Below are positions 1 through 64,000 of a DNA stretch of 64,000 nucleotides, in pieces. Source of the DNA: a virus. How positions within the stretch are numbered: the first letter of the stretch is position 1; each line of letters begins with the position of its first letter. The notes below the pieces were generated by a model. That model saw only the letters and a program-made list of their open reading frames with translations, was not told the origin of the DNA and did no database searches. Location of the stretch: the IMG/VR virus record IMGVR_UViG_3300037722_000745, positions 229,116 through 293,115 of that record. The stretch is one strand, 5' to 3'. Both the position numbers and the translations under genes were made by a program.

Positions 1-231
1 GGTGAGCTTGTGCGGCACGACCGTCGGCTTAAGACCGAACATAAACAACAGGGTTTGCCCGAGCGCCTGAGCCTTGTTCTTACCCACGCTCGGCTTGCCG
101 TGGAATTGGGCCAGGGTGTTCTTCTGTTCCACCCGGTCGAAGTCGATGATCTTGAGGTCGGCCTCACCCCGGAGGAACAAGGCCAAGTGGGAGCCTAGAG
201 CGCCGGCTCCAACGATGGTTACGTACTTCAT
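1..231 (-). CDS. ThiF/E1-like ubiquitin-activating protein (partial, runs off window)
   Basis: Hand translation MKYVTIVGAGALGSHLALFLRGEADLKIIDFDRVEQKNTLAQFHGKPSVGKNKAQAL: GxGxxG, DxDxVExxN and the conserved K of the ThiF adenylation domain; RBS GAGG upstream; missed by the ORF track. Confidence 0.9.
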   Translation of the reverse strand, partial: MKYVTIVGAGALGSHLALFLRGEADLKIIDFDRVEQKNTLAQFHGKPSVGKNKAQALGQTLLFMFGLKPTVVPHKLT

Positions 232-250
232 AGCGACCTCCTTGCGCTCT

Positions 251-685
251 TTATCGCTTTGGCAAAAAGCGCCTAGATTCATTCATGGCGTTTTCGTACT
301 GACGCCATTGCACCAGCTCTTTGAGGTACTCAGCGATGCGTTCCTTGTTCGCTGGATGGTCAAGTTGTATGCCATCCTTAGTAATCAACTCGACTACCTC
401 ATCCAGAGAGTGGTTCTCTGCTAACTTAGACACAGAACCGAAGGGGACCTTCGGCCTCAGTTGGATCAAGTTGTACGGACGAGCCTCGTTTGCCGAGAAT
501 CGGTCCACCACGAAATCCGTCAGGTCCACCTCCTGTGCGTCGATGCCGGGGATACCGCCCCGCAAGGCTTCAGAGACCCACCCTCGTACATCCCCGTCCG
601 TTGAATCGAACGCCACCGGGTCCGGCAGGTCACCATTCTGACCGCCGTAGGTGACGTTCACCTTGGCTTCGTGTTCTGCGATCAT
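251..685 (-). CDS. Ubiquitin-like (beta-grasp) protein ending RPKVPFG, with a ~60-aa C-terminal extension
   Basis: 83-aa domain ending LRPKVPFG (Gly codon 437-439); lies between JAB and ThiF genes; strong RBS GGAGG. Confidence 0.65.
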   Translation of the reverse strand: MIAEHEAKVNVTYGGQNGDLPDPVAFDSTDGDVRGWVSEALRGGIPGIDAQEVDLTDFVVDRFSANEARPYNLIQLRPKVPFGSVSKLAENHSLDEVVELITKDGIQLDHPANKERIAEYLKELVQWRQYENAMNESRRFLPKR

Positions 686-1344
686 GTTATACCTCCTTGT
701 GATCCAATCTTAGGCAGCCCCGACTCTCGCCGAAGCTGTTCCATCCAGGGGGGCTTGTACAGTGCAGGTCCCTTGCGGTAATCCAAGCGTCCCGGACCGA
801 CCCAACATAATTCGCAGAATCGATCCGCCGTAGTGATCCACCAGACAAGACGCTTACCCAAAGCCGCTTCAACCGCGTGGAAGGTCGTCACATCCTCATA
901 GGACGGGCCGGGCTCTCCAAACCCCGGGTGACTGTGAGCGAAACCCAGGACGCGCTCCCGGTGCTCCCAGATGACATCCCACAGCTCGCGGCTGTCGGGA
1001 AGGCTCCCCACGGTTCGACCCGCGGGATTGTGCCAGTAGATCGGGTTGCAATCCAGATCCACCAAAACTCCAGCTTCGACGCTCATGTGATTCCCCGTGT
1101 TCTCCATTGTGCGGACCACTGAATGCACTGACCCAAACGGATCCACATAGCGACCCGGGTAGTCAGGATGTGTAGGGAGTTTGCCCTCCGAACAGTCGTA
1201 TTGAGGATCCTCCGACCACCCGCAGTTAGAACAACCCCAAGGGCCGTAAATGACCCCAACCCCCACGTCGACCGAATCCTGCCTACAGGGCTCGCTGCAT
1301 TCCGGACATTTTAACTCTTGATGGTCCACTCGGTCTTCTCCCAT
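682..1344 (-). CDS. JAB/JAMM (Mov34/MPN) metalloprotease; JAB domain from Met at 1086, N-terminal Zn-ribbon region in frame
   Basis: E...HSHPGFGEPGPSYED matches the JAMM HxH...SxxD motif; N-terminal CPEC/CSNC pairs. Confidence 0.85.
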   Translation of the reverse strand: MGEDRVDHQELKCPECSEPCRQDSVDVGVGVIYGPWGCSNCGWSEDPQYDCSEGKLPTHPDYPGRYVDPFGSVHSVVRTMENTGNHMSVEAGVLVDLDCNPIYWHNPAGRTVGSLPDSRELWDVIWEHRERVLGFAHSHPGFGEPGPSYEDVTTFHAVEAALGKRLVWWITTADRFCELCWVGPGRLDYRKGPALYKPPWMEQLRRESGLPKIGSQGGIT

Positions 1345-1493
1345 TCAGCCACGCAGTCGAGGCAGAAACTGTCTTTGCCAGCCTCCTTCGAGTAGTCTGA
1401 CGCTGCGAGCCACCGATGTGCCGACGGCCACGAGTTTGGCTCACCTGCGCCGCATAGTGCCAACCCGTGCCAAAGAAGGTGGACAACCCTCAC
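1311..1493 (-). CDS. Small hypothetical protein (His/Cys Zn-binding-like)
   Basis: Overlapping start/stop packing with neighbours; CLDC motif. Confidence 0.5.
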   Translation of the reverse strand: MRVVHLLWHGLALCGAGEPNSWPSAHRWLAASDYSKEAGKDSFCLDCVAEWEKTEWTIKS

Positions 1494-1795
1494 AGCGACT
1501 GGACCTTCCAGTCGTCGAGATTACAGCCCTCGGGACCGTGTTCAATGATCTGCCTCACATGTCCGGGGCCAAACGGTACCTTGTGGTTGAAGGCAGCACC
1601 GCCCTCGAACTGGTCGTACTCATCTTGATCGGTCCATCGCCGCGACGTGCAGGTGAACTGCGTCGCCGCCCCGCCGCTGAGATCTTGGATCGTCAGCTTC
1701 AGTACCTTGGGGGTCCAGCCCTTGGTTCGCGGGGTGATCGCCCAATGGTACGTCGTACCCATGAACTCTAGTTTGCGTCCCTTGTGCAGTGCCAT
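1490..1795 (-). CDS. Hypothetical protein
   Basis: MALHKGRKLEF... begins right after the stop of the upstream gene. Confidence 0.6.
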   Translation of the reverse strand: MALHKGRKLEFMGTTYHWAITPRTKGWTPKVLKLTIQDLSGGAATQFTCTSRRWTDQDEYDQFEGGAAFNHKVPFGPGHVRQIIEHGPEGCNLDDWKVQSL

Positions 1796-1797
1796 CG

Positions 1798-2748
1798 CTA
1801 ACCCACATGCCGAAACACTACAAGACGACCTTCCCGCTCCGCCTGGCGAATGACCGGCGGCAGAGATTCTAAACTCAACCAAGCATCCCCGCGGGTGCCG
1901 CCCGCAAAATCCGTGTCGTCGTAGTGTGCCGTCAGACAGATGCCCGCGTCGATGATCTGTAGAGTCCGAGCGTCGCATGTGCACTCGTAACGCCGCCCAC
2001 CCATCCGGAACCGCACGACCATCTCGTTGCGTCGCGGGGCCTGCCGGTGATCGAGATACTCAGCCTCACCAACCGCGAGAGCCGCCCGAGCCGCGGTCCC
2101 GAAATCCTCTTGGGCCAACGCCCGCCGGCCAGCACCATCACCGAGCTGCTCCGCGATCTCCCGACGACGGGTTTCCCGCTGCCGTTCCTCTTCCTCACGC
2201 TGAAGGCGTTCCGCCAGCTCCCGCCGACGCCGCTCCGCCTCCAACCGCCGCCACCGCTCAAGCGTGAAGGCGACATCCAAAGCCGGCGACACCTCTCGGA
2301 TATCAGCTAGCGTATCCTTGCCGTCCAGAAAGGCCGTCTGCACCTCGAACTCGGGCCCCAGAGGCATTTCTTGCTGGATGTAGACCAACGGGCCGTCCTC
2401 GGACACGCGGCCCGCAGAGACCCGTACGAAGCGATCTAGGCCCGGTTCGATGAGATGGACCCGCTCCGTCTCGCTCTTAAAGGAGGCGAGCTTCCTTTGC
2501 GAAGCCGACACGAGCCGATCGCCGACCAGGTAGCCTACCTCTCGGTACTTGAGCTGCTCCGGCTCGGGATCACACACCTCCTGGACCCGAGCCGTCCGAC
2601 CGCCCACCGAGAACCGAACCCAGCCATGCTCCGCCGGCAGCCGACCCTCGATCACCCACCGACGTGGGCCCGACCGGAGGGACCTACCCCCAATCCAAGG
2701 CGCGACAAGCGTCTCGCCTTCAGTCGCAAGTAAGTCTCTCCAACCCAT
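1798..2748 (-). CDS. Conserved protein of the Ubl cluster, putative E2-like C-terminal domain; contains an in-frame CRISPR-like repeat
   Basis: Start MGWRDLL aligns with paralog MTWRTLL; coiled coil, then IIDAGICL (cf. E2 G-x-ICL catalytic Cys) followed by a helix; E2 assignment is inference. Confidence 0.55.
   Translation of the reverse strand: MGWRDLLATEGETLVAPWIGGRSLRSGPRRWVIEGRLPAEHGWVRFSVGGRTARVQEVCDPEPEQLKYREVGYLVGDRLVSASQRKLASFKSETERVHLIEPGLDRFVRVSAGRVSEDGPLVYIQQEMPLGPEFEVQTAFLDGKDTLADIREVSPALDVAFTLERWRRLEAERRRRELAERLQREEEERQRETRRREIAEQLGDGAGRRALAQEDFGTAARAALAVGEAEYLDHRQAPRRNEMVVRFRMGGRRYECTCDARTLQIIDAGICLTAHYDDTDFAGGTRGDAWLSLESLPPVIRQAEREGRLVVFRHVG
2468..2503 (-). repeat. Solitary CRISPR-like repeat, family A
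   Basis: TTCGCAAAGGAAGCTCGCCTCCTTTAAGAGCGAGAC; same architecture as the array repeat at 14640-14894. Confidence 0.85.
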
Positions 2749-2903
2749 GGCCCAGCCACCTATTACACCGATTAGGCTGCCAGCAAACAACCAAAACGAA
2801 GGGATTCGCCCCATCAAAGTGGAATTACTACCACTGTCACGGCGTCCAAATTTTGGTTTGGGATGTCACATGAGGGTTAATTAAACACCCTGATTTCAAC
2901 GAC

Positions 2904-3185
2904 GTGTTGGGTTTGGCCTACTTCCTGCAAGCCTGGCGGAGCCCTCCTGGGGCCAAAATGGAGATGAAAATGAAAGACACAGAACGCCTGCTGCCCTGGA
3001 ACCAACACGGCGACATTCACCACACGTTCACGAACAAAGGGTCTGGAATTGTCTACCCGCACGACGAAGGCTTCCACTGGGAAGTTTTTGGTGGTGGAGA
3101 CAGCTCCTGGCACGACCAGGCGGAATCTCTACACTCAGCTAAAGCCCACGTAGAAGGCACCTTTGTGGGTCGCGGCCTGATTTAG
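2904..3185 (+). CDS. Small hypothetical protein inserted in opposite orientation
   Basis: ORF between the two paralogs, followed by a hairpin at ~3195-3231. Confidence 0.5.
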   Translation: MLGLAYFLQAWRSPPGAKMEMKMKDTERLLPWNQHGDIHHTFTNKGSGIVYPHDEGFHWEVFGGGDSSWHDQAESLHSAKAHVEGTFVGRGLI

Positions 3186-3214
3186 ATCGACAAGCGGGGC
3201 GTCGTCTAATTTCA

Positions 3215-3598
3215 CTACCAGACGACGCCCCCACCTCGTTTTTCAAGCCGGCCCGCAGAGACCCGTACAAAGCGATCTAGGCCCGGTTCGATGAGATGGA
3301 CCCGCTCCGCAGCACGGAGAACCTCCCCGTCCGCTTGTCCAGCCTGAACCGAGGACGGTACGAGGCGATCTCCAACGAGATAGCCAACCTGCCTGTGCCA
3401 CAGGCTTTCTAACTCAGGTTCGGCCAGAGCCTTGACCTGAGCCTTACGTCCCTCCAACGCAAACTCAATCCAGCCATGCTCTACAGGAAGGCTCCCCTCG
3501 ATGACCCAGCGACGGGAGCCCGACCGGAGGGACCGGCCCCCAACCCAAGGTGCGACAATCGTCTCACCTTCTTTCTGAAGTAGGGTCCTCCAAGTCAT
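3215..3598 (-). pseudogene. Truncated paralog of the N-terminal half of 1798-2748
   Basis: APWVGGRSLRSG...VGYLVGDRLV...ERVHLIEPGLDRFVRVSAGR, then abrupt stop; ~60 nt (3250-3309) nearly identical to 2409-2468. Confidence 0.85.
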
Positions 3599-4527
3599 GA
3601 CTCTCCAACCCTAATCTTCCAGGACTCCAAACTCTCACCACGTCTTCTACGTCGGGCCAACTTCAGTCTTGCTTCGGGGGTACTAAGAGCCTTCGTTATA
3701 GCCTCGCTATGTTTGGCTTTAACTTCGGGGATACTGAGTGTCTGGGCTATAGCCCTACCGCGTTTCTCTTTCTCCCCAGGTTGAGCCCATTGGCCTTTCA
3801 TCCTACGACTCATAGCGGCCAGCCGTTCCAAAGTCATTGATGCTTGAACACCAATCTTATGGCGCTTCTTCACCTCAGGTAGGGCCAGTCTCTTAGCTGC
3901 CTCAATGCTTAGCTTCTTTCGCACCTCACTTGTATACCCGGCTTTTTGAAGCTTGATGCGTTGCCCCCTTTCCTCGGCCGAGTACCCAGCCCAAGATGCC
4001 TTAAGACCCGCACTACGTTTCTCCTTCTCACCGGGTCTGGAGTAAACCTCCAACATCTTAGCTCTACGACGAGCTTTAGAATCAGGTTGACTGCAGGCCA
4101 AGATCAACGCTTCACGGTGCCTAGCCTTTACGTCGGGCCGTGCCATAGCTAACTTTACCCCAGCACTGTTCTTAGCTCGAACCTCCGGCCTATTCTGAGC
4201 CTCTTTCCCAGACACCGACATTTTCCGTCGAGTCTCTGCCGAAGGCTTCCCGTTTGACCCACCTGTCTTCAGATTGTACCCAAGCGGAGACAGAGAGGTG
4301 GCCACCCATTTAATTTCCAGCGCATCCAATTCCTCTTTCGAGGATGCCTCACCAACGACCTCAAACACGAATTTGTCTCGGCCATACTTGGCGATAGCCG
4401 CCCGCAAAGCGTGGCAATGGCTGTCAGTCCTGAAATGATGTGACCACCTCTCCGAAGGGTTGATGGTTTGACCGTGGTAACATTTTCCGCTGACCAAACA
4501 ACGAATCCTGTAAACCAAACCGTACAC
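3595..4527 (-). CDS. GIY-YIG homing endonuclease (Seg-like) with NUMOD3-type repeats
   Basis: GLVY-x-YHGQT, R, E, GYN motifs; repeated SAETRRKMS/PEVKAK segments. Confidence 0.88.
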   Translation of the reverse strand: MYGLVYRIRCLVSGKCYHGQTINPSERWSHHFRTDSHCHALRAAIAKYGRDKFVFEVVGEASSKEELDALEIKWVATSLSPLGYNLKTGGSNGKPSAETRRKMSVSGKEAQNRPEVRAKNSAGVKLAMARPDVKARHREALILACSQPDSKARRRAKMLEVYSRPGEKEKRSAGLKASWAGYSAEERGQRIKLQKAGYTSEVRKKLSIEAAKRLALPEVKKRHKIGVQASMTLERLAAMSRRMKGQWAQPGEKEKRGRAIAQTLSIPEVKAKHSEAITKALSTPEARLKLARRRRRGESLESWKIRVGES

Positions 4528-4537
4528 AACCGCAGTT

Positions 4538-6475
4538 TTAGCAAAAGGCTGCTGGCTTCTGCAACAGATCCGTCTTGAGAATGGTTTCCACGAGGGTTAC
4601 TCGCGGAGCGGCCTTTACCACTGCCCTACCTACCGGCGTGGCAGCGATCATGGCTCGGATGGTAGGCGGGATCGCGTAGGGATCCGCGAAGATCCCCTCG
4701 TCGATCATGAAGCACGGGATGCCGAGTTGGGCTGCCGTGTCCGTGACCGCGTGGTACATGGGGGAGCTGCGGACCTTCAAGAAGCCAAATGCAATCGGGT
4801 TGAGGCCCGAAGCTTGGACCGCCTTATGGAACGGGCCAGCCTCCTCATCTCCGACGAAGATAAACAACACATCCTCGTCCGGCTGAGGCTTATGTTGATT
4901 GAGAGCCCGAACCCCCGCTCCGTAGTCAGTCCCTCCTCCTGCATGGATCCCGCGGAACGCCTGTTCGACGCCCGCTGCGGATTCATGCTTAAGGGCAATC
5001 TCTCGCCCCGTAGTGTTGAAGACCGAGATGTGCACCTGGTCCTTGGGGAAGCCCTGTAGGAACTTCGCCAAGTAGCGCTTGGCTTCGGTGATCGCGTTCT
5101 GCATGGATCCCGAGATGTCCACCATGAAGTAGATCCGCAAACCCTTCACGACTTCCTCGACCGCCGCCTTGAGGGCGTTGTCGGCCGCCTCGTTCAGCTT
5201 CTCTTGGGTCGCCTTCGACCGCACTCGGGTCGCGATGTTCGCTGCCCGCATGTCGTCGGCTTCCTTAGTGGCACACTCCCACCGCTCTCGAATCTCCTGG
5301 ACCTCAAGAAGTCCAAGCTCTTCGAGCGTTGGGGTTGCGATCAAAAGGTCCTTGTTGGAAAGAGACCCTGCCTCGATGGCTGCCGCCACAATCGCCCGCG
5401 TCAGCCCCATACCCTTCGGCAGGAGCCCCACGATGCGCTTGAAGTTAGGCTTGGTCGCAACGATAGTCTCGCAGACCTGCTCCTCCGAAAGGCCCTCCCA
5501 GGACTCCGCAGCCTTGACAGCCTGGCCGATGGCGACGGTACGGTGACCCTCGTCGGCCTGCTGCTGCCCCCACCGCAGCGTCTCGAAGAACTTTGGTGAG
5601 GTCGGCTTGTACCGGCAGGCGATGGCGAGTTCGATCACCTTCGTCCGGAAGCCCGCCTTGACGAGGCCCTCCAACATCTGAGGGTTCTCTTCACGGTACC
5701 GGAGCCACTTCTCCGCCGCCTTGGGCCAACGACCCATGAACGGCCGACGAGCGGACTTGCCAAAGCCCAGCTCCCGGTTGATCTCGGCCACCTGCGGCAG
5801 CCGTAGGATGTCGTGGATCCGCATTAGAAGCTTGGGATCGAATGTCTTGATCTCGTTCTTCTGTTGTGCCCCGTCACCTTGAGAGCGGGACCGGGTGAGC
5901 AGCAGCATGGCCTCACCGACATCCCGGTAATCCTCGTCGAAGAACAGGACCTTGCCGTTCTCAACAACCGGGTCACCCTTGCGGTATTGCACGAGCATGA
6001 ACGCCGCGAGAATGACCTTCAGGTCCCGGTGCTCCTGCCCGAATGCGTAGCTGGCCCACTTGGCGGCGAACTCGTTGTCGAGCTTCCAGACCTCGGCGAC
6101 CTGCTTGTACATCCAGATCACGACCTCCGGGTAGAGGCCGGGCGGCTGGTAGCGACCAACAGCGCGGTTGCCGTCCTTAACGATGACATCGCCCTGAAGC
6201 ACTGGGGCGAGCGTCGCGGGGTTCCGACCCGTGGTCATCTTCCCGAGCTTGACCTTGGTGCCCTTCCGACGGCCCACGCCCTTGCGAAGCTCGTAGACGA
6301 TCTTGTCGCCCTCTTCCTCTGCGTGGGTCACCGGCAGCCACTTCGTGCCCACCACGGAGCCAGGATCTGGAATCACTACGCCTGGTCGGTTGTGCATTGC
6401 GTGATCAGAATACGAGAGGACCGTCTGGAGGATTCTCTCAGCCGGCCCGAGTGCGTTCTGTTCGTGATTTGGCAC
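4538..6475 (-). CDS. vWA-domain protein with TROVE/Ro60-like helical N-terminal region
   Basis: MIDAS DISGSM...GGTDYG...VGDEE; DNEFAAKWASYA and AESWE segments resemble TROVE; GTG start after GAGAGG. Confidence 0.7.
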   Translation of the reverse strand: MPNHEQNALGPAERILQTVLSYSDHAMHNRPGVVIPDPGSVVGTKWLPVTHAEEEGDKIVYELRKGVGRRKGTKVKLGKMTTGRNPATLAPVLQGDVIVKDGNRAVGRYQPPGLYPEVVIWMYKQVAEVWKLDNEFAAKWASYAFGQEHRDLKVILAAFMLVQYRKGDPVVENGKVLFFDEDYRDVGEAMLLLTRSRSQGDGAQQKNEIKTFDPKLLMRIHDILRLPQVAEINRELGFGKSARRPFMGRWPKAAEKWLRYREENPQMLEGLVKAGFRTKVIELAIACRYKPTSPKFFETLRWGQQQADEGHRTVAIGQAVKAAESWEGLSEEQVCETIVATKPNFKRIVGLLPKGMGLTRAIVAAAIEAGSLSNKDLLIATPTLEELGLLEVQEIRERWECATKEADDMRAANIATRVRSKATQEKLNEAADNALKAAVEEVVKGLRIYFMVDISGSMQNAITEAKRYLAKFLQGFPKDQVHISVFNTTGREIALKHESAAGVEQAFRGIHAGGGTDYGAGVRALNQHKPQPDEDVLFIFVGDEEAGPFHKAVQASGLNPIAFGFLKVRSSPMYHAVTDTAAQLGIPCFMIDEGIFADPYAIPPTIRAMIAATPVGRAVVKAAPRVTLVETILKTDLLQKPAAFC

Positions 6476-6520
6476 GATCCACCTCTCTCGCAACCCTCCG
6501 CATGGGAGGGGAATTGCCGC

Positions 6521-6556
6521 GTCTCGCCTCAGCGAGCAAATTACCGCTAAGGAGGA
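6521..6556 (-). repeat. Solitary CRISPR-like repeat, family B (Cas12j-like 3' half)
   Basis: ...TTTGCTCGCTGAGGCGAGAC in the 5' leader of the vWA gene. Confidence 0.7.
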
Positions 6557-6666
6557 TGACGGCGCCCGTGGTGTCTACTACACCGAAAAGCCAGAACTCG
6601 ACCGAGTTAAAGAGAGCGGGTTTTTGCTGGACCCTGGATTCCCCCGGAAGGGCAGGTCGAGTTTAG

Positions 6667-6738
6667 TCGGGGTGACAGGGATCGAACCTGCGACCTCTCG
6701 CCCCCAAAGCGAGCGCTCTACCACTGAGCAACACCCCG
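6667..6738 (-). tRNA. tRNA-Pro(TGG)
   Basis: Cloverleaf, loop TT-TGG-GG, GGTTCGATCC. Confidence 0.92.
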
Positions 6739-6790
6739 AGAAATCTGTTATACGCTGGCTAGACTACGACAACCACGTGCTCCGAGAGAT

Positions 6791-7021
6791 TTGACCGTGG
6801 ATCACACCTACGACCGCCGCCCGAAGACCGCCACTGATCGCGAGTTCCAAGAGATGGCCGAGATCTACCTCAAGAAGCTCGGCTACTCGCCTAAGCAGGT
6901 CCGCAGCTGGACTCGCAACATGGCCCAGGCCATCGAGAAGGCGTTGAAGTCCTCGCGTGAAACTCGCGAAGTTGAATACCATATCGGTCTCGAAGAGGAA
7001 GGCGAGGAACGTCTTCGCTAA
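6791..7021 (+). CDS. Hypothetical protein
   Basis: ORF with phage-like codon usage. Confidence 0.55.
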   Translation: MTVDHTYDRRPKTATDREFQEMAEIYLKKLGYSPKQVRSWTRNMAQAIEKALKSSRETREVEYHIGLEEEGEERLR

Positions 7022-7222
7022 CCATCAGACTTCACCCCGGTTCTTCGTTTTCCATACGTTCTGTATCTGTGACACAAGGCGCACACCACGTCGCATTTGG
7101 CAGCCTCTTCCTTGGTTCGTTTGAGAGAGCCCGTCCTGCTTGCCGAGCCGAGATCGAACGCCTTAGTTCTTGGATCGCGATGATCGAAGTCCATCGCCCA
7201 ATACGGATGCGAATACCACGGG
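7018..7222 (-). pseudogene. HNH endonuclease C-terminal remnant
   Basis: DFDHRDP...KCDVVCALCH; fused to a tRNA-Pro 5' half. Confidence 0.75.
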
Positions 7223-7225
7223 TGT

Positions 7226-7262
7226 TCCCGAAACAGGCGTCCTACCAGTGGACTACACCCCG
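7226..7262 (-). pseudogene. tRNA-Pro(CGG) 5' half only
   Basis: CGGGGTGTAGTCCACTGGTAGGACGCCTGTTTCGGGA, with no 3' half. Confidence 0.7.
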
Positions 7263-7263
7263 G

Positions 7264-7335
7264 TACGCGCAGAAGGATTTGAACCTTCATTTCTCGCTCA
7301 TCAGACGAGGGTCCTAACCGTTGGACGATGCGCGC
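7264..7335 (-). tRNA. tRNA-Ile(GAT)
   Basis: Cloverleaf, loop CT-GAT-GA. Confidence 0.9.
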
Positions 7336-7502
7336 GTGGTCTGAAATTATGCTGCAAGCCGGCACAGGTGTTCGTACTACGACCTACGCACGGCTCAAGC
7401 TCGGAAAGCCAGTTTGAAGAGTATAGCGAGTTTTACCCAAGTTTAGCGTGATCCAGATAAACTCAGGTAAACTCGCTATACTTCCGCCCCCAAGACGACG
7501 AT

Positions 7503-7709
7503 TCAGTCCTTGTCGTCGTCGGAGTCGTCGTTCTTCTTCTTCTTCTTGATGTTCTTCAAAAACTCGGGCGGAAGCTCACCGGCTACCCGGATACCAAGGC
7601 CCACGAGATCCCGGGCCAGCACCTTGCGGGACGGGCTCTCGGTCTGGGAGTAGGCCAGTAGCTTGCGAAGTTCCGCTTCAAGTTCATCGGCCGATGCGAT
7701 CTTGTTCAT
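7503..7709 (-). CDS. Small hypothetical protein with K/D-rich tail
   Basis: MNKIASADELEAELRKLLAY...KKKKKNDDSDDDKD; a related remnant (KISTPQELQSELR) lies at ~12349-12395. Confidence 0.7.
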   Translation of the reverse strand: MNKIASADELEAELRKLLAYSQTESPSRKVLARDLVGLGIRVAGELPPEFLKNIKKKKKNDDSDDDKD

Positions 7710-7933
7710 GCCTTCACCGGCTCACAAAACGTTCAGCGGACTACTTCCCCTTGGGGGACCAACCTACCCGAAATAACCGATAGGGCCTCATAGGACTCGA
7801 TCAATGCCTGTCTGGTAGGGATGGTATAACCTAGCCACACAGACAGGTCTCTTTGGCCCAAACCACCCACGATGCTGAGCAAGTAAATCACAGCGAGGAA
7901 ATCGTTCATAGGACCTCTATCCCGCCCGAGTTG

Positions 7934-8107
7934 TCAGCCCCGCCGCTTGTTCTTGTTGCGGGGCTTCTGTGCCCCACGCTTGACCCAGCGGCCGGCATTC
8001 TCGTTCCGATGGGGCGGGCAGAACGAGCATGACAGATCGACGACCCGCTTGACGCGCTTGTATGTCCGACTGTCGTTCTCTTCCTTGAGCTGCTGTGCTG
8101 CCTTCAT
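7934..8107 (-). CDS. Small basic protein with CxxCxxH
   Basis: LSCSFCPPH, basic tail. Confidence 0.6.
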   Translation of the reverse strand: MKAAQQLKEENDSRTYKRVKRVVDLSCSFCPPHRNENAGRWVKRGAQKPRNKNKRRG

Positions 8108-8128
8108 GTTGAGCCTCGCTAGGATGGG

Positions 8129-8211
8129 TGCAAGCGGAGGGAGTCGAACCCTCACGGGCTTTCGCCCACAACGACCTCAACGTTGCGCGTCTGCCATTCC
8201 GCCACGCTTGC
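8129..8211 (-). tRNA. tRNA-Leu(GAG)
   Basis: Cloverleaf with long variable arm. Confidence 0.93.
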
Positions 8212-8253
8212 AGTAGTATGTCATGGGTTTCTCCCATTCCGTTACTCGTGGCT

Positions 8254-8328
8254 TGGAAGCGGGAGGTGGAGTCGAACCACCGACCTCGAGCTTATGAGGC
8301 TCGCGAGCTGCCACTGCTCCATCCCGCT
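8254..8328 (-). tRNA. tRNA-Met(CAT)
   Basis: Loop CT-CAT-AA, CCA encoded. Confidence 0.9.
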
Positions 8329-8572
8329 ACGAAAATTCTACGAACTCCGGATCCACCTCGTCGTTGGGGATCGTCGTCAAGAGGGTCGCGATCGACTTCC
8401 GTTGAAGGTCGTTGGTAATATCCTCCAATGTTGGCACCGTACCCCCATCAGCACCAATGAAGATCCTACCGCGACCCCGCTTTCCGAGTTCCAACCTCCT
8501 GCGTTCGCTCGGTTCCACCCAGAAGGTGATGCCCGCGAGGTTGGCTGTGTATGTGATGCGGACTCGTGTCAT
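8327..8572 (-). CDS. Hypothetical protein
   Basis: ORF filling an inter-tRNA gap, preceded by the GGTGTAGT motif. Confidence 0.6.
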   Translation of the reverse strand: MTRVRITYTANLAGITFWVEPSERRRLELGKRGRGRIFIGADGGTVPTLEDITNDLQRKSIATLLTTIPNDEVDPEFVEFS

Positions 8573-8591
8573 GCTGAAAAGACTACACCAG

Positions 8592-8663
8592 CTCGGGCGC
8601 AGGGACTCGAACCCCCGATTAGATGAACCAGAATCACCCGTCCTACCATTAGACGACGCCAGA
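8592..8663 (-). tRNA. tRNA-Gln(CTG)
   Basis: Cloverleaf, loop TT-CTG-GT; some stem mismatches. Confidence 0.82.
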
Positions 8664-8671
8664 AAAACGTT

Positions 8672-8929
8672 TCACGCTCCTGAAGCTCTGCGCTGGACCC
8701 GTTTCGACCACGCCTTGAAGCCTCCAACCCTAGCTCCCAGAAGGCTTTTAGCAATGTCGTGGCGACTCGCGCCTACCGCCATCACATGGCGAGGGTAGCC
8801 CCTCTGCACCATCACGTAAAAGGGCCTGCGTAGCTGCTGGTAGAAGGCCAGCCGGATCGCTGTCCGCAGATCCTCAGACCGTTCCTTGCCGTTCGCTCGG
8901 CGGATGTACGGCTGGAACTTGCTCCGCAT
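8672..8929 (-). CDS. Hypothetical protein
   Basis: ORF packed behind 8931-9146. Confidence 0.5.
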   Translation of the reverse strand: MRSKFQPYIRRANGKERSEDLRTAIRLAFYQQLRRPFYVMVQRGYPRHVMAVGASRHDIAKSLLGARVGGFKAWSKRVQRRASGA

Positions 8930-8930
8930 G

Positions 8931-9146
8931 CTAGTTCAACCGTCGCAGCAACAGCGGCACAGGAGCATCGAAGTCCCAGACATGCTGTGCGTGGCACTTA
9001 CCGCAGTCGTACTGGACGAACCCCTCCGGGGTGTGCTTGAACGTGGTCGCCTCGTCAGTCACCAGCTCGTTGTTGCACTGCGGGCAATAGACCCGAGTAA
9101 ACGTCTGCTGCTTGGGCTTCAACAGGTTTCGCAACCACTGGAACAC
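8931..9146 (-). CDS. Small Zn-ribbon protein
   Basis: CPQC...CGKC. Confidence 0.65.
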   Translation of the reverse strand: MFQWLRNLLKPKQQTFTRVYCPQCNNELVTDEATTFKHTPEGFVQYDCGKCHAQHVWDFDAPVPLLLRRLN

Positions 9147-9160
9147 GTCTGTTATCCTTT

Positions 9161-9195
9161 GCTCGGGCGGAGGGAGTCGAACCCCCACGGGCTCG
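9161..9195 (-). pseudogene. tRNA (Leu-type) 3' fragment
   Basis: GCCCGTGGGGGTTCGACTCCCTCCGCCCGAG with no matching 5' half. Confidence 0.65.
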
Positions 9196-9458
9196 AACGG
9201 TGAGGTCCTAAAGGAGGACTATGCTGAGCGCCTGATGGCTCTCTGCGGGACCCCAAAGCTGTTGAGTCCCATCCTGGCTTTCCCAATGGCCTCCACCACC
9301 TGTTGTATCATGCGCAACCCAGATCCAGCCTGCTTCTTTAAGTCAATGGCCATAGGGTGGAGCTTGAAGGCAGCCCAAGCGAAGTTGCACAGCTCCTCTT
9401 ACTGTTACCGCCAAACACCAACTTCAATGTTTCCCGCATCGAAGAGCCTTTCGATCCT

Positions 9459-9494
9459 GTCCCACTCTTGATGGAGGTGGGCTTCCCTTACCAT
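9459..9494 (-). repeat. Solitary CRISPR repeat, family A
   Basis: 28 nt (GTCCCACTCTTGATGGAGGTGGGCTTCC on +) identical to the array repeat. Confidence 0.92.
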
Positions 9495-9534
9495 TTACCC
9501 TACGGATGTAGGGCCTGTATTTGTTTCGCACTAG

Positions 9535-9605
9535 CTCGGGGTGAGAGATTCGAACTCCCGTAAACAGTACCAGAAACTGCTGTCCTACCATTAGACGAAC
9601 CCCGA
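9535..9605 (-). tRNA. tRNA-Gln(CTG)
   Basis: Cloverleaf, loop TT-CTG-GT. Confidence 0.9.
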
Positions 9606-9617
9606 AAAACTACCGCC

Positions 9618-9848
9618 TCACGCGCTGCCCGTATAAGCCACGCTGAAAACCATCCCCGACATCACGAGCACTTCCTGGCCGTGAGTCAAGCTCCCGTTCA
9701 TCTCGTGGTACTTCTCCCGTAGCTTGCAATGAAACACCACCGTCGGGTTGTACTCCGACTTGAGTTCCGCCAGCTCAACCACATCCTCGTAGCTCAGAAC
9801 CTCTGCGTCGGTCTGGAAGTCCTGTCCATTGACTTTGAAACTGGTCAC
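9618..9848 (-). CDS. Multi-ubiquitin-type single beta-grasp protein
   Basis: FKVNG...LSYEDVVELA...GSLTHGQEV...GMVFSV...T pattern of the Multi_ubiq domain. Confidence 0.75.
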   Translation of the reverse strand: MTSFKVNGQDFQTDAEVLSYEDVVELAELKSEYNPTVVFHCKLREKYHEMNGSLTHGQEVLVMSGMVFSVAYTGSA

Positions 9849-10126
9849 GGTTCCTCCGCGATTCGGGCCAGAACATGCCCATGGCACGGATCCGGGACAC
9901 ACCAGCAGCCCAGCACCTTACCACGGAGTTCCTGCTTCACTAGGCGGAGCAACGAAGGCTTACCGCGGATCCAAGTCTCGTACTTCTCGATAGCTTCCTC
10001 ACGAGTCGCGACCTTGAACTGTGCCCGAGTGTTCTCTTTGTGGCTGTAAGGATTACCGTAGATCGACGGACGTCCGACGTAGACATCGTAGCGATCTCGA
10101 CGACAATGCACGACCCGAGTGCTCAT
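9845..10126 (-). CDS. DUF4326 family protein
   Basis: VYVGRPSIYGNPY...LGCWCxPxPCHG. Confidence 0.9.
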   Translation of the reverse strand: MSTRVVHCRRDRYDVYVGRPSIYGNPYSHKENTRAQFKVATREEAIEKYETWIRGKPSLLRLVKQELRGKVLGCWCVPDPCHGHVLARIAEEP

Positions 10127-10212
10127 CCGGCTCCCACTTGAGATATGGACTCAATGGTCTGGGGGACCATTCGGTAGCGTCGTGTCTTAGGCATGAGATC
10201 CACTACACCACT

Positions 10213-10303
10213 TGGCGGAAGGTGAGGGGATCGAACCCTCGCACGCCTCATCAGCGCGACCTCAGATTAGCAATCTGGTGTCTTACCACTCGACCAACCT
10301 TCC
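10213..10303 (-). tRNA. tRNA-Ser(GCT)
   Basis: Long variable arm, G discriminator, CCA. Confidence 0.92.
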
Positions 10304-10307
10304 AAGG

Positions 10308-10391
10308 CGGAGGATGAGGGACTCGAACCCCCACACGCTTTCACGTACCTCCGATTTCAAATCGGGTGCCTTGCCATTCAGCCAATCCTCC
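10308..10391 (-). tRNA. tRNA-Ser(TGA)
   Basis: Long variable arm, loop TT-TGA-AA. Confidence 0.92.
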
Positions 10392-10397
10392 AAAGAG

Positions 10398-10480
10398 CGG
10401 AAAGAGAGGGAGTCGAACCCTTGCCGTTGCCGACAACCGGTTTTCGAAGCCGGCGGCCCACCACTGAGCCTTCACCTTCC
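10398..10480 (-). tRNA. tRNA-Ser(CGA)
   Basis: Long variable arm, loop TT-CGA-AA. Confidence 0.82.
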
Positions 10481-10597
10481 AAGTGATGCGATAGCCGCCA
10501 CGAGTCCCCGTCGGCCACTGCAAACCGGCAGCCCCTGACAGAATCCTCGTTGACGACTTACCCGGGTTTACCCTCGCTCGAATCCACACGAGGCGGG

Positions 10598-10671
10598 TGG
10601 TGGCGACGAGGGGACTTGAACCCCAGCCGACAGCCTTATGAGAGCCGCGTCCTAACCCGTAGGGCGTCGCC
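10598..10671 (-). tRNA. tRNA-CAT (Met or Ile2)
   Basis: Loop CT-CAT-AA, ACCA end, atypical D arm. Confidence 0.8.
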
Positions 10672-10697
10672 GTGGTGGGGCCGAAGCCCCAAGCACA

Positions 10698-10904
10698 TCA
10701 CCACCTCCACTGGATGCTGTGCCGATGTGCCCGATCATCAAAGTCATCGTACCTGCCGTGCCAGATCAGTCGGAGTTCCCTGGCTCGGTGTCCCTTCCAA
10801 AAGAACCGCCGGTCATCTCGGGGGCTCCGAGCCGCCCAATTGGAACCTTGGCCTTCCCGATTGGGGCTGTGCCGTCCGTTCTTACGTCGATGATTCCGTC
10901 GCAT
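10698..10904 (-). CDS. Small Arg-rich protein
   Basis: MRRNHRRKNGRH...; RBS GGAGG. Confidence 0.55.
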   Translation of the reverse strand: MRRNHRRKNGRHSPNREGQGSNWAARSPRDDRRFFWKGHRARELRLIWHGRYDDFDDRAHRHSIQWRW

Positions 10905-10935
10905 GTCGCCTCCAGGTTCAAAGACCTAAAGGCGG

Positions 10936-11408
10936 CTCTCCTCTCGTGATCAGCATCTTGCTGCTCCTTGTTGGTTTTGACGGTGGAACGTCGCCAAAAA
11001 CTCTCTTATAGGGCACCCTGCCTAAGGAGCCCCACCCCATGGATCCCAACCGCATCATCCACAGATACCTAACAGCAGCATCCTCGGTCATGACGTGGCC
11101 AAAGTTAAAAGGCCACCTCATCAAGCTCACTAAACCCGTTTCTGTGAGCAAGGGTAAGCCAGGAAGGAAGAAGGTGAAATTCGACAAAGGTGTTACCTTT
11201 GTGATGACTGGGGGAGTTGTGAAAGGCACCCTTTTGGAGTCCCACCTCTTTGAAGCCACCCTTGAAGGCGACCATTATTGGATCCAATCAAACATACATC
11301 CCTTTGGGATGTACCCGCATAAATTCATGACAAAAGGCGGTAAGGAACTAGGTCCTGAGTTCTTCGCTCAGTGATCCTCTCCTCTCGTGATCAGATCTTG
11401 CTGCTCCT
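10936..11408. repeat. ~33-bp direct repeats (10936-10968, 11377-11408) flanking an inverted gene
   Basis: CTCTCCTCTCGTGATCAG(C)ATCTTGCTGCTCCT occurs twice. Confidence 0.9.
11039..11374 (+). CDS. Hypothetical protein (lower GC, antisense to tRNA operon)
   Basis: ORF with AAGGAG upstream, between the direct repeats. Confidence 0.7.
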   Translation: MDPNRIIHRYLTAASSVMTWPKLKGHLIKLTKPVSVSKGKPGRKKVKFDKGVTFVMTGGVVKGTLLESHLFEATLEGDHYWIQSNIHPFGMYPHKFMTKGGKELGPEFFAQ

Positions 11409-11414
11409 ACCTAG

Positions 11415-11488
11415 CGCCTCTGGAAGGATTCGAACCTTCAAGCTTCGGTTTCGTAGACCGACGATCTGTCCAATTGATCTACAGAGGC
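11415..11488 (-). tRNA. tRNA-Arg(ACG)
   Basis: Cloverleaf, loop CT-ACG-AA. Confidence 0.92.
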
Positions 11489-11503
11489 ATTCGTTTTTAG
11501 AGG

Positions 11504-11579
11504 CACCCCCGGGAGGACTCGAACCTCCGCATGACCCGGCTTCGGAGGCCGGCGCTCTGTCCAACTGAGCTACGAGGGC
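11504..11579 (-). tRNA. tRNA-Arg(CCG)
   Basis: Cloverleaf, loop CT-CCG-AA. Confidence 0.92.
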
Positions 11580-11683
11580 TTGTGGTGATTTGCCATTCGC
11601 GTGCGGGATCAACCACCAACCCGTAGACGCACTCGTAGGTCGTTCCTACGCGCAATCACCACGCTACGGTGCCGAAACACCGG

Positions 11684-11756
11684 CACTCCCGACAGGACTC
11701 GAACCTGCATGATCCTGGTTAGAAGCCAGGCGCCTATCCAGTTAGACTACGGGAGC
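11684..11756 (-). tRNA. tRNA-Arg(TCT)
   Basis: Cloverleaf, loop CT-TCT-AA. Confidence 0.92.
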
Positions 11757-11760
11757 ATTG

Positions 11761-11796
11761 GTCTCACTCTAGAGGGAGGTGAGCTTCCCTCGCAAC
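11761..11796 (-). repeat. Solitary CRISPR-like repeat, family A
   Basis: GTTGCGAGGGAAGCTCACCTCCCTCTAGAGTGAGAC, 4 nt upstream of tRNA-Arg(TCT). Confidence 0.88.
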
Positions 11797-11829
11797 TACA
11801 ACACACCGAAGGCACGCCGGCAGAGCCTT

Positions 11830-11907
11830 TGGAGGCGCAGGCGGGACTCGAACCCACGAAAATACCTGTTTTGCAGACAGGCCCCTTAGCCGCTTGGGTA
11901 CTGCGCC
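11830..11907 (-). tRNA. tRNA-Cys(GCA)
   Basis: Cloverleaf, U discriminator, CCA. Confidence 0.92.
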
Positions 11908-11952
11908 GAAACCTTCACCTACTAGAAGACGAGAACGCCGAAGCGTTACAAG

Positions 11953-12023
11953 TGCGCGTGGAGGGGATCGAACCCTCATCTGCTGGGTGGAAGCCAGCTA
12001 TCCTACCATTGAACGACACACGC
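11953..12023 (-). tRNA. tRNA-Gly(TCC)
   Basis: Cloverleaf, loop CT-TCC-AC. Confidence 0.9.
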
Positions 12024-12099
12024 TTATGCCCCGTAGTTGGCGGCCTCCCAAGGCAAAAGTCAGAACTCACAAGGCGGCGGAAGCTGTACTTCTCTCAGC

Positions 12100-12327
12100 T
12101 TAGGAGGTCTTTGTGTGTCTTTTGTACTGACCGGAATTGGCTCCGTATTCACGTTTGATCCAATTAGCAGGTCCTATTTTCAAGGCACCCTTGACTTGGC
12201 CCGAGTTCGCACCGAACTCTTTCTTGATCCACGCCAAGGCTTTAGCGTCTTGTTCCTTCGTATGCGCTGCTGTTCGAAGAGCTAGCTCGACAAGCTTCGT
12301 AGCAATTTCGACCCTACTGGGATTCAC
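12100..12327 (-). CDS. Hypothetical protein with internal WIKxExGANSGQ duplication
   Basis: ORF; repeated motif. Confidence 0.6.
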   Translation of the reverse strand: MNPSRVEIATKLVELALRTAAHTKEQDAKALAWIKKEFGANSGQVKGALKIGPANWIKREYGANSGQYKRHTKTS

Positions 12328-12470
12328 GCCTTGGCTGTAGGCAAGAATTTAACGAAGCTCAGACTGTAACTCTTGAGGGGTCGAAATTTTGCGCATAACA
12401 CCATAGAAAAGCCATAAATGGCTTAGCAGCTTACCTTGAAGGCTGGCACCCAGGACATCGAACTCGAAGC

Positions 12471-12749
12471 TTATGGGGAGCAACCCCACATGGAAAGAGT
12501 GTTCGGGATCCTCTGCGCATGCTCGGGCCAATCCTTGAACTTGTCGCCGTAGTTCTCTCGACACAACCGAGTGATCGCGATGTGAGAACTGAGACACACA
12601 GACATGATCTTACGCGTCTCCCTGGCACTCAATCCAGAAGCCGTAGGCCCAGACCTCCACAGAGCCGACAACTCCTCCTCACTAAGAGGAGCTTCCAGAC
12701 TCCCTCCCAAATCGGACAAGGAAGCGTCAATATCCGCTGTAGAGGCCAT
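12471..12749 (-). CDS. Hypothetical protein
   Basis: MASTADIDASL... downstream of the CGGTGTAT motif. Confidence 0.5.
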   Translation of the reverse strand: MASTADIDASLSDLGGSLEAPLSEEELSALWRSGPTASGLSARETRKIMSVCLSSHIAITRLCRENYGDKFKDWPEHAQRIPNTLSMWGCSP

Positions 12750-12822
12750 CTCTCGGGTTTTTGATTGTGTTTCTGATGGGCGGAATATACACCGCAGGCA
12801 GCATGCCCCCGAGCGCCCAAAG

Positions 12823-12913
12823 CGGAAGCCGGAGAACTCGAATCCCAAACGACCCCGAGAGGCCGTTCCCACCGCTTTCCAAGCGGGTCCAGTCCCTAAC
12901 TGGTTCAGCTTCC
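12823..12913 (-). tRNA. tRNA-Ser(GGA)
   Basis: Long variable arm, loop TT-GGA-AA. Confidence 0.85.
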
Positions 12914-12936
12914 AAGGGGAGCCTGTTGAGGGAATC

Positions 12937-12972
12937 GTCTCGCCGCAGCGAGCAATGAGTGCATGACTACAC
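12937..12972 (-). repeat. Solitary CRISPR-like repeat, family B (Cas12j-like)
   Basis: GTGTAGTCATGCACTCATTGCTCGCTGCGGCGAGAC (36 nt), followed by a tRNA 3' end. Confidence 0.85.
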
Positions 12973-13020
12973 CAAGCCAACAAGCGCTGATGGAAGCAGG
13001 CCAGTTGCGTGACTACGTAG

Positions 13021-13097
13021 TGGACCTGTCGGGAGTTGAACCCCGATCCCGGTTACCACCGTACCAAGGTGGTGCTCTGCCACTGAGCTATACGGGC
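13021..13097 (-). pseudogene. Chimeric tRNA: Thr(GGT) 5' half fused to the tRNA-Ala 3' end
   Basis: Acceptor strands do not pair; 3' part matches the tRNA-Ala 3' end at 14408-14430. Confidence 0.75.
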
Positions 13098-13433
13098 GTT
13101 GAACCGAAAGACAACCCTCTCTCTAGCTTGCCTCCTAGACTCCATATCGCGTAAGGCATGCCTCAGAATTTGAAGGTTGACGATCGCATCGTAAAGCTCC
13201 CGCTCCTTCGCTCCGCTGTCTATAAGCCTCTCTAGTTTATCGATCTCTCGTCGGATCCGATTCCGATCTTGCAAACGCTTAGGGAGCCGCAAGCCTGTGG
13301 TCCGATCCTGACGCTCAACCTTCCTAAGTTGCTGCTCGATATAGTCCACCTCTTTTGGGGTCAAGGATCGAGGCAGTAGTCCAGGCCGAGGGAAAGTCAC
13401 CTCAAAAGGACGGTCCGGTTTGGGTACCGGCAT
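13053..13433 (-). CDS. Hypothetical coiled-coil protein
   Basis: ORF coupled to the upstream gene; tail reads into the tRNA remnant. Confidence 0.6.
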   Translation of the reverse strand: MPVPKPDRPFEVTFPRPGLLPRSLTPKEVDYIEQQLRKVERQDRTTGLRLPKRLQDRNRIRREIDKLERLIDSGAKERELYDAIVNLQILRHALRDMESRRQARERVVFRFNARIAQWQSTTLVRW

Positions 13434-13939
13434 CAGATCTGACCTAACACCTTTCGAACCAACCGCATGAACGTCAGTCCAGCGAGTTCAGGATCTGTGC
13501 TGAATGCGGTCTCCGTGATAGACCGTTTGAAGTCAGCTCCGCTCAAGGGTTTGTGAGGCACATACCCGAACGAAAGTAACGGAAGACCGCCCCGGATTGA
13601 CAACATCAACGTGAAGGTCTCCAAAGCGGGTCGAGTGGAGAAGTAGTAGTACAGCTTCATCCGCTGCTGGGTAGCATTCATGTAGAAACGATCGCCATGG
13701 AACTTCCGCCTGAATGCTGAAAGGGCCTTGGGTAAGAGGATCTCGATAGACAACTTGGCCGCATCAAAGACCTCTTGCGCAGACGTTGGCACCCCGACTT
13801 CAGGAGGACCCCAACGAGCTTGCCGGGCCATCCTCTCGGACCACGGAACGACCCATGACGGGATTTCCGGCTGCCAGTCCCCAAGGGCTACCTGGTAACC
13901 CCACCTGGCCGCCACGCGCTTTGCAAGAGTACCCATCAC
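13433..13939 (-). CDS. Hypothetical protein
   Basis: 168-aa ORF, GAGG RBS; N-terminal LAKRVAARW motif. Confidence 0.7.
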   Translation of the reverse strand: MMGTLAKRVAARWGYQVALGDWQPEIPSWVVPWSERMARQARWGPPEVGVPTSAQEVFDAAKLSIEILLPKALSAFRRKFHGDRFYMNATQQRMKLYYYFSTRPALETFTLMLSIRGGLPLLSFGYVPHKPLSGADFKRSITETAFSTDPELAGLTFMRLVRKVLGQI

Positions 13940-13968
13940 CTCGTGCAGTGTGATGGGTAGATTAGTGA

Positions 13969-14043
13969 GGCTACCTGACGGGACTCGAACCCGCTCTCAC
14001 CGGACCCACAATCCGGCCGCCATCCTATCGGCGCTCAGGCAGC
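13969..14043 (-). tRNA. tRNA-His(GTG)
   Basis: G-1:C73, loop TT-GTG-GG. Confidence 0.88.
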
Positions 14044-14143
14044 AGAAGTATCACAACGGTCCCGGGCCGGGTGCGACGAGCTAGCCACACGCGCCGAGTA
14101 GCTAGCTCGGACGCGCTGCGTTCTGTGCCCCGTTGTGACACGG

Positions 14144-14226
14144 TGCGAACGAGAGGAGTCGAACCTCCACGACCTCGCGATCAGCTGGGTTTGAGCCAGC
14201 CGCGTCTGCCATTCCGCCACGTTCGC
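14144..14226 (-). tRNA. tRNA-Leu(CAA)
   Basis: Long variable arm, loop CT-CAA-AC. Confidence 0.92.
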
Positions 14227-14240
14227 GTGAGCACTACTCA

Positions 14241-14276
14241 GTCTCGCTCTTAGGGGAGGCGAGCTTCCTTTGATCC
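14241..14276 (-). repeat. Solitary CRISPR-like repeat, family A
   Basis: GGATCAAAGGAAGCTCGCCTCCCCTAAGAGCGAGAC. Confidence 0.85.
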
Positions 14277-14323
14277 CATACAGGAAATCCTTCTTGCAAG
14301 CTACGGTGCTGGAGACAGGAGTC

Positions 14324-14359
14324 GTCTCGCCGCAGCGAGCAATGAGTGTATGACTACAC
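14324..14359 (-). repeat. Solitary CRISPR-like repeat, family B (Cas12j-like)
   Basis: GTGTAGTCATACACTCATTGCTCGCTGCGGCGAGAC, followed by a tRNA 3' end. Confidence 0.85.
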
Positions 14360-14404
14360 CAAGCCAACAAGCGCTGATGGAAGCAGGCCAGTTGCGTGAC
14401 TACG

Positions 14405-14476
14405 TGGTGGACCTGTCGGGAGTTGAACCCGCAAACTCTCCTTGCAAGGGAGAGCCCTGACCCGTCAGACAAGCCC
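14405..14476 (-). tRNA. tRNA-Ala(TGC)
   Basis: G3:U70, loop TT-TGC-like (TTGCAAG), ACCA; short D arm. Confidence 0.78.
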
Positions 14477-14480
14477 ATTT

Positions 14481-14561
14481 AGGTCCGAGGCGAATTGTCG
14501 ACTCCGCGTCTCCAGCTTCCGTACGCAATAGCTGGCGCTCTAACACTGAGCTACTCGAACC
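14481..14561 (-). tRNA. Atypical tRNA-like gene with expanded anticodon loop
   Basis: Acceptor, D and T arms pair; anticodon stem CCAGCT/AGCTGG closes a 12-nt loop; T loop GTCGACAA. Confidence 0.6.
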
Positions 14562-14563
14562 AG

Positions 14564-14635
14564 CGGAGCCGAGGGGACTCGAACCCCCCTCACTGGCGTG
14601 ACAAGCCAGCCGCCTCACCCGATGCGTACGGCTCC
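14564..14635 (-). tRNA. tRNA-Asp(GTC)
   Basis: Cloverleaf, loop TT-GTC-AC, G73. Confidence 0.9.
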
Positions 14636-14639
14636 GTAA

Positions 14640-14894
14640 GTCCCACTCTTGATGGAGGTGGGCTTCCGTTGTGACCGTGCGGATTTCGGAGATGACGCTG
14701 AAGCCGTCATCGGTCCCACTCTTGATGGAGGTGGGCTTCCGTTGTGACTTCGCTCCGATCGCAATCCCGCAGGATCGCGACCAGCCGTCCCACTCTTGAT
14801 GGAGGTGGGCTTCCGTTGCTGCCAGGCAGGACGGCTCGAAGTGGCTAAGATGATGTTGGTCCCACTCTTGATGGAGGTGGGCTTCCGTTGCTGC
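14640..14894 (-). CRISPR. Orphan CRISPR array: 4 x 36-nt repeats, 3 spacers (37, 38, 36 nt)
   Basis: Repeats at 14640, 14713, 14787, 14859; minus strand G(T/C)(C/A)(A/G)CAACGGAAGCCCACCTCCATCAAGAGTGGGAC; unique spacers; leader on the high-coordinate side. Confidence 0.96.
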
Positions 14895-15075
14895 AGTGCG
14901 CTCAAAAAGACCTAAAATTTCCAAAGAGCTGAGAGCCGGATTGCGAGAGCCTCTGCAAACTCCCGCTAAATCCGACTCCATGGAGAGTACTACACTGTTC
15001 ACAGAGAGCGCAAGACCCTAAATTCATTGTCTTGCGAGCGATCCCCGGGCTCCAGGCGTCACCGAGGCTCTCGCG
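14895..15075 (-). promoter_or_regulatory. CRISPR leader
   Basis: GCGAGAGCCTC...GGGGATCGCTCGCAA...GGCTCTCGCAA plus an AT-rich proximal part; a similar sequence recurs at 56901-57014. Confidence 0.7.
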
Positions 15076-15241
15076 TTCCGATGCCGTCCAACAAGGAAAC
15101 TCCACGTCCCGGCGAAGAGTTGAGAGCATGGGCAGTACCGTGCCCACAAGGGCCAGTCCTCTCGCTCAACCCCGCGAAGTCGAGCTGTTTCAGGAATGTG
15201 ACACGGGTTTTGGTTGATGCTGGCCAAACATGACTACCCAG

Positions 15242-15318
15242 TGGAGCCGGCGGGGATCGAACCCGCCGCAAAGCCGCATTGCAAGTGCAGCTCGCCCCCG
15301 CCAACCGATACGGCTGAG
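15242..15318 (-). pseudogene. Degenerate tRNA-Ala(TGC)
   Basis: Anticodon arm, T arm and 3' acceptor intact; 5' acceptor/D arm disrupted. Confidence 0.7.
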
Positions 15319-15325
15319 GGGTATC

Positions 15326-15718
15326 TCACCGAAGAGATGACGGCTCATAAAGTGTCAATAGCTCCTTTGCCCAATCTACGAGGTCCGACACCCTCGCGCC
15401 GGTAGGTTGCGGACTTCGCCACAACTCCAGGTTGCACGGTCTGTTGTCGTCCCTAACCCCGTTCTTGTGGTGTACCGTCTCACCCGGCAAGAGATAGCGG
15501 CCAAGGACTTCCTCCATCACAAGGATGTGCTCAAACACGTACGGACCGCTTGTAGCCCTAGGGTGCAGCGGAACTCGCCGCATCACGTATCGAATCGGAT
15601 CGCCGCACCCAAGGCAGGGTACCTTTGGGAGAGATCGCCGCCGACACATCGGGCATTTCCGATGTCTGCTACTTGGTGTGAAAAGTCTGCAACACGAGCT
15701 ACAAGTTTTGACAGCCAT
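15326..15718 (-). CDS. HNH endonuclease (HNH_3-like), possibly internally deleted
   Basis: YVFEHILVMEEVLGR...VHHKNGVRDDNRPCNLEL; N-terminal Cys pairs. Confidence 0.85.
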   Translation of the reverse strand: MAVKTCSSCCRLFTPSSRHRKCPMCRRRSLPKVPCLGCGDPIRYVMRRVPLHPRATSGPYVFEHILVMEEVLGRYLLPGETVHHKNGVRDDNRPCNLELWRSPQPTGARVSDLVDWAKELLTLYEPSSLR

Positions 15719-15781
15719 TAGTCACCGAGACAGTCTCGGCGTGCAGGGTACACCACGTGCAGGTTGCCATCTTCGTACCCT

Positions 15782-16180
15782 TGGACTCGGTGGGAATCGA
15801 ACCCACGTCCTAGAAAGCTATCGAACAGCGTCTACGTGCGTAGCGTGACTTCGGACTCGGTTAAGGTCGTGCCCATGCCTCACGCCGGCTTCCACCTGGG
15901 GCGTGACTGGTTTTCCAGTCTTGCCTCCACCACCGATCTAGCGACCTAAGGTCTTGCGACCCGTTTCCCACAGCCAATCGGACTCTGTGGTGCAGCCCTG
16001 CGTTTACTTACGCCGCTCGAAATCGAAGCAGGGAATCTACCCCGAGCGACGGCTCAGGCAGCCTGAGCAAAGCCGTTATAGTTGGCTTTTCTTGTTTGGT
16101 CGGCTTGATAACCCGGCCTGCTGACCAACCGGGGCACGCTGCTGCTCGAATTACCTCCCAGTCGAAACCTTTACGAGCCC
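15782..16180 (-). ncRNA. ssrA: tmRNA, tag ANYNGFAQAA*
   Basis: GGGCTCG/CGAGTCC-A acceptor with G3:U, GGTTTCGAC 5' motif, GGACGTGGGTTCGATTCCCAC 3' motif, resume frame GCC AAC TAT AAC GGC TTT GCT CAG GCT GCC TGA. Confidence 0.95.
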
Positions 16181-16209
16181 TAAATCTGTCATCGCATACA
16201 CCAAAAGTC

Positions 16210-16284
16210 TGGAGCCCCTTCCCGGAATCGAACCGAGTTATCTGGTTTACAAGACCAGCGCATCACCAACTATGCTTAAGGGGC
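16210..16284 (-). tRNA. tRNA-Thr(TGT)
   Basis: Cloverleaf, CCA. Confidence 0.92.
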
Positions 16285-16312
16285 TTAGCTACGCCAGCAG
16301 AAAACGCTAGAG

Positions 16313-16488
16313 TTCTCACACCGGTCCGCACTCTAGCAGCGGCCCTACATACCCCGGGCCGCCAGCCTAGCTTGGCAGCCCACCAGGGGCCTGGTGTCAG
16401 GCGGGACGCCGTCCGAATACCTCAGAGCTTTTGACCGGGCTAGAGAGCCCAAGATGAGGGTCATCGTTCAGCATCGACCGGTGGAGAA
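16313..16488 (-). ncRNA. Long rod-shaped ncRNA, 6S RNA-like
   Basis: ~175 nt with paired ends (CACCGGTC/GACCGGTG, CCCT/AGGG, CTTGGG/CCCGGG, CTAGC/GCTAG) and internal GGCGTCCCGCCTG resembling 6S GGCACCCACCTG. Confidence 0.45.
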
Positions 16489-16510
16489 AATGGTAGCGAC
16501 GGAGGGAGTC

Positions 16511-16546
16511 GTCTCGCCTCAGCGAGCAATCAAGTTGGCGGCCACC
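16511..16546 (-). repeat. Solitary CRISPR-like repeat, family B (Cas12j-like)
   Basis: GGTGGCCGCCAACTTGATTGCTCGCTGAGGCGAGAC followed by GACTCCCTCCGTCGCTACCA. Confidence 0.85.
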
Positions 16547-16601
16547 GCCAAAAGCCCCGTAAAGTTTAGCCCGCGTTCGAGATGAGCGACCTGGTTAGCG
16601 A

Positions 16602-16762
16602 TTGCTTGTTTTCCGAACAAGTGCGTTTGCCAGTTACGCCACAAAGGCCGGACGGCCTTCGACGGGACTCGAACCCGCATATGCATGTAAGATCGTTCTG
16701 GCGGAACGCGAGCTGGTGGGGAGTCTTGGAGTCGAACCAAGTTTGCTTGTAAGCGCCGCTGG
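16602..16762 (-). pseudogene. Cluster of tRNA fragments (a 5' half, a 3' half, and a Val(TAC)-like 3' part at 16715-16762)
   Basis: T arms GGTTCGAGTCC and GGTTCGACTCC with acceptor ends but no matching 5' halves; GCCTTTGTGGCGTAACTGGCAAACGC 5' half with no 3' half. Confidence 0.6.
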
Positions 16763-16953
16763 CGGCTCCCTTGCGGGAGCGAGAGGCAGTGCTGGAGTAT
16801 CGCTTTCGATTTACCGTCGAAATAGAGGCCAACCCTCCTACTCCCCAGATGCCGGTGCTCACCACACCACCGTCGTCAACGCAAGGGACCGGCGCCCCTG
16901 TGAAGCTCTCTGGCGATGATGCAGTACCCTCTCTAATACACCAAAGAAGGCGG

Positions 16954-17025
16954 AGCAGGTAGAGGGAATCGAACCCTCGCCTCCAGCTTGGCAAGCTGGC
17001 ATCCTACCGACTGGACGATACCTGC
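16954..17025 (-). tRNA. tRNA-Gly(GCC)
   Basis: Cloverleaf, loop TT-GCC-AA. Confidence 0.92.
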
Positions 17026-17026
17026 A

Positions 17027-17101
17027 TGGTCGGGGTGGCGGGAGTCGAACCCGCGACCTTCTGTCCCCCAGACAGACGCCCTTCCACTGAGCTACACCCC
17101 G
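17027..17101 (-). tRNA. tRNA-Pro(GGG)
   Basis: Cloverleaf, ACCA. Confidence 0.92.
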
Positions 17102-17121
17102 TTGTTTGGTTGCGGGAGCCG

Positions 17122-17157
17122 GTCTCGCTCTTTCAGGTGGCGAGCTACCACGGTTTT
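17122..17157 (-). repeat. Solitary CRISPR-like repeat, family A
   Basis: AAAACCGTGGTAGCTCGCCACCTGAAAGAGCGAGAC followed by a duplicate of the tRNA-fMet 3' end. Confidence 0.8.
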
Positions 17158-17166
17158 TCAAACCAG

Positions 17167-17238
17167 TTGCGGGAGCCGGAATCGAACCGACGAGGCTTGG
17201 GTTATGAGCCCGAGTTGAGGGCCAACACTCTTCCCGCG
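17167..17238 (-). tRNA. Initiator tRNA-fMet(CAT)
   Basis: C1xA72 mismatch, GGG/CCC anticodon stem. Confidence 0.85.
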
Positions 17239-17239
17239 G

Positions 17240-17312
17240 TGGCCAGAGAGGGAATCGAACCCCCGACGCCTTCATCTTCAGCGAAGCGCTCTACCAACTG
17301 AGCTATCTGGCC
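17240..17312 (-). tRNA. tRNA-Phe(GAA)
   Basis: Cloverleaf, loop CT-GAA-GA. Confidence 0.93.
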
Positions 17313-17316
17313 GTTG

Positions 17317-17357
17317 TGGTGGGTCCTCTCGGGATCGAACCGAGTTCTCCGATTTTT
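17317..17357 (-). pseudogene. tRNA 3' half (probably Phe-type) directly after a repeat
   Basis: AAAAATCGGAGAACTCGGTTCGATCCCGAGAGGACCCACCA. Confidence 0.75.
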
Positions 17358-17393
17358 GTCTCACTCTTGTAGGGGGTGAGCTTCCCTTACTCC
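17358..17393 (-). repeat. Solitary CRISPR-like repeat, family A
   Basis: GGAGTAAGGGAAGCTCACCCCCTACAAGAGTGAGAC. Confidence 0.85.
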
Positions 17394-17420
17394 CCACTGG
17401 CCTACTAGCCAACCACTCAG

Positions 17421-17492
17421 TGCTCCTACGGGGAATCGAACCCCGGCCGCCGGGGTGAAAACCCAGCATCCTGACCACTAGACGATAGGAGC
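17421..17492 (-). tRNA. tRNA-Glu(TTC)
   Basis: Cloverleaf. Confidence 0.92.
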
Positions 17493-17494
17493 GT

Positions 17495-17570
17495 TGGCGT
17501 CCCTACAGAGATTTGAACTCTGGTTTCCAGATTGAGAATCTGGCGTCCTGGCCGACTAGACGATAGGGAC
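17495..17570 (-). tRNA. tRNA-Glu(CTC)
   Basis: Cloverleaf, GCCA. Confidence 0.92.
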
Positions 17571-17571
17571 G

Positions 17572-17647
17572 TGGAGCCCGCGATCGGGATCGAACCGACT
17601 ACCTCCTGCGTACGAAGCAGGCGCCCTACCTTCAGGGCCTCACGGGC
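17572..17647 (-). tRNA. tRNA-Thr(CGT)
   Basis: Cloverleaf, CCA. Confidence 0.88.
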
Positions 17648-17711
17648 AAAGCGTGGCGAGCCTTCGGGGCCTCTTACACAGATCGCCGTACAGACGATGC
17701 GACCACACTAG

Positions 17712-17780
17712 CAGGCCGGCAGGGAATCGAACCCTGTCCTACGGATTTGGAGTCCGTTTGGCTTCCTTAGCCCCCGACCT
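17712..17780 (-). tRNA. tRNA-Trp(CCA)
   Basis: Loop CT-CCA-AA, short D arm. Confidence 0.85.
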
Positions 17781-17825
17781 AGATTTATCTCGCTCTTCCG
17801 CCAGCCAAGGCATACACGCATTGCT

Positions 17826-17861
17826 GTCTCGCTCTTGAAGGAGGCGAGCTTCCTTTGCGAG
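17826..17861 (-). repeat. Solitary CRISPR-like repeat, family A
   Basis: CTCGCAAAGGAAGCTCGCCTCCTTCAAGAGCGAGAC; a partial repeat end AAGAGCGAGA recurs ~28 nt downstream. Confidence 0.88.
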
Positions 17862-17893
17862 AGTCCTGCCACACCGTCTGATTAAACGCCTCT

Positions 17894-17969
17894 TGGCTCC
17901 AGGGGAGGGACTCGAACCCCCATCTTTCCGGTTAACAGCCGGACGCATTACCATTAGTGCTACCCTGGA
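17894..17969 (-). tRNA. tRNA-Asn(GTT)
   Basis: Cloverleaf, GCCA. Confidence 0.93.
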
Positions 17970-18103
17970 ATATGACAGGTGGGGACCCCGAAGCCTTAGG
18001 AGCCGCAAGGCCCCCACCATCGGCGAGATGATCCCCGCTACAGAGCCGCTCCCCGAAGGTCGCGGGTACCGCGTGCGAGGCTACATTCGCCGCACCGAAT
18101 TCC

Positions 18104-18122
18104 TATTCAGTTGTCATAGAGC
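18104..18122 (-). promoter_or_regulatory. boxA-like antitermination sequence
   Basis: GCTCTATGACAACTGAATA resembles rrn boxA (GCTCTTTRACAA) plus typical tail. Confidence 0.55.
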
Positions 18123-18195
18123 TGTAGGTGCTTCCACGGGACCTGTGTCCCGAAGTGCTTTCGCCCCCTCCATTGGAGGCGCTCTTTCGCACCAG

Positions 18196-18267
18196 TGGGT
18201 GGCATGGGAATCGAACCCACCTGTGCCTGATTAAGAGTCAGGTGCATCGCCTTGATGCTAACCACCC
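18196..18267 (-). tRNA. tRNA-Lys(CTT)
   Basis: Cloverleaf. Confidence 0.9.
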
Positions 18268-18473
18268 GCTGTCTTCGCCTGGATGAGAGCCAACAGCTCG
18301 TCGAGCAACTCATCGTCCGCGTAGAGAAGTCGGACTAGGATCTGTTTCTGTGTCACCTTGCCTTTCGCGTCCTTCGTGTGGCGGACCACGCAGCCGTTGT
18401 CGAAGTAGACCACCTGCTCGGTGAGTCGATCTTCATCCGCGTTGTCCAGTCGTCGTTCGTTCAGAACCCTCAT
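18258..18473 (-). CDS. Hypothetical protein
   Basis: ORF between two tRNA-Lys genes. Confidence 0.6.
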   Translation of the reverse strand: MRVLNERRLDNADEDRLTEQVVYFDNGCVVRHTKDAKGKVTQKQILVRLLYADDELLDELLALIQAKTAGG

Positions 18474-18480
18474 GCGTCGT

Positions 18481-18557
18481 TGGTGGGGCCGACAGGAATC
18501 GAACCTGCAACCGTCGAGTTAAAAGCTCGCTGCTCTGCCTGGTTGAGCTACGGCCCC
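18481..18557 (-). tRNA. tRNA-Lys(TTT)
   Basis: Cloverleaf, ACCA. Confidence 0.93.
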
Positions 18558-18632
18558 AGAAGGGTCTTCGGAGTCGTAGCTACGTTTGAGTCGAGAAGTC
18601 ATCGTTCGCTTACATTCATCGTTCGCTGACTT

Positions 18633-18714
18633 TGGTGGGAGTGGAGGGAATCGAACCCCCTGCGCCTTTCGACAACCGGTTTACAGCCAGTCTCCCGTCC
18701 ATCGGGTCACTCCC
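18633..18714 (-). tRNA. tRNA-Tyr(GTA)
   Basis: Variable arm, loop CT-GTA-AA, ACCA. Confidence 0.88.
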
Positions 18715-18802
18715 ATGAGTTGGTTGGAGAGTGAGCCTCGATAGCTTTCGTGGATGGGCTTTGTACGTGGGCTGATCATGTGAAATCCTTGGTCCAGAAA
18801 CG

Positions 18803-18833
18803 AAAAAAGCCACCTGGGTTTTCCCTAGGCGGC
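18803..18833 (-). terminator. Intrinsic terminator at the head of the tRNA operon (candidate attenuator)
   Basis: GCCGCCTAGGG-AAAA-CCCAGGTGGC-TTTTTT. Confidence 0.8.
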
Positions 18834-18871
18834 CTTCGTCATGCACAGAGTGTGAGTCAACGAGAGTCCGC

Positions 18872-19051
18872 CTAAGTATCCGCCTCCGGGTTCTGATTGC
18901 GGCGCGTAAACGCGGAGGCTTCGACATGGGTCGTAGGCTTAATGGCGCCTGCATAACCGAGTCTCCCAAAGCCCAGTCCCAGGACACGCCACGACCCCGA
19001 CAAGGCTTTGCCTTGCTCGAAGCGTGCTGGTGTTGAAGTCCGGGACATCAT
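18872..19051 (-). CDS. Putative 59-aa leader peptide
   Basis: MMSRTSTPARFEQ...NPEADT*, lying between the promoter and the terminator. Confidence 0.4.
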   Translation of the reverse strand: MMSRTSTPARFEQGKALSGSWRVLGLGFGRLGYAGAIKPTTHVEASAFTRRNQNPEADT

Positions 19052-19133
19052 GTCGATCACTCTGGTTTGGACTGTCGTTCTTTGGGGCCGTTGTCGGTGG
19101 GTTATGAACCCAACACGAGCTGACCGTTCTACC

Positions 19134-19162
19134 TTCCTACGGTCTACAAGAGGAAAGTGCAA
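19134..19162 (-). promoter_or_regulatory. sigma70-like promoter for the tRNA operon
   Basis: TTGCAC-N17-TAGGAA. Confidence 0.45.
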
Positions 19163-19216
19163 CCGTCCTCGCGTCGAATTCGGATCTTTTTCTCCGAACC
19201 TCGAGAACTCAACCAC

Positions 19217-19825
19217 TTACGGTGTGATGCCTACTTGAAGGTATGTGAGGGTACCGAGAAAATCTGGGTTGCCTTCACCAAACCCAGAGCGAAGCGTGTT
19301 GAGTCGGTCTGCCAACCACCCAAAAGTGGGATCTGCATCCCACGTGCCCGGGTAAGATACCCCCTTGAAGTCCGTGAAGCGGATGTACTCCCCGCTAGCA
19401 ACCGGAGCTGTCGAGTCCCACGCCAGACGGATCTGCAAACGCGTCCCCTCCGCGATGGCATCCCCTGAGCCCGCCAACGAGTTGACCGCCGTACTACCTC
19501 CGGTGCTGTTGAAGATAGCACACTCGGGCCGGTTGGAGTCGTCCATGTCGATCCGGATCTTGCCTCCATTGCCGACCAACTCCATCACCGTGCTCCCCGC
19601 CCCCAACGCTGGGGCGACAACCTCAACCTCGATAATTCCTCGGATCCCAGGATGATCGATCGCAGTAGCGCCTACTCGCCTAGTTGTCACCAACAACCCC
19701 GGAAGCGACCTGAAGGTGGTCCCTGGAGGGGTGTTCAGGCTGTTAGACCCAGAACTAACGAGTGCTGGATCCATCACTAGGCCCGTCGGGTAGAGAATGT
19801 GGGAGTGGTCGGGGATGTTTGGCAT
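19217..19825 (-). CDS. Beta-rich hypothetical protein (lectin-like/virion)
   Basis: G/T/S-rich; IRLAWD motif typical of ConA-like sandwiches. Confidence 0.55.
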   Translation of the reverse strand: MPNIPDHSHILYPTGLVMDPALVSSGSNSLNTPPGTTFRSLPGLLVTTRRVGATAIDHPGIRGIIEVEVVAPALGAGSTVMELVGNGGKIRIDMDDSNRPECAIFNSTGGSTAVNSLAGSGDAIAEGTRLQIRLAWDSTAPVASGEYIRFTDFKGVSYPGTWDADPTFGWLADRLNTLRSGFGEGNPDFLGTLTYLQVGITP

Positions 19826-19903
19826 AATCGGCTGAGCCTCGTAATTAGGAGCAAGACGGTATACCAAGCCATCCTCAAAAGTTCTTTTGCTATCGCGTAG
19901 GCA

Positions 19904-20521
19904 ATGGGACCAATATCCGCCGACGTGCAACGGATGCTGCGCCAAGCCTCCGAGAAGACCGCCACGCAGCCTTTCGTCTGCGAAGTTTTCGAAGATCCTC
20001 AGTGGAATAGCTTCGTCGAGCTGTGGGCACCTAGGATCTACACCTTCATCCGTGAAGCCCTAGGCAGTTATGCCACCGAGCCTCGTCCAACCATCATCCC
20101 CCTAGACGCCGGATTTCACATAGCCGGAGCCAACGCGAGCTTCAACATCGTGACCGGCCAGATCCAGCTCACCCCCGCCATGGCCGGCAACCCCGGAGTC
20201 ATTCTAGAGAAACTCACCCACGAGATGGTTCATGGGTCGCTAGCGGCATTCCCAGAAGGTGACCCCTTCTATGAAGAGGGTATGGCTGCGGACTACGGCA
20301 CCTGGATCTTAGCTCACGCTCCCGTCTGGGAGCCATACCGTGACATGATGATCAAAGCCGCCGCCGACAACATCCGCAACCGTCGAGATCGAGCCATGGC
20401 GACGGACTCCGACTACGATCGTAAAAGGTGGGCCGGAGGCGTCTACGCAATGACAGCGTTCGGGCCCCACCTCATCACCCGGCTGAGACAGAAGAAAGAG
20501 TGTGGTGATCTGACATGGTGA
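19904..20521 (+). CDS. Zincin metallopeptidase-like protein
   Basis: LTHEMVH...EEG (gluzincin-like). Confidence 0.75.
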   Translation: MGPISADVQRMLRQASEKTATQPFVCEVFEDPQWNSFVELWAPRIYTFIREALGSYATEPRPTIIPLDAGFHIAGANASFNIVTGQIQLTPAMAGNPGVILEKLTHEMVHGSLAAFPEGDPFYEEGMAADYGTWILAHAPVWEPYRDMMIKAAADNIRNRRDRAMATDSDYDRKRWAGGVYAMTAFGPHLITRLRQKKECGDLTW

Positions 20522-20525
20522 TCTG

Positions 20526-20723
20526 TCACTTGCGGCCTCTATTAGCCTTGAGGCGCTCGAGCTTCGCAATCGACCGACGTAGCCATCGCGGTGGAGTGTT
20601 CCCACTCTTGGCAATAGCTTTGAGGGTCTCCTCATACTCTCTCCGACTGTTGCAGCCGTAGGAACGATCCCGATTGTCCATGTGTAGGCCGTTAAATTTC
20701 GATAAGATACCCTTGCTCATCAC
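20526..20723 (-). CDS. Hypothetical protein
   Basis: Coupled ORF. Confidence 0.5.
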   Translation of the reverse strand: MMSKGILSKFNGLHMDNRDRSYGCNSRREYEETLKAIAKSGNTPPRWLRRSIAKLERLKANRGRK

Positions 20724-21073
20724 AACACCTTCCCGATCCAGGATTGCTTGTACGCCCAGTAGTCACACAAGGCTCTGTAGCCGTCCTCCGTGCAAGGATC
20801 GGACAGCGATCCAACCTCCTCCTTGTCGATAAACCGCAACACCCAGTACATCATCGCAGCCACCGGATCACCACGTTCTTCGTACGCTCGGGTCCGTTCA
20901 ACACAGAACTGATACCACCAGCGTGGGTTCGGTGACGGGACAAACGGCTCACGAGGCTCAACCTCTGGCTCAGATTTGGTTGTACGCCATCGATCCTCGT
21001 CCCGAGAGCGACGCCTCTTGCGCTTCCTCTTCGCGACCTTGCGCTGCTGCCAGCGCTCTGCCCAAGTGCTCAT
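20720..21073 (-). CDS. Hypothetical protein
   Basis: Coupled ORF. Confidence 0.6.
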   Translation of the reverse strand: MSTWAERWQQRKVAKRKRKRRRSRDEDRWRTTKSEPEVEPREPFVPSPNPRWWYQFCVERTRAYEERGDPVAAMMYWVLRFIDKEEVGSLSDPCTEDGYRALCDYWAYKQSWIGKVL

Positions 21074-21600
21074 TCGCCCTCCAACATCGCCGCCAACTCC
21101 AAACTGTCCCGAAACACGGGCTCACCTCCATCTGGAAGCTCCTCCAGAGTCGACAACAAAGCCCTCCACTGGCCTTTGGGTGGTTCGAAGGCTAAAAGCC
21201 CCTTCTCAACCACCCACCCTCGAATCTCGGGTAACGTAACCTTTGCCAAAAGATACGCAAGCTTCCTAAGATCGACAACATGCCCGAGCAAAACACCCTG
21301 ATGTTCATAGTCAACATCACCAAGAGGAATCAACTTCGATGGTGCTTCCCCAGCCCACTCTTTCAAATCCTCAACCACGAACACCTTTGGCTCAGAAGGT
21401 GGACCCGTCAACAAGTCCTCCAGGCGCGATTTTGGGTACCCTTTCCCCTGCTTAGGACCCGCCGCCTTCACCCCAAACAGGATATAGCTGTCTGTCGCCA
21501 CTGACCACGTAATCCGTTCAATCTTAATAGAGAACGGGGCCGCGTGCCAAGGTTTGGACCCGGACGCAAATCGCATGAGCTGTGAGAGCAAAACACTCAT
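21070..21600 (-). CDS. Hypothetical protein
   Basis: 176-aa ORF. Confidence 0.7.
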   Translation of the reverse strand: MSVLLSQLMRFASGSKPWHAAPFSIKIERITWSVATDSYILFGVKAAGPKQGKGYPKSRLEDLLTGPPSEPKVFVVEDLKEWAGEAPSKLIPLGDVDYEHQGVLLGHVVDLRKLAYLLAKVTLPEIRGWVVEKGLLAFEPPKGQWRALLSTLEELPDGGEPVFRDSLELAAMLEGE

Positions 21601-21838
21601 CTGGTTTCTGTACCTGATCCAGAATTCCTCTGGGAAGATCTACACCGGCATCTCACCAGACCCTGAAAAGAGGGTGCAAGTCCACAACACCGGGAAAGGT
21701 GCCAAAGCAACTCGTGCCGGTCGACCATGGAGGTTGGTCTATACAGAGTGCTGCGGCTCCAAAGGTCAAGCGTTGCGACGAGAACTAGCCGTCAAGAGGT
21801 TGTCTCGAGATCAGAAACTAGAACTGATCGAGACCTAA
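21554..21838 (+). CDS. Small GIY-YIG nuclease (UPF0213/YazA-like)
   Basis: WFLYLI...IYTGIS...R...HNTGKGAKATRAGRPWRLVY...ELAVKRL. Confidence 0.9.
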   Translation: MDPDANRMSCESKTLIWFLYLIQNSSGKIYTGISPDPEKRVQVHNTGKGAKATRAGRPWRLVYTECCGSKGQALRRELAVKRLSRDQKLELIET

Positions 21839-22509
21839 TCTGCCTGAGGAAGCTTCCCCACAAGCTCGCGAATACGCTCGGCCTCCTCAGCTTCCCGTAG
21901 CTTCGCCTTCAATTTAGTTGAACGCGCCAAGTGCGATGGCATTGGCTTGTCGGCTTCCATGCCCCATGCATCCCAACCAGGTGGACACCCTCTAGCAAAC
22001 AACTCAATGCGTGAGGTATCCCCAAAAAGCTCCTCAATACGCTCCCGAACCTCTGGCGGCTTGCTAGAGTGCCCCGGTGGTCGTGGGGCGAACACATACT
22101 GGCTCTGGCTCTCGGTCCTCAATGGCAGCGTGCGACCCCGCTTCTGTGTTGAGCCTATGAGCACGATCTCGCCTAGCTGTTTCACAAAACTCGGCCGCAC
22201 CCCCTGACCTTCGATGACCTTGCCGTCCTTCGTCGTCTTGATCCAGAAATAGGCGATACCGCGGTAGTAGAAGCCCCACTGCCGGATGAGGTCGATCGCC
22301 TCTGCGAGCTTCGGCCCGGTCGCCCACATGAACAAGACTCCCTTACCATCGATGAGCTGGCGGACTGGCAAAGCTTCAAGTTCCTCGAAGGACATCATGT
22401 TGTAATGTTTGCCAGCCGCCTGGTCCTTATCCGGGTCGCCATAGTATTCCCATGGCACGTCAATGTGTATAACCCGATAGACCGACGGGAGAGTATCTAA
22501 GGGCCTCAT
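21835..22509 (-). CDS. MT-A70 family N6-adenine methyltransferase
   Basis: IHIDVPW (DPPW variant), LFMWAT, HSSKP, IELFAR, GWDAWG. Confidence 0.9.
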   Translation of the reverse strand: MRPLDTLPSVYRVIHIDVPWEYYGDPDKDQAAGKHYNMMSFEELEALPVRQLIDGKGVLFMWATGPKLAEAIDLIRQWGFYYRGIAYFWIKTTKDGKVIEGQGVRPSFVKQLGEIVLIGSTQKRGRTLPLRTESQSQYVFAPRPPGHSSKPPEVRERIEELFGDTSRIELFARGCPPGWDAWGMEADKPMPSHLARSTKLKAKLREAEEAERIRELVGKLPQAD

Positions 22510-22660
22510 CGGAACACCCGGTAACCTCGACCCTCAAGAAAACCTACAGCGAATTCTTCAAAGTCGGCGTCGGTTAAATCACCTAAAGCTATGTTGATTC
22601 GATTACACACCACACGAACGTTGTCCTGCGTGTAACCTAGAGTCGAGTCAATACCCACGT
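22506..22660 (-). pseudogene. HNH endonuclease C-terminal remnant
   Basis: Hand translation IDSTLGYTQDNVRVVCNRIN... Confidence 0.65.
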
Positions 22661-22679
22661 AACTACGACCTGCATGCAG

Positions 22680-22795
22680 GGCTGCGACGCAGGGTCGTCC
22701 CCGATCCGCAGTAGGGATCGAGCGTCACCCCACCGCGGGGCGTGACGAGTTTGACGAGCCGCTCCATCAGCGCCAACGGCTTCATGGTCGGGACT
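22680..22795 (-). pseudogene. Duplicated MTase motif X/I fragment
   Basis: PTMKPLALMERLVKLVTPRGGVTLDPYCGSGTT, paralogous to the 3' end of 22859-25966. Confidence 0.8.
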
Positions 22796-22858
22796 CCCAA
22801 CAAGGGCCCGCAGAAACGACCTTGTAGCGGCCCGCCAGCGTCACAAGGGAGGGCGGGT

Positions 22859-25800
22859 TCATTCCTCCGGGACCAGTTCTTCGAGACGAGATGAGATGTC
22901 CGCGAGGTCGTCATCAAATGCTTTGTCTCCCGACTTCGTGCGGAGTGCCTTCAGGCGAGCTTCGGCCAGGGCATGGAAGTCTGGATCCTTCTCGATTCCG
23001 ACGTACTGACAGCCCGCCTGAATAGCCGCTACACAGGTTGTCCCTGTTCCGCAGTACGGATCGAGCGTTGTCCCACCTCGGGGCGTAACGAGCTTGACCA
23101 ACCATTCCATGAGGGAGAGAGATTTCATCGTGGGGTGAGGGTTCTTCGCTCCCTTCATCCAACCTTCACGCTCTTGCTTGCTGACCTTCGCTGTGTAGAA
23201 GAATGGAGCCTCAGGCTCGAACTGACCGAAGTAGCGTGAAGCCCCTCCTCCCTCACCCACTACCGATGATGGTTTTGACCCATCAGCAGTTGTGACTGCC
23301 CCGTGGTAGCCCATACCCTTTTGACATTCACCGGAGAACCATCCCGGGGCTCTAAAACCGCTCTGCTTGTCCAACGCCTTGACCGGACACCCCTCGACAC
23401 ACTCGTAGACGGGGATCTCCTCCATCCCATCAGCATCACCTTGCGGCTCTGACGTGTAAGAGTGTCCGGCCCCATCACCGAACGGCTTCATCCCGTCATC
23501 GAAGCGGTTGATGACGGGGGCCTTGACCCGCTTCGAACCTACGACCTCACACTCGGTCGAATGAATCATCAGAGTGTTAGCTGGCCAACGCCCATGATTG
23601 TGGACCTCCGTCTCCACACCCCCGACCATCCCCTTCACCATCGTGTTGCGAGCTTTGCCCGGCGAACTGCTGTTGGTCCGCGTCGTGTGGCCGATCCGCG
23701 TCGCATCGATATTCAGCCCGCCCGTACCGTGCTTCAGAACGTTCTGAGCAACAGTAGCCTCCGAAAGAGGCTTACGGAACACTAATATCGGTTCCCACGA
23801 GGGTTTAAGAGCCGTGCCAAGGCCATCAAATTGTGAAGCGGCTTCGGAGTCCACCCCTGCCTTCAACACCGCTTTCTTCACATTTAAACTCTTGGGAAAA
23901 CCAGAGTTACCTGTGATGAACACCCTACCATTGCGTCGAGCTACGAACGCCCCAGTCTCCACGCGAACACACCACACCTCCCCGTCATAGTCTTTCAGAT
24001 GGGTCGCATGGAGATGTCTGGACTGTAATTCCGTAGTCCGATTGTCGTGCAACGAAACACAACGCTTCTTCGCGTTGTCCCGACCTTGCCACCCGATCAT
24101 GTGGGCCAGGACCTGAAACCACTCACGGTCAACACCGTCTTTTTGGTAGAATTGCTTCTGGCCTACAGATCCATCCCCGTCCATAGCTGCGGATAGAAAC
24201 GCCCTCTTCTCATCAAGGGTCATCCGCCACAACAGGTCGTAAGTTGGATGTTTGCCGGGCAAGATCTCTCGAACACTCAGAGCCGGTTCGCCCGAGAAGA
24301 ACCACGTGTATTCTGTGTACTCCCGGCCCTTGTATGTGCGTACCCTCTCGTACTTTTTGAAGTCGGGAGCGAACTTCTGAGTCAACCGATCAATCTCAAC
24401 CACATGGTCGGGATTGACACTGCTCTGGTAAATGCGAACACCCGTCCAGGAGTTATCGAATCCGCCCTCAGTCCAGATCCACGCCAAGAAAGCAGCGTAG
24501 TCTTCCCCGCCAATCCCCGCCCCATCGTGGTACCCAGCCAATGGTAGCTTGATTGCTTGCCACCGATTGATCTCAGCAGCCTCCATCGGAACCCACTCTT
24601 CCTCGAACCACTTGCGACGGGTTTTTGCTACCTGTCTACGGATAGCGTGTCGCTTGAATACGCGATGGTTAGGGGTCAGTAGCTGATCGGTGTTGTCGTT
24701 ACGAAAGCACACCATCGACCCCTGGTAAGGGGCTCGGAACACTTCTAAGACAGGACGTAATCCAATCCCCTCTGTGGCCGGGTCCCACGTGGCTACCGAC
24801 AAACCTTCTTTGAGTTGGTCCGGTCCCACCCACCCGTGCTCAGTGAGAATCTCACTATCCTCACTGAGACACCCGTAAACCCACTGGAACACCTGGACGC
24901 TGAACTGCGCTGCTACGGTATCTCGACACTCAAAACCCGCGAATCGCAGTCCCATCGAGATTAAGTCGAACGTGCGGGTGGAGCCAAAGCTCAAGAGGTG
25001 CCCGCCGGGCTTGAGGGCGCGGTAGCATTCCCTCCATACGGCAACGGGCGGGATTTCCCAGGTATGACCCATAAAATCTTTATGTGTCTTGTGTGGTGAA
25101 TGGAAACGATCCAACAGAACCCTTGGCACCGCAACGTTCAACGTAATTGCCCCGCCTGCGGGCAACCCTACCTTGCAAGTCAGAAAGCGCTTGAGAAGCG
25201 TCGTCAGACTACCTGCTCCAGACGCTGTTCCTATACACTCCGAGGAAGTCAGAAGAAGTCGAGCGTCGGCTTGGTCTGCGGGGTCTGCAAAAACGAGTTC
25301 ACCAGAAACCCGAGCCACATCAAGGGTAAGCACGGCGCAAACTTCTGTAGCCCTATCTGTCACTATAAAGGGCGCTCCCTCGGGCTCTCCAAACGGATTG
25401 TGTACAAGCCGTACAACCATACGAAACAAGGCCGGGCCAACCGAAGTAAAGCAGCCGCACACCTCTACGCATCCGGTAAAGGTTTGGCTTTCCCGAAGAC
25501 AGAACTGGCGGTCCTTGAGCGCCTCAAAACCCAAGGAATCAACGTTGTCCACCAGAAGGTTGTCGAACTTCCCGACAGGGCCTATGCGGTTGACTTCTTT
25601 TTCCCCACTAGAGCCGACGGGGGTTTGATCATCGAATTGGATAACCCCGGACGACATGATCGGGGGTTGATGCACGCTGACTTTGAACGAGACAAGATCT
25701 TGAGCGAATTGGGGTTCGAGGTCGTCCGCTTGTGGGACAACGGACGACCGGAGAATGCTATTCGCGCAGTGCTGGACACCCTTCTTCAATGGCCCGAGAG

Positions 25801-25966
25801 ACGGAGCGCCTCCAAGGTACCGGATGATGTCCTCTGCGGTAGGTTCTCTAGAAGATAGACCATACGGGGGGTCAGTGACGATCGAGTCAACGCTGGAGTC
25901 AGGGAGCGTCTTCAGGACTTCGAGGCAGTCGCCCAGGTGGACCTGGTTAGGTTTCAGAGCTGGCAT
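22859..25966 (-). CDS. N4/N6 DNA methyltransferase (beta class) with an intein and a large in-frame insertion
   Basis: GDCLEVL...IVTDPPY at the N terminus; HPTMK...DPYCGTGTT...GIE at the C terminus. Confidence 0.9.
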   Translation of the reverse strand: MPALKPNQVHLGDCLEVLKTLPDSSVDSIVTDPPYGLSSREPTAEDIIRYLGGAPSLGPLKKGVQHCANSILRSSVVPQADDLEPQFAQDLVSFKVSVHQPPIMSSGVIQFDDQTPVGSSGEKEVNRIGPVGKFDNLLVDNVDSLGFEALKDRQFCLRESQTFTGCVEVCGCFTSVGPALFRMVVRLVHNPFGEPEGAPFIVTDRATEVCAVLTLDVARVSGELVFADPADQADARLLLTSSECIGTASGAGSLTTLLKRFLTCKVGLPAGGAITLNVAVPRVLLDRFHSPHKTHKDFMGHTWEIPPVAVWRECYRALKPGGHLLSFGSTRTFDLISMGLRFAGFECRDTVAAQFSVQVFQWVYGCLSEDSEILTEHGWVGPDQLKEGLSVATWDPATEGIGLRPVLEVFRAPYQGSMVCFRNDNTDQLLTPNHRVFKRHAIRRQVAKTRRKWFEEEWVPMEAAEINRWQAIKLPLAGYHDGAGIGGEDYAAFLAWIWTEGGFDNSWTGVRIYQSSVNPDHVVEIDRLTQKFAPDFKKYERVRTYKGREYTEYTWFFSGEPALSVREILPGKHPTYDLLWRMTLDEKRAFLSAAMDGDGSVGQKQFYQKDGVDREWFQVLAHMIGWQGRDNAKKRCVSLHDNRTTELQSRHLHATHLKDYDGEVWCVRVETGAFVARRNGRVFITGNSGFPKSLNVKKAVLKAGVDSEAASQFDGLGTALKPSWEPILVFRKPLSEATVAQNVLKHGTGGLNIDATRIGHTTRTNSSSPGKARNTMVKGMVGGVETEVHNHGRWPANTLMIHSTECEVVGSKRVKAPVINRFDDGMKPFGDGAGHSYTSEPQGDADGMEEIPVYECVEGCPVKALDKQSGFRAPGWFSGECQKGMGYHGAVTTADGSKPSSVVGEGGGASRYFGQFEPEAPFFYTAKVSKQEREGWMKGAKNPHPTMKSLSLMEWLVKLVTPRGGTTLDPYCGTGTTCVAAIQAGCQYVGIEKDPDFHALAEARLKALRTKSGDKAFDDDLADISSRLEELVPEE
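23906..24871 (-). mobile_element. Intein (322 aa) with LAGLIDADG endonuclease
   Basis: YG|CLSEDSEILTEHGW...TPNHRV...FLAWIWTEG...FLSAAMDGDG...VWCVRV...FITGN|S. Confidence 0.93.
25100..25858 (+). CDS. Zn-finger + DUF559/Vsr-like endonuclease nested antisense within the MTase
   Basis: CPAC, CSRRC, CGVC, CSPIC; TE...Q...VDFF...IIELDNPGRH...DFERDKIL..LGFEVVRL. Confidence 0.88.
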   Translation: METIQQNPWHRNVQRNCPACGQPYLASQKALEKRRQTTCSRRCSYTLRGSQKKSSVGLVCGVCKNEFTRNPSHIKGKHGANFCSPICHYKGRSLGLSKRIVYKPYNHTKQGRANRSKAAAHLYASGKGLAFPKTELAVLERLKTQGINVVHQKVVELPDRAYAVDFFFPTRADGGLIIELDNPGRHDRGLMHADFERDKILSELGFEVVRLWDNGRPENAIRAVLDTLLQWPERRSASKVPDDVLCGRFSRR

Positions 25967-25993
25967 AGATCCTCCGGTAAGGCTCTATGCCAT

Positions 25994-26761
25994 TTAGACG
26001 CCTACCTGAAGGTAATCAAAGTTGTTCTGGAGTACCTTGAGGATCTTTGCCTTGTACCCGACGTGCCATAGAGAGGGTGTTAACGGTTTGCCGGTCGAGC
26101 TGTAAGGATGCTTCAACAAGGACTCCACCCCATTGGCCACATCTCCAACGATTTCCTTGTCAGAGTACCCGTCGATCAATGAGAGCTTCACATAGAGTGG
26201 CGCATCAGGATGGATAGCTCTCAACTTGCTCTGCAGCTTAGGGAGTTGTCGTTTGAGTTGCTGCTCTACAGTGTCCTCGTCGAACACCGAAAGCTCGTGA
26301 CGACCCTCTTCCCCATCACTGAAGAAGATGTCACTGACCTCCCGCTTCTTCTTTAGGGCATTCAGCCCCTGTCGCCGGAGACCCGTATAGACATACTGCT
26401 CGGCATCACGCAAAGAAGACCCTTCACGTATCCCTTGAGATCCAGAACTGAGGAATCGAACCATGAAGTCCATCATCACCTCCTCGACAAAGTCCGGATG
26501 GCGAAATCGGCTCATCATCGAACGATAGGAGATCTTACCGAACTTCCTCGCGCGGTTCTTGTAGTCGTCAGGGATCCCCTGCACCCCTCTCTTGAGGAAC
26601 TCGGCGTACATCGCTTCCCCAAAAGCATCCGTGGTTGTCACCGCCAGACGAGTGAAGAAATCCCCGAGGCGGACCTGTAAGGGTAAAGAAGCCCAAAGCT
26701 GCCGTCGGAGATCACCAGAGGCTTGGACTAGCTTCGCTATGCGATCCATCACCAGAGCCAC
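25994..26761 (-). CDS. Sigma-factor-like protein
   Basis: Region-2-like EEVMMDFMVRF...YVYTGLRRQGLNALKK; region-4-like LSLIDGYSDKEI. Confidence 0.55.
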   Translation of the reverse strand: MALVMDRIAKLVQASGDLRRQLWASLPLQVRLGDFFTRLAVTTTDAFGEAMYAEFLKRGVQGIPDDYKNRARKFGKISYRSMMSRFRHPDFVEEVMMDFMVRFLSSGSQGIREGSSLRDAEQYVYTGLRRQGLNALKKKREVSDIFFSDGEEGRHELSVFDEDTVEQQLKRQLPKLQSKLRAIHPDAPLYVKLSLIDGYSDKEIVGDVANGVESLLKHPYSSTGKPLTPSLWHVGYKAKILKVLQNNFDYLQVGV

Positions 26762-26771
26762 GACACAAAAA

Positions 26772-27728
26772 CTAACTGAAATTCGGAGCCTCCGCCTTCA
26801 GAACGTCCACCACAGTACGGCGTACTCTAGGAGGTAACTCAGAGTCCCGAAGGGCTTGCATGAGCTTTGCACCCCCACCTAGGAAGGCAAGGACCTCACT
26901 CCTGTGGGTCTCCAACGGCTTGCACAGCTCTTCGTCTTCTGAGCACTCCGTAAGGGTGCTCAGAAGAATCTCTTTGGCCTCCGCCAGAGAGATCATGGTG
27001 TCACAATCCGGGGTGTTCACATCCGCTATCGTCGACTCCCAGACCACAGCATCACCATCCTCGTACGTCGGTAAGAGGTAGGGACGCTCTTTGTGCCGTC
27101 GCTCCTGCGTGCGGCAGAAATTCGCGAAGTGGTTTAAGACAGAGAAGGCCAAGTAGTTCTTGAACTGAGCGCGGGTAGCTTTGACTGAAGGCCACTTAAG
27201 GCGCTCACCTCTCACACGCTCATAGAGAACCCCGCCCCGCACGTCCTGACCGAGACGAAGTGCTGTGGGGATCGTCGTCAAATAGTGAATGTCCTCAATG
27301 GAAAAGAGAGCCTGACGCTTCAGGTAACCACTCTCCGGACTACCCTCAAACTCAGCAAGGTTGATCGGGGTAGGCATCCAGTTCCCCACGACGTAGATCG
27401 CCGGAACCCCGTTGATCAGAAGCCGCGGAGTCCCTCTGTGGTACGCGGCCATTGCAGCCTGCCACTGCAACCAGGAAACCCCAAGCACGTCGCAGACCTC
27501 AATCGCAGTGAGAACCTTGGGGCGTTGCTTCTCGATCTTGGCTTTGAAGCGATCCAACAGCTTCGCTTCTAGGATCTTCATCCAAACATAGCTGTGAAGG
27601 TCCTCAAAGTTCCTCTCCACCTTGTTGTACTTCTTGAGCAGTCGGAGGATCAACGCTCCATACTGACTGTGAAGCTCGTTGTAGTCTCGAGGTACAACAG
27701 ATCCACTAGACGACGAATTCGGCGTCAT
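26772..27728 (-). CDS. Sigma-factor-like protein with insertion in region 2
   Basis: YNELHSQYGALI...FEDLHSYVWMKI ... FKNYLAFSVLNHFANFCR. Confidence 0.6.
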   Translation of the reverse strand: MTPNSSSSGSVVPRDYNELHSQYGALILRLLKKYNKVERNFEDLHSYVWMKILEAKLLDRFKAKIEKQRPKVLTAIEVCDVLGVSWLQWQAAMAAYHRGTPRLLINGVPAIYVVGNWMPTPINLAEFEGSPESGYLKRQALFSIEDIHYLTTIPTALRLGQDVRGGVLYERVRGERLKWPSVKATRAQFKNYLAFSVLNHFANFCRTQERRHKERPYLLPTYEDGDAVVWESTIADVNTPDCDTMISLAEAKEILLSTLTECSEDEELCKPLETHRSEVLAFLGGGAKLMQALRDSELPPRVRRTVVDVLKAEAPNFS

Positions 27729-27729
27729 T

Positions 27730-28480
27730 AGAGAGTCTCCCTGAGTCGGATAGACCCCTGGTCAGAGGGGAGAGCGAGAGGCTGATCTGAGTACCTGCCG
27801 GAGCAGGAGGCGTCAACCAAATAATGAGGACCAAGCTCGATTTGTTTGAACGAGATCCACGAACTCAGAACTCACCGCTAAGAAGCTATTCCACAAAGAC
27901 ATTACCGTGGGTTAACTGTGGATAAGTTGTAGGTTAAGGTGAGAGCGTAACCTAGATTCACACCAGGACGAATTAGCTAGTTTGGGCCTATACTGAGTGA
28001 AGGTGGATTACGATGACCTGCACTGAGAGGACGAGCTGTGCTTACTGTAGCGAGAACTGTTGTTGCGGTATCTGCGTTTAGGGGATGAGAACTGAGATGA
28101 TCTGAAGAACTGGTTTTGATAGGAGTATGATTTCTGTCTCTAGTTTCGGTTAACTCAGAAGAGAGGACTCACTCTTCTGGGAGGATCAGATCGGCTCTAA
28201 CCCTCTCGCACCTACTTAGCCAAGCACGCTGTCTCCGGGAGAACTCACTTGCAGCGAGAACCGATTCCCTGCGCACTCTCTCCTGATCTCCAACTCGAAG
28301 CTCCGAGCAAATGAGATCGTCAGCATCCAGTCTCCTGGCTAGAGCAGTTGGCCTTTTCACTGGGCTCCCGGGGAGCTTCCCGGGCCATGTGTCCTGCCCG
28401 CTTCGCGGGCGAGGCACGGGGCCTGAGGACCGAACCCTGTTTCCAGGGCTGTTCAGGGGGTACACCAGACCTCCACCGTT
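27730..28480. other. Long non-coding region with DnaA-box match (candidate origin/control region)
   Basis: TGTGGATAA at 27917-27925, near match TATTCCACA at 27887; lower GC; gene orientation diverges here. Confidence 0.4.
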
Positions 28481-28819
28481 TTGGTGTACATCCTCCTCAT
28501 GACGGCCACTTTTTTGGAGATGGAGGATCTTCCCGGCACGACTCGCGTCAGGGTCGATGTTCCCACCTTGAGACTAGGTGATCCTCTAAAGCTTCGATTT
28601 CGTTTGGAACGGATTCATTTGGGTAGGCGGGAGCAGCTCGAGGTGAGCGGGGGTTTCCGGGTCACCTCGATCTCGCACGAAATTGATCCCTACGGGTACC
28701 GGCAGATCGCAAAGATCGCCGCGGTGGGAGTGCCGCCGTCCTGGAAGGCAGTCAAATTGAGCCCCACCGACCGCCGTCAGTTGCCCCCCGCAAAGTCACC
28801 TCCGACGTTGGTCGAGTGA
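28481..28819 (+). CDS. Hypothetical protein
   Basis: ORF. Confidence 0.6.
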   Translation: MVYILLMTATFLEMEDLPGTTRVRVDVPTLRLGDPLKLRFRLERIHLGRREQLEVSGGFRVTSISHEIDPYGYRQIAKIAAVGVPPSWKAVKLSPTDRRQLPPAKSPPTLVE

Positions 28820-28830
28820 GGTTGCTCGAC

Positions 28831-29200
28831 TCAATGGGACCGCCGACTCACTAAACCTTCGGCCACCAACACATCACAGACGAACGAAACCTGGGCAATT
28901 CCAGGATCATCACTGAACCACTCAACGTGAAGCCGTTGGTCTGAGATCACCTCATTGTCCCTTAGGCGTTTGCAACGATCACGGCAGAAAGACCTCTGGA
29001 GCCCGGTCACCTTGGAGAGCTTGTCGGGGTTGGTTGTCCCACTGTGCGGAATCGCCAACAACAAGAGAGCAGAGCTTCTCTGTGTGCCTTCCAGCTCCAT
29101 CTCGTCAAACAAGAGAGCAGAGCTTCTCTGTGTGCCTTCCAGCTCCATCTCGTCAAACGCCTGGTTGATGAATTTCAAAGCCTCGTCGGTCAGCGGGTGG
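28831..29200 (-). CDS. Winged-HTH-like protein with 16-aa tandem duplication (start uncertain)
   Basis: NPDKLSKVTGLQRSFCRDRCKRL HTH-like; FDEMELEGTQRSSALL x2. Confidence 0.55.
29060..29158. repeat. Perfect 48-bp tandem duplication
   Basis: Units start at 29060 and 29108. Confidence 0.95.
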
Positions 29201-29588
29201 TAAACCTTTCGGCTACGGCGCTTGCGGCCTGGAATCGCTTTTCCGTCCGCCACTTCCGAAAGGGGCTCGGTTCCGGCACCTTCGTCCGCTTCAGGGGTGG
29301 TACCGGTTTGAGCTTTGCTGGAGCTTGCAGGGGTTCTGGGGGCTGTGGCGGACGGACAGGGGCTGGCGGCGGGTCTCTCGGGATCCTGGGTTTGTGGGGC
29401 TTCCTGGGGCGCTGGGGTGGCCTCGGCCGCTGCTGCGGGTCTTCGTTCGGATCCGGCTTCTCGAACCGCTCCGGATGATCCTTGAGAGTCTCGGGTAGAA
29501 CCCAGACGATCCGCCCGGTCTCGCGGTTTTCCGCTGGGACCTCGTTGTCGGCCGCCCAGCGGGCCAGGACTCGGATTGGACTCACCAC
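29190..29588 (-). CDS. Pro-rich hypothetical protein
   Basis: RVLARWAA N-terminal motif and Pro/Lys-rich body. Confidence 0.6.
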   Translation of the reverse strand: MVSPIRVLARWAADNEVPAENRETGRIVWVLPETLKDHPERFEKPDPNEDPQQRPRPPQRPRKPHKPRIPRDPPPAPVRPPQPPEPLQAPAKLKPVPPLKRTKVPEPSPFRKWRTEKRFQAASAVAERFTTR

Positions 29589-29755
29589 ACACAGACTAAC
29601 TCACAGAATGATCAGGGACCGGTGTAGCACAACATGAGTGTAGAGTCAGGATCGCTTGCGGGAGCGTCTTCGATCACACCGTCGTTCGGCTTTGACCGAG
29701 AATATAGTTTGAACTTGTCTTAGCGGTCAACTGCTAGGCGCCCATCCATTCTCGG

Positions 29756-30040
29756 TCAACTTGAGGGCTCGGGCCATTTGTACCCTGGCCGCCGCCTGCG
29801 GGCCTCTTCTTCGGTCATCTGCTCCAGACCGCCCTCCGCGTACCAAGCGTGCCGACAATCCCTACACTTGTAATGTGTGGGTATGGAATACCCGACAGCC
29901 ACGGAGGTGCTGCCGCACGAAGGGCACGAGGGGGTGTCAGTCAATGAAGCAACCTGCCCTTTCGATGCTCGGTCAAACGCTGGTCTACCAGCCGGTTCAG
30001 CACACTCTAAACAGGTTTCGGCCACCGGTTCAATCCCCAA
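29756..30040 (-). CDS. Zn-ribbon protein
   Basis: CLEC, CPSC, CRDC. Confidence 0.6.
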   Translation of the reverse strand: MGIEPVAETCLECAEPAGRPAFDRASKGQVASLTDTPSCPSCGSTSVAVGYSIPTHYKCRDCRHAWYAEGGLEQMTEEEARRRRPGYKWPEPSS

Positions 30041-30053
30041 GGTGGAGCTACCC

Positions 30054-31511
30054 TTACGCCTCGAACTGTTTGAAGAACTCGGGGTTGGTCAACGCGGTGT
30101 GGGCGAGCTTGGCTCCAAGGCGGGTGAGTGCCTTGTGGTATTTTTCATCCAGGTGATTCATGGCGTAGTGGTGGCCAAATTCATGAATGATCAAATCGGT
30201 CACACCTTCAAAGTTCTTTTGCAGGTCAAACCAGCGTTTACCAAGCTTCGGAACATTGAACGTCAAATGGCCGGGGCCGTAATTGGCACTGTAACCTTGC
30301 GTGGGCTCGTTCTCCATGGTCACAGCAATATTCACGTCCATCAGCCTTAACGCGAGCCCTCTGGCGTAATCCGCCACGGCCTGCATCCCGTTGGTCCACT
30401 GGTGCTCTGGGATGATCCGAACAGGGTCACCCTCGGGGTCGTAGGGCTTCGGGGTTGGGAACAGTTGCCCAGACGGTTGGGCGGCTCCTGTCCGCCGGAT
30501 GTTCGCCCACGCTGGCTTGGAGAAAGTACCCCCAGGAATGACTGTGTGGCCGTGGGCAAAAGCTTTGGAGTTTGCCTCAGGATCAGATGGGTCGTAGATC
30601 GTCCTAGCCTCACCGAACCGGTGAGTGAGTACCGCCTTGACGGCAGCATCACTCACGTCGGGGTGTTCGAGGGCCTCTTGGAGCAGAACGTTACTCGCAT
30701 CCTCAGTCTTCAATTGATTGTGCATCTCATTGAGGACAGCCACTGAAAGGGCCTTGCGGTAAGCATTAGTCACGTTGTCCCGGTCCGCATTGAGCGGGAC
30801 CTTTTGCTGGATGTTCACACTCCAGGGAAGGTCGAGTTCCACGACGGGGATCCCCATCTCGTAAAGGAAAGCCGGTCTGCCTTCACCGAGTTTGTATAGC
30901 TCAACCTCGGTCTTGCGGGTCGTGCGCTTGAGGTTCCCCTCGTCATCAGAGATTTCAGTCGCAAGCGCTGCTTCGAAGCGCTTGAAAGGCTCTCGGAAGG
31001 GGATCTCGACCCCATTAATAGTCGTCTGGATCGGAGGGAGTAGAAGCTGCGCAGCCTCAATCACCTCCGCCTGTTCCGCTCGAGTCATGCGGATGACAGC
31101 CTCGAACAGTGACCCGACTTCACGCTTGGTCTGTTTAACCGTTCGAGTAAATTTGCCGCTTCGCTGCTCGAACAGAATCGTCCCGGTTGTAGTCGAGATC
31201 GTGGCACTCTCACAAGCCGCTAGCACAAGCTTCTCCCCCAAATTGAAGCGACCTCGCTTTCGGGAATCGGCCTTCTTTTCGCTTGAGGCGTACAGCGTGT
31301 ATGCATGGGAGAGATCACGAAACCCGTCGGGATCATCATCGTAGACGGAGAAATTCACGGCCGGTCGGTTGGGGATCGGGGTGAGGGTTACGACCGCTTT
31401 GGTGGCCGAGGTGTCCCAGGCATTTTGAACCAACTCGTAGAGGACAAAGGCTAGCCCACGACGTCGGACAAGCTGGGCTAGACCCTTCTTATCTACTTCG
31501 AACCAACCCAT
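30054..31511 (-). CDS. GHKL (HATPase_c) ATPase with C-terminal HEXXH
   Basis: ELVQNAWD, DDDPDG, GRFNLGEK, GS; IIHEFGHH. Confidence 0.85.
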   Translation of the reverse strand: MGWFEVDKKGLAQLVRRRGLAFVLYELVQNAWDTSATKAVVTLTPIPNRPAVNFSVYDDDPDGFRDLSHAYTLYASSEKKADSRKRGRFNLGEKLVLAACESATISTTTGTILFEQRSGKFTRTVKQTKREVGSLFEAVIRMTRAEQAEVIEAAQLLLPPIQTTINGVEIPFREPFKRFEAALATEISDDEGNLKRTTRKTEVELYKLGEGRPAFLYEMGIPVVELDLPWSVNIQQKVPLNADRDNVTNAYRKALSVAVLNEMHNQLKTEDASNVLLQEALEHPDVSDAAVKAVLTHRFGEARTIYDPSDPEANSKAFAHGHTVIPGGTFSKPAWANIRRTGAAQPSGQLFPTPKPYDPEGDPVRIIPEHQWTNGMQAVADYARGLALRLMDVNIAVTMENEPTQGYSANYGPGHLTFNVPKLGKRWFDLQKNFEGVTDLIIHEFGHHYAMNHLDEKYHKALTRLGAKLAHTALTNPEFFKQFEA

Positions 31512-31633
31512 ACCTACCTCCTAGCCAGTTTTTGACGGTCTTCGGGTATTACAATCAAGAGCACCAGAAATTAAAATCAGATCCAGCTCACCAGGTCTCC
31601 ATTTCCCACTCATGTGATCCCTAGGGTGAAGTC

Positions 31634-32143
31634 ATGCGAGATTATGAGGGCAGAAACAGCTTCTACCCAGCAGCGAAGAAAGTGTTCGCCAACCCAATTG
31701 TCAAATGGGTTGGCGGTGCCGCCCTTGCTGCGATCACCGCTGCGGTCACTACAGGGATCTGGCCCTTTTTCAAGGGCTGGGTGATCACCAGAGCCTCGAC
31801 GGAAGTAGTCACCCAATTGGACACCCGTCTAGGTAAATTGGAATCCGCCCGCGTAGTGTCCATAGGCAACCTCAATACGGATGATACCAGTGCGTTGACT
31901 GAAGGTGAACGCCTTCAGTGGGTAATCATCCGACTGAAGCGTTTAGAAATGAGATCGGTGCAAGAGATGCGCAAGAGGATTGGGTTGGAGGCCCGTCTTC
32001 GTATGCCCCGACCCAATTCAAAAGCCGCGGAAGGTGTGGCTGCAACGGTCAAATCTAAATTCGACGACTTGGTGTTTCGGGGGGAAGATCCCCAAGTAGC
32101 TGCGCAGAAGGCTCTAGAGTCAGTGTATGGGCAGGATGAATGA
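31634..32143 (+). CDS. Single-TM coiled-coil protein
   Basis: Hydrophobic WVGGAALAAITAAVTTGIW followed by a coiled coil. Confidence 0.7.
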   Translation: MRDYEGRNSFYPAAKKVFANPIVKWVGGAALAAITAAVTTGIWPFFKGWVITRASTEVVTQLDTRLGKLESARVVSIGNLNTDDTSALTEGERLQWVIIRLKRLEMRSVQEMRKRIGLEARLRMPRPNSKAAEGVAATVKSKFDDLVFRGEDPQVAAQKALESVYGQDE

Positions 32144-32601
32144 TCTATACAGAAACCAACGAGATTAACGCTTCCTGTTTACATGAGCATTTGTGGCAGG
32201 GAGGGCTCCCTCCTATAGGCCCCTGCGTCAAGAATGCAGGATTCGATTTCCTGGTTCTTTGCGCTCATGAGTATCAACCCCCTGCTCGTAAATTTCCCGG
32301 GGTGCGGGTTTGGCATGCACCCGCTGTAGATGACTTCGACTCACCCCCGACGAAACCAATGCTCGAAGTTGCGATAGCGGCAGCAAACAAAGTTGTCGAG
32401 GCCATTGGGCGAGGCGAGACTGTACTTGTCACCTGCATGGCAGGGGTTAATCGATCCAGCCTTGTGAGCGGTCTTGCTCTACACAAACTCCTCGGTCTAT
32501 CAGGGAAGGATGTTTGTGCGATGATCCAACTTCAGAGACCTGGCACTCTGACGAACCCTCATTTCACACAATGCCTCTCCAACCTCCCCCAACGATTTTA
32601 A
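32140..32601 (+). CDS. Dual-specificity protein phosphatase
   Basis: VTCMAGVNRS (CX5R), upstream DD, N..F. Confidence 0.9.
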   Translation: MIYTETNEINASCLHEHLWQGGLPPIGPCVKNAGFDFLVLCAHEYQPPARKFPGVRVWHAPAVDDFDSPPTKPMLEVAIAAANKVVEAIGRGETVLVTCMAGVNRSSLVSGLALHKLLGLSGKDVCAMIQLQRPGTLTNPHFTQCLSNLPQRF

Positions 32602-32750
32602 TTTGGTTTCTGGCGCGGTCAGTTGTAATACCCTACTGACTCTCCTTACAAGGTCACTGATCACGTCCTAGCTCAGAGCAGACGGTAACGAGGTCTACGA
32701 ACTCGTACTTGGAGCGTCCAAGTACGAGTTCGACAAGAGGAGCAAAGAGA

Positions 32751-33104
32751 ATGGGAACTAGGCCCTATACGCAACTGTGGTTAGGCACTAAGGCAGGTTA
32801 TCTGGAGGACTTGTTGTTGTACCCCGGCGCAGATAGGGAGTATGAAGATCCGTACGATTGGAATGAGGAGAACAAAGGGAAGATGGGTGTGGAAGTCGTT
32901 GATGTCCTCGGCGGCATTGGCGGGCTTAAGTACGCCCTGGCGCTTGAGTGCTACAGCACCGGTTGGACTGACGGCCTGGAGCTTAACTTGCGCTCGTCGA
33001 AGATAACTGCGGAAGAAACGGAGCGCATGCAAGCTGCGGCCAAGATGTTGAGCTGGAAGCTGGAGGGGCCAATCACGTGGTGGCTTGCCGCCGCATTCGC
33101 GTAG
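32751..33104 (+). CDS. Hypothetical protein
   Basis: GAGGAG RBS. Confidence 0.65.
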   Translation: MGTRPYTQLWLGTKAGYLEDLLLYPGADREYEDPYDWNEENKGKMGVEVVDVLGGIGGLKYALALECYSTGWTDGLELNLRSSKITAEETERMQAAAKMLSWKLEGPITWWLAAAFA

Positions 33105-33158
33105 TGAAAAGGGTGATCAAGCAACAAGCGCCGGTGGCACGGATGAAGCTCAGAGGGA

Positions 33159-33968
33159 ATGCGTAGAATAATCATCGGTGACGTTCACGGTTGCTTGGAA
33201 GAGTGGCGTGAATTGTTGAAGGTACTGTCCTTCCGAAAAGGTGAGGATTTCCTGCTGCAAGTGGGTGACCTTCTGGACCGAGGGCCCGATCCGGTGGGTT
33301 GCGTCCGCTACGCTCGCGAGTTGGGGGCCATCGTTCTCATGGGCAACCACGAGGAAAAGCACCTCCGCTGGAGGCGGCACGAGGACCGGCGGGCGGCAGT
33401 GCTCCGCGAGGGGCGGACCCCCAAGAAGAACCCCATGAAGGCATTCAGTGAGACCAAGGCCGCTCAGAATGCGGCGCTCTCGGATGACGACATCGCCTGG
33501 ATAGCCAGCCTACCGCTTTCCTACGATCTCGGCGGCGGTCTGCATGCGGTCCACGCGGGCTGTGAGCCTCGCTACTCCATCGCGGATCAGAGTCGAGATG
33601 TGTTGACCCGCTTGCGGTACGTCGGGACCGAAGAAGGCCATAAGCGGTTCGATCGCATGGTCGGCTACGCTGCGGGCTCGCTCGATCAACCGGAGAACAC
33701 GATCTACTGGTCGGAGCGGTGGCAGGGCCCAGAGAGCATCGTCTACGGACACGCTGTGCACTCGCTCACGGAACCTAAGATTGACGCCTTCCCGGGCGGT
33801 CGGTGTTACGGGATCGACACTGGGTGTTGTTTCGGGGGTCGGTTGACCGCGATGGTACTCGAAGATGGCCGAGAACCGGAGTTCGTGCAGGTCCAGGCCC
33901 GCGAGGCGTACTCTGAGCTGTACCAGAAACGTCCCGATGGTTCGTGTGGGGAGCCTGGGCCCGCATGA
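33159..33968 (+). CDS. PPP-family metallophosphoesterase (PrpE/ApaH-like)
   Basis: GDVHG, GDLLDRG, GNHE, VHAG, YGH, IDTG. Confidence 0.93.
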   Translation: MRRIIIGDVHGCLEEWRELLKVLSFRKGEDFLLQVGDLLDRGPDPVGCVRYARELGAIVLMGNHEEKHLRWRRHEDRRAAVLREGRTPKKNPMKAFSETKAAQNAALSDDDIAWIASLPLSYDLGGGLHAVHAGCEPRYSIADQSRDVLTRLRYVGTEEGHKRFDRMVGYAAGSLDQPENTIYWSERWQGPESIVYGHAVHSLTEPKIDAFPGGRCYGIDTGCCFGGRLTAMVLEDGREPEFVQVQAREAYSELYQKRPDGSCGEPGPA

Positions 33969-34780
33969 GAAACATGGTCATCGCCCCCAAGCCCGGCAAG
34001 AAGGGCCGCTCGTTTACCGCCGTGTTGTTGGCGTCGGTCGAAGCGGATCTTCTCTGGTCTGGGGGGATGACCGACACCGATAACCAGCGTCCCGTATGGG
34101 CCATGTTTGGTGGTTCCGAAAACGAATTGCGAGCCTTCATGGCCAACCTGATGTCAGGTCGAATCGCGGTGTTCCCAAAGTCCAACGGGTACAGCCGATC
34201 TCGAGACGAGTGTGTTGAAATCCTACGGTCGGCCGGTTACCGCATCGTTTGGCAACGCGAAGCCGAAGGCGCTTTGGCGACGATCTACCTCCCCGACTTG
34301 TTTCAGATTGACCCTGGACTGGTTGACCCAGAGGGGATTAAATTCATCTTGTTGCCAACTCAAGCGTGGGTGGATGAGCAACGGATTGACCCCTACCCAC
34401 TGATCTCCCACGCGCAGCGAAGTTACGATCTCCCAGACGAGCAGCTCGCCTCGTGGGTGTCAATCGCGCACCTCTTCATTGCGTACTTGGACCGGCGGAC
34501 CCGTTGCCCCCTGGTAGCGGATGGTCGGTTTTTTCTACAACTGATGCTGGCGTGCCTGAGAGATGGGCTCGCAAGCTTTACTACGGACGACACTCATTAC
34601 TACTACCGCAATGAGAAAATAGGGTTCGGGATCCACCCACAAGCACGGTACTATGAGAAGAACACATCCAAAGTTGGGCTCTCTCCGGGCCTGGTGTTTT
34701 CTGCATCCCACGAGAGATTTGAGAAGCTGTTAGCGGAAGAGGTTTCTCTCTACTTCCAGCACGCCCAAGGGGTCTCCTGA
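33965..34780 (+). CDS. Conserved hypothetical protein coupled to the MTase-helicase
   Basis: Overlapping start/stop with both neighbours. Confidence 0.75.
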   Translation: MRNMVIAPKPGKKGRSFTAVLLASVEADLLWSGGMTDTDNQRPVWAMFGGSENELRAFMANLMSGRIAVFPKSNGYSRSRDECVEILRSAGYRIVWQREAEGALATIYLPDLFQIDPGLVDPEGIKFILLPTQAWVDEQRIDPYPLISHAQRSYDLPDEQLASWVSIAHLFIAYLDRRTRCPLVADGRFFLQLMLACLRDGLASFTTDDTHYYYRNEKIGFGIHPQARYYEKNTSKVGLSPGLVFSASHERFEKLLAEEVSLYFQHAQGVS

Positions 34781-37700
34781 TGGCTCGTATTGAATCGGTT
34801 GCCGTTGGGGGCTATTACAAGACACCAACGCATCTTCTCCCGCGGATCACTCCGCTATTGGCTCCCTACCACGGAGACGAGACAGTCTCGTTTATGGATC
34901 CTTGCGCGGGTGAAGGGGAGGCCATTCTACATCTGGCCCAGGCGTGGATTAAAAACCAGAAGATCCAACTCTACACTTGCGAAATGGAGGCCACGCGAGC
35001 GGGCACCCTCCAAAAGATCTGCAAAGACAACCACTGGGGCTGGGTTAGGACTTCAATCCACGGTGATGCTTTCTGTGTGACCTTCAACGGAGAGGGAGTG
35101 TCAGTCCTGTTTCTGAACCCTCCGTATGACACAGATAGGGTTCACGGGCGACTTGAGCACAAGTTCCTGTCTCGGTTCACCTCGGGTTTGAAGCCCGGGG
35201 GTGGGGTCTTGTTGTTTGTGGTTCCTCACTACGCTCTCGCCGCGTCTGCAGAGTTTCTGGCAACCGAGTACGACGATCCACACTGTTTCAAATTCCCGGA
35301 GGAGGATTTTGCATCCTTCAAACAGGTCGTACTGTTCGCTCGCCGTTTGAGCGAACCAAGATTGGTTCCAGAGCCTACCCTCAAGGAGAGGATTAAGGGT
35401 TGGGCTACCGATCCAAGTAACCTCCCAGAGTTGCCCAACCTAGTCTCGAAGCCTCTGGGTGAGGTCTTACCTTCATCGAGTTATCGTGGCTCTCTAAGCG
35501 AATGGAGGCTGCAACCTACAGACATGATCGGGCTCATCGGCAAAGCCCGACCGTGGACTTTCAGTTCTCGGGGCGGTCATCAAGTCCCGGTTCTTGGGGT
35601 CTTGCCCGACGTCCCGATTGAGAGCTTATTGCTCCGGAAGTACCCTGTTGCAACCCCACCCCGGCCGGCCCACATTGCAGCCGGTATCGCGGCTGGGATC
35701 TTCAACGGATCCCGAGTGGAGCCGACAGATTCGAGCACGAGGCTTCCACCGCTCCTGGTCAAGGGTGTGTTCGATCAGGAGTGGAGGACGGTTGAAGAGA
35801 AGACCAACAAGAAGGGCGAAGTCACGTCAGTTGTTCAAGTGCAGCAGCCCAAACTCGTAGCCACGGTGTTGGACCTCACCACGTACCAGTACCACACACT
35901 CCAGGAGAATGACTCAGAGAGCCCTGACGTCGGGACTCTTTCTGTCGCTGGTCTGCTCAAACACTACGGCGACAGTTTGATGGAGGTCATGGAAAAGCAG
36001 TGCCCTATCCTGTATGACCCCCGCAAGGACGGGGACAGCATCCCCCTGGCCCCCACGGCCCGCACGCTGTACATCGCCCAACAACACGCTACCAAGGCCC
36101 TGGTGAAGCTTCTAGGCGGTCCTGGGCTGCCTCTGAAGGCGCGGCGGGGTAAGGGTGCGATCCTCCTCGGAGAGATCGGATCAGGGAAAACCTCGGTTTC
36201 GATCTCTCTCGTCAACACCATTGGATCCAAGCGCCCATTGGTGTTGTGCCCGCCCCACCTGTTGGACTCGTGGAGAGACGAGGCAGCACAAGTCTTACCC
36301 GATGTCGAAGTCCGCGTGCTTCGCTCTGTGGGGGACATCGAAGCTCTCGCAGCGGATACTCAAAAAGAGATGATCTTGTCCGTGGTTTCACGTGAAACCG
36401 CGAAGCTTTCTCATGGCTGGGAAGGTGTAGGCCCCCTGTGCCCGAGATGTGGATCGCCAACGCCTAAGGTCGACTTAGCTCGCAAGAGAATGCGTTGTAA
36501 AGCAAGGCATCTCGTACCTACAGGGAAGCTCGAGACCCGGAAGCTCAATGGCCCACTGGCTAGGCTGGTGCTTAAACTCGCCAACCAGCTCATTCCGTAC
36601 GATCCAACTGACCCTACTGTGGAATACCTTCTGCAAGGTCGTTGGGATCGCAAGCGGATTGCATTCTATAAAGGTAAGTACAACGAAGACACCCCACCGG
36701 TGTTCCCAGGGTTCACGCCGAACTATTTTGACGATGTTCTAGACGCGCTACTTCCTCGGTTCAGTGAGGGTGACCGGGTTGCCAAAGCCATCGTGTGGAT
36801 CTTGCTGTGCTTGGGAAGTGTAGAGCGTGTGGCCCAAGTAGCGGAGCACTTCTTAAGTCAACCAAGGGTTGACTACCGGCTAAGGGACTTTGGGCGTCAT
36901 CTATTGTTCCTACTACCGCCGAACGGTCAACGTCAACTGGAGTTGATCCACCGTTACGGGGACAACAACCATGACGTGTGGAACCCCTGGGGCCAGCTTT
37001 TGAATCAGGTCTCGGAAGAGCAACAAGGGCTCCACTCCCACGTGGCAGGTCTACCTCTTCTTTGGGAAGGTGGGCGCCTTACGGTTGAAAAGGCTGAGGC
37101 TAGAAGCTTAGGGGCGGCTAAAGCGGCTCTGACGATTCTTAGCCGCTTGTCGGGGCTCCAATGGTCCAAACCATGCGGCGAGATTTTGTTCCAAGCAGTC
37201 CCCGAACCTCGTCGAGTCGCTTTGGCGGATCACATTTACCACCGTTACCCCGCACTGTTCGACGCTTTAATCTTGGACGAGTGTCACGAGTACTCTACGG
37301 CCGGTTCCGCTCAACAACAGGCGGGCCACCGATTGACAGGGCTTGGTCTTCCCACCTTATTGATGACCGGCAGCGTCATGAACGGTTATGCGGAGAGCCT
37401 CTTCATGAACATGTGGGCGATCTCGCCACCGTTCCGCGAAGAGTTTGTCCGCAGTGACAAGAGCAAGTTCAACGATCGCTACGGCTACCGTAAACGTCTG
37501 CTCCAGGATCGCGATGAGGAAGGCTCGGTTGTGGAATTCGGCTCGATGTCGGATCGAGTCACACGATCCAACCGAGTCATCGGCAATGCTCCTGGTGTCC
37601 TTCCGCTGTTCTTGCTGCGACATCTCCTGCCGATCTCGGTCACGTTACACAAGGCCGATCTTGCATTGGAGCTGCCTCCGTGCACTCAGGAGAGGGAGTT

Positions 37701-38577
37701 GATCGATCCAGACCCAGAGCTGCTTAAGCGCTATCGGGTTCTCCAGACCAAGCTCATCGCGCAGATCCGCAAAGACCAATTCAACCCGGAATTGGCAGGA
37801 AAGCTTTTCGGGCAACTTGCCGAACTGCCGAGTTACCTTGATCGTGCGACGGCCGACACTGGAAACACGGAGGAGGGGGACTACACGATTCGTTACCCTG
37901 AGTCAGTTGGAAACGAGGTTGTTGCCACACAACCACCGCTGCCGGCCTCTGAAGTCTTACCCAAGGAAGAGTGGCTCCTAAGAAAAGTTCAACAGGAACT
38001 GTCCGAGGGGCGTAACGTCCTCGTGTTCTCGTGGCACACGTCCCTTCTCCAGCGGTACGCCCGCCTCATCTCGGATCACATCGATCAAAAGGTTCCGATT
38101 CTTTACGCTAACAAAGTTGGTACAGCAAAGCGCCAGGAGTGGATCACGAAACAGGTCGTCAAGAAGGGGGTGCGAGTTCTCGTGACCAATCCGATTGTGA
38201 TCCAAACAGGGCTCAACAACTTGGTGCACTTTGCGACAGAATTGTGGATGGAGAACCCCGCGTGTAACCCAATTATCTACCGCCAAGCCGTGGGGCGAGT
38301 CGATCGTATCGGGCAGCGGATCCCCACCCGAATATTCTCTCCCATCTACGCCGGAACGCTTCAGCAGCAGCTCTATGACCTGCTGCTCCAAAAGGTGGCT
38401 GTCAGTGTCTCGACGGACGGGCTCGACCCTGAGTCCGCTCTCCTGGCCGCGGGAATCGGTACAGACGCCTTCATGACGGGACTCAGTATTGGTAAGCAGC
38501 TTTGGGCTATGCTGTCTGAGGGTTTCACGGTCAACCCGAAGGAACAGGAGGAGAACCGGGCGTATGGACAGGTCTAA
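34780..38577 (+). CDS. Adenine methyltransferase-SF2 (SNF2-like) helicase fusion
   Basis: GYYKTP, DPCAGEG, NPPY; GEIGSGKT, DECH, TGS, TGLN, QAVGRVDRIGQ. Confidence 0.92.
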   Translation: MARIESVAVGGYYKTPTHLLPRITPLLAPYHGDETVSFMDPCAGEGEAILHLAQAWIKNQKIQLYTCEMEATRAGTLQKICKDNHWGWVRTSIHGDAFCVTFNGEGVSVLFLNPPYDTDRVHGRLEHKFLSRFTSGLKPGGGVLLFVVPHYALAASAEFLATEYDDPHCFKFPEEDFASFKQVVLFARRLSEPRLVPEPTLKERIKGWATDPSNLPELPNLVSKPLGEVLPSSSYRGSLSEWRLQPTDMIGLIGKARPWTFSSRGGHQVPVLGVLPDVPIESLLLRKYPVATPPRPAHIAAGIAAGIFNGSRVEPTDSSTRLPPLLVKGVFDQEWRTVEEKTNKKGEVTSVVQVQQPKLVATVLDLTTYQYHTLQENDSESPDVGTLSVAGLLKHYGDSLMEVMEKQCPILYDPRKDGDSIPLAPTARTLYIAQQHATKALVKLLGGPGLPLKARRGKGAILLGEIGSGKTSVSISLVNTIGSKRPLVLCPPHLLDSWRDEAAQVLPDVEVRVLRSVGDIEALAADTQKEMILSVVSRETAKLSHGWEGVGPLCPRCGSPTPKVDLARKRMRCKARHLVPTGKLETRKLNGPLARLVLKLANQLIPYDPTDPTVEYLLQGRWDRKRIAFYKGKYNEDTPPVFPGFTPNYFDDVLDALLPRFSEGDRVAKAIVWILLCLGSVERVAQVAEHFLSQPRVDYRLRDFGRHLLFLLPPNGQRQLELIHRYGDNNHDVWNPWGQLLNQVSEEQQGLHSHVAGLPLLWEGGRLTVEKAEARSLGAAKAALTILSRLSGLQWSKPCGEILFQAVPEPRRVALADHIYHRYPALFDALILDECHEYSTAGSAQQQAGHRLTGLGLPTLLMTGSVMNGYAESLFMNMWAISPPFREEFVRSDKSKFNDRYGYRKRLLQDRDEEGSVVEFGSMSDRVTRSNRVIGNAPGVLPLFLLRHLLPISVTLHKADLALELPPCTQERELIDPDPELLKRYRVLQTKLIAQIRKDQFNPELAGKLFGQLAELPSYLDRATADTGNTEEGDYTIRYPESVGNEVVATQPPLPASEVLPKEEWLLRKVQQELSEGRNVLVFSWHTSLLQRYARLISDHIDQKVPILYANKVGTAKRQEWITKQVVKKGVRVLVTNPIVIQTGLNNLVHFATELWMENPACNPIIYRQAVGRVDRIGQRIPTRIFSPIYAGTLQQQLYDLLLQKVAVSVSTDGLDPESALLAAGIGTDAFMTGLSIGKQLWAMLSEGFTVNPKEQEENRAYGQV

Positions 38578-39112
38578 AATATCGGAACTCAAAGCAGAGA
38601 TCTTGAGCCTCGTCCAAGAACGGACGCCCCTAATCTGTCGCTACACAGAGAGCCACCAAGACTTGAACTCCAGCTATTTCAGATTCACTCTGGCAGTCGG
38701 TTTGGAAGTTGTCACCCTCAATCTAAGAATAGGCCGAGACTCCAGACATGTACTTCGTGTGAAGACTCCACACTCCATGGTTTCGATCCATCGTGAGACA
38801 TCACAGGGGTTCTTCAACGTCGAGCTGATCGTTGCGAAGATTTTAGAGTCCTTGCAGCGCGAGGCCAGTGTGCGAGATCAGCAACACCAAATCGAGCTTA
38901 GATTGAGAACTATCGTTGGAGCTGTGGCTAGACTCCGAGAGAGATCTCCGGAGAATGTCACGTTGACCCCTACGAGAGATGGCATCGACCTTCAGATCCA
39001 CGGTCTGTCGGAGGAGGATGCAGACCGTATTTTCTTGATTCTGAAGACTTCCTCTCAGACTCACAGTCATAGAAGTAGATGGGACCATCTTCTGGAAGGC
39101 CCGGAAGACTAG
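38564..39112 (+). CDS. Hypothetical protein
   Basis: ORF ending SRWDHLLE. Confidence 0.6.
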   Translation: MDRSKISELKAEILSLVQERTPLICRYTESHQDLNSSYFRFTLAVGLEVVTLNLRIGRDSRHVLRVKTPHSMVSIHRETSQGFFNVELIVAKILESLQREASVRDQQHQIELRLRTIVGAVARLRERSPENVTLTPTRDGIDLQIHGLSEEDADRIFLILKTSSQTHSHRSRWDHLLEGPED

Positions 39113-39113
39113 C

Positions 39114-39470
39114 CTAGCCATAGCCAGCTGGGAACAACCCCACACTCCGCGTAAGCTCTTGAATTTGAGCAGGCGTGAGTTCCGTATCGTAGATAGCTAC
39201 CGATTGAAGGGACTCGTCAAAAGCCGACGTGCCAGAGGGGAACTCCATCATGAATAGAACGGAAGACGATCCCCCATCTGCCGCAGTCAGGGTCCCATTT
39301 CCGACATTTAGCCCATTCACGTAGAGATTGATGTCAGTCCCAGCGACATCACGAGTGCCGGCCACGACGTTCCACGCGTGAGGTAGCACGCTAATTGCAG
39401 AATCGAAGATGTCATCAGTTCCACTACCATGCTCGTGGTGCCAACGAATGCAGCGTGGAGGCGTCTCCAG
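39114..39470 (-). pseudogene. C-terminal LamG paralog fragment
   Basis: RWHHEHGSGTDDIFDS...MEFPSGTSAFDE..QSVA aligns with 39924-40628; no N terminus. Confidence 0.75.
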
Positions 39471-39475
39471 CTGGG

Positions 39476-39817
39476 CTACCTACGGTGATGTCCGAAGCAA
39501 CTCCCAAGCCAACAACCCCGGTAGTTGGCTAAAGTGCCGGCGACAGCAACTGAAGCAGCGAAAGCGAACTCGGTGTTGGGTATGGCCTTCATCCGGCCTG
39601 AGTACCGGTAGCTGTTGCCAGCACTGTGGCTCATCGTATGGGATATACCGAGCCCAGGACCAAGGTAAGAGGAAGAGGCCAAAGACCCTGGATCAAACAG
39701 AATCCAGTTGGACAGCGTGTCGGTCTCGAAGTAGTCCGATACTGCATCAAGACCAGACGCTGGACGGGCATGGACATCAAGCACAGAGACTTGATTCGGT
39801 CTCCTAAGGTATGTCAC
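39476..39817 (-). CDS. Truncated virion-like protein
   Basis: ORF breaks into the LamG fragment out of frame. Confidence 0.45.
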   Translation of the reverse strand: MTYLRRPNQVSVLDVHARPASGLDAVSDYFETDTLSNWILFDPGSLASSSYLGPGLGISHTMSHSAGNSYRYSGRMKAIPNTEFAFAASVAVAGTLANYRGCWLGSCFGHHRR

Positions 39818-39923
39818 ACCTACCGCCTCCAGAAAACACGAACCCAGTTAAGAGGACCTCTGCCTCTAACCAAGTGCCTTTCTTAGCCAACCTGCCAAAC
39901 GAGTCCGACTTGCCTGCCATGCC

Positions 39924-40628
39924 TCACCCTAGACCCTGCGGAAGAATCCCTGTACGTCGAGCAAGCTCTCGTACTTGAAGAGGTGTCAACTCCGCGTCGA
40001 AGACAGCAACTGACTGTATAGCCTCATCGAACGGAGACGTGCCACCCGGAAACTCCATGAGAAAAAACGTCCCGGAGGTACCGCCACTAGGTGCCGTTAC
40101 CGTCCCGCTCCCGACGTTTTCTCCATTGATGTACAGGTTGATACCAGTTCCTAGGGCATCTCTGGTAGCACAAATGTGCTGCCAGACCATCGGTTGAGCA
40201 CTGATTGTGGAATCAAAAATGTCGTCAGTGCCGCTGCCATGTTCGTGGTACCAGCGGAGCTTATTTCCGATGAAGCTCAAGTTCCAAATCGTATTGGTAG
40301 CTAAGGATTCTCCTGACCCGCCATACCCCACAATACCCTGCCACCCTGAAAAGCTGACAACCCGCACCAAGGCAGCTACAGATACCGCAGCCGTTATCTG
40401 AAACGCTACATCGGCACTCTCCATCCGCCCAGAGTTTATGCAAAGCAGGTCGTGACGATACCCAACTATCTCTTCAGTAGACACGGCCTCCGTTAGCGAC
40501 CTGCCATTCCCAGAAGAATCTACTAGCTTGTTGGCCCCATCGAGCTGGTACAACGCGATTGGGGCCAACAAAGTGTCGTGTAAGCGCCGTCTAGCTATTC
40601 CTGATATGTACGTCACACCAATCGCCAC
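39924..40628 (-). CDS. LamG/concanavalin A-like protein (tail-associated)
   Basis: LYQLD...DSSGNG...WQHICAT...LYING...VAVFDAELT. Confidence 0.88.
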   Translation of the reverse strand: MAIGVTYISGIARRRLHDTLLAPIALYQLDGANKLVDSSGNGRSLTEAVSTEEIVGYRHDLLCINSGRMESADVAFQITAAVSVAALVRVVSFSGWQGIVGYGGSGESLATNTIWNLSFIGNKLRWYHEHGSGTDDIFDSTISAQPMVWQHICATRDALGTGINLYINGENVGSGTVTAPSGGTSGTFFLMEFPGGTSPFDEAIQSVAVFDAELTPLQVRELARRTGILPQGLG

Positions 40629-41605
40629 CCTGCCCCGGTATAAAGGTAGTGCAGCGATATTCCAGCCCCTCCGAAGTCAAAGCTAGATACCAACGCTTCG
40701 GTCACGGGATCCCAGATGGTCTCTCCGTTTCCTGAGATCGTGATGTCGGTGCCATCATCGGCATCCTCTAGGATTCCAAACTCATCACCGGGATTTGGTG
40801 ATGTGGGCGCTGAAAGAGTAAAGGTGCCGCCGGAAGCGTCATATGCCTGGCGCTCTCCAACGGAGATCGTGGTGTTCGCTGCAACTGCCGCAACGAACGT
40901 AAGACCACCACTCCCACCACTTCCGGCACCGGAGACCGTAGATTGGAATCGAACGATAGCGCCGATAAAGTCAATCGCAGCCACACCTGTGACGTTGGTC
41001 AGGTGCCACTCAAGAGATAGCACTGTAGCAGCAGCCAACGGATTCGTCGCATCGCCCGCGTCCAAGGTGAACCCAGCTCGATAAAGATCACCTGCGGCCA
41101 GCCCGTTGCCAGTTGTAACCGTAACTGAATCTGTAAGCTGAGTAGAGGTCTTGGCTGGCCCTGTGCCTGTCGACAACTCCTGTGACGCCGTGTAGTCGAG
41201 TGTGAAGTCTGCGGTTGTCGAGTCAGTCTCTGTTGTGGTCAGAGCAAATACGAGATCCAAAAACACATCCCCATGATCCCACTCCGGTGGCATTACCAGG
41301 GATAGCGCAACCGTCTCATCTACAGCATCGAAGCGGAGAGCCGGGACAGTCGGGGTGGTACCGACCGTAGATGTCGTGGGGGGCGTGCTTCCAAGGGTCC
41401 AACTCTCAATCCCGATGGGACAACCAACAAGCCCGCCTGGATTCACCCATGCAGCGGATGTAGCCCCACTAGCTCTAAGAAGCTGTCCAGCTACTGGCGG
41501 TGCAGCCGCACCTACTACAACCGGGGATCCTGTCGTAGCTAGCTCCGTAGCTCCCTGTTGCCCAGGAGCCGGCTCAGTTTCTGTTTTCGTGAGATATGCT
41601 TTCAT
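40613..41605 (-). CDS. Tail fibre-like virion protein
   Basis: T/A/G-rich; C-terminal DASGGTFTLSAP..PNPGD..I...ITISGNG module. Confidence 0.75.
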   Translation of the reverse strand: MKAYLTKTETEPAPGQQGATELATTGSPVVVGAAAPPVAGQLLRASGATSAAWVNPGGLVGCPIGIESWTLGSTPPTTSTVGTTPTVPALRFDAVDETVALSLVMPPEWDHGDVFLDLVFALTTTETDSTTADFTLDYTASQELSTGTGPAKTSTQLTDSVTVTTGNGLAAGDLYRAGFTLDAGDATNPLAAATVLSLEWHLTNVTGVAAIDFIGAIVRFQSTVSGAGSGGSGGLTFVAAVAANTTISVGERQAYDASGGTFTLSAPTSPNPGDEFGILEDADDGTDITISGNGETIWDPVTEALVSSFDFGGAGISLHYLYTGAGWRLV

Positions 41606-41610
41606 ACCGG

Positions 41611-43095
41611 TTACCGCCTAGTGGCTAACGAACCGTGTGCCCCTAATACAGACGATGGAGCAGAAGCAAACGTGGTCTTGCCGTCAAAGGCCGCACCTCC
41701 ATCTTGCTGCCAGTCATTCGTTCCACCCCCTTCGCCCACGTCAGGAGCAGATGACATATGGATCCGACTAGCACCTGACTGCTGTACGACTAACTGCCCA
41801 GGAGTCTGGGCTTTGATCTTCACGCCGCCTGTCATATACACGGCCATGTCATCCAAGATCCTGACCACGGGAGAAGCGCTTTGGATGTCCACATTCGTTA
41901 ACTGTAAAGAGCCTGGCCTCCCTGTCAGATTGAATGCGCTGATGCCAGAATTTCTGATCAGAACAGGCGTGGCAGATCGACCTTGGATAACCAACAGAAA
42001 GTTCCGAGCAGTGGCTGCTGTCACGCCAACGTCTCCGCCAAAGCACCACACTTGGCCTTGGTTAACCCCGGACAACCCGGTGCCCAAGGTATCAACGCAC
42101 CAATGGCCCCACAATACTGCTTGTTGACCCACCACAGCGAACGCGTGACATGCGACGAAGACACAACCTGAGCCAAAAAAATTCTCGAATCCTGGGATCC
42201 CTAACCCGGATGCAAATCCAGCATACGCTGCCTCCCTGGACAACCCTCGGCCAAGACCGACCACGCCAGTCGTGCGGTACACGTCGAAGAAGCTCGACTC
42301 AGTATCTGCAAGGATTACTCCATACATGTACACAGGCGCTCGGCCAAAGGAGAGGCTGTCGTATGATGGTGAGTTCTGGAACCGAAGCCATTCGAACGAG
42401 AAGAACCCCTCGACGTCCAAGTGTGAGGCACTCGAAGCACCTGTATCGGCAAACGTGTGCGTCATAGACAACGGCGACGGGGTATCACCGACTACAGGGT
42501 AGGTCGCTAACACTCGACCTCCTGGATCCGGAGGAACCAGGATAGCAGTTGGTTCGATTACCCGATAACTATCACCGTCCGCCGGAGTGGCAGCAAGCTC
42601 GTCAGTTACTGGGATCAAGTCGTCTCCGCTTACATTACGGATTTGAACTCTGATCCCTGCCGCAGCACCGTCCAACCACTCGATCCACCTGTGTGCCAAC
42701 CCACCTGGTAACCCTCCACTCGTGACAAATACGCTCTTGGATGTCCCTGCTTGAGCGGTGCCGGTATGAAGAGTGGTGAATACAGAGGGATCCCATACTT
42801 CATCAGCATAAACCCGGATCCAACCACCTCCAGTGAACGAAAGACCCACAAAAAACCCGTTGTCTTCCGGCATCACATAGGTTTCGTTCCTAATGTGAAT
42901 GTTGACTTTGTGTCCGACCTCCGAGGGGAAACGTTGAAGAGCTTCTGCCAGACTTTGAAGTGGTTCGGCCTGAGTTCCAGCATTATCGTCGTCTCCTAAA
43001 CTAGGAGACACATACAGGTCAACAGTAACCGAGGATGGAACGGAATCGGTCGATCTAGTGAATAAGGTCCCAAACCCATCATTGTTGATCGCCAT
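41611..43095 (-). CDS. Tailspike/beta-helix-like virion protein
   Basis: LYVSP.GDDDNAG...PL.SL.EAL pectin-lyase-type start. Confidence 0.7.
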   Translation of the reverse strand: MAINNDGFGTLFTRSTDSVPSSVTVDLYVSPSLGDDDNAGTQAEPLQSLAEALQRFPSEVGHKVNIHIRNETYVMPEDNGFFVGLSFTGGGWIRVYADEVWDPSVFTTLHTGTAQAGTSKSVFVTSGGLPGGLAHRWIEWLDGAAAGIRVQIRNVSGDDLIPVTDELAATPADGDSYRVIEPTAILVPPDPGGRVLATYPVVGDTPSPLSMTHTFADTGASSASHLDVEGFFSFEWLRFQNSPSYDSLSFGRAPVYMYGVILADTESSFFDVYRTTGVVGLGRGLSREAAYAGFASGLGIPGFENFFGSGCVFVACHAFAVVGQQAVLWGHWCVDTLGTGLSGVNQGQVWCFGGDVGVTAATARNFLLVIQGRSATPVLIRNSGISAFNLTGRPGSLQLTNVDIQSASPVVRILDDMAVYMTGGVKIKAQTPGQLVVQQSGASRIHMSSAPDVGEGGGTNDWQQDGGAAFDGKTTFASAPSSVLGAHGSLATRR

Positions 43096-43096
43096 A

Positions 43097-43519
43097 TCAA
43101 AGTAACCGGATGTAGAATGTCATGGGGAAGGCTGTAACGTTAGTGATCGTCGTGGTTGTAAAACCACTGTTATGGATGATGTCAACGGTCCCTGTGGCAT
43201 CAACCCAATCGGCGACAACTTGCTTGAGGACATAGACAACGGGAGCAAACCCAAAGTTGTGTGTCAGAACGGTTGTGTCCGCTCCCCCACTTGCCTCCAA
43301 ATCGACTTGATCTTCAAGCGTTATAGCACCGGCCTGAGAGAACCCTTTTAAATCTCCTGCCACCGCGCTGCGTAACACTTCCGAAGTGTTTTGAAGGTAC
43401 GCCGCTGCTCCAGGCCCTAGATAGCGGTCTTCGCTGCGACGTGCTTCCGTTTGAGAAGCATGAACTACCTTCAAGTCACTCAGGTAGATCCGATTGTTCG
43501 AGATGTTAGTGACTTTCAT
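43097..43519 (-). CDS. Virion-associated hypothetical protein
   Basis: THNFGFAPVV motif; within the tail cluster. Confidence 0.7.
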   Translation of the reverse strand: MKVTNISNNRIYLSDLKVVHASQTEARRSEDRYLGPGAAAYLQNTSEVLRSAVAGDLKGFSQAGAITLEDQVDLEASGGADTTVLTHNFGFAPVVYVLKQVVADWVDATGTVDIIHNSGFTTTTITNVTAFPMTFYIRLL

Positions 43520-43562
43520 TTAGCTTGCTCTAGCCACCTAGGCGGGCCAATCAAAAGACTAC

Positions 43563-46500
43563 TCAGGCCCCGTGCTCAAATACCTTCCCTAGCACTCTCC
43601 ACTCAATTGTGTGAGCTGCTTCTCCAGTGACCCGGATCAAGACGTCTTGAGAGGATACGGCCAAGGTCACATCCCATGCAGAAGCCCCGGCTGATTCGTA
43701 CGACGTGACCACTTCATCTAAGGAGGTCACAGCGCTGGCGCCGTCCCGGTTGAACGTGGCTAGGAACTTCTGGCGAATTGTATCGTCCGTAGCTTCTCGC
43801 CCAACGACCGTGAACTCTAGCTCGATCACTCGCTCATCCGCTAAGGTCGAATACGTCGCTATGGTGGTGACTGTCGCGTCGGTTGTTTGCACTGTGGCAT
43901 CAAGGAACGTCTGGCCTGGGAACAGCACCGAGAGTGCATCAGCCGCTGTAAGGCCACCTAAAGCTCCAGCAGCAGTACGACCGACGATCCTTGATGCAGC
44001 AACGGCCAGGCCCCCCACGTTGCCGCCTGCGGGGCGAGCAACCAACTCATCCTCACCGACCGCCAATGCCGAAATCGATCCACTAGTCTGACGGCCCAAG
44101 ACCGTCTCTTCTGCAACCGTCAGAGCTACTGGGGTGTCATCACTGTCAGCCTTGAGGATCGTGTTGGCATCAAAGATAGATGCCTCCACCCCTCGAAGCA
44201 TGGCCACAACTGCCCACCGGGCTCCTTGCAGATCATACTGAATGAAGACTGACTCACCGTGAGCCAGTCTGTAGTCCACAGACCCAGGACAGTTAAACCT
44301 ATCCACTGCTGCTGCACCAACATCTTCATGGGCCAGCACCACATCCGTGAGTCGGAAGTTGGTCAGCTTTTTGATCAGAACATCGGTAGTAAAGGTTACG
44401 TCCAACCCTTGAAGCGTCAAAGCACCAGGGCCACCCGCAAAGAGGACAGAGATTGCTCCTGACCAACCAGTGGGTGCGTAGGCAGCAACCGACCCCGCAG
44501 ACGTAGTGTCCACCAAGTAATCGGTAGCCTGTCTTTGCAATAAGCTGAGGACTTGGCTCGAATCGAGAGCAGCAATCACCCCACCGGTCTGCCTGCCCAA
44601 GACCGTCTCTTCCGAGACTGTCAGAGCTACTGGGGTGTCATCACTGTCAGCCTTCAGAATCGTGTTAGCGTCGAACAGTGACGCCTGGACACCAGAAGAG
44701 ATCGTATCCAGGAGGATCCATCGAGATGTCGAGAAGTTGTACTGGAAGACGATCGACTCGGTTGGCGCTAGCGTGAAATCAACTGCACCAGGACAGGCTA
44801 TTCTCTCAGTGGCCACCGCGGACCCGCTCTCATGCGCGAAGACAACGTTCGCAGTGCCACCGTTAGTGAACCTCTTCCACGGAACCGTCGAGTCAGCGAA
44901 GCGATCCATGCCCTGGATGGTAAGCAGGCTAGCTCCCGTCCAATGCACAGCGTACGCCCCATCGAATCCACCCGGAGCGTAGGCCGCTTCAGTCCCAGTC
45001 GTGCTATCAGTAACCTGACCGGCGATTCCAGCCAACAGGATGTGAAGCGCCTGGTAATCTTCGAGAGGGCCTAGGTCTCCGGTCAGACTTCGGCCAAGCA
45101 GTCGTAGTGCTCCAACGGAGATAGCAGTGATGTCTGCCCCTTGCCTACCAAGGACCGCGTTGGTTCCAACCGTCAGGGCTACTGGGGTGTCATCACTGTC
45201 AGCCTTGAGGATCGTGTTGGCGTCAAAGAGAGTGGCGCTAATACCACCGCTACCAGCCGGCGGAAGAGGGATGATCCACCGCGTTGCCGTCGTGTCGTAG
45301 AACAGCTGGACGTACTCGTCAGGCCCAACTGTGTAGTCAACATCCCCAGGCAAATCGAAGCGGTTGGTGGGGCCAGATCCAGTGTCCTCATGCGCAAGGA
45401 CGAGATCTGTTGTCCCATAGTTCCTGATGACCCTCCACAAGTACTGATCATTGTCAGACGCAGTTGGGGCATCCAAACCAGTGACTGTGATTACGTCTGT
45501 GTTCGGGGCGACCTTGTAATACCGGGCCCCTGTGTTACCCCACAAATTATTCAGCGTTTGTGGCCCTGCAAGGGCTCCTTCGTCGAAGATCGTGTTGTCG
45601 ACCAAGTACCCCAGCTCTGCCTTGGACAGAGATTTCAGGTCGTTCCCCTCACTGCGGCCTAGAACGCCATCTGTACCCAAGGAGACTGCGCCCGTTATCC
45701 CTGTCCCAACTCGAGCGACAGCTGAGTTCTCTCCAGGATTTATGGCATCTAGTGCGCCGAACTCGTCGACCGAAACCAAACCGTTGGCTCCGTTGCCAAC
45801 TTTAGGGTGTAACCACCCATTGGTGACTCTCCACCCATCACGATCGGCATCAAACTGACACTCTACGTAGGAGTGGACCCCTACGAACTGAATGGATCCG
45901 ACACCATCTCTGCCAACGGTCAGGTCTATGACCTTGCCGTTACCGCTTACGGTCAACTTGTTGGTCCCATTAGCGTTGGGACCATCCTCATAGAAGCCCA
46001 CCCTATCATCCGCACTAGGAGAACTTGGGAGTGAAGCTGTGATTCCGGATACCTCACTGTCCCACCGCATGATTTTCCCAGCAACCGCGTTGAAAGACAA
46101 AGCTTGGACAGCCGTGTCGAACGCCAAGCCACTACTAGTACCTGCCGCGCCTGCGGCGACAACAAACCAACGAAGTTGCCCAGAAGCGTCATAGACCACA
46201 GAGACTGCTTCACCAGGAGCCACTGTGTAGTCGGTTGCTCCTGGCAGTCTGAAACGGTTGCTCGCTACACTACCGGCGTTTTCGTGGCTGAGAACTAGAT
46301 TTGTGGTGCCATCGTTCCAGAGAACTCGCCAATAGTAGAAACTGTTGTCCGACGCGTTTGGAGCATCGATTCCAGTGAGTGTGACGATGTCTGTATTGGG
46401 GGCAATACGTACTTGCCGTGAGCTACTGGAAAAAGCGTTGTGGATCGTGGCTGGCCCCGCGGTGGCCCCAGCATTGAAAATGGTCTTGTCTACAATATAT

Positions 46501-46775
46501 CCGAGCTGACCGGCCGATAACGCCTGCAAGTCACCTCCCTCGGTTCGGCCAGGCACCGAGAAGTCAGGGATAGCTAGGCTTCCTTGCGGATTCGAACCTG
46601 CCTTTGCGAGTATCGAGTCGTCTGTCAACTGCTCTTGAGCAATGGTGGTGACGGCCCCTACATCATCCTTGGTTTTGACCAAGTCGTCTGCGGGATCGAC
46701 GAACACCCGGATCCGGTTACTGCTTGTTGCAGCCGCGACAGAACCTGGGCTTTCCTTTTCAAACTCGATGCTCAT
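43563..46775 (-). CDS. Long modular tail fibre protein
   Basis: FDANTILKADSDDTPVALTV x3 and four LxHE..S...RF..PG..DY modules. Confidence 0.8.
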   Translation of the reverse strand: MSIEFEKESPGSVAAATSSNRIRVFVDPADDLVKTKDDVGAVTTIAQEQLTDDSILAKAGSNPQGSLAIPDFSVPGRTEGGDLQALSAGQLGYIVDKTIFNAGATAGPATIHNAFSSSSRQVRIAPNTDIVTLTGIDAPNASDNSFYYWRVLWNDGTTNLVLSHENAGSVASNRFRLPGATDYTVAPGEAVSVVYDASGQLRWFVVAAGAAGTSSGLAFDTAVQALSFNAVAGKIMRWDSEVSGITASLPSSPSADDRVGFYEDGPNANGTNKLTVSGNGKVIDLTVGRDGVGSIQFVGVHSYVECQFDADRDGWRVTNGWLHPKVGNGANGLVSVDEFGALDAINPGENSAVARVGTGITGAVSLGTDGVLGRSEGNDLKSLSKAELGYLVDNTIFDEGALAGPQTLNNLWGNTGARYYKVAPNTDVITVTGLDAPTASDNDQYLWRVIRNYGTTDLVLAHEDTGSGPTNRFDLPGDVDYTVGPDEYVQLFYDTTATRWIIPLPPAGSGGISATLFDANTILKADSDDTPVALTVGTNAVLGRQGADITAISVGALRLLGRSLTGDLGPLEDYQALHILLAGIAGQVTDSTTGTEAAYAPGGFDGAYAVHWTGASLLTIQGMDRFADSTVPWKRFTNGGTANVVFAHESGSAVATERIACPGAVDFTLAPTESIVFQYNFSTSRWILLDTISSGVQASLFDANTILKADSDDTPVALTVSEETVLGRQTGGVIAALDSSQVLSLLQRQATDYLVDTTSAGSVAAYAPTGWSGAISVLFAGGPGALTLQGLDVTFTTDVLIKKLTNFRLTDVVLAHEDVGAAAVDRFNCPGSVDYRLAHGESVFIQYDLQGARWAVVAMLRGVEASIFDANTILKADSDDTPVALTVAEETVLGRQTSGSISALAVGEDELVARPAGGNVGGLAVAASRIVGRTAAGALGGLTAADALSVLFPGQTFLDATVQTTDATVTTIATYSTLADERVIELEFTVVGREATDDTIRQKFLATFNRDGASAVTSLDEVVTSYESAGASAWDVTLAVSSQDVLIRVTGEAAHTIEWRVLGKVFEHGA

Positions 46776-47347
46776 AGCAGCACAACTTCTCCAATCATGA
46801 TGAGAGTTCCGTACACGTTGATCCCACCATGCACGATCATTTGTTGATGTTGAGGCACAGTGACTGTTTCCCCTACGGGGATCGTCTTGTAGCTAAAATT
46901 GATAGAGGAGGAACCTCCAGAACGGATCAAGGGGTTGACTTTGGTGGCCCACCCAAAGTCCACACTACCCTCCCTAGTCTCCGTGACGAAGCCCACCCTC
47001 GTCCCGAAGGTTGTTAGGGTATAGAGACCAAAGGTGGTCTCTAACGGGCCTCCCACCCCAGTCACCATGCTGCGGAAACCTACGGCCCTACCGTCGCCGT
47101 TTGGGAACGGGAAAGTTACGACGGTGGAAGGAGACAGGACTAGATGGGAGACAGGATTGACGTCTGTCAACGTTGGAGTAGTGCTGAGTTCATCCGTACC
47201 GAGGACCTCTAAGTACCACTCTGTTGCGCTTGCTGAGTCCAGCAAACGAACCCCAATGGTGTTGCTCGCTGTGACGTTTACGCCTCCTGTCGTTGCGACA
47301 AAGGGACCCGCTCCATCTTGGACTTGGCAGACCGGAGAAAGAGGCAT
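46772..47347 (-). CDS. Virion-associated protein
   Basis: First gene of the tail cluster, coupled to the tail fibre gene. Confidence 0.7.
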   Translation of the reverse strand: MPLSPVCQVQDGAGPFVATTGGVNVTASNTIGVRLLDSASATEWYLEVLGTDELSTTPTLTDVNPVSHLVLSPSTVVTFPFPNGDGRAVGFRSMVTGVGGPLETTFGLYTLTTFGTRVGFVTETREGSVDFGWATKVNPLIRSGGSSSINFSYKTIPVGETVTVPQHQQMIVHGGINVYGTLIMIGEVVLL

Positions 47348-47472
47348 GGATCACACCGTGTGGAATGAAACGAGCATTTTGCGATGTCGCACCTAGGCGA
47401 GGGGTTTCCACAAAGGGACACCATAAGGAAAATGTGACCGGCGGTTTTTCTTCTTTTGGGTGGAACTTGTTC

Positions 47473-48096
47473 ATGACAACCACCGAACGTGTCTACGTCC
47501 GATATCTGCTAGCGAAGACCGCTCGTCTCAACCCTGGTGACTCTGTAGAGAAGGGGTCCCTGCGCCTGCACCGCTTCATGGATTCACTGGTTCTGTGGGA
47601 TCTCACGAATGCTGGCAAACGAGGTAAGCGCGTCGAGAAGACCGTTGTCATCCCGAAGTACACGCTGGGAAGCGACATCGATCGTCGTGGGCTGCTTGAT
47701 CGATTGGGACAGACGCTCGAACACTACAGCAGCTACGCTAGGGCCCGAGGTTACATTTCCGACTATCTCAAGGACTACCCAAACGACCTCGAAATCCACG
47801 AGTACCAAGAGCGTGGGGTCGACGTAACACCCGCGGGCTTCAAGCCTCTCGTCATCAGAACCGACAAGATCCTCATAGAAGCGGACTACGACGGCTTCCG
47901 GATCGTGAACCGCAGTGATCAGTACAACGAACCCACATGCATCCCGGCGGCCACGGGTGGCAAGAAGAGCATCCCGGTCTTCTACCGCTGGGTGCAGGAC
48001 AACGAATCACGGATCAAGCGCATGACCTTCTACGAGGTCCAAAACGAAATGCAGCGTCTCGGGATCAAGTACCACTACTACTGCGCCATAGACTAA
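47473..48096 (+). CDS. Hypothetical protein
   Basis: ORF ending HYYCAID. Confidence 0.7.
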   Translation: MTTTERVYVRYLLAKTARLNPGDSVEKGSLRLHRFMDSLVLWDLTNAGKRGKRVEKTVVIPKYTLGSDIDRRGLLDRLGQTLEHYSSYARARGYISDYLKDYPNDLEIHEYQERGVDVTPAGFKPLVIRTDKILIEADYDGFRIVNRSDQYNEPTCIPAATGGKKSIPVFYRWVQDNESRIKRMTFYEVQNEMQRLGIKYHYYCAID

Positions 48097-48133
48097 GGGA
48101 GACTGCGCCCTCTGATTCGGTGTATCCATCGAG

Positions 48134-48736
48134 GTGCACGACGGCATCCTCAGTAACCTAGCCATCCATCAGGCGGTTGAAGCGGGCGATATCCAGATCG
48201 ATCCTTTCGACCCCGAACAGATCAACATCACCAGCTATGACTTAACGCTGGGGAGTGAAGTCCGCATCTATCGGGATCCTAGCTACCCGATTCTCGACCC
48301 TGACATTTATCCTGACCTGGTCCCGCCTCGCGTCGAGCTAGATGCTCGCAAGGAGCCGACCTCGATGTCCTGGAAGTTCGACTCTGAAACCGGGGTGTTG
48401 CTACATCCAGGTGTCGGCTATCTGATGCATACAAGGGAACGGATCTGCACCACGAAGTACAACCCCATCCTCGACGGCAAGTCGAGTATTGGTCGCCTCT
48501 TCATTCAGGTCCACGCCACTGCAGGCTATGGTGATCCAGGCTTCGATGGGCAGTACACACTCGAAGTGATTGTCCAGTACCCCGTACGGGTTTACGCCGG
48601 CATGCGCTTCTGCCAGATTCGGTTCCACACGATTGCCGGGGAGCTGTCGCGAACCTATGATCGCGTCGGACACTACACACAGGAACAAGCCCAAGGGGCA
48701 GTTGCTTCACAAGCCTGGCGGCAGTTCAAGTCGTGA
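48134..48736 (+). CDS. dcd: dCTP deaminase
   Basis: ILS..I...SYDLTLG...GKSSIGRL...TAGYGDPGFDGQYTLE...GMRFCQI. Confidence 0.93.
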   Translation: MHDGILSNLAIHQAVEAGDIQIDPFDPEQINITSYDLTLGSEVRIYRDPSYPILDPDIYPDLVPPRVELDARKEPTSMSWKFDSETGVLLHPGVGYLMHTRERICTTKYNPILDGKSSIGRLFIQVHATAGYGDPGFDGQYTLEVIVQYPVRVYAGMRFCQIRFHTIAGELSRTYDRVGHYTQEQAQGAVASQAWRQFKS

Positions 48737-48950
48737 CCTGTCACGGCGCTGACCGTCGTTGAGTATCCCCTGCCACAACGCCTCGTGGAGCGTCGCCTGA
48801 CGTCGGGGACGACGACGCACCCAGATCCAGACAAGGATAACGCTTAACGCGATCGCGGTCTCAAACCACATGTTCCTCTAATACACCACCAACCGGTGTA
48901 TTATAAGGTGTTCCTAAGTACTCTGATCTCACGATGGTGTAGAAGCACCC

Positions 48951-49373
48951 ATGACCACACCTACTCCAGAGCAACTCACCCTTCTCAACGACCTTCGTGA
49001 CGCTGTTGCTGACAACGTGAAGAATAGAGGCTTCCGGGCGCAGATGGTTGAGGGTTTGACCCCAGACCAATGGGAAGGGCCTGTAGGGGAACGCCTGAGG
49101 GCTGCGATCTTCACGGCTAACCAACACGGGGAAGCCTCCGAGTTCTGGGAAGCCTTCCGCAACGGGCTCCTACACGAGCCGTGCAACAAGGCTGCAAAGA
49201 TGGAGGCCCTGGGACTTCCCGGGCTCACTTACGCAGAAGAAGAGATCGCGGACGAGATCATCCGAGCCCTCGATAAGGCGGAAGCTTTCGGAGTGGATGT
49301 GGCCAAAGCCATAGCGGTCAAGATGGCTTACAACACTAGCCGACCTTTGCTGCACGGCGGTAAGAAAGCCTAA
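48951..49373 (+). CDS. MazG-like nucleotide pyrophosphohydrolase
   Basis: GEASEFWEA...EEEIADEIIRALD...KMAYN.SRP..HGGK. Confidence 0.88.
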   Translation: MTTPTPEQLTLLNDLRDAVADNVKNRGFRAQMVEGLTPDQWEGPVGERLRAAIFTANQHGEASEFWEAFRNGLLHEPCNKAAKMEALGLPGLTYAEEEIADEIIRALDKAEAFGVDVAKAIAVKMAYNTSRPLLHGGKKA

Positions 49374-49641
49374 CGTTCCAACAACTTGTAGTGGCGGGCA
49401 ACATGTTGCCCGTGCTTCGTGAGGACCCAACGGCCTCGAAACTCTACAAGGTGGTAGCGCCGAAGTGGCCGCTGAAGCTCCGGACGAAAGCCCTTCAGCA
49501 CGAAGTCTTCGAGGGCTCGGAGCCCTTCCTCAGGAAGCAACTCCAGGCGTACAATCTCCACCATCAGAGCAGTAGAGCCAACTCGTGTTGAGAAGTCAAA
49601 AAGACTTTTAGATCTTCCCTGTGTGATGTGTAATACCTACT

Positions 49642-50019
49642 ATGGACGATCTATTCGAACTCGAGGTAGAGGCTCGTACCGCTGCTGACGCTAGCGTGAC
49701 CCCCTCCCAAGAAGCCCTGAAACCCGGAGACTACTGTCTCCGGGAAGCCCACGGGTTGGCCATCTACAGTGAGATCCTGGACGCTGCCGAGGTTATCTTG
49801 GGGGGCCGGGATTTCAAGGACTTGGACCCCGAAGATCAAGAGGAAGTCACTGACACGCGAAAGTCCTACGCCCAACCCCACATGAGATACTACCGTTTCA
49901 CACGGTCCTACAGCCGGGCTTGTCCAAACGGTGAATTGGGAGACATCCACGTCTCTACGGTAAAGAAAGTGCTCACAGCCGTTCAATTCCAGGCCGCGCG
50001 TGAAGCGGGATGGCCCTAG
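49642..50019 (+). CDS. Hypothetical protein
   Basis: Starts just after the TGTAATAC motif. Confidence 0.7.
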   Translation: MDDLFELEVEARTAADASVTPSQEALKPGDYCLREAHGLAIYSEILDAAEVILGGRDFKDLDPEDQEEVTDTRKSYAQPHMRYYRFTRSYSRACPNGELGDIHVSTVKKVLTAVQFQAAREAGWP

Positions 50020-50053
50020 TAACAACAAGGCGCACTTTTACACTCGCACAGTC

Positions 50054-50392
50054 ATGACACTCGCACTTTCAAGCTACCCGTCTACCAAAAAGGGTGCTGA
50101 AGAAATTCTCGAGGTCGCACGAGACAGAATCGTTCGGTTGTGGAAGCGACGTCGAGTGACCAAAAGGACAGACGACCTGGTGGCAATTATAGATGGGGTC
50201 AAAAACTGCGTCCATATGAAGACGCGGGTCTCGGCTTACAATCAGGTGGCATCCCAATCCGAGAAACATGACCTGTTGCCCCGGCTGAGGCAGCCAGCTC
50301 CAAGCCATCCAGGCGGGGTTGTAATCTGGGCTCTCATTGGGTTCGCCGACGGTCGGGTGTGTATCCTACCGTTTACGGTTGCGAGATCATAA
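50054..50392 (+). CDS. Hypothetical protein
   Basis: ORF. Confidence 0.5.
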   Translation: MTLALSSYPSTKKGAEEILEVARDRIVRLWKRRRVTKRTDDLVAIIDGVKNCVHMKTRVSAYNQVASQSEKHDLLPRLRQPAPSHPGGVVIWALIGFADGRVCILPFTVARS

Positions 50393-50433
50393 AAAACCTT
50401 TTAAGTTTTGCCTTTCTCCGGTGTAATAGAGAT

Positions 50434-51054
50434 ATGGCACGCAAAACAAAGAAGACTCCCAACGTTGACGTCAATTCCCTACTGACATCCCTCGCGAAGC
50501 GAGACCCAAAAAAGGGCAAGAAGGGAAGTGTCCCCGAGCTGACAAGTGCGGCAGCTCTGGCGGACAAGGCATTTTCCGCCTACGTCGAGATGAAAGACGC
50601 TACCGCCGCTTTCAAGGCGGTTGAAGGTGACGTTCTCGCTCTCACCGATGCAGAGTACGAGAAACGGGCGAAGTCTGGCGATTTCACCAAGAGTTTCAAC
50701 CTGGTAGGTGAAGACACTGAAGGTGTTCAGGTCGTCTACTCTGATCGGTTCTCGGAACTCCCCATCGGGGCGGAAGAGGAACTTCGAGTGCACCTGGGAG
50801 ACAACTTCAATCTCTACTTCGAGCAGAAGCGGGAGATCACTCTCAACAAGACCGATGACGCCACGGTCCGCCTGCTCATCAAGAAGCTCGGGGAGGACGT
50901 GGTCGCGGAGCTGTTCGACATCAAGCTCTCCATCGCTGCCAAAGAGGGCATGGATCGCAACCAGTTCGAGCTGCCCGAGGGTGTCGCCCTGCTGGCCGGT
51001 CTCAAGCAGAACAAGGCAGGCGTCCGGCCTATCAAGTCTGCCAAGAAGAAGTAA
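50434..51054 (+). CDS. Hypothetical protein
   Basis: Strong codon bias; follows GGTGTAATA; hairpin downstream. Confidence 0.8.
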   Translation: MARKTKKTPNVDVNSLLTSLAKRDPKKGKKGSVPELTSAAALADKAFSAYVEMKDATAAFKAVEGDVLALTDAEYEKRAKSGDFTKSFNLVGEDTEGVQVVYSDRFSELPIGAEEELRVHLGDNFNLYFEQKREITLNKTDDATVRLLIKKLGEDVVAELFDIKLSIAAKEGMDRNQFELPEGVALLAGLKQNKAGVRPIKSAKKK

Positions 51055-51163
51055 CCCCTCCCCGCACTGTGTGCAGCGTACGGGAAGGGGGGACACGGGG
51101 CCTGCCGTTGGGCTCCGGCCACTGCACGGCGAACTAAAAACAGCGGCTCCAAGCGGATAGCGT

Positions 51164-51460
51164 ATGTCAGATTTACCACGCCAGTGTTACTGGATTCCCG
51201 TTGACAGTTTCGTGGAGGGGCAGGGCTTTAGAGCTTCGATTGTGATTGAAGGGGAACCTGGCCACTACCCCACCGGAGACTGGCCCTACGACGGTTCTCC
51301 TGGCCAGCGGCAACCCTACTTCTGGGGTCAGACCTACGACGAGGCCAAGACCATCGCGGACGAACAGAACGAGAAGCTGGGGATCTCGAAACGGGACGCC
51401 CTAGAGATCGTAGCCTCGACCATGGGGCTGGGGAAAAGGCGAGGGAGGCACCGCCAGTGA
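51164..51460 (+). CDS. Hypothetical protein
   Basis: ORF. Confidence 0.7.
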   Translation: MSDLPRQCYWIPVDSFVEGQGFRASIVIEGEPGHYPTGDWPYDGSPGQRQPYFWGQTYDEAKTIADEQNEKLGISKRDALEIVASTMGLGKRRGRHRQ

Positions 51461-51756
51461 GCCAAGTCAAATTCAAAACCCCGTTCATTGGGAAACGAAT
51501 CGAGATCATGGCCGGCTGGGATCGGCCGCTCCAGCACTACTTCCTGACCATCTTCAACCTGGACGAAGACGAAGATGAAGTCTACTGGAGTACCCTGGAC
51601 TTCCCGTCCGACGAGGACAACCACGGGACCGAGCGGCTACGCCGCCAGCTCGACAGCATGGGCATCCCGGCCCCTGAGGGCTTCTGGGAGCGCGTCGAAC
51701 GCCAGGAAGGCAACGTCAACCACGACTTCAAGGACGGCGCCTGGGAAAGCTACTGA
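51457..51756 (+). CDS. Hypothetical protein
   Basis: GWDRPLQHYFL motif; coupled start. Confidence 0.7.
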   Translation: MSQVKFKTPFIGKRIEIMAGWDRPLQHYFLTIFNLDEDEDEVYWSTLDFPSDEDNHGTERLRRQLDSMGIPAPEGFWERVERQEGNVNHDFKDGAWESY

Positions 51757-51856
51757 TGGGTTGGGTTTCCAAAATGATGCCGCCGCAGGCACTGATCATC
51801 CGAACACACCGTCTGGAAGCGACGATTCGGAACCACGCTCATGGTCGGCTAGCATC

Positions 51857-52405
51857 GTGAGGTTCTTCTACCCCAACAAACCGACCCGAGTCTACACGCC
51901 CGACCGAGTCATCCCGCGATTAACAAACCCCGCACAATGGGTTGTACAGCCCAAGTGGGACGGGAAGCGGGCCGAGATCTCGTGCGAGGCCGGGAAGGTC
52001 ATGCTGCGCAGCCGGGAAGGCCGAGAGTGGCCGGACCAGCGTTGGGGCTGGCTTGCGAGGTTGCCGCTACCCCAACCGTGGTTTCTCGACGGCGAGCTGA
52101 CCAGGGACAACTATCTCCATGTGTGGGATTACGCTGTCCTAGGGGGCGAGTTGAAGTTCCGGGAACCCTACCAAGACCGCCTTGAACGGCTTCAAGAGCT
52201 TCTACCGAAGCTGCTGGTCCAGGAGAACCAGACCCTTGTGCCTATCGAGACGAGGCCGGCAACGGAGTACGAAGAGGTCCTAAAGCGGGAAGGCGATCCC
52301 CATCTCGAGGGCGTAGTTTGGAAGAATCTCCAAGGCACCGATTTTTGGGGCCCCTGGTCGACGAACACGATCTCGAGCCAGCTCAAATTCAGGTTCAACC
52401 CGTGA
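51857..52405 (+). CDS. ATP-dependent ligase-type adenylation domain (no OB domain)
   Basis: QPKWDG, LDGEL, VWD, EGVVWK, LKF. Confidence 0.88.
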   Translation: MRFFYPNKPTRVYTPDRVIPRLTNPAQWVVQPKWDGKRAEISCEAGKVMLRSREGREWPDQRWGWLARLPLPQPWFLDGELTRDNYLHVWDYAVLGGELKFREPYQDRLERLQELLPKLLVQENQTLVPIETRPATEYEEVLKREGDPHLEGVVWKNLQGTDFWGPWSTNTISSQLKFRFNP

Positions 52406-52929
52406 GGGTGGAAGTCGGCACACGGTTCCGAGCCCCCTACGAGGCTACCAAAGTCACCTGGGAGATCTACCGTAAGACGGCTGACGGCCGCTGGCTCGCA
52501 CGCATCGAGGATGATGAGATTGCGGGTGACATCGGAACCTTCACGACACGGCAGATCGAACAGCACTTGGGTTATGAGCAGGAGTTACGCCGAGCCCAGA
52601 TCGATCATGAGAAGTTCTACCGCAGTCTGCCGATTGGGAAGATCGTCCACTACCACGACGGTCATAACCGATTCGTTCGTTGTGAGGTGACTTCCGATCG
52701 CAAACTCAAGGCCATCGCATTGGTCGGCAATTGGCGCCCTGACGAATTGCCTCACAATCGCACAGACGGATCTAGGATTGTACCCTTCCACTCCCAGAGG
52801 GTTCTCCGCGGAGACGTCTTTGAACCTAGAGCACACACCGTGTACGAAGCGCTCTACGAAGCATATGAACACGATGATCCAGCACTCATGGACCCACGAG
52901 GGCTGCCAGATCTAAAACTCCAAATCTAA
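52402..52929 (+). CDS. Hypothetical protein
   Basis: Coupled GTGA start. Confidence 0.7.
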   Translation: MRVEVGTRFRAPYEATKVTWEIYRKTADGRWLARIEDDEIAGDIGTFTTRQIEQHLGYEQELRRAQIDHEKFYRSLPIGKIVHYHDGHNRFVRCEVTSDRKLKAIALVGNWRPDELPHNRTDGSRIVPFHSQRVLRGDVFEPRAHTVYEALYEAYEHDDPALMDPRGLPDLKLQI

Positions 52930-52968
52930 ATTTTTTAAGATCCCGTCGTGGTCAGTTGTATAAACAGT

Positions 52969-53874
52969 ATGACCACGAAAAACCCAAACAGTCGTCTTCG
53001 GACGGCTATCGCAGCCCCCCGAGGCAAATCCCTTTTCAACGTCGATCCCGCGTCTCTGCTGATCATCGGCTTCGACACGGTGCCAGGTATGGACCGGCCC
53101 CACAAGCGTGGCGAACACGTGCTGTGGCAGGCCCGTGCCCTGGAGCCGGTGGACCCCGACCTGGTCAACAGCATGATCGAGGACGGCTTCACGTCGGTCA
53201 TCAACGTCCGCAAAGACGGGCCGAACCTCGAAGTCGTGGTCGGCCGGCGTCGAGTCAAGGCGGCTCGTCGTGCCAACGAGATCCTGGAAGAGCGTGGGCT
53301 CCCCCTGATCAAGGTCCAGTGCGAGGTTGTCAAGGGCAACGCCATCAGCCTATTCGGCCGCGTGATCTCGGAGAACGCCCTACGCAAGGACGTGCATCCG
53401 ATCGACATGGCCGACGACCTTCAGCGGTTCCTCGACTTCGGAGCGACCGAAGAGGAGGCCGGTCGGCGTTGCGGCAAGACCATCCAGCAGTTGCGGATCA
53501 CCCTCAAGCTGCTCGATCTCGATGAGGTCGTCCAGAAGGCCATTCGCGATGGCGTCTTGTCGGTCACGGCCGGCATCAAGCTGGCAGACCTGACTCGCGC
53601 CGATCAGAAGACCCAGCTCGCTAAGGTCATCACCGGCCAGGCAGGGCGGACGGTTGCCGCGGTGGCGTCGGTCGTCAAGGCCAACCAGAACGGAGGGGAT
53701 GCCGTCCAGGCTCCAGGGAAGCGTCTTCTGAAGAAGCTGCTGGCCTCCGACGAGGCTGTTACCGTCTTCGGTGAGGACGGCATCAAGGCCCTTCGGTTCG
53801 CCATGGGCGACTTGCCGGTCACGAGCTTCGCCGGCCTGACCGCACTGATCCGCGAGGTCAAGTCCGCGAAGTAG
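52969..53874 (+). CDS. ParB/Srx-like protein with HTH
   Basis: LVNSMIEDG...VVVGRRRVKAA...ISENALRKD...HTH. Confidence 0.85.
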   Translation: MTTKNPNSRLRTAIAAPRGKSLFNVDPASLLIIGFDTVPGMDRPHKRGEHVLWQARALEPVDPDLVNSMIEDGFTSVINVRKDGPNLEVVVGRRRVKAARRANEILEERGLPLIKVQCEVVKGNAISLFGRVISENALRKDVHPIDMADDLQRFLDFGATEEEAGRRCGKTIQQLRITLKLLDLDEVVQKAIRDGVLSVTAGIKLADLTRADQKTQLAKVITGQAGRTVAAVASVVKANQNGGDAVQAPGKRLLKKLLASDEAVTVFGEDGIKALRFAMGDLPVTSFAGLTALIREVKSAK

Positions 53875-53987
53875 GGGTGGGGTCCTAGGGGCCACACCCA
53901 CCCTACTCCCAAAATCCAACCTACTTATACTTTTACATGGAACTAGTCTGGCTTCCCGCGTAAAATATACCGAGCAGGCAACCCAAC

Positions 53988-54314
53988 ATGGCACACAACA
54001 CCATACCACCTGAGTCTCCTCTTCATCCCAGGTTGAAGCTGAAATTGGTCCAAGCCCTGGACAACACTGAGTACATCTACGAAGTCGCCAAGCAACTCGT
54101 AGGTGCATTTCACGAGCTGGATCGGGGGACTGTCCAGCTGGTCGGACAAGAGGATCCAACCACTCTCAAAGCTGAGATCGACGCTAGCCTTCAGGCGGCC
54201 GAAGAGGCCCAGAACAACGTGAAGGCATTGTACGCGCTGCTGGAACTTCATAAGAGCATCCTGCTAGAGGCTAAAGAGCAGCCCGTTCTGAGACCCCAGG
54301 ACCAGGTACACTAG
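53988..54314 (+). CDS. Hypothetical helical protein
   Basis: ORF. Confidence 0.6.
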   Translation: MAHNTIPPESPLHPRLKLKLVQALDNTEYIYEVAKQLVGAFHELDRGTVQLVGQEDPTTLKAEIDASLQAAEEAQNNVKALYALLELHKSILLEAKEQPVLRPQDQVH

Positions 54315-54483
54315 TGGCCCACACTCGAGACCTGAGAGAGTTGGATCGCTACTTGATCGAGATCCGCAAGGAGCGTCCCTTCCAACTACCGGCCGGCATG
54401 ATTCCTGCCCCCGCTCGTTTTGAGGAAGAGAATCCCCATCCTTTGGATCTAGCCACGGACCGGCCGACTGTACTTGAGATGGC

Positions 54484-55110
54484 TTAGCGAGGCTGCACGG
54501 GGGGTTCGACACCCCAACGGGAACTCGGGTCCAGCTGGATCAAGTCAAAGTAGTCTTGCCTCTCGCAGCACGGAATGATCCAGGGCGTCAGGTCAACCAG
54601 CAGGGCATGGTTGACCAATAGAACCCGACCAACTTGGCCGGTGCGCAACTCGTAGGGGTGGATGTTTTCGAACTCTGCGTGTAAACGCCACACCTCGCTC
54701 ACAATGTGATCCAGATCTACACTGTCACCGTCTAAACGCAGGCGATCAATCGTTTGATGCACTGAGCAGTTCCACAGCCAGAACAACCGACGGATGTACT
54801 TTGGTTCGACCGCCGGGTTAGGGTTGCTTCCGACCTTGACGGAGTGCGTTCGTAGCTTCTTGACAAGGGGATGGTCTCGCAACAGTAACCGGTGGATGGC
54901 GTGAGGTAACGCATACCGGTCCTCTGCCGCCATCTGCAGGGCATAGAGAACCGCTTCGTAGTGCCCGTCATAGAGCACCCCACCTGGCTCTGAGCTACCC
55001 GGCTGGGGATCCATCTTGTTTGACTCCGTGACAAACTCGTGCGCCCAATCCGAAGGCACTCCCGCCTGACGAAACAACTCCTCGATTGTATGCGCAGTGG
55101 CGATCTTCAT
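54484..55110 (-). CDS. Fic/Doc-family protein with degenerate motif
   Basis: HAEFENIHPYELRTGQVGRVL vs canonical HPFxDGNGRxxR; LR...VKVG. Confidence 0.8.
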   Translation of the reverse strand: MKIATAHTIEELFRQAGVPSDWAHEFVTESNKMDPQPGSSEPGGVLYDGHYEAVLYALQMAAEDRYALPHAIHRLLLRDHPLVKKLRTHSVKVGSNPNPAVEPKYIRRLFWLWNCSVHQTIDRLRLDGDSVDLDHIVSEVWRLHAEFENIHPYELRTGQVGRVLLVNHALLVDLTPWIIPCCERQDYFDLIQLDPSSRWGVEPPVQPR

Positions 55111-55343
55111 GGTTTCTGCCTGAGCCGCCGACTGGCTGCTCGAAGAGGTGTGGCCGACCGTCGGGTCACTTCGACCGAAGTCCCCCTATCAATCCCCAAT
55201 GCCTCACGTAACAGCGCCTTCAGCACCGTCTGCCATTTCCCCCTTCGGCTCAAGGCTTCTTCCCGGATGGCTAATTCTAGGTCAGCTGGGAGTCTAATCG
55301 ACACCGGGCGGCTCACCTTGGCTGTGTTTTTACGTGGTGGCAC
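55107..55343 (-). CDS. Ribbon-helix-helix (BrnA/CopG-like) protein
   Basis: VSIRLPADL..AIREEA...WQTVLKALLREAL. Confidence 0.8.
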   Translation of the reverse strand: MPPRKNTAKVSRPVSIRLPADLELAIREEALSRRGKWQTVLKALLREALGIDRGTSVEVTRRSATPLRAASRRLRQKP

Positions 55344-55345
55344 CT

Positions 55346-55597
55346 CTAGTCCTTACGCTTCCGAGAAGCATTGCGAAGCAAACGTTTGATCGCGATCCGT
55401 TGAGCCTGTGTTGGGTTCCGGTGTATTGGACCCGGAGGCTTTCTCCAGCCGTAGTAGGTGGCTTCGTTCGTCAGACCCACTTCGATCAACCACTGGAGGT
55501 ACGTCTGATAGGGGATCTTATGATACGCAGCACCTTGCCTTGCCAACTCCAGCACGTCAGCTTTGATCTTCATTGTGATCGACTTCTTAGTCGCCAT
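55346..55597 (-). CDS. Ribbon-helix-helix (BrnA/CopG-like) protein
   Basis: KSITMKIKADVLE..RQGA....IPYQTYL. Confidence 0.8.
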   Translation of the reverse strand: MATKKSITMKIKADVLELARQGAAYHKIPYQTYLQWLIEVGLTNEATYYGWRKPPGPIHRNPTQAQRIAIKRLLRNASRKRKD

Positions 55598-56144
55598 GGA
55601 TGACCCTACACCGGATATAGACACAGTGGCGCCTCTACTGGAGGCACTCACGAAACAACTCATCCAAAAGCTCTCGAAGATCTTCGAGGTAGAGACAATG
55701 CAGGATTTCCTATTTGGATCCACACGCCAAATAGAAGTTCCCGTTGCCCTCCAAGGGGTCCCTGTCGAGATCAAATTCGAGATTGGACCCCGAACCAAAC
55801 TCTCAATCCGTATTGACTATGGTCGACCTCGCCGTTGGTTGTGTTCGGAGCGAATTCGCATGGCTCGGGTACTACGCCATATTGTACAAGAGGTTCACCT
55901 AGCCCTCGAGAGGCACAAACAAGAGGCTGACCTTCGACGTAGAGCTGAACAGGCCCAAGAAGCCTTTGATCGTCTGACCACCGAACTTGGGTTCACTTCT
56001 GATGGCGGTCAAGTGAAGAAAGGACGGCTCCTACTGGAGTGCCTTCCGAACACCCCTACACAAGTACGCTTGACAATTCTCCTACCCCACACGCAAGCTT
56101 TGGAGGCGGTCCAGAAGTACTATAGAAAACACAAGGGGGATTGA
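55596..56144 (+). CDS. Hypothetical protein
   Basis: ORF; architecture resembles 38564-39112. Confidence 0.6.
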   Translation: MDDPTPDIDTVAPLLEALTKQLIQKLSKIFEVETMQDFLFGSTRQIEVPVALQGVPVEIKFEIGPRTKLSIRIDYGRPRRWLCSERIRMARVLRHIVQEVHLALERHKQEADLRRRAEQAQEAFDRLTTELGFTSDGGQVKKGRLLLECLPNTPTQVRLTILLPHTQALEAVQKYYRKHKGD

Positions 56145-56154
56145 AAAGACGACC

Positions 56155-56853
56155 ATGCAAATACTGGTCATCGATGACGACACCAACCCTAACTGCACTG
56201 AATGTGTGATGCCGAAACGTAAAGACGAGCAATGGTTTCTGTTCGATTTGGATAGCTCCCTTGCGGACTTCGAAACGGTGATGATCGAGGAACTCGTTGC
56301 GATGCAGCAACCGGAGGAACCCCCACTTTCCACTGAGCATTGGTACCCAAACCGATTGCCAGATTGGCTTGTAGCCCGTAAGGACGCAATCAAAAAGGCC
56401 CACGGCTTTTGGCTCGGCCTGCCCCCAATCAAATTCGGGATCGAACTCTACCACGCAGCCGGTCAGTGGGGCTACGAACGGATGATCCTAACCAAAGGAC
56501 CGAGACGGGTTGTGAACGCCTGGACTGAGAAGGTTCAGTGGTGTCAAAAGTATGTCCCCGAAGCAGGGATCACCATCACCCACGACAAAGGTCTCGTCTA
56601 TGGTAAGGTGCTTTACGACGACTTCCCGCCGTATATCCTTCGCTGGTTGGAGTGGAGGCCCCGCGGAAAGGTTCTCATGCTAGACGCTCCGCACAATCAG
56701 GGCTTCAAACATCCCAATGTTCTGCGTTGTTTCCGAAGTCCTTTGGCAGAGCAGGCGGACGCGATCAGGGGCTTCTTAGGGATCAGCGACCCTCCAGAGA
56801 AGCACTCCACAGCCGCGCCGGTGACGCCGGCTGTGGAGGACCATGAACCATAA
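56155..56853 (+). CDS. HAD 5'(3')-deoxyribonucleotidase-like protein
   Basis: FDLDSSLADF, ILTK, EK..W, K, LYDD, PHN. Confidence 0.85.
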   Translation: MQILVIDDDTNPNCTECVMPKRKDEQWFLFDLDSSLADFETVMIEELVAMQQPEEPPLSTEHWYPNRLPDWLVARKDAIKKAHGFWLGLPPIKFGIELYHAAGQWGYERMILTKGPRRVVNAWTEKVQWCQKYVPEAGITITHDKGLVYGKVLYDDFPPYILRWLEWRPRGKVLMLDAPHNQGFKHPNVLRCFRSPLAEQADAIRGFLGISDPPEKHSTAAPVTPAVEDHEP

Positions 56854-56855
56854 AA

Positions 56856-57050
56856 TTTCAATTACGAGGGAGGCTTTCACCTCCCTCAGGCTCGATGAGC
56901 CTACGAGCTTTTCGAGAGCCTCAGTGGTGTGTTACCCTCGGGAGTCTCTCGCAACCCTGAGAGTTCCTTGAAAATTCAATAGGTTAGATGGATCCGGATC
57001 CCGCCGCTCTCGCAGCCTGAGGGAGGCTTTCACCTCCCTCGTAATTGAAA
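56856..57050. repeat. Two 36-bp class 1-like repeats in inverted orientation flanking a CRISPR-leader-like sequence
   Basis: 57015-57050 GCCTGAGGGAGGCTTTCACCTCCCTCGTAATTGAAA; 56856-56891 is its inverse except for the 6-nt loop. Confidence 0.85.
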
Positions 57051-57212
57051 ACCATTAGCGTCCCGGTGATCAACAGCCAACGTTGCCCCACATGAGCAGT
57101 TGCGAAGCTCGATCTGTCCGCCCAGACCATCGAGCTGAAAACCAATGAATTTCAGCTCTTCCTTGGTTTTGTAGGAAACCCCACAACAGGTGCAAGTAAC
57201 GATCGTTCGCAT
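57030..57212 (-). CDS. Small Zn-ribbon protein
   Basis: CTCC...ELRNCSCGATL; TTGTAATAC upstream. Confidence 0.65.
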   Translation of the reverse strand: MRTIVTCTCCGVSYKTKEELKFIGFQLDGLGGQIELRNCSCGATLAVDHRDANGFQLRGR

Positions 57213-57299
57213 GGCTTTGGATCGTATTACAACCTAACGGAGCCAAAATTTAAAGAACCGGTGTAGTGTTGTCTGGCCGATGCCGCAGCGAAAGGGGCC

Positions 57300-57335
57300 C
57301 CCGCAAGGGAAGCTCACCTCCCTAAAGAGTGAGAC
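57300..57335 (+). repeat. Solitary CRISPR-like repeat, family A
   Basis: CCCGCAAGGGAAGCTCACCTCCCTAAAGAGTGAGAC. Confidence 0.88.
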
Positions 57336-57409
57336 TAGTCAAACTGGAGATCTGGCAGGATCATAGCGCGTGTGCGACGCCGAATAACCGTTTGTGGGAG
57401 AACTTCAAC

Positions 57410-58039
57410 ATGAGCATTTTCACAGGCAACAAAAAATGGTGGTATATCGGGTTCTTCATCTTCTTGACTGTCACCGTAGGGTTGATCGTCTTTGGAGAGC
57501 TTACCCACGAGGAGCCTGGGTTGGAGCGGCCTGAAGTGTCCTGGCCCAAGGATGACTTCCCACTCTCAGTCCAAGCCACCTCACACGTGCCTGCACGGAC
57601 CAAAGAAGATCGCAACGCGGTCAAAGCGGCGATCAAGACAACAAACGATCGTTTAGGGTTTACAGCCTTTAAGTATGACGACGACACTGATACTGCTCAT
57701 GTCCAAGTGACAGTTGGAGTGCCCCAAGACTCTAGTCTGAAAACTCATGCTGACTTCGATGGGCAGACACTCAAGGATGCCGGTGGTGCTTTCCTGCTGA
57801 AGGCATATCCTGGGGATAAGCGGTGGAAGGAATGTATAGTGCAGACTTCCAATACAGGTACGATCGGCCTTCTGCACGCCGTTCTACAGCACGAGCTAGG
57901 CCACTGTTTAGGTTTGGCTCACGACGACTTTGAATCCTCCATCATGCACAACCCGCAGAAAGAGTGGTCGGGACAAGGATGGCCGGCTAGTCTCACGGAT
58001 TTCGATCGGAACGAACTCCGAAAACGCTACGCCCCGTGA
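57410..58039 (+). CDS. Membrane-anchored matrixin-like (metzincin) metalloprotease
   Basis: N-terminal TM; HELGHCLGLAH; SIM Met-turn. Confidence 0.9.
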   Translation: MSIFTGNKKWWYIGFFIFLTVTVGLIVFGELTHEEPGLERPEVSWPKDDFPLSVQATSHVPARTKEDRNAVKAAIKTTNDRLGFTAFKYDDDTDTAHVQVTVGVPQDSSLKTHADFDGQTLKDAGGAFLLKAYPGDKRWKECIVQTSNTGTIGLLHAVLQHELGHCLGLAHDDFESSIMHNPQKEWSGQGWPASLTDFDRNELRKRYAP

Positions 58040-58264
58040 GAGACCCTGACTTATCTCCTAAGTCCCGGCTCTACATCGCCGACTTGCTCCGAGCGGAAGC
58101 TGAGAGGTTGAAGACCAGGGCTCGTTCCGTTGAATACTTTAACCCCGAACTGTGGGGACGGTCCAAGGATTTAGAACGGTTGGCTGTTGAGTTGGAAGAG
58201 ATGTGAGAGCGGGGTCTTCCGTAGGAGGGCTTCGTGTATTAAAAAACAAGGACTAGTGCCCTAG

Positions 58265-58984
58265 ATGTCAGGAATTACCCGTTTTCAGTTCTCGACCTTT
58301 GTTGCGGGACTTGCGTTGTTGGGGGCTTGCACGAGTGACGACCCCGCCACGATGAGCACCGAGCCGAGCGAACCCTCCGGGGCTGCGGGTCAGCCCGCGG
58401 TGCCGACCGATCAGAGTTCCGGGGAACCGGCGCAGGGAATCGGCCCGGGGGAAGGAACCGAGCCCGGTGAGTCCACGGAGCCCTCTAACTACAGAGCGCA
58501 CGTCTACATCTTCAGCGACGTGGAGGATCAAGCGCCCTCAGAGTTCGAGATCTCAGCCGGGGACGCATCCATCACGTGCTCGGCACGCCTACCGGGTAGC
58601 ACTCCAATGACAAACGAAGGCTCCGGGCCGGTCTCTTGTGCTGGCTTCAACGAGAACCTCGTCGTTGAAGCGCACTACCCTGACGAGGCACTACCACCCC
58701 GGACACCTGAGTCCTCGGTGGTTCCACCAGAGCAACCCTCCCGCGAAGGCGAAGCGAGTTGTGACGAGTCAGCGTGCTCCCACACACCTAGTGGGGGACG
58801 CTACGATCCAGCGCCTGAGTTCCCGTACCTGGAGCTCTATCTGGCATCGAGGACCTTTGACGAAGTCACGCTCAGCATTGAAGGGAACGGGAGGGATCTG
58901 GAAATGCCAGTAGCCCTTCAGAACGTGGCTGTTGGCTATGCTGTGCTCTACCTCAATGCAGACGATCCCTCCGCGGGGGAGTAG
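58265..58984 (+). CDS. Lipoprotein
   Basis: Lipobox LLGAC; acidic/Pro-rich linker. Confidence 0.75.
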   Translation: MSGITRFQFSTFVAGLALLGACTSDDPATMSTEPSEPSGAAGQPAVPTDQSSGEPAQGIGPGEGTEPGESTEPSNYRAHVYIFSDVEDQAPSEFEISAGDASITCSARLPGSTPMTNEGSGPVSCAGFNENLVVEAHYPDEALPPRTPESSVVPPEQPSREGEASCDESACSHTPSGGRYDPAPEFPYLELYLASRTFDEVTLSIEGNGRDLEMPVALQNVAVGYAVLYLNADDPSAGE

Positions 58985-59001
58985 GATCGCGCGACAGCTC
59001 A

Positions 59002-59589
59002 GTGGGCCTTGAAGCTCTTGTCGTATGGCTGAGCGTGCAGTGCTCCGGAGTGATCGCGGCGCCCCGGCTGGTACTCTACGCGGGGCACTGCAGCGAGGAG
59101 GTCAGCTGGGTCTCTCTTCCGACAGGCGTACGGCACCTTCCTGTCAAGTGCGAAGCGCATCCTCGTGTCCAACGTGGAACTCCAATGGACATCGCGTTCT
59201 GCGTATTCGACCATGACCTTGTGACCGGCACGAGTCTGTTGATCGCCTCACATGAGGCTGCGGTCACTCTCGTTGGCTACGGCTATGGGGCTCTTGTCAC
59301 TCCCGGCCAATACGTTCGGTCATTCAAGGCTCTGAGGTGGGAACCGGTGGAGCATTGGGGCGGATTGGCTGTTTCCGTAGAGCCGAGTTCCTTCTGCGGA
59401 GGTGACTCGGGCGGTCCGCTCTTTGACGAAAACGGCGCGTTGGTTGCCATTGCATCGGGCGCACCGGCTGGAGAGGACTGCAACCTCGTAGAGACGAAGC
59501 TCCATTCGGCCTACTACGCGCCTTTGCTGCCCACCCTCTCGTGGATAAGGGATAGGACCGGCATATCACTGGCACCGACCCAACCCTAA
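59002..59589 (+). CDS. Trypsin-like (S1) serine protease
   Basis: CSG...YAGHC, DIA, CGGDSGGP. Confidence 0.85.
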   Translation: MGLEALVVWLSVQCSGVIAAPRLVLYAGHCSEEVSWVSLPTGVRHLPVKCEAHPRVQRGTPMDIAFCVFDHDLVTGTSLLIASHEAAVTLVGYGYGALVTPGQYVRSFKALRWEPVEHWGGLAVSVEPSSFCGGDSGGPLFDENGALVAIASGAPAGEDCNLVETKLHSAYYAPLLPTLSWIRDRTGISLAPTQP

Positions 59590-59829
59590 TCAAAAATCGC
59601 CGGCCCCCCGCCAGGGGCTTCGCCCCACGATCATCATCTAACGCCTACCCCGCCCGACCTTAAAGCTCACCGCCTTCGAGTTTTTCAACACGGGCCTCTA
59701 GCTCCTCGCGCTCTTGGCTGATCGGTGTAGTAGCTGCGTCCGCGGAAGCACCTTCTACACCGGTATCTTCCTACGCCGACACGCTGCAGTGGCTCGGTTG
59801 TCTACGTGCGCTGGGCCAAGAGACGCAAG

Positions 59830-59990
59830 ACGCTGCCGATGCGAATGGGTCGCTGGTACCGCGACAAGACCGTACCGAGTTTCGCCGACATGCTCGCCAC
59901 ACTGCGGCGACAATGCTGGACAGTTTGGGTTTCTGATCAGGCCGGGCGAGGCCGCCTCGATCAAAAGTCTGCGCGCTGCGCGCGATCGTG
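59830..59990 (+). pseudogene. DDE transposase C-terminal remnant (IS701/IS4-like)
   Basis: WYRDKTVPSFADMLATLRRQCW. Confidence 0.7.
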
Positions 59991-60541
59991 GACAGCGGGA
60001 TCGGACCATCGTGGACACCCGGATCGTGTGACCGTGGACGCGGGGATCGCGTTCGTGGAAAGCGAGACCGCGATGGTGGACGGCGAGATCGCGTACGCCG
60101 CGTGCCTCAACGTGGGCTCCGATCTGGTTAAGCGGGTGCTTCTTGGGATCACGCCCAAGAGGGGTTCGTCGGAGGGCTGTGAAGATCTGTACGGCCCCGT
60201 GAACGTCTTGAGTCCGGCGAAGCCCGTTCAGATCACAGACGGGATCTTGATCTACCGCGAGATTAAAGGGGTACCACTAATTCTCGCGGAATACGACACC
60301 GACGGGTCAGGGGATAGCGAGCAAGACAAGGATCTCGTTCGACACCTCGCCTACAAGTTCATCGAGCAAGAAGGTCTGGGGCGCCAGGTCTGCCTCGTCC
60401 CTAGGGCTCGGCACGAGCAGGACCGAGTGTTCGTCTATCGAGCAACCCTGCACATGCGGGGACACCGATTCCAAGGTGACCGTCGCGGAGCCGGATTAGT
60501 TCACTTCCTCGGCGGCGTCTAGGCCCGGTGTAGTTCCGAGG

Positions 60542-60961
60542 GTGGCTGACGAGAGCACCCCCAAAGGCATTCATCGCGCTCGCCTGGACGAGCTTCGACC
60601 CCTCGTGGATCAAACTCCCGAGGGGCACGTTGCCCGCCTGCTACTGGCGATAATCGATGAAGAGATCGCAGAGTGGCAGGCCCATAGCCGGAAGAAGACG
60701 CTCGCCTTGATCCGCCAGCAGGGGCGTACCGACGACGAGGCGGAACAGATTGTAGCTGCCTACGAGGCCGGTGCTCCCATCGAGATGGAAGAGGTGAAGT
60801 GTTGGGTCTGTGAGGGCTGGGGCTTCGTTCAGAAACCCGGTTGTATGGGCTCCGATTCCGGTGACTGTCCGCAGTGCCATGGCCACCAGCGGGCCTCACG
60901 GTTCAAGATGCCGGAATCGGAGCCTCGGGAACCCCAACTGAAACTAGACGGTGTGGAGTAG
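60542..60961 (+). CDS. Hypothetical protein with DnaJ-type CxxCxGxG pairs
   Basis: CWVCEGWG, CPQCHG. Confidence 0.7.
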   Translation: MADESTPKGIHRARLDELRPLVDQTPEGHVARLLLAIIDEEIAEWQAHSRKKTLALIRQQGRTDDEAEQIVAAYEAGAPIEMEEVKCWVCEGWGFVQKPGCMGSDSGDCPQCHGHQRASRFKMPESEPREPQLKLDGVE

Positions 60962-61427
60962 ATGCCTATAACAAAAGCCTTCGTTCAGCGAGGCGACCAC
61001 GGCGAGATCATGGGCGAGCCCTCGTACGTGTTCTGGAACGGAGCACGGTTGCTAGGGCTCGACATCGAGTTTTTCGAGATCCCGCACCGCGGGCTTCAAG
61101 GATGACTTCGAGATCCTGGCCTCTGAAGTCACCTACTTCAGCACAGAGTACCGCCTGTTCGTTCACGAGGGTAGGATCCTGGATGCTCGGCTCTACCGCG
61201 GGGACTATCGCAAGACGCTGGATTGGTCGGTCGCCGACACCATCATTGAGGCATACGAAGACGCCCCGGTGGCCTACTCACTGGATCTGGGCTTGGCCGA
61301 AGACGGTCGAACTCTCATCGTCGAGATCAACGACTGCTTCTCGCTCGGGACCTACGGCTTCCCTGCTTTGCCCTACGCCCAGATGGTGGTGGACCGCTGG
61401 TCTGAGATTGTGGGCCTGGAGGACTAG
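60962..61427 (+). pseudogene. ATP-grasp (DUF4343/R2K-like) gene, frameshifted with internal deletion
   Basis: MPITKAFVQRG..., then a shift to SEV..FSTEYRLFV...AYSLDLG...LIVEINDCFSLGTYG...RW. Confidence 0.8.
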
Positions 61428-61616
61428 GGCAGGTGCACGGGTCGCAGATCGGGTACACGTCACGCTTGTACTCGCACGGGATGCCGACCGGAGTCGTTGC
61501 TGCCAAGCGGAACGGACAGCCTTCCAGGTGCCGGGTCTGAATCTCGCAGATGCAGGCGAAGTGCTGGCATTTCTTGCAGCCAAGAGGCTGGTCTAAGTCT
61601 TCAACGGTGACCGGCA

Positions 61617-61796
61617 TCACGTCCTGTCATAGATCGCTTCGAGCTTTTCGAGCTGCTTCGGGCTCAAGGTCGTGCCAGCCTTGAGCTTCGCCCCGATGTC
61701 GATCACAAACTTCTCCTCCCACTCGTCCAGCTCGAATTCATCGTCGAGTCGAAGGCAGGTGTCGATCGCTTCGAGCATGTCGGCAGGTGAGGCCAT
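61617..61796 (-). CDS. Small hypothetical protein
   Basis: LDEWEEKFV...LSPKQLEKL motif. Confidence 0.65.
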   Translation of the reverse strand: MASPADMLEAIDTCLRLDDEFELDEWEEKFVIDIGAKLKAGTTLSPKQLEKLEAIYDRT

Positions 61797-61813
61797 GGGT
61801 GTAGATACACCGC

Positions 61814-62230
61814 ATGCACCCCTGCCGATTCAAAATCAAACCCTTCGAGGACGGGACTGCCGAAGTCACCGCGGTTGTCCCGCTGCCCCATGCTCAACCC
61901 TGTGACACAGAAGGCCCCGAAGCCATCAAGCAGTTGACCGCGTGGGTGTGCTCCTACGTCGTCGGTATCGCCTACGTTCAGGGCCGCGGCATCCAGGAAC
62001 TCATGCAAGAGATCATGGCGACCGCCATCGCCCAGGTCGATCAGAACGTCCAAGTCGAGGCCATCCTCCAGAAGGTGTTCTTGGGGTCCTTCGCGCCTCG
62101 GGACCTCGAAGAGAACCCGCCCGAGGGTTTGGACTCTAAAACGACCCGGGTTCTCGTTCAAAAACTGTTGGATCAAGGTACCTTAGCTCTAGACGAAGAT
62201 CTCAAGCTCTACGTCCACAGCTCCCATTGA
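61814..62230 (+). CDS. Hypothetical protein
   Basis: ORF. Confidence 0.6.
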   Translation: MHPCRFKIKPFEDGTAEVTAVVPLPHAQPCDTEGPEAIKQLTAWVCSYVVGIAYVQGRGIQELMQEIMATAIAQVDQNVQVEAILQKVFLGSFAPRDLEENPPEGLDSKTTRVLVQKLLDQGTLALDEDLKLYVHSSH

Positions 62231-62308
62231 AGGGATGGCATCCGGTGTAATATTCGATTTCGTTTTTAGGTTTCGTGGCGGCTCGTTGTAATACGGATTG
62301 AGGACGCT

Positions 62309-62479
62309 ATGAAGAACGCAAACCAGGCAATCAAGGCCCAGCGTGGGGCCGGCATCGACATCTGGGAGTCCCGCTACGTCTGCGGCGGCCGGTCGATGAA
62401 GCGCGATGGCAAGCGCACCGCGAAGCGGGCGCAGCGTCGTCTCAACAAGGCACTCATCAGCGAACAGCGGGCCGGCTGA
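62309..62479 (+). CDS. Small basic protein
   Basis: MKNANQAIKAQRG...; GAGG RBS and TGTAATA promoters upstream. Confidence 0.6.
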   Translation: MKNANQAIKAQRGAGIDIWESRYVCGGRSMKRDGKRTAKRAQRRLNKALISEQRAG

Positions 62480-62632
62480 TAAAAACGTACGGACTCATAC
62501 ACGCCTGGATGCTCGACCTCCGCCAACTCCGAATACAACCCACATCCGAGCCGGAAAGCAGAAGCAGGATCACCCTTGCGAGGACTGTGAGCGCGAGAGG
62601 ACTCTACACGTCTGGCTGAGGAGACTTCGACG

Positions 62633-62896
62633 ATGGACAACAGGGACTACAACATCCGAAAAGGCGTTCGGGTTCGGGCCTGCTGGTACGACGCCAACTT
62701 CAACGCTTCCCTAGCTGGCGTCCAGATGAAGGCGTCGGCCACTAGGCGGGAAGTCGTTGGAGTCGTCACCCATGTGTACGGCGATCATCCCACCCGTCCT
62801 ACGGAAGTTTGGCTCAGCATCCAACCGGACGACGGTGGGCCTGAAGTCGAGAACGTGCCCTGCAACGCCCGCACGATCGAGATCCTGGTGGAGTAA
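62633..62896 (+). CDS. Hypothetical protein
   Basis: ORF with GAGGAG upstream. Confidence 0.65.
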   Translation: MDNRDYNIRKGVRVRACWYDANFNASLAGVQMKASATRREVVGVVTHVYGDHPTRPTEVWLSIQPDDGGPEVENVPCNARTIEILVE

Positions 62897-63349
62897 GGTT
62901 TAGGACCGCACAGTGTACGCCCATGGGCTGCTCGGGCCGGAGTTCGCGATCTAGTCTATCTCTTCAGCAGCATCCGCCATTGCCGCTATCTCCCGGGCCA
63001 CTTCTTCCTGAGTCTGTTCAGACTCGGGGTTGAGGCTTAGCCAATCCGCGGCCTCATCCATACATTCAGTCCAGGGTGTCTGTTCGATGTCCATGCTGTG
63101 TCCTCCGTCCATGCCTTTCACTATTATTACAACCGACCTCAGGACTAAATTAAAACCTTTTCCGCCAGGCAGCTCCAAAGGGTCCCCTCCGAAGGGCGTG
63201 CTGGCCGGGAGGGCTCCAGCTCTTGGTCTTGTTGGAACGCTTTGGCTTTATGCCGCCAACGCGCCTCCAAGGCACGACTGTATTCGGCCACCTTCCGGGC
63301 GAGATCAGCTTCATATTCACTACGGGACACCAGGGGAGCTACACCGCGA

Positions 63350-63625
63350 CTAGCGGCGCTTCGAGTTCGAGCTGACTAGCCGGTACTTGAAACTGTAGCT
63401 CGGGCGTCGGTGCACCCGACTCTTGAATCGATCTACGACGCGCACGTACTCGACCCGACGCAGCTTCAGAAGCTGACGCAGCTCTCCCTTGAAGCGTCGT
63501 TCGAGGCACGGCCGTTCCCAGAAGCTCAATTCGGCTTTCCGTACCGATTCGAGAAGGGATTCTCTCGCTAGCGGCCGGCCCCGAGATAGCTCCTGTAGGA
63601 TTGCGTCTCGAATACTGAGGGCCAT
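63350..63625 (-). CDS. Hypothetical basic (wHTH-like) protein
   Basis: MALSIRDAILQEL... Confidence 0.55.
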   Translation of the reverse strand: MALSIRDAILQELSRGRPLARESLLESVRKAELSFWERPCLERRFKGELRQLLKLRRVEYVRVVDRFKSRVHRRPSYSFKYRLVSSNSKRR

Positions 63626-63644
63626 ACCGTACTCTAGAACCTGA

Positions 63645-63790
63645 CCGTTCCTGATCGTGAGATCAGGCGGCACAGGGCTTACCTAGTTCCTGCTTCCACG
63701 AGGACAGCCAGGCCGCTGTGGCACCTGGACTTACATTCTCTCCACAGGCTGTCACCGAGGTACTCTCGGCCAACATCTTCAGATTCTTGG
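63645..63790 (-). mobile_element. Right end / omegaRNA region of the TnpB element
   Basis: GCCTGTGGAG...GAAGCAGGAA overlapping the tnpB 3' end, hairpin CCTGAT/ATCAGG, terminal GAACGG as in IS607-like ends. Confidence 0.6.
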
Positions 63791-64000
63791 CAGCGTTGTG
63801 ATCACGGTCATGCTCTACACCGCAATCCTGACACTGCCAATTACGCTCGGACAGCTCAAGATGCGGCTTGATGCAGCCGCACTCGGAACACGTCTTAGAG
63901 CTAGGGAACCAGCGGTCTGCTACCACGACTTGAGAGCCGTTCAAGGCAGCCTTGTATTCAAGCTGCCTTCTAAACTCGTGCATCCCGACATCCGAGATAG
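63663..64000 (-). CDS. tnpB: TnpB RNA-guided endonuclease, C-terminal part (IS607/IS605-like)
   Basis: EFRRQLEYKA...FPSSKTCSECG...WQCQDCG.EHDRDHNAAKN. Confidence 0.93.
   Translation of the reverse strand, partial: ISDVGMHEFRRQLEYKAALNGSQVVVADRWFPSSKTCSECGCIKPHLELSERNWQCQDCGVEHDRDHNAAKNLKMLAESTSVTACGENVSPGATAAWLSSWKQELGKPCAA

Follow-up and report, generated by a model that had tools for sequence, protein, structure and literature searches.

Judged from layout and base pairing, the solitary 36-nt repeats scattered in this phage genome (family A) are related to the repeats of type V-M CRISPR-Cas12m systems. The initial annotation had placed them in an uncharacterised type V family, which is not borne out, since a close variant adjoins a Cas12m-related effector gene in a related phage. 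The repeats may have arisen by recombination and may now serve as guides in situ, a combined reading to which we give slightly less than an even chance. The analysed stretch of 64 kb (the window) belongs to a 323-kb CasPhi (Cas12j) huge phage, whose record is 68% complete and which encodes CasPhi (PDB 7lys, E 2e-159) and its array, type I-C-like arrays and a large tRNA cluster; stray repeats exist for all three CRISPR types. The CasPhi array consists of family B, which has the CasPhi layout (ATTG, stem, 4-nt loop, stem, AC, beside the cas12j gene of the genome), whereas family A combines a pseudoknot with an 11-nt loop. Family A was rejected as the repeat of CasPhi on account of this different layout; the stems CTCGC and CTCAC are common to both families. 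No Cas12m-like gene was found in the assembled 323 kb of the record, nor in any of four other CasPhi phages. A second TnpB-like ORF (genome positions 292778-293626) was discarded as the effector: it is IS607-like, a serine-recombinase-type gene lies beside it, and its similarity to the Cas12m-like profile is confined to the zinc ribbon. Single-protein searches of viral contigs with CasPhi and P0001 returned no matches.

A search for the layout plus a complementary stem returned twelve family-A matches in the window, eight solitary copies and a four-repeat array, and none in any of 200 order-2 Markov simulations, which rules out chance occurrence. The eight solitary copies of the initial annotation were all recovered at the same positions and on the same strands; together with the array they are as follows:

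2468..2503, minus strand: solitary family-A repeat, in frame within a conserved phage gene (start near 2748, stop at 1798)
9459..9494, minus strand: solitary family-A repeat with array-type stem, 39 nt past tRNA-Gln
11761..11796, minus strand: solitary family-A repeat, 4 nt before tRNA-Arg(TCT)
14241..14276, minus strand: solitary family-A repeat; a solitary CasPhi repeat lies 47 nt upstream and tRNA-Leu(CAA) 14 nt downstream
14640..14894, minus strand: family-A array of 4 repeats and 3 spacers, no adjoining cas gene, last repeat 4 nt before tRNA-Asp
14895..14955, minus strand: array leader with CTCGCAA...TTGGAAA motif, with ~70% similarity to its counterpart at the effector-linked array of the related phage L006
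17122..17157, minus strand: solitary family-A repeat; 13 nt of the tRNA-Met 3' end are duplicated around it
17358..17393, minus strand: solitary family-A repeat ahead of a tRNA-gene 3' half that runs from the anticodon arm to CCA
17826..17861, minus strand: solitary family-A repeat between tRNA-Asn and tRNA-Trp
57300..57335, plus strand: solitary family-A repeat with a CGGTGTA motif on one side and a metallopeptidase gene on the other

Seven of the eight solitary copies are intergenic and one is intragenic, and none has a family-A neighbour within 100 nt; only 14241 has another repeat close by, which is of the CasPhi type. Beyond the window, the genome holds one further intact copy (195664) and four decayed ones (including 49877 and 202553), which brings the total to 17, and an additional copy lies on a 6952-nt contig of similar depth. 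An assembly artefact is ruled out, because contigs of a separate run (X3), which span copy 2468 and the greater part of the tRNA cluster, agree with the window letter for letter. At the repeats no Rfam family attains its gathering score, the 29 hits being tRNAs and the tmRNA; a known Rfam family is thus ruled out as the identity of family A.

Pairing was analysed in an alignment of 18 related copies, 11 from this genome and 7 from other contigs. Pairing in the 5-bp stem reaches 98.9%, two of its pairs change on both sides, and the pseudoknot pair 11:20 alternates between AU, UA and CG. Two-sided change was seen in 16 cells versus a shuffled mean of 5.5 (reached by 0 of 500 shuffles), and slid controls are 25-51% paired versus 84% for the real pairing; the pair-count and pair-type measures are not significant (95/500 and 456/500). 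The pseudoknot is consistent only in its inner 3 bp, its outer three pairs being unpaired in 8-12 of the 18 rows, and copy 17358 carries an uncompensated A-C mismatch in the pseudoknot core. Of the two covarying pairings originally proposed, the hairpin stands as a 5-bp stem, and the pseudoknot is consistent in the inner 3 bp and not in the outer three pairs. Layout and pairing together support the suggested pseudoknotted type V crRNA handle: as read from the sequence, the repeat has the pseudoknot, stem, G-A pair and 3' AC of Cas12m crRNA. Its layout is that of six published Cas12m repeats and of the described scaffold; rows of the PMC11013384 supplement list published Cas12m repeats of this kind, and the crRNA scaffold geometry reported in PMC10442227 resembles it.

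All nine intact solitary copies genome-wide are co-oriented with their neighbouring genes, as had been claimed for the eight in the window. Their stems are perfect, with 0 of 45 stem pairs broken though the loop differs in nearly every copy. Both observations point to selection at the level of RNA and argue against neutral debris, that is, recombinogenic repeats that pile up at tolerated sites, inherit their covariation from donor arrays and have no present role; the strand bias has a p of about 0.002 if the strand is random, but a transcription-linked origin could also produce it. Such debris would account for the four decayed copies, for decayed or tandem zero-spacer copies in G006 and L017, for covarying variants within a single array (G005), for strays of all three CRISPR types and for the patchy occurrence, with no copies in the complete phage G010. 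We consider it an unlikely explanation of the set.

The link to Cas12m comes from the related phage L006, in which the CTCAC/GTGAG variant forms an array adjoining the gene of a 789-aa effector, P0002. The best PDB matches of this protein are Cas12m structures both by sequence (E 4e-24) and by fold (ranks 1-4, E 1e-19 to 7e-15). A phage-borne clade of Cas12m relatives comprises 132 representatives at E<1e-30, and an array of similar layout adjoins the effector in five of five IMG/VR viral loci of the clade. The RuvC-I residue of P0002 is Arg, and among 151 homologues it is Asn in 67, Asp in 30 and another residue in 5, with 49 lacking a motif match; P0002 is predicted to be nuclease-dead and to bind DNA without cutting it. 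The proposal that each variant came from a different array holds in part: CCCAC/GTGGG is found in the genome's own array and CTCAC/GTGAG in L006, and CTCGC/GCGAG, the stem of four of the eight copies, occurs in no family-A array among the sequences fetched. The host had been named as a second source; all arrays found are phage-borne, and no host array of family-A type was present among 120 loci from 10 of the 64 parts of the genome collection. A strict pattern scan of viral contigs gave 0 matches, and of the 133 loci from looser scans, 13 of them viral and 120 from genomes, 4 have a perfect stem, 0 the pseudoknot pair and 0 a neighbouring effector. Of 12 metagenome matches, four represent two assemblies of one effector locus and five are copies that occur singly or in pairs on phage-like contigs; L008, L010 and L015 were discarded as likely chance matches with a broken stem or pseudoknot.

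Dispersed copies are also found in other phages. G006 bears Cas12m and eight dispersed repeat loci with a single tRNA gene, so tRNA processing is not required. The idea that tRNA processing generally releases the units is contradicted by this phage and by the two window copies that lie outside the tRNA cluster, one of them within coding sequence. Copies of G006 lie 13, 33 and 34 nt from start codons, and leader copies close to start codons occur here as well (57300, 195664 and the decayed 49877 and 202553), which would suit cis-acting sites at which the effector binds or cuts the transcripts of the phage itself, thereby splitting polycistronic RNA into segments or repressing the gene that follows. 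Co-orientation in nine of nine copies, pre-crRNA cleavage by Cas12m inside the repeat (PMC11013384) and the transcriptional control exerted by standalone repeats of other CRISPR types, as described in the part of bioRxiv 10.1101/2023.03.03.530964 considered here, point the same way. However, repeat positions do not recur from one phage to another, the corresponding genes and tRNA clusters of the relatives G002 and L018 are free of repeats, it is the decayed copies that lie closest to start codons in this genome, and a cut within the gene that contains copy 2468 would ruin its message. Cis-acting sites are accordingly rated as improbable.

The junctions of single sites look, from sequence comparison, like products of repeat-spacer recombination, and of the roles first considered, both escape scars and stand-alone guides would fit them. 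Repeat 2468 appears to be an in-frame replacement of a loop with a net loss of 3 codons: between GDRL and ERVHLI there are 15 codons versus 18 in orthologues (three orthologue rows, representing two distinct sequences, and one paralogue were compared). The 36 nt after this repeat match the phage's own paralogue at 36/36 positions, the sole perfect self-match of family-A downstream sequences:

3249..3308, minus strand: paralogue segment inside a truncated paralogue (3598-3215), 59/60 nt identical to the sequence directly after repeat 2468

The segment is preceded by GTGCTGC. The site of L018 orthologous to 11761 lacks the repeat and is identical over the first 12 bases downstream; the downstream sequence matches L018 at 18/20 nt, and the site in L018 may have arisen by deletion. 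The intact copy of the 13 nt duplicated at 17122 starts right after TTC. In G011, where no effector gene was found, a lone Cas12m-type repeat lies between two alleles of a gene end (18/20 nt), the downstream one of which is 36 nt long and reaches its stop codon, and L014 provides a second in-frame copy, inside a kinase-like gene. Most junctions are not polarisable, because the repeat-free alleles stem from distant relatives (about 65-75% nucleotide identity). Four runs compared with window positions 500-19500 gave no repeat-free alleles among the matches listed, where tRNA cross-matches dominate.

Solitary repeats of family B, some of which show similar junctions, include the following:

6521..6556, minus strand: solitary CasPhi repeat in the leader of a VWA-domain gene
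12937..12972, minus strand: solitary CasPhi repeat followed by a tRNA 3' half, in a 113-nt block common with 14324
14324..14359, minus strand: solitary CasPhi repeat after a TGGTGTA motif, with a tRNA-Leu T-loop/acceptor 3' half directly downstream
16511..16546, minus strand: solitary CasPhi repeat with a T-loop 3' half ending in CCA directly downstream

Three of them adjoin tRNA T-loop halves in the same register, and 12937 is not an independent event because it shares the 113-nt block with 14324. The sequence downstream of 14324 matches tRNA-Leu(CAG) of the relative G002 at 19/20 nt, where it is preceded by GGTTC, with TTC immediately upstream. GAYTCC directly follows three of ten off-array CasPhi repeats, two of which have one origin; the 12.4-kb tRNA region contains 26 occurrences, 17 of them preceded by TTC.

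An origin of the family-A copies by repeat-spacer recombination into native loci is probable. The repeat type is present in arrays adjoining Cas12m-related genes of other large phages, whose effector is predicted to be non-cutting. A spacer derived from the locus, or from the allele of a sister phage, would recombine with the locus, and the repeat would land directly 5' of the former protospacer, thereby replacing the PAM position. The 3' junction would be precise and the 5' junction ragged, with three codons lost at 2468, a 13-nt duplication at 17122 and the 5' half of a tRNA lost at 17358. This step is without a demonstrated driver for family A, because a dead nuclease makes no break. Insertions would survive on the transcribed strand, either between genes or where the reading frame is preserved. 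A Cas12m-like protein, encoded in the unassembled remainder of the genome or by a co-infecting relative, would then load the handle with the next 17-20 nt and silence repeat-free sister alleles, the carrier locus being spared as it lacks the PAM. Such a present function as guides is possible, at rather less than even chances. A single repeat is sufficient for a working guide of the phage effector Cas12r in the portion of bioRxiv 10.64898/2026.04.20.719267 considered here. Many copies are unmaintained, namely the four decayed ones and the decayed or tandem ones of G006. A perfect target in the DNA searched exists for one of the nine intact solitary copies, the paralogue of 2468. The three self-matches are preceded by CGG, ATC and TGC (the last being that paralogue) and the repeat-free site of 11761 by CAC; no family-A PAM emerges, and no protospacers for the three array spacers were found in the sequences searched. 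It is doubtful that the repeats are also self-arming, each being written over the native PAM and thereby both immunising its locus and guiding against PAM-bearing sister alleles; if they were, CasPhi cutting or Cas12m-like silencing in co-infections would spread the repeat like a homing element, as a protein-free 36-nt gene drive exploiting phage-encoded effectors.

Solitary viral repeats are usually read as anti-CRISPR decoys. Here, highly expressed handles whose tails are short or without relevance would titrate the Cas12m-like effectors of rival phages or of the host, with one variant per orthologue. This would agree with the lack of an effector gene in the assembled genome, the several intact variants within it, the lone copy of G011 without an effector, and the demonstration of such RNA anti-CRISPRs (Racrs) for types I and V-A in the part of PMC10651486 considered here. 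Two handles lie 4 nt and one 14 nt before a tRNA, so RNase P would leave RNAs nearly devoid of a spacer (at 11761 and the array end, just 4 nt after the handle). However, the phage retains a family-A array that is intact and has its leader, dispersed copies also occur in G006 and G007, both of which encode the effector, no host array of family-A type emerged from the partial scan, and neither the in-frame intragenic copies (2468, L014) nor the PAM-register junctions are predicted by decoys, which we regard as unlikely.

The junctions suggest an origin and use other than decoys, in which PAM-replacing recombination would turn phage genes and tRNAs into guides. In titles and abstract openings of the open literature, neither dispersed Cas12m repeats nor PAM-register repeat insertions in phages were found described. 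Nine intact natural handle variants and cognate Cas12m-like effectors in relatives make the guide, decoy and processing models separable in E. coli, and the Cas12m relatives carried by phages, which are predicted to be nuclease-dead, seem to form a large clade. As in type V-M CRISPR-Cas12m (MmCas12m2, GoCas12m, MsCas12m; PMC10442227, PMC11013384), the 36-nt repeat has a 5' pseudoknot strand, A-G, stem, loop, stem and AC, and the linked effectors share the fold, a non-canonical RuvC-I residue and an array adjoining the gene. In contrast to type V-M, these effectors are larger (789 aa for P0002 versus about 600) and phage-borne, P0002 has Arg at RuvC-I (the clade mostly Asn), the repeats are scattered here, and the effector gene is absent from the assembled genome. 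Like the solitary repeat units described as Racrs in the sections of PMC10651486 considered here, whose main text mentions Cas12 only as V-A, the copies are single viral repeats far from cas genes, in transcribed orientation and partly after a promoter-like motif. Unlike these units, they match a phage-borne system and no known host one, occur in many copies and variants per genome, include an intragenic copy (SRUFinder masks ORFs) and have several junctions at PAM register. Viral mini-arrays for inter-virus competition (SPV1/SPV2; the part of PMC11656645 considered here) are likewise minimal CRISPR units predicted to act against related viruses, but they form repeat-spacer-repeat units, whereas the copies here are single repeats whose guide would be the phage's own contiguous locus, with putative targets in other phages. 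Finally, the genome resembles the CasPhi huge phages with several CRISPR systems covered in the consulted parts of PMC7162821 in its CasPhi with array, type I-C-like arrays and tRNA cluster, and differs from that account in its dispersed single repeats and its Cas12m-type array.

The dispersed family-A copies in this phage are a real phenomenon. All eight solitary copies and the four-repeat array reported by the initial annotation were recovered at the stated coordinates, and a pattern search for the family-A layout with a complementary 5-bp stem gave 12 hits in the window, compared with no hit in 200 simulations of it. Using a profile and a covariance model, 17 family-A copies were found in the whole record, of which four form the array, nine are intact and solitary, and four are decayed. 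An Rfam search of the window yielded only tRNAs and tmRNA and no family-A match. Copy 2468 (copies are named by their start in the window) and most of the tRNA cluster are identical in contigs of another sequencing run. The proposed covariation of the hairpin was borne out by an alignment of 18 copies, with 98.9% pairing in the stem and two-sided change at two stem pairs. For the pseudoknot, the same proposal held in part: the pair adjoining AG is AU, UA or CG and varies compensatorily, but the outer three pairs are present in some copies only, and copy 17358 carries one uncompensated change. Covariation measures based on the number of pairs or of pair types did not reach significance in this alignment.

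In a metagenome scan, a close family-A variant was seen to form an array; it lies upstream of a gene for a 789-aa protein, on a contig related to the phage. The best PDB matches of this protein by sequence are Cas12m proteins, and its predicted fold (pLDDT 87) places Cas12m structures at ranks 1-4. At the RuvC-I position, the 789-aa protein has Arg and most of its close homologues have Asn, which points to a predicted loss of cleavage. An adjoining array with similar layout and a related leader is found at five of five IMG/VR loci of the Cas12m-like effector clade, and the window's family-A array and the effector-linked array (L006) have leaders that are about 70% alike. Published Cas12m repeats have the same arrangement as family A (PMC11013384; PMC10442227), and Cas12m carried by phages has already been reported (PMC12607003; bioRxiv 10.64898/2026.09.14.751636). 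Three copies of the repeat, including an in-frame one, overlap the cas12m-like gene itself at its 3' end (L006:4903-5036). No Cas12m-like effector gene was found in the assembled record to which the window belongs, a viral sequence of 323 kb that is 68% complete according to CheckV. A further family-A copy, lying about 20 nt ahead of a start codon with a Shine-Dalgarno-like motif, was seen in four runs (X1, X4, X6, X7) on a contig outside the record. This contig of 6952 nt has a depth of 44.8 in X1, compared to 45-61 for the phage's own pieces, and may belong to the portion of the phage genome that the record lacks.

The record also contains 43 tRNA/tmRNA genes, several type I-C-like arrays and a gene for a CasPhi/Cas12j protein of 718 aa (PDB 7lys, E 2e-159) with the catalytic D, E and D motifs. 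Its CRISPR features include:
Beside the CasPhi/Cas12j gene: family-B (CasPhi-type) array, 7 repeats
Window 56855-56890 (minus) and 57016-57051 (plus), 250 nt ahead of copy 57300: divergent I-C-like repeat pair flanking a leader-like CTCGCAA...TTGAAAA motif
Elsewhere in the genome: three more lone I-C-like repeats
Strays stem from all three CRISPR systems, with ten family-B copies outside the main array and five I-C-like copies. A CTCGCAA-like motif is common to the leaders of all three, which suggests that one adaptation machinery serves them. An IS607-like element at genome 292778-294579 (window end and beyond) consists of a TnpB-type ORF and an adjoining serine-recombinase-type gene.

Several copies in the tRNA region have informative junctions. 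Around copy 17122, 13 nt of the tRNA-Met 3' end are duplicated, and the intact version of this sequence is preceded by TTC; copy 17358 is followed by a tRNA 3' half, and copy 11761 and the last array repeat each lie 4 nt ahead of a tRNA. The site orthologous to 11761 in the relative L018 lacks the repeat and has CAC upstream. GAYTCC, the T-loop half that normally follows TTC, stands directly 3' of three family-B copies; 17 of its 26 occurrences in the tRNA region come after TTC. Downstream of one family-B copy, 19/20 nt correspond to a relative's syntenic tRNA-Leu(CAG), where GGTTC lies upstream. CasPhi recognizes TBN and type I-C TTC as PAM, and one I-C spacer of the genome matches its own DNA with TTC upstream. 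The PAM of Cas12m2 is given as TTN (PMC10442227).

Family-B copies 12937 and 14324 share one origin. A 113-nt block, comprising a tRNA-Ala 3' end, a promoter-like motif and a CasPhi handle, is present at window 12931-13043 and 14318-14430 and was copied into the tRNA-Thr(GGT) locus, where the tRNA is now chimeric and scores low. The cassette of motif and handle also lies antisense at genome 11450, abutting the RNase HII stop codon. Window 16490-16640 (minus) encodes a tRNA-like RNA that contains a long insertion and in which a CasPhi handle replaces the 3' part up to the T-loop; the longer form is found in the related phage G002, for which ARAGORN also predicts two adjacent tmRNA genes, one permuted, at about 87.6-88.4 kb (L157, in L156).

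Copy 2468 lies in frame in a conserved gene, whose variable loop has 15 codons versus 18 in the references (orthologues in L018, L019 and L021 and a truncated paralogue 840 nt away). Over the 60 nt that follow the repeat, the paralogue matches at 59 positions, although its identity elsewhere is about 70%. A GIY-YIG endonuclease gene and the truncated paralogue (window 3215-4527, minus) are inserted between a VWA gene and the copy-2468 gene, which are directly adjacent in L019.

A precise 3' and a ragged 5' junction would be the expected product of spacer-protospacer recombination, and equally of one-ended Cas1-Cas2 integration. Either event would replace the PAM position and set the handle ahead of native sequence. 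Co-orientation with neighbours was found for 9/9 intact family-A solos, 3/4 decayed family-A copies and 8/10 family-B strays, and this strand bias together with the intact stems suggests that the copies matter as RNA. With slightly less than even confidence, we propose that the family-A solos are in-situ guides against sister alleles, i.e., repeat handles followed directly by native phage sequence. For phage Cas12r, one repeat is described as enough for a working guide (bioRxiv 10.64898/2026.04.20.719267). Racr-type decoys (Racrs: PMC10651486) are an unlikely reading. Against in-situ guides stand the effector gene missing from the record, the single perfect target, which lies in the phage's own genome, and the distant relatives from which the repeat-free alleles come. 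No family-A PAM was derived from the bases upstream of self-matches (CGG, ATC, TGC). The existence of decayed copies also speaks against guides. That the copies are neutral debris is likewise an unlikely reading.

Repeat dispersal recurs among phages, though in a patchy manner, and tRNAs are not required for it. Phage G006 (321 kb) has its own Cas12m-like gene, one tRNA and eight dispersed loci, the copies of which are a covarying variant unlike its main array and are in some cases tandem or decayed. Three of these loci lie 13-34 nt ahead of an ORF. Cis-acting sites (cf. bioRxiv 10.1101/2023.03.03.530964) are a quite unlikely explanation for family A. Two dispersed loci are present in G007, and in G005 a single decayed copy lies close to the array. 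In L014, a kinase-like gene contains an in-frame copy. G011 has a solitary CasPhi repeat and also a solitary Cas12m-type repeat, which is flanked on both sides by alleles of a gene end. No dispersed copies were found in the complete CasPhi phage G010 or in G002 (87% complete). Array spacers in Cas12m-like phages can match their own genome (G007:65553, 36/36 nt; G006:44875, 35/36 nt), and a non-cutting effector could use them for self-regulation.

Searches of the open literature revealed no account of covarying Cas12m repeats that occur in many copies and are inserted at PAM register into the genes of the phage itself. The individual elements, namely solitary repeats, viral mini-arrays (PMC11656645), huge phages with several CRISPR systems (PMC7162821) and Cas12m, are already known separately.

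What the first reader, a model, noticed from the sequence alone, without database searches (positions are those of the whole stretch)
2409..3360. A CRISPR repeat translated in frame inside the E2-like gene
Seen: the full gene reads DRLV-SASQRKLASFKSET-ERVHLIEPG, while the truncated paralog 840 bp away reads DRLV-PSSVQAGQADGEVLRAA-ERVHLIEPG. The replaced residues are largely encoded by the repeat at 2468-2503. The ~60 nt after the repeat match the paralog with one mismatch, and in the paralog they are preceded by TGC (TBN-compatible). Inference: this is direct internal evidence that the repeat replaced native sequence 5' of a protospacer while keeping the frame. If processed from the mRNA, the unit would be a perfect guide against the paralog, which is itself truncated just past this segment.
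Basis: partly seen in the sequence, partly recalled or inferred. Interest (0 to 1): 0.85.

Follow-up and report, generated by a model that had tools for sequence, protein, structure and literature searches.

The report
Cas12m-type CRISPR repeat inside phage gene
A giant phage carries a CRISPR repeat, likely of the DNA-binding Cas12m kind, written in frame into a loop of one of its conserved genes at a spot where many related phages have a TTC target signal, so it likely shields this gene copy and may supply a guide against sibling phages rather than against the broken copy next door.

Summary
A 35-nt repeat (2468-2502, minus strand) replaces a variable loop in frame in a 316-aa gene of a 323-kb CasPhi phage. 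None of 119 protein homologues or 55 viral alleles has it, and an unbroken contig from another run spans it.

The interpretation needs correcting. The repeat is not the CasPhi repeat. It belongs to a second family (17 copies) that, in a related contig, forms the array of a Cas12m-like gene and keeps the Cas12m pseudoknot. TGC fits none of the Cas12m PAMs I read, so the paralog is probably not a target.

Relatives often carry a TTN (usually TTC) at exactly the replaced position (12 of 55; 9 of the 25 closest; top 4-7% of positions). A second in-frame case, in a kinase gene of another phage, and a tRNA case also sit at TTN sites; one site does not.

Best reading: a repeat-spacer unit recombined into its protospacer, erased the PAM and left an mRNA-borne guide against siblings (0.45). 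No Cas12m is in the 68%-complete genome, and no expression data exist. 'E2-like' is unconfirmed. The scan already noted in-frame Cas12m repeats in other phages; I found none in print.

The parts
2468..2502 (-). Family-B (Cas12m-type) CRISPR repeat, 35 of 36 nt, read in frame as SQRKLASFKSE(T)
   Evidence: array context in L012
2408..2467 (-). 60-nt native block after the repeat; its first 17-20 nt would be the guide
   Evidence: guide length from PMC10442227 and 10.64898/2026.03.26.714355
1798..2748 (-). Host gene, 316 aa, conserved member of the vWA-gene-JAB-Ubl-ThiF operon; predicted beta-rich N-part, coiled coil, Cys-bearing C-part
3215..3598 (-). Truncated second allele (127 aa), start overlapping the GIY-YIG stop; N-half 71% identical in DNA
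3249..3311 (-). Copy of the 60-nt block (1 mismatch) with TGC at 3311-3309 before it
3196..3231 (.). 12-bp inverted repeat at the truncation end of the paralog; not called by the terminator scan
   Evidence: sequence
2904..3185 (+). Small ORF on the opposite strand between the two alleles; no family or relative found
3595..4527 (-). Free-standing GIY-YIG endonuclease between vWA and the paralog; a GIY-YIG lies in the same gap in 1 of 60 related loci (L073)
14640..14894 (-). Four-repeat family-B mini-array without cas gene
17826..17860 (-). Closest sister copy of the in-gene repeat (34 of 35 nt)
17109..17157 (-). Family-B copy followed by a 13-nt duplicate of the upstream tRNA-Met 3' end, natively preceded by TTC

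Best explanation
A repeat that is likely of the Cas12m type sits in frame in a variable loop of a conserved phage gene; it was likely written there by recombination between a repeat-spacer unit and its protospacer, which would have erased a TTC PAM, so this allele would be shielded and its mRNA would yield a guide against sibling phages that keep the PAM. Shown: the in-frame replacement (about 41 native nt out, 32 in, taking the paralog's 17-aa loop as the yardstick), its absence from relatives, the intact pseudoknot. Inferred: the Cas12m assignment (from a relative's locus and published repeats), the route (spacer homology on the 3' side, a 3-nt TCG overlap on the 5' side), the lost PAM, and purifying selection keeping only the in-frame product. 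Untested: transcription, processing, silencing. The perfect match in the paralog is read as a by-product of a local 60-nt copy made when a GIY-YIG-linked allele met this one; with TGC it is likely not a target.
For: Family: array upstream of a 794-aa Cas12m-like gene in L012 (PDB 23vw Cas12m, E 4e-24); same layout as the eight Cas12m repeats in PMC11013384 Table S5; 98% of cells paired and 3 of 8 pairs compensatory over 14 copies, 0 of 500 shuffles reach the covariation score. PAM position: TTN in 12 of 55 distinct alleles, reached by 6.5% of 918 positions; 9 of 25 alleles at 55% identity or more, reached by 3.8% of 924; TBN not enriched (26.5%, 18.4%). Second in-frame case: the kinase in L013 has an 11-aa insert absent from its 37 closest homologues; gene and repeat share 10 nt at the left join, the 11 nt after the repeat re-copy the upstream codons imperfectly, and that register follows TTT. 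Third: the copy at 17122 is followed by a 13-nt duplicate preceded by TTC. PmCas12m cuts pre-crRNA both in the repeat and at guide position 17-18; one repeat suffices for Cas12r. Fold predicted to survive: pLDDT 83.5 against 84.5 for a native-loop homologue (both lean on the same alignment). Cas12m-like genes occur in 2 of 50 phages of this group.
Against: No Cas12m in G000 (record 68% complete). The complete relative G008 has 5 solo family-B-like copies but no array and no match to the Cas12m query, so the effector may be absent or borrowed. The PAM enrichment is modest and chosen after the fact. The only exact copy of the target has TGC; the best sibling alleles differ in 3-4 of 17 nt and none of the ten best has TTN. 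The sequence after the copy at 11761 is preceded by CAC in L005; two G029 spacer matches (2-3 mismatches) are preceded by ACT and CTG. A 36-nt spacer alone cannot explain a 60-nt shared block; a second event is needed. The co-orientation of all copies with transcription is not predicted by this route.
Confidence: 0.45

Rival explanations
1. Neutral scar: repeats are scattered by sloppy microhomology recombination in repeat-rich jumbo phages; this one survived only because it fell in frame in a tolerant loop, and it does nothing.
For: Three repeat families are all dispersed in this genome. The loop varies from 13 to 20 aa in homologues. Two of three frames of this copy are open. No cognate effector found. 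The L013 join has a 10-nt microhomology.
Against: 3' ends are complete and 5' ends worn, with compensatory pairing kept. TTN at two independent empty-site registers and enriched at this one. Strand follows transcription in 6 of 6 copies checked outside the tRNA cluster and 10 of 10 inside.
Confidence: 0.25
2. RNA handle, not guide: Cas12m binds or cuts the repeat in the phage's own transcripts to trim tRNA precursors, tune mRNA levels or soak up a host or rival effector (Racr-like).
For: Co-orientation with transcription. Many copies abut tRNAs or leaders. Repeats lie in or beside the cas12m-like genes of L012 and G029. 16 of 17 units have no perfect self target.
Against: Does not explain the PAM-position signal. 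In G008 two copies lie opposite to the flanking ORFs. Cutting inside a conserved gene should cost expression.
Confidence: 0.17
3. One reading: the unit is a working guide against the paralog in the same genome, used by CasPhi (TBN) or by an effector that accepts TGC.
For: Perfect 39-nt match. TGC fits the CasPhi-2 TBN PAM (PMC9942878). The in-gene variant and the CasPhi repeat share the terminal 5-bp stem and AC end.
Against: The CasPhi array has a different repeat with a 4-nt loop. A cutting nuclease with a perfect self target should destroy or mutate it, yet the target is unchanged in X1-X4. TGC fits no Cas12m PAM read.
Confidence: 0.1
4. Assembly chimera at a repeat.
For: The repeat and the 60-nt block are both repeated sequences; Logan contigs of X1, X2 and X4 break at the shared 40-mer.
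Against: The X6 contig 2063-2827 is unbroken and identical; 6 of 8 runs laid have a piece across the repeat; no joint is listed in any run.
Confidence: 0.01

Closest known systems
Type V-M CRISPR-Cas12m (PMC10442227 and PMC11013384, passages plus supplement Table S5; bioRxiv 10.64898/2026.03.26.714355, passages; phage-borne MvCas12m in bioRxiv 10.64898/2026.09.14.751636, passages)
   Same: Repeat length, GTnnCAA start in full copies, stem plus pseudoknot, AC end; single crRNA cut by the effector; DNA binding without cutting; T/C-rich PAM.
   Different: A single repeat inside a protein-coding frame, no cas12m nearby or in the assembled genome, and the 'spacer' is the gene's own continuation.
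Viral solitary repeat units and RNA anti-CRISPRs (PMC10651486, passages; PMC11656645, passages)
   Same: Lone repeat in a virus genome, away from cas genes.
   Different: Those are intergenic small RNAs with their own promoter; that survey masked ORFs and treated intragenic hits as probable false positives. This one is intragenic, translated, and sits at a PAM position.
Viral CRISPR mini-arrays aimed at related viruses (PMC7099407 and PMC11656645, passages)
   Same: Guide against close relatives; recombination proposed as the route of spacer gain.
   Different: No second repeat and no separate locus: guide and former target are the same piece of DNA.
Spacer-protospacer recombination between phages and CRISPR loci (Varble et al. 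2019; seen only as a citation in PMC7099407, content recalled)
   Same: A spacer serves as homology arm and joins a repeat to its protospacer.
   Different: There, arrays or loci are moved; here only one repeat remains, in frame, in a working gene.
CRISPR-CasPhi/Cas12j of huge phages (PMC7162821, PMC9942878, passages)
   Same: This phage encodes one (718 aa, PDB 7lys E 3e-159) and scatters its repeat handle too.
   Different: Its array repeat is not the repeat in this gene.

Membership tests
Type V-M (Cas12m) repeat | 36-37 nt, short stem plus 5-6-bp pseudoknot, ending in AC | tested here: met
   the in-gene copy lacks only the first G
Type V-M (Cas12m) repeat | Repeat family forms the array of a cas12m gene | tested here: met
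   in the related contig L012; the protein misses no cut-off tested because no Cas12m model rang in NCBIfam, so the name rests on PDB sequence hits
Type V-M (Cas12m) system in this phage | cas12m gene in the same genome | tested here: inconclusive
   no match in G000, 68% complete
Type V-M (Cas12m) system in this phage | Target flanked by TTN/YTN/CCN-type PAM (paralog as target) | tested here: not met
   TGC against PAMs; the PAM of this ortholog is unknown
Type V-M (Cas12m) system in this phage | Processing into a crRNA and DNA binding | not testable with these tools
   needs RNA or biochemistry
CasPhi (Cas12j) crRNA | Repeat matches the cas-adjacent array | tested here: not met
CasPhi (Cas12j) crRNA | TBN PAM at the target | tested here: met
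   TGC fits the CasPhi-2 PAM; TBN is common (about a quarter of positions do as well)
SRU / Racr | Solitary, no other repeat within 100 bp | tested here: met
SRU / Racr | Intergenic, own promoter | tested here: not met
   inside an ORF; no sigma-70-type site in 1400-4700
SRU / Racr | Repeat matches a host array | tested here: inconclusive
   0 and 1 hits in genome contigs, the one a lone match inside a helicase-like ORF; host unknown
E2 / UBC-like enzyme (host gene) | UBC fold or family match with catalytic Cys | tested here: inconclusive
   no Pfam, NCBIfam or PDB match; best fold hit is a proteasomal-ATPase inter-domain, Z 5.5, rmsd 3.5, 103 aligned; an invariant G-x-C-L at 269-272 resembles the E2 motif as recalled; the C-part was not folded alone

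The most novel reading that the evidence does not exclude
Repeat homing into protospacers: jumbo phages turn a conserved gene into its own guide by having the Cas12m handle written over the PAM, possibly templated by the crRNA in the R-loop. The carrier becomes immune, silences sibling alleles in co-infection, and the repeat spreads like a homing element. That would be guide acquisition in place, without an array.
Probability: 0.18. Interest if true: 0.9.

Novelty: new variant of a known kind. Interest (0 to 1): 0.64.

Why it matters
Phage class 2 systems mostly lack Cas1 and Cas2, and how they gain guides is open. A repeat pasted over a PAM inside a working gene would give immunity and a new guide in one step, and shows that mRNAs can be guide sources. 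Surveys of solitary repeats masked ORFs, so this class would have been missed. This locus and the L013 kinase give two defined substrates for a direct test, and the TGC paralog is a built-in negative control.

Tried and rejected
CasPhi as cognate effector: different array repeat. Cas12m in G000: none by three searches; a TnpB-like ORF at the window's end has no family-B repeat beside it. Family-B searches: 0 in viral contigs with two long patterns; a 16-nt pattern gave 42 single hits, none a real copy apart from one 7-mismatch stretch; 0 of 5 related records; 6 metagenome loci, of which 4 overlap on two near-identical contigs. Which N-half is native to the C-half: trees unresolved, correlations equal (0.28, 0.31); the GIY-bearing relative L073 is equally close to both. 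Pop-out of the 841-bp unit: contig depth is about 0.8 of the flanks in X1 and X2 but about equal in X3, X4 and X5, no joint seen, and such depth is no copy number. No RNA holder listed. PAM from spacers: 90 repeat-following stretches against the loci held gave no perfect non-self match. Origin of the insert between the alleles: no match. Plain folding scores are not significant; a pseudoknot is outside that method. No E2 in fold searches or the Atlas. A relaxed tRNA scan was noise and was not used. Rows dropped: two 5-mismatch CasPhi-type hits of 19; duplicate alleles among the 60 loci (55 kept); 10 of 60 loci not given.

Full report
Setting. The window is positions 229116-293115 of a 323,174-bp linear virus record, 68% complete by CheckV. 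It holds 35 tRNA genes and a tmRNA. Outside the window lies a 718-aa CasPhi/Cas12j gene (PDB 7lys, E 3e-159) with a seven-repeat array. The gene in question lies in a vWA-gene-JAB-Ubl-ThiF operon that the related loci share.

Observation. Codons 83-94 of the 316-aa gene are encoded by a repeat that matches the copy at 17826 in 34 of 35 nt. The next 60 nt match the truncated allele 841 nt upstream with one mismatch, behind TGC. Of 892 homologues the best 120 were listed; none of the 119 foreign ones has the repeat peptide, and the loop is usually 17 aa against 14 here. At DNA level none of 60 viral loci has a family-B repeat in this gene; one has a copy 4 kb away. A 765-nt contig of run X6 spans both edges without a difference. 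Five more of the eight runs laid have pieces across the repeat, four of them possibly the source, and the runs may be one campaign.

Which repeat. The genome has at least three repeat families, each with arrays and scattered copies. The in-gene repeat is not the CasPhi one. Its family (B) has 17 copies: a four-repeat mini-array and 13 others. In a metagenome contig (L012) a family-B array lies directly upstream of a small gene and a 794-aa protein whose best solved relatives are Cas12m (23vw, E 4e-24); that protein's own C-terminus reads through repeats. The layout equals that of the eight Cas12m repeats in Table S5 of PMC11013384 (supplement part read) and the pseudoknot described in PMC10442227 (passages). 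Over 14 copies 98% of cells pair, with three compensatory pairs (related sequences inflate such scores). No Cas12m was found in G000. Two of 50 related records have one; a complete relative has five solo copies and none.

The PAM. TBN is the CasPhi-2 PAM (PMC9942878, passage). Cas12m PAMs in the papers read are TTN, YTN, YTTS, TTV and CCN-type, and these proteins bind without cutting. TGC fits none. At the aligned position 12 of 55 distinct alleles have TTN, a level reached by 6.5% of 918 positions; among the 25 closest it is 9, reached by 3.8% of 924. YTN gives 22 of 55 (6.6%) and 15 of 25 (5.0%). TBN is not enriched and TGC never occurs. This is modest support, and the test was chosen after seeing the data.

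The paralog. Its N-half differs from the full gene's as two long-separated working alleles would (25 synonymous and 26 replaced codons of 80; 16 of 34 fourfold sites equal), while the shared block is nearly identical (13 of 14). The block was therefore copied recently, in a direction I could not determine. The paralog is coupled to a GIY-YIG endonuclease that relatives mostly lack; an allele exchange driven by it is my inference from recalled knowledge of free-standing homing endonucleases. So TGC need not be what the repeat replaced. Only 1 of 17 family-B and 0 of 17 CasPhi-type units has a perfect 20-nt self match.

Independent cases. In L013, another phage contig, a Ser/Thr kinase gene has an 11-aa insert that its 37 closest homologues (up to 85% identical) lack. 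Gene and repeat share 10 nt at the left join; the 11 nt after the repeat look like a sibling version of the preceding codons, in a register that follows TTT (my reading of the sequence). In the window the copy at 17122 is followed by a 13-nt duplicate of the upstream tRNA-Met end, natively behind TTC. Three CasPhi-type copies are followed by tRNA T-loop sequence that normally follows TTC (two share one cassette). Against this, the sequence after the copy at 11761 follows CAC in a relative, and two imperfect G029 spacer matches follow ACT and CTG.

Mechanism. Most likely a repeat-spacer unit aimed at this conserved gene recombined into the protospacer, through spacer homology on one side and a short overlap on the other, removing the PAM and most of the loop; only an in-frame product kept the gene. 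The fold is predicted to survive. PmCas12m trims both ends of a pre-crRNA (bioRxiv 10.64898/2026.03.26.714355, passages) and one repeat suffices for Cas12r (bioRxiv 10.64898/2026.04.20.719267, passages), so the mRNA could yield a guide against siblings that keep TTC. The sibling-guide reading came to me from earlier scan notes; I tested only its PAM prediction. Every functional step is untested, and no close sibling target was found (best 3-4 mismatches of 17). Rivals: neutral scar 0.25, RNA handle or sponge 0.17, self-guide against the paralog 0.10, artefact 0.01. The strand bias (16 of 16 copies checked follow transcription) favours an RNA-level role and is not explained by the best reading.

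The protein. No family or structure match. The repeat lies in the beta-rich N-part, which weakly resembles tandem OB domains (Z 5.5, rmsd 3.5, 103 aligned; below the level the tool calls meaningful). The invariant Cys 271 is far away. 'E2-like' stays open.

What is known. Viral solitary repeats and mini-arrays are known (PMC10651486, PMC11656645, PMC7099407; passages); the repeat survey masked ORFs. A phage-borne Cas12m was claimed as a first in September 2026 (bioRxiv 10.64898/2026.09.14.751636, passages). PMC7162821 was read in passages. Eight literature searches showed no report of translated intragenic repeats at PAM sites; only listings and abstract starts were seen for most hits, subscription journals are missing, and preprint supplements were not available. 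The scan has noted in-frame Cas12m repeats in other phages (unchecked notes).

Verdict. Real; a new variant of viral solitary repeats; interest 0.64.

Noticed in passing
L013:5001-5036 (-), gene 4180-5406: Family-B repeat as a clean 33-nt in-frame insert in a phage Ser/Thr kinase gene, with 10-nt microhomology and a TTT at the matching register.
   Followed up: yes
L012:1810-5265 (-): Cas12m-like gene (794 aa) with partner gene, upstream array, and repeats translated in its own C-terminus; only one homologue cluster found.
   Followed up: partly
window 17313-17393 (-): Family-B copy fused to the 3' half of a tRNA whose 5' half is missing; the same kind of fusion appears in G008 (L173, L177).
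   Followed up: partly
window 6521, 12937, 14324, 16511 (-): Solo CasPhi-type handles; three are followed by tRNA T-loop sequence starting right after the usual TTC.
   Followed up: partly
L174, L175 (G008): Solo family-B-like repeats behind a shared AT-rich upstream motif, opposite to flanking ORFs, in a complete phage without array or Cas12m match: possible stand-alone guide cassettes.
   Followed up: no
L118-L142 (G029), L143-L172 (G034): Two related jumbo phages with Cas12m-like genes and long arrays; G029 spacers match ThiF and vWA genes of this operon with 2-3 mismatches.
   Followed up: partly
window 56855-57051: Two inverted copies of the third (type I-C-like) repeat family, 121 nt apart, near a family-B copy at 57300-57335.
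   Followed up: no
window 63780-63977 (-): TnpB-like zinc-ribbon domain in a 314-aa open frame at the window's end.
   Followed up: no
window 22859-25966 (-) and 25100-25858 (+): Large DNA-methylase-like ORF with insertions and a 252-aa nuclease-like ORF nested on the opposite strand (labels from reading the sequence, no call).
   Followed up: no
window 29060-29155: Exact 48-nt tandem duplication inside an ORF.
   Followed up: no

Follow-up and report, generated by a model that had tools for sequence, protein, structure and literature searches.

Why should single copies of a CRISPR repeat end lie among the tRNA genes of a phage, each joined to the 3' end of a different tRNA at the same T-loop position? 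The window (the whole 64,000-nt stretch analysed) belongs to a 323-kb phage genome (G000) that encodes an intact Cas12j and a 7-repeat array, and holds three such junctions. The first-pass annotation read them as scars in which a repeat had replaced a PAM or, alternatively, as guides against tRNA genes.

Three handles joined to tRNA position 57

The handles, the junction partners and the neighbouring elements are as follows.

12937..12956, minus strand: Cas12j handle copy 1, identical to the 3' 20 nt of the array repeat
12917..12936, minus strand: tRNA positions 57-76, Thr(GGT)-type (matrix 10.8; gene order and acceptor end as in L230, L237 and L242)
12967..12973, minus strand: promoter-like motif GGTGTAG, 10 nt before handle 1
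14324..14343, minus strand: Cas12j handle copy 2, from the sequence match the probable donor of copy 1
14304..14323, minus strand: tRNA positions 57-76, Leu(CAG)-type (matrix 12.2; Leu(CAG) at this place in L230 and L237; 5' part absent)
14354..14360, minus strand: promoter-like motif GGTGTAG, 10 nt before handle 2
16511..16530, minus strand: Cas12j handle copy 3; one loop base differs, a variant also present in one mini-array repeat
16491..16510, minus strand: tRNA-type positions 57-76 ending in CCA (matrix 13.5; identical to bacterial tRNA-Met ends)
16531..16549, minus strand: 19-nt hairpin before handle 3, similar to the hairpin before the solitary handle at C1:87517
16550..16700, minus strand: conserved multi-domain tRNA-like ncRNA (homologues in L232, L236 (twice) and L217)

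Each handle is directly followed by a tRNA 3'-end segment that starts at position 57, and from there to the CCA is exactly 20 nt. The coordinates and a weight matrix of tRNA positions 57-73, built from 391 tRNAs of related phages, confirm that the three repeats are joined to different tRNA ends at this position, as the first-pass annotation had stated. The segments at 12937, 14324 and 16511 score 10.8, 12.2 and 13.5 bits, placing them in the top 1.4e-4, 4.5e-5 and 1.9e-5 of 646,314 genome windows, and they do so only at offset 0 (shifts by 1-3 nt bring every score below -4), so that chance resemblance to tRNA ends is rejected by the scores. Within the 23.6-kb tRNA cluster, 25 matrix matches are preceded by TTC and three are not, the latter being the three handle fusions; the match threshold was set post hoc at the lowest score of the three segments. 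Three of the eight solitary family B handles in the genome abut position 57 and five do not; the other four that were scored, together with nine array or mini-array spacers, remain below -4.

The fusions represent at most two independent events. Positions 12931-13043 and 14318-14430 form a shared 113-nt block (97% identity) that holds handle copies 1 and 2, in agreement with the earlier assignment of both to one cassette. Its rearrangement involves three further elements.

12937..13037, minus strand: 101-nt insert between positions 56 and 57 of the Thr gene (from the 113-nt block match and the sequence)
13038..13097, minus strand: 5' half of Thr(GGT), closing with TTC at 13038; its present partner is the Ala 3' end
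14405..14476, minus strand: tRNA-Ala(TGC) with G3-U70; its 3' end opens the cassette

The insert consists of the Ala 3' end, a linker, the promoter motif and the handle, with 6-nt T-arm microhomologies on both flanks. That the 5' halves are missing, as had been claimed, is true of Leu, whose 5' part is absent, but not of Thr(GGT), whose 5' half is still present, 101 nt upstream of the fragment at 12937. With that fragment it makes 5/7 acceptor pairs, an imperfect restoration, and the Thr/Ala chimera has no acceptor stem. Another acceptor match (7/7), 173 nt upstream of 14324, falls within the Val anticodon arm and is attributed to chance. Contigs from other runs (X4 records 1, 2, 6; X5 10; X6 18, 21; X7 29, 31; X13 8; X20 28) span the three junctions and the Thr chimera junction without any difference, and an assembly artefact is rejected.

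In the gene order of related loci, Leu(CAG) and Thr(GGT) are found in L230 and L237 where the fragments lie in G000, which points to the fragments as in-situ remnants. The tRNA order is shared in only two of 20 related loci among those listed. ARAGORN calls no Leu(CAG) in G000, tRNA-Ser(GGA) begins 4 nt beyond the Thr(GGT)-type fragment, and the fragment at 16491..16510 occupies the place of the terminal T-arm/acceptor domain of the conserved ncRNA, for which no Rfam family was found. Gene order suggests that two of the fragments come from Leu(CAG) and Thr(GGT) genes of the phage itself, and the third from the terminal part of a Met-like or ncRNA domain. The first 7 nt of the hairpin before handle 3 could pair with the acceptor strand of the fragment (3 G-U pairs).

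None of 523 tRNA calls, from 37 loci of relatives, has a handle fused to position 57 next to it, and no close empty allele was seen in contigs of eight runs (20 listed), in which rare variants are dropped. The runs of the phage are from soil and sediment. The displaced 3' fragment in the attR remnant of a tRNA-integrating element keeps the whole T-loop core; in contrast, TTC is absent from all three fragments.

Cas12j, its repeat and the predicted PAM

The Cas12j gene (C1:218308-220464; E 2e-159 to CasPhi-2) retains the RuvC triad D380, E588 and D681 as well as the PAM-reading residues Q126 and Q201. The array lies directly behind it, with a repeat of 36 nt whose last 20 nt are the solitary (family B) handle. 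Thus, the earlier description of the repeats as Cas12j-like is right in that the array adjoining the Cas12j gene has the same repeat, but only the 3' 20 nt of its 36 nt are present. All eight solitary copies keep 19-20 nt; the 16 nt at the 5' end of the array repeat are missing from each, as is a neighbouring spacer, and no second family B repeat stands behind any of the three handles, so that there is no repeat-spacer-repeat layout. The handle keeps C-1, A-2, G-17 and U-18, structural contacts reported for Cas12j3. The Cas12j/CasPhi (type V-J) systems of huge phages, as far as the cited accounts describe them, share the 36-nt repeat, the array adjoining a 718-aa effector, the handle contacts, the lack of cas1 and type I-C-like arrays in the same genome (PMC7162821, PMC10663539, PMC8298400); unlike the copies described there, those of this phage are handle-only, off-array and fused to in-situ tRNA ends. 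Neither RVT_1 nor Cas1 was matched in the record, which is estimated to be 68% complete, and reverse transcription of a crRNA is not supported as a copying route.

Related Cas12j proteins are reported to use a TBN/TTN PAM on the 5' side, and the T-loop TTC, already suggested as the PAM by the annotation, fits this by analogy as the predicted PAM of the phage's Cas12j. In another genome, G004, four of five handle-only spacers match a neighbouring gene, preceded by TCG, TCA, TCA and TTC, i.e., TBN in 4/4. A mean tRNA gene has 76.6 positions, with 13.9 TBN, 3.3 TTN and 1.8 TTC sites (n = 42 genes), and therefore the probability that two independent junctions fall at the same position is ~1/77 at random, compared with ~1/3 for a TTN-directed process. 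A small number of native flanks give a mixed picture: TBN is present in the paralogue within the genome and in L107, but absent from distant homologues of the site at 2468 (10 sites without a preceding TBN among the matches listed). In L107, TTG and a 13/14-nt copy of the guide start lie 49 nt upstream of a promoter-led handle.

A similar replaced-flank geometry is found in L107 and at two family A repeats, 2468 (an in-frame replacement) and 17122. These last two are the clearest cases, both of a family not assigned to Cas12j. The family A pattern occurs at 57 loci in IMG/VR, where the 23 distinct contexts listed are not handle-like, and in G011 it is a dispersed element of ~105 nt that is not attached to the six TnpB-like gene ends listed. 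Neither a Cas12j repeat nor a TnpB right end is supported for family A, which serves as an analogy only.

The array spacers of G000 have no confirmed protospacer, the exact repeat has no match in IMG/VR, a single-protein Cas12j scan gave no result, and a relaxed repeat search of metagenomes returned at least 120 loci, almost all of them chance matches (among the matches listed, L076, L107 and L114 appear to come from related phages). Folding of handle plus guide (hairpin probability 1.0, 0.38 and 0.27 for the three, against 0.02-0.99 for the seven array crRNAs) does not discriminate.

The promoter-like motif GGTGTA[G/T] has an ATG 8-10 nt downstream at 24/109 sites, compared with 0-5 of 63-113 for four control words, and for 5 of 16 independent solitary copies the handle begins at a distance of 9-11 nt downstream of the motif (chance 0.001-0.003 each). 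In relatives, four handles likewise begin ~10 nt behind the promoter motif of the clade. In G000 the motif stands at 10 nt in only three of the eight solitary B handles; 12937 and 14324 are lone repeats behind a predicted promoter in the sense used for SRUs and Racrs, and 16511 is not.

Origin of the junctions

Our best explanation, held tentatively and at a little under even confidence, is that Cas12j cut genes behind the T-loop TTC and that a handle-only guide unit was copied to the PAM side during repair. Cas12j would cut tRNA-type genes behind this predicted PAM, and the break would be repaired from a promoter-plus-handle unit rather than from a full array. The events at 14324 and 16511 would be separate and primary, with 12937 probably copied from the 14324 cassette through recombination between T-arms, and the fragments would be remnants of the phage's own genes. 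The product, having no PAM, should be immune and, if transcribed, could yield a 20+20-nt crRNA against the intact TTC-bearing allele of sister phages. The scar and guide readings, set against each other earlier, are not exclusive; the product is both. The phage's own tRNA genes match the three guides at 14-16/20, with 7-11-nt seeds, below the reported limits (>12-nt hybrid, 17-nt spacer).

It is unlikely, though the best placed of the alternatives, that the handles act on RNA, either as Racr-like decoys for the Cas12j of a competitor or as sites at which Cas12j binds or cuts the phage's own transcripts, the position-57 junctions being by-products of T-arm microhomology in a fast-shuffling tRNA cluster with GIY-YIG and HNH genes (3595-4527 and 15326-15718). 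Most solitary handles do lie in leaders or gaps and not in tRNAs, G013 (a complete record) has handles and no Cas12j match, SRUs are described as often lying just behind promoters and V-A Racrs as functional (PMC10651486), and microhomology alone accounts for the 12937 copy. However, a single base (C56) is common to the handle and the T-loop at 14324 and at 16511, so that these two junctions are not predicted by microhomology. Moreover, the fusions are the only TTC-less 3' ends of the cluster, and a phage with a decoy for its own nuclease would be working against itself, except in a regulatory role.

Import of the guides, with spacers acquired from competitor or host tRNA genes and set behind a promoter, the invariant TTC being a PAM that the target cannot mutate, is quite improbable. 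The exact 20-nt length fits it, and viral mini-arrays are reported to target mostly related viruses (PMC11656645). Over 18-22 nt, the 16511 segment is found behind TTC in 13 bacterial genomes, in 12 of them at a site called as tRNA-Met, and its best related-phage match is 18/20, behind TTC, to a Leu(CAA) (L251/L252). Against this, those 13 genomes are mostly labelled as animal-gut, in contrast to the soil and sediment runs of the phage; the 14324 segment has no match in GTDB (two of the three segments were searched there); for two fragments, the tRNA expected at that place from gene order is the one they match; one of them has the next tRNA 4 nt away and its 5' half upstream; and there is no downstream repeat. 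Exact matches to the three fragments were absent from IMG/VR as searched, possibly with near genomes left out, and cultured phages gave only E=3 matches to the guides.

Most improbable is a neutral scar of spacer-mediated recombination with a full attacking CRISPR array, the donor originally proposed: spacer-phage recombination has been reported (cited in 10.1101/2020.10.09.333658), the 19-nt stretches before 16511 and C1:87517 are alike, and the one before 16511 may represent a foreign repeat's 5' half, and the replacement at 2468 is in frame, but the own array's 5' 16 nt and the neighbouring spacer expected upstream are missing from all eight copies, 12937 and 14324 carry the promoter motif there, one promoter cassette precedes three different flanks (C1:11450, 12937 and 14324), and the three solitary copies of G014 have promoter motifs with different fillers.

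Known systems and a possible homing element

SRUs/Racrs and viral mini-arrays resemble the present units as lone repeats in phage genomes, often just behind a promoter; unlike those described (PMC10651486, PMC11656645), the handles here mimic the phage's own effector and not a host system, are single with no second repeat, and have a 3' flank starting exactly behind the PAM-like TTC of a conserved gene. The TnpB guide RNAs with which vacant donor sites are cut share the scaffold at the right end of the element, a guide that in the phage would come from the 3' flank, and the vacant site (motif and flank) as the would-be target (10.1101/2023.03.14.532601). In contrast to that account, a CRISPR repeat handle and Cas12j replace omega-RNA and TnpB, no transposase is known, and only one of the three cases retains the motif. 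Delocalised crRNAs of CAST that target tRNA genes are likewise off-array repeat-like RNAs with a tRNA-site guide, whereas no Tn7-like transposase was noticed in the phage, whose nuclease, by its residues, looks catalytically intact (PMC11656645). The homing endonuclease SegB of T4 is reported to act on the same T-loop-to-CCA stretch in a phage tRNA cluster and to bias inheritance in co-infection (PMC2330249); SegB reads DNA by protein, while recognition here would be RNA-guided.

Whether the promoter-plus-handle units are minimal Cas12j-driven homing elements is doubtful. Such elements would sit at former PAM junctions and obtain their guide from the gene end beside them with no need of Cas1-Cas2; during co-infection they would lead Cas12j to cut and convert the intact allele of sister phages. 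If true, this would be an RNA-guided counterpart of SegB with the invariant tRNA TTC as an unmutable PAM. The junctions would be the footprint of a lone-repeat origin and of guide making by DNA repair, not adaptation. Should the guides be active, a CRISPR nuclease would bias inheritance like its TnpB ancestors, on tRNA genes unable to lose their PAM.

The Cas12j locus and its solitary handles

The window (C1:229116-293115) belongs to a 323,174-base phage record with an estimated completeness of 68%, in which 43 tRNA/tmRNA genes, all on the same strand, were identified. The record also carries type I-C-like arrays, as PMC7162821 describes for CasPhi phages; Cas1 and RVT_1 gave no match in this 68% complete record. 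The nuclease gene is located as follows:

C1:218308-220464, Cas12j gene, 718 aa, about 9 kb before the window

The protein matches CasPhi-2 (E 2e-159), Cas12j-SF05 and CasPhi-3, and retains D380, E588, D681, Q126 and Q201. Directly behind the gene lies an array of seven 36-nt repeats, the final 20 nt of which constitute the family B handle; an RtcB RNA ligase gene follows just behind the array (L001:5973-7376). This identity with the end of the array repeat, beside a cognate cas12j gene, bears out the first-pass annotation of the solitary repeats as Cas12j type. Outside the array, family B comprises one two-repeat mini-array and eight solitary copies (solos), six of them in the tRNA region, and every copy retains only the 3' 19-20 nt of the repeat. 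The C-1, A-2, G-17 and U-18 contacts, named for the Cas12j3 handle in PMC8298400, are present in these handles. Related phages (L327 of G014, L328 of G013, L287 of G034, L076, L107, L114, L188) likewise carry solitary Cas12j-type handles, located in gene leaders and in tRNA clusters, and some of these phages gave no Cas12j match.

Upstream of the handle, the copies at C1:11450 and at window positions 12937 and 14324 have 25 nt in common, including GGTGTAG. An open-frame ATG lies 8-10 nt downstream of this motif at 24 of 109 sites, versus 3/87, 5/113, 1/63 and 0/83 for control words, which fits a putative leaderless promoter. The handle starts 10 nt behind the motif in the shared cassette, and 4 of 10 solos in relatives begin 9-11 nt behind it (one in L107 and three in G014, the latter with different fillers); with the cassette counted once, this spacing holds for 5 of 16 solos, against 0.001-0.003 expected by chance for each. 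In the relative G004, a handle-only array and one solo stand behind sigma70-like boxes, as read from sequence. The annotation had proposed an attacking array with its neighbouring spacer as donor, yet none of the eight solos keeps the array repeat 5' half or a neighbouring spacer. The recurring unit is thus promoter plus handle, which would yield crRNA without processing. An RNase HII gene on the opposite strand has its stop codon directly beside one such cassette (L003:1758-2750; C1:10757-11750), and part of a second RNase HII allele follows the cassette.

Junctions at tRNA position 57

Three handles (12937, 14324, 16511) abut tRNA position 57. In a 3'-end matrix built from 391 tRNAs of relatives, the three segments score within the highest 1.4e-4 of windows in the genome, and at no offset but 0, in agreement with the annotated joining point; the junctions recur unchanged in contigs of six other runs. 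With the threshold at the lowest of the three scores (reached by 57% of training tRNAs), the 23.6-kb cluster contains 28 high scorers, and the only three without a preceding TTC are the handle-fused segments. The fusion is real, statistically sharp and linked to the cognate nuclease. Among 523 tRNA calls in 37 loci of relatives, none has a handle joined at position 57, and the fusion is thus so far confined to this lineage, although G001, G034 and L076 also carry solos in their tRNA clusters.

Two related loci, L230 and L237, read Val(TAC), Leu(CAG), Leu(GAG), His (L230 only), Leu(CAA), Leu(TAA), Thr(GGT), Ile, Ser(GGA), Gly, Gly, Cys, Arg. The order here is Val-like gene, Ala, 14324 fragment, Leu(CAA), His, Thr(GGT), 12937 fragment, Ser(GGA), Gly, Cys, Arg; the other 18 of 20 related loci examined are ordered differently. 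Leu(CAG) was not called among the tRNA genes of this phage, and the 14324 fragment matches the L237 Leu(CAG) acceptor end at 6/7 bases plus the discriminator. At window 14482-14560, Rfam but not ARAGORN called a Val(TAC)-like gene, whose anticodon loop is enlarged.

The matching 5' halves had been considered missing, yet a Thr(GGT) 5' half upstream of the 12937 fragment ends in TTC at 13038. Between it and the Thr-type end lies a 101-nt insert of Ala 3' end, linker, promoter motif and handle; acceptor pairing across the insert is 5/7, and the present Thr/Ala chimera forms no acceptor stem. Since the insert reproduces the 14324 cassette at 97% identity, as the suspected duplication implied, and has 6-nt T-arm microhomology on either side, the 12937 junction is probably secondary, and the independent fusion events are two.

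In position, the 16511 fragment corresponds to the terminal T-arm/acceptor domain of a conserved ncRNA in L232 and L236, yet in sequence it is also identical to the tRNA-Met ends of 13 bacterial genomes, most of them labelled animal gut, and its origin is therefore ambiguous. This multi-domain tRNA-like ncRNA (window 16550-16700; L001:18380-18800; L232:14050-14670; L236:14020-14800) has no Rfam family. One orthologous minihelix carries a B handle in this phage and a family A element in L236, each ending precisely at position +1; L232 has neither there. A tRNA-like acceptor and T-arm surround ~100 nt of other sequence at window 16717-16845.

PAM direction and the family A elements

According to published work, Cas12j-SF05 prefers TBN and requires 17 nt of spacer, and Cas12j3 reads TTN and requires a hybrid of >12 nt. 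The mean tRNA gene of this phage (76.6 nt) offers 13.9 TBN, 3.3 TTN and 1.8 TTC sites. A second junction at the same position would thus be expected about once in 77 cases at random, once in 14 if directed by TBN and once in 3 if directed by TTN. In L107, TTG and a near-copy of the guide start lie 49 nt upstream, and in G004 four of five handle-only spacers match the neighbouring gene behind TBN. That array precedes cas12j (L346:6200-6600; G004:C1:82200-82600), and the catalytic residues of the nuclease look intact despite the self-matches. Against PAM direction, the contigs searched from other runs contained no close empty allele for any B site. The fragments had no exact match in IMG/VR, and that at 14324 had none in GTDB; cultured phages gave nothing significant. 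The best match among relatives is 18/20 behind TTC (L251/L252), and the phage's own tRNA genes match the guides at 14-16/20 (seeds 7-11 nt).

Family A, a separate hairpin family, also touches on PAM direction: the copy at 17122 is preceded by TTC and a 13-nt duplication, and that at 2468 replaces native codons in frame, with TGC in the in-genome paralogue. The 10 best-matching 2468 sites listed for relatives lack TBN, which speaks against it, and the family A cases weaken as PAM support because no effector is assigned to this family. At the 2468 site (window 2468-2499 and 3215-3598), ~41 nt of a conserved core gene have given way to the element, a net change of -9 nt; the native sequence survives in a truncated paralogue, which is 98% identical over the following 61 nt. 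The window holds a 4-repeat array (14640-14895) and solos at 2468, 9459, 11761, 14241, 17122, 17358, 17826 and 57308, and the stems covary. The 17122 solo abuts a duplicated fMet 3' end (17109-17178), the first copy of which stands behind TTC, and another solo abuts a Phe-like 3' half that begins at anticodon position 35 (17320-17357). In G011, which has no Cas12j, family A is a dispersed ~105-nt element of 10 copies starting with TTGAC.

Origin of the fusions

Lone repeats behind promoters and V-A Racrs (PMC10651486; 10.1101/2023.03.03.530964), mini-arrays and CAST tRNA-homing guides (PMC11656645), spacer-phage recombination (cited in 10.1101/2020.10.09.333658), TnpB cleavage of vacant sites (10.1101/2023.03.14.532601) and SegB action on the T-loop motif of phage tRNA genes (PMC2330249) each cover one part of the finding. 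Searches of the openly available literature listed no article that describes Cas12j handles joined to tRNA genes at PAM junctions.

Tentatively, we favour Cas12j cleavage behind the T-loop TTC, with repair from a handle-only unit onto the PAM side. Alternatively, the handles could have an RNA-level decoy or processing role, the tRNA junctions being incidental; this seems less likely. That handles and fragments are imported anti-tRNA guides appears more doubtful still, and a full array as repair donor is the least probable. Under the favoured cut-and-repair reading, the phage's own Cas12j or that of a sister would cut behind the T-loop TTC and repair would copy a handle-only unit onto the PAM side of the break; this would make the site immune and leave it coding for a guide directed at its own previous state.

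What the first reader, a model, noticed from the sequence alone, without database searches (positions are those of the whole stretch)
17102..17420. Family A repeats followed by a duplicated tRNA-fMet end and by a tRNA half
Seen: the repeat at 17122 is followed by CGGCTCCCGCAACCA, which duplicates the 3' end of the adjacent tRNA-fMet. In that tRNA the same sequence is preceded by TTC. The repeat at 17358 is followed by a tRNA 3' half starting inside the anticodon loop; if the loop was TTGAAAA (Phe), the replaced bases are TTG. Inference: family A also marks TTN PAM positions. The 17122 unit also recalls the short tRNA-homing guides of type V-K transposons.
Basis: partly seen in the sequence, partly recalled or inferred. 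Interest (0 to 1): 0.7.

Follow-up and report, generated by a model that had tools for sequence, protein, structure and literature searches.

The report
CRISPR handles grafted onto phage tRNAs
In a giant bacterial virus, two lone copies of a Cas12m-type CRISPR guide handle are joined directly to pieces of the virus's own tRNA genes, just behind a triplet that likely served as the enzyme's recognition signal; they are likely scars of recombination between a CRISPR spacer and its target, which would remove or shorten the target and leave a ready-made guide against the older version of the gene.

Summary
The units are real, with corrections. After the 17122 repeat 13 bp (not 15) duplicate the tRNA-fMet end, preceded by TTC. 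The 17358 repeat abuts a tRNA-Phe(GAA) half at G34|A35; both direct orthologues have CTG there, so only YTG is established. Family A is a type V-M (Cas12m-type) repeat: an array of it flanks a Cas12m homologue in related phage contigs, and its covarying pseudoknot matches the PmCas12m scaffold (published PAM YTN). No such effector was found in this 68%-complete record, which encodes CasPhi. Four of 12 solitary copies have a recoverable pre-junction triplet: TTC, YTG, TTG, TGC (3 of 4 YTN; background 0.11). The 3' join is exact; the 5' join varies (8-60 bp duplication, or deletion). Best reading (0.5): recombination/repair scars copied from repeat-spacer DNA; no donor spacer or empty allele was found. 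V-K homing is not supported. The scan noted the same anatomy earlier for the CasPhi repeat in this genome (e1-5376873). A second CasPhi phage has five truncated repeats each followed by its own adjacent gene's sequence.

The parts
17027..17101 (-). tRNA-Pro(GGG), native downstream gene
   Evidence: ARAGORN; Rfam
17107..17121 (-). Original 3' end of tRNA-fMet (13 duplicated nt at 17109-17121 plus CA), now directly behind the repeat; would be the start of the guide
17122..17149 (-). Solitary family A repeat, 28 nt, both stems intact, lacks the conserved AA at -31/-30
17150..17165 (-). 16-nt filler of unknown origin; resembles a tRNA-Phe anticodon arm (weak hairpin, z -0.59); no source found
17166..17238 (-). 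tRNA-fMet(CAT) with initiator features; keeps TTC (17179-17181) plus 13 nt of the target; encoded CCA lost
17238..17312 (-). Intact tRNA-Phe(GAA), a different gene from the broken one
17317..17357 (-). 3' half of a second tRNA-Phe(GAA), starting at anticodon position 35 and ending in CCA
   Evidence: 29/30 nt to intact L023 tRNA-Phe; G006/L121
17358..17391 (-). Solitary family A repeat (28-nt core 17358-17385 plus at most 6 nt), bare, bridging a deletion; middle pair of the 3-bp stem mismatched
17392..17417 (-). 5' remnant of a roughly 97-nt tRNA-like RNA that is intact, also directly after a tRNA-Glu, in G010
   Evidence: 23/26 nt, E 0.049 over all loci held, syntenic; local alignment runs on to 17388
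17420..17492 (-). tRNA-Glu(TTC), upstream native gene
14640..14894 (-). Four-repeat family A CRISPR array, period 72-74, three spacers of 36-38 nt, no cas gene beside it
2468..2495 (-). Solitary family A repeat inside an ORF, in frame, in place of about 41 nt; the next 60 bp are 59/60 identical to a paralogue at about 3249-3308, where they follow TGC
9459..9486 (-). Solitary family A repeat, core identical to the array repeat; junction unresolved
11761..11788 (-). Solitary family A repeat 4 nt before tRNA-Arg(TCT); junction unresolved
14241..14268 (-). Solitary family A repeat 14 nt before tRNA-Leu(CAA); junction unresolved
17826..17853 (-). Solitary family A repeat 45 nt before tRNA-Trp; junction unresolved
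57308..57335 (+). Solitary family A repeat; junction unresolved

Best explanation
Each unit is a Cas12m-type CRISPR repeat joined directly to a piece of one of the phage's own tRNA genes, and was likely written there by recombination or repair between a repeat-spacer unit and its protospacer, which would put the repeat's last base against the first base after the PAM. Shown: the repeat class, the exact 3' joins, the variable 5' joins (13-bp duplication with a 16-nt filler at fMet; a deletion at Phe). Inferred: a spacer was once taken from that tRNA gene (host Cas1-Cas2, since none is in the record) into an array of this or a co-infecting relative; strand exchange within the spacer ran on into the repeat and rejoined the genome at a short microhomology; the product lost the PAM (Phe) or kept only 13 of 17 guide positions (fMet) and so would escape that guide. 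As the units lie on the tRNA operon strand, they would be co-transcribed and could be processed into guides against the ancestral allele, but use as guides is untested.
For: Family A array (6312-6831) and mini-array flank a 794-aa ORF in L061/L018; best hits Cas12m 23vw_A E 4e-24 and PADLOC Cas12u1 E 1e-44. 7 of 7 viral loci with this clade have an adjacent array with repeats of like build. Two covarying stems over 21 copies: 98.2% of 168 cells paired, 16 double changes, 0/500 shuffles; positions -28..-26/-17..-15 and -23..-19/-7..-3 match the PmCas12m scaffold. Pre-junction triplets TTC, YTG, TTG, TGC: 3 of 4 YTN, binomial p 0.005 at background 0.11. At C1:202553 the 8-bp duplicate rebuilds a stop-start join. 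At 17358 and 2468 the insert is a bare repeat of at most 34-35 nt. Solitary copies differ from the resident array repeat by up to 9 of 28 nt and share variants with repeats of other phages, as expected of several donors. A self-derived 35-nt spacer exists in a Cas12m-clade array of G018. The record has ORFs that look like RecA and SSB (my reading, no profile search). Same anatomy for CasPhi repeats: three copies after T-loop TTC here, and 5 of 5 units in G004.
Against: No donor spacer found: 0 of 47 spacers and 0 of 76 match these tRNA pieces. No empty allele in 4 runs laid. Only 4 of 12 solitary copies could be resolved; YTN was chosen after seeing the data, so p is optimistic; one triplet (TGC) and the G018 protospacer (ATC) do not fit YTN. 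No Cas12m in G000 (record 68% complete), and the related protein has R, G/E, D at the RuvC triad, so it would not cut (alignment). Dispersed Cas12m repeats in G017 and G018 show no target duplication. Intact stems and sigma-70-like promoters in front of several solitary copies suggest selection, not mere scars.
Confidence: 0.5

Rival explanations
1. The units are selected guide cassettes: co-transcribed with the tRNA operon, processed by Cas12m (or loaded by CasPhi) and used to silence or cut the ancestral tRNA alleles of co-infecting sister phages, or to throttle the phage's own operon through the 13-nt match.
For: Covarying stems kept; promoter-like TTGACA-17-TATTAA filler at C1:202553 and similar motifs before copies in L063, L092, L094; Cas12m guides are about 17 nt; the own record has at best 13/17 (fMet) and 12/17 (Phe) matches; mini-arrays against related viruses are known (PMC11656645).
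Against: 17122 lacks the AA at -31/-30 present in nearly all of the 21 copies, and 17358 has a broken pair in the 3-bp stem; no sigma-70-like promoter in 14800-19300; no effector in the record; no target allele found. Compatible with the best explanation as a later use.
Confidence: 0.2
2. Solitary repeat units acting as decoys (Racr-like) or RNA-processing marks, placed without regard to PAMs; the triplets are coincidence.
For: Solitary repeat units are common in viruses and often follow promoters (PMC10651486); three copies lie 4-14 nt before tRNA genes; dispersed copies also occur in G017 and G018; 8 of 12 junctions are unresolved.
Against: Does not explain target duplications that start at the base after the repeat, nor destruction of a tRNA-Phe; G004 shows 4 of 5 TBN (p 0.006); no family A array was found in 185,579 prokaryote genomes (2 single matches), so no host system to decoy is in view.
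Confidence: 0.12
3. The handle is copied from the crRNA itself at the R-loop (RNA-templated DNA synthesis), or extended on the target strand, giving new guides without Cas1.
For: Bare repeats at 17358 and 2468; 5'-truncated handles at 17122 and in all five G004 units; no Cas1 in the record (control rang in 7 of 14).
Against: No RVT_1 in the record (control rang in 3 of 14); several solitary copies keep all 36 nt or carry 16-41 nt of extra upstream DNA; no precedent in the papers read.
Confidence: 0.1
4. Aberrant half-site integration by host Cas1-Cas2 joined a PAM-trimmed genome end to a repeat, followed by repair.
For: Gives an exact repeat/post-PAM join (inference from the general acquisition mechanism, recalled).
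Against: Host unknown; no Cas1 in the record; does not by itself give short tandem duplications.
Confidence: 0.06
5. Remnant of a type V-K transposon homing guide.
For: Truncated repeat plus short match to a neighbouring tRNA 3' end.
Against: V-K has a GTN PAM, a 12-nt repeat, a 17-nt spacer read toward the left end and 46-82 nt to the transposon end (PMC9938897). Here: TTC, 28 nt, 13 nt in direct orientation, 16-nt filler, Cas12m-type scaffold. PF07282 finds only CasPhi and an IS607 TnpB.
Confidence: 0.02

Closest known systems
Type V-M CRISPR-Cas12m (GoCas12m, PMC11013384; PmCas12m, 10.64898/2026.03.26.714355)
   Same: 36-nt repeat with two stems at the same positions, repeat 5' of guide, T/C-rich PAM, non-canonical RuvC in the related phage protein
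   Different: Here 12 of 16 copies in the record are solitary and fused to the phage's own genes; the effector is absent from the 68% held; the related protein is 794 aa against about 600
Solitary repeat units / Racr RNAs (PMC10651486) and viral mini-arrays (PMC11656645, 10.1101/2023.03.03.530964)
   Same: Lone repeats in a phage genome away from cas genes, some behind promoters
   Different: The repeat belongs to a phage-borne system, not a known host one; the 3' flank is a native gene piece that starts after a PAM-like triplet, with duplication or deletion on the other side; the passages read describe no such joins
Type V-K CAST delocalized tRNA-homing guide (PMC9938897)
   Same: Shortened repeat and short match next to a tRNA 3' end
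   Different: PAM, repeat class and length, orientation, no transposon
TnpB right-end RNA of IS200/IS605 and IS607 (recalled, no call)
   Same: The handle sits where the target motif was and flanking DNA supplies a guide against the empty allele
   Different: No conserved left end, no transposase linked to family A, variable duplications or deletions
Spacer-mediated recombination between phages and CRISPR loci (Varble et al. 2019, recalled; not found in the library)
   Same: Crossover within spacer/protospacer homology joins repeat to target
   Different: There host locus with phage; here within and between phage genomes, leaving lone repeats

Membership tests
Type V-M (Cas12m) repeat | Occurs as a regular array next to a cas12m gene | tested here: met
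   L061/L018; in G000 itself the array has no cas gene beside it
Type V-M (Cas12m) repeat | Two-stem pseudoknot scaffold at the Cas12m positions | tested here: met
   against passages
Type V-M (Cas12m) system | cas12m gene in the same genome | tested here: inconclusive
   none in G000 by five searches (L246 rang as positive control in 126); record 68% complete
Type V-M (Cas12m) system | Binds without cutting; T/C-rich PAM | not testable with these tools
   RuvC triad R, G/E, D in P0014; one natural protospacer in the clade preceded by ATC
Type V-J (CasPhi) repeat | Single hairpin with 4-nt loop, arrayed next to casPhi | tested here: not met
   that is family B (C1:217705-218163 beside P0001); family A has an 11-nt loop and a second stem
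Solitary repeat unit / Racr | Lone repeat without neighbours or cas genes | tested here: met
Solitary repeat unit / Racr | Matches a host CRISPR repeat and inhibits it | tested here: inconclusive
   no array in GTDB by exact pattern; host unknown; inhibition not testable
Type V-K homing guide | GTN PAM, about 12-nt repeat, 17-nt spacer read toward the left end | tested here: not met
   TTC, 28 nt, 13 nt direct
Type V-K homing guide | Inside a Tn7-like transposon with cas12k, tnsB, tnsC, tniQ | tested here: not met
   only 16 nt between tRNA and repeat; TniQ and Mu-transpos_C searches were empty but their controls were empty too, so they add little
IS200/IS605 or IS607 end | Conserved left and right ends, no variable duplication | tested here: not met
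   upstream flanks unrelated among copies; duplications of 8, 13 and about 60 bp or deletion

The most novel reading that the evidence does not exclude
Huge phages carry a CRISPR allele drive: the guide handle gets written into the target in place of its PAM, so each event makes an immune allele that also encodes, from its own flank, a guide against the ancestral allele in co-infecting sister phages; two effector families (Cas12m and CasPhi) have done this repeatedly in one tRNA cluster, possibly without Cas1.
Probability: 0.2. Interest if true: 0.85.

Novelty: new variant of a known kind. Interest (0 to 1): 0.55.

Why it matters
It offers an origin for solitary CRISPR repeats in viruses, whose source is not given in the passages read, and it predicts that their 3' joins record the effector's PAM, which can be read from genomes alone. 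If the units are expressed, CRISPR handles behave like TnpB right ends, with flanking DNA as guide, inside a phage. It also bears on how phage type V systems without Cas1 gain guides, and it points to a clade of phage-borne Cas12m proteins of about 670-790 aa.

Tried and rejected
Family A pattern in viral contigs: 0 loci. Phe-half pattern in viral contigs: 0. GenBank phages: no CasPhi relative, only generic tRNA/HNH hits. Metagenome scan: 87 loci; I kept 12 loci from 10 contigs with the full 28-nt repeat (L018/L019, L033/L061, L023, L036, L037, L050, L062, L063, L092, L094) and dropped the other 75 as chance matches of a loose pattern. In G000, 3 of 19 hits at 9 mismatches were dropped as chance. 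0 of 12 related virus records hold family A; 0 of 16 hold a P0014 homologue. GTDB: 2 single matches, no array. Eight of 12 solitary junctions had no credible orthologue in 4.8 Mb (one search's output was cut and the question repeated). The filler has no source among loci held. L036 also has a repeat about 0.5 kb before its DNA ligase gene, but the intervening ORFs are not homologous, so conserved position is not shown. The 13-bp duplication equals the CasPhi3 non-target-strand cut at 13-15, but family A is not the CasPhi repeat and cross-loading is untested, so I do not rest on it. No RNA holder listed. Only four runs were laid on the locus, so empty alleles in the other 17 listed runs remain unexamined. 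Seven literature searches gave no paper on repeats joined at PAM positions; the library lacks most subscription papers. Supplements were not read; the Cas12m repeat and PAM tables there could bear on the repeat assignment.

Full report
Setting. The window is C1:229116-293115 of G000, a 323-kb virus record, 68% complete. It holds 36 tRNA/tmRNA genes, all on the minus strand. The record encodes a 718-aa CasPhi (Cas12j) protein (best solved relative CasPhi-2, E 3e-159) beside a seven-copy array of another repeat, family B, and an IS607 element with an interrupted tnpB at the window's right end.

Observation. On the minus strand the first unit reads: tRNA-fMet ending in TTC plus 13 nt (17166-17178), a 16-nt filler, the 28-nt repeat (17122-17149), the same 13 nt, CA, a short linker and tRNA-Pro. 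Such a match arises at 0.3% of 20,000 random positions of the tRNA region. The second unit is a repeat (17358-17385) followed at once by a 41-nt tRNA half. An intact tRNA-Phe(GAA) in the related contig L023 matches it at 29 of 30 nt, and G006 has another; the join lies between G34 and A35. Both orthologues have CTG before the join, as do 8 of 9 Phe(GAA) genes in related loci, so the triplet is YTG and TTG is unproven. Upstream of this repeat, 17392-17417 matches (23/26, E 0.049, same position after a tRNA-Glu) the start of an intact tRNA-like RNA in G010. The insert is therefore a bare repeat of at most 34 nt bridging a deletion. Contigs from runs X1, X4 and X8 cover both joins without differences; no empty allele appeared in the four runs laid.

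What family A is. G000 has 16 credible copies: a four-copy array (14640-14894, spacers 36-38 nt) and 12 solitary ones, 8 of them in the window. A metagenome scan gave 10 contigs with the full repeat among 87 loci; three of them (L036, L037, L061/L018) share genes with G000. In L061/L018 a family A array and mini-array flank a 794-aa ORF whose best hits are Cas12m (PDB 23vw, E 4e-24; PADLOC Cas12u1, E 1e-44), with R, G/E and D at the RuvC triad. All 7 viral loci found with a profile of this clade have an adjacent array of like build. Over 21 copies two stems covary (98.2% of 168 cells paired, 16 double changes, 0/500 shuffles, slid controls 28-58%; the tool warns that related sequences can beat shuffles). 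Their positions match those given for the PmCas12m scaffold, a 33-nt handle 5' of a 17-nt guide with PAM YTN; other orthologues use YTTS, TTV (10.64898/2026.03.26.714355, passages) or TTN and T/C-rich PAMs (PMC11013384, passages). No cas12m was found in G000, nor Cas1 or a reverse transcriptase; a third of the genome is missing.

Do the repeats mark PAMs? Four of 12 solitary joins can be resolved. 17122: TTC, 13-bp duplication. 17358: YTG, deletion. C1:202553: TTG, 8-bp duplication around a promoter-like filler, where the duplicate rebuilds a stop-start join of two ORFs. 2468: TGC in the paralogue that shares the next 60 bp, while five orthologues have GTC, GTC, TTC, CTC and CGC. Three of four are YTN (p 0.005 at background 0.11) and two of four certainly TTN (p 0.014); the motif was chosen after the fact and n is small. 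The one natural protospacer for the clade, a perfect 35-nt self-match in G018, follows ATC. T at -2 is the common thread. The CasPhi repeat behaves alike: three lone copies follow the T-loop TTC of tRNAs here (two share one duplicated cassette), and in G004 five truncated repeats are each followed by 11-33 nt of the adjacent own gene, after TCG, TCA, TCA, TTC and CCT (TBN as a CasPhi PAM is recalled, TTN for CasPhi3 is). Against generality: dispersed repeats in G017 and G018 show no duplication, and G002 and G003 have no lone CasPhi repeat.

Mechanism. An exact 3' join at +1 and a variable 5' join is what copying from a repeat-spacer template into its protospacer would leave. I favour DNA recombination or repair (0.5): some copies keep all 36 nt or carry extra upstream DNA, the copies match repeat variants of different phages, and self-derived spacers do enter such arrays. 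The product would be immune (PAM gone at Phe; 13 of 17 positions left at fMet) and would carry a guide against the old allele. Steps not shown: the donor spacer (0 of 47 and 0 of 76 spacers match), the empty allele, the enzyme, and expression. Both units here have flaws (17122 lacks the conserved AA; 17358 has a broken pair), and no sigma-70-like promoter lies in 14800-19300, which lowers the selected-guide rival to 0.2. Decoy or processing marks (0.12), RNA-templated writing (0.1), aberrant Cas1-Cas2 integration (0.06) and V-K homing (0.02) follow. V-K guides have a GTN PAM, a 12-nt repeat and read toward a transposon end 46-82 nt from the PAM (PMC9938897, passages); none of this holds.

Known and new. 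Solitary repeats and mini-arrays in viruses are known (PMC10651486, PMC11656645, 10.1101/2023.03.03.530964; passages), as are CasPhi phages without acquisition genes (PMC7162821, passages; 10.1101/2021.06.27.449965, passages). Seven searches found no account of repeats joined at PAM positions with target duplication. New here: family A is Cas12m-type, the rule extends to a second effector class with T at -2 rather than strict TTN, and G004 gives an independent example. Verdict: real feature, new variant of a known kind, mechanism inferred; interest 0.55.

Noticed in passing
L099:7652-7872 (G004): Mini-array of five 5'-truncated CasPhi repeats just upstream of a casPhi gene with D-E-D motifs; each is followed by 11-33 nt of the adjacent own 249-aa gene, on either strand, after TCG, TCA, TCA, TTC, CCT. 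Two are perfect matches of 27 and 33 nt, which looks like tolerated self-targeting.
   Followed up: partly
L061:3376-5760 (also L018): 794-aa Cas12m-like protein in a huge-phage contig; 132 cluster representatives at E <= 1e-30, 7 viral loci all with arrays.
   Followed up: partly
L247/L275 array and L286:161-195 (G018): A 35-nt spacer, present twice, matches its own genome perfectly, preceded by ATC.
   Followed up: no
L133, G010 C1:about 386281-386379: Roughly 97-nt tRNA-like RNA with an 8-bp or longer terminal stem and a T arm, not called by ARAGORN in my runs as Phe or Met and found in no other locus held; its 5' end survives at window 17392-17417.
   Followed up: partly
window 1798-3598: Two paralogous genes after a GIY-YIG-like ORF (3595-4527, motif read by eye); the 339-aa copy is read through a family A repeat in frame.
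   Followed up: partly
G000 C1:202553-202631 (L004): Sigma-70-like promoter plus family A repeat inserted at a stop-start join with an 8-bp duplication, upstream of the DNA ligase-like gene.
   Followed up: yes
G001 C1:139431: One solitary CasPhi repeat inside that phage's tRNA cluster; junction not resolved.
   Followed up: partly
G000 C1:228500-228564: A family B repeat directly abuts a short tRNA-like element that seems to lack a D arm.
   Followed up: no
window 63350-64000 and beyond (L001): IS607 element: serine recombinase plus tnpB interrupted by a stop.
   Followed up: no
window 16650-16800: Several T-arm/CCA tRNA fragments and degenerate tRNA-like pieces not called by ARAGORN; Rfam also finds an uncalled tRNA at 14482-14560.
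   Followed up: no
L246:3931 (G017): Solitary Cas12m repeat about 40 nt before the cas12m match, like the standalone repeats reported upstream of cas12a.
   Followed up: no
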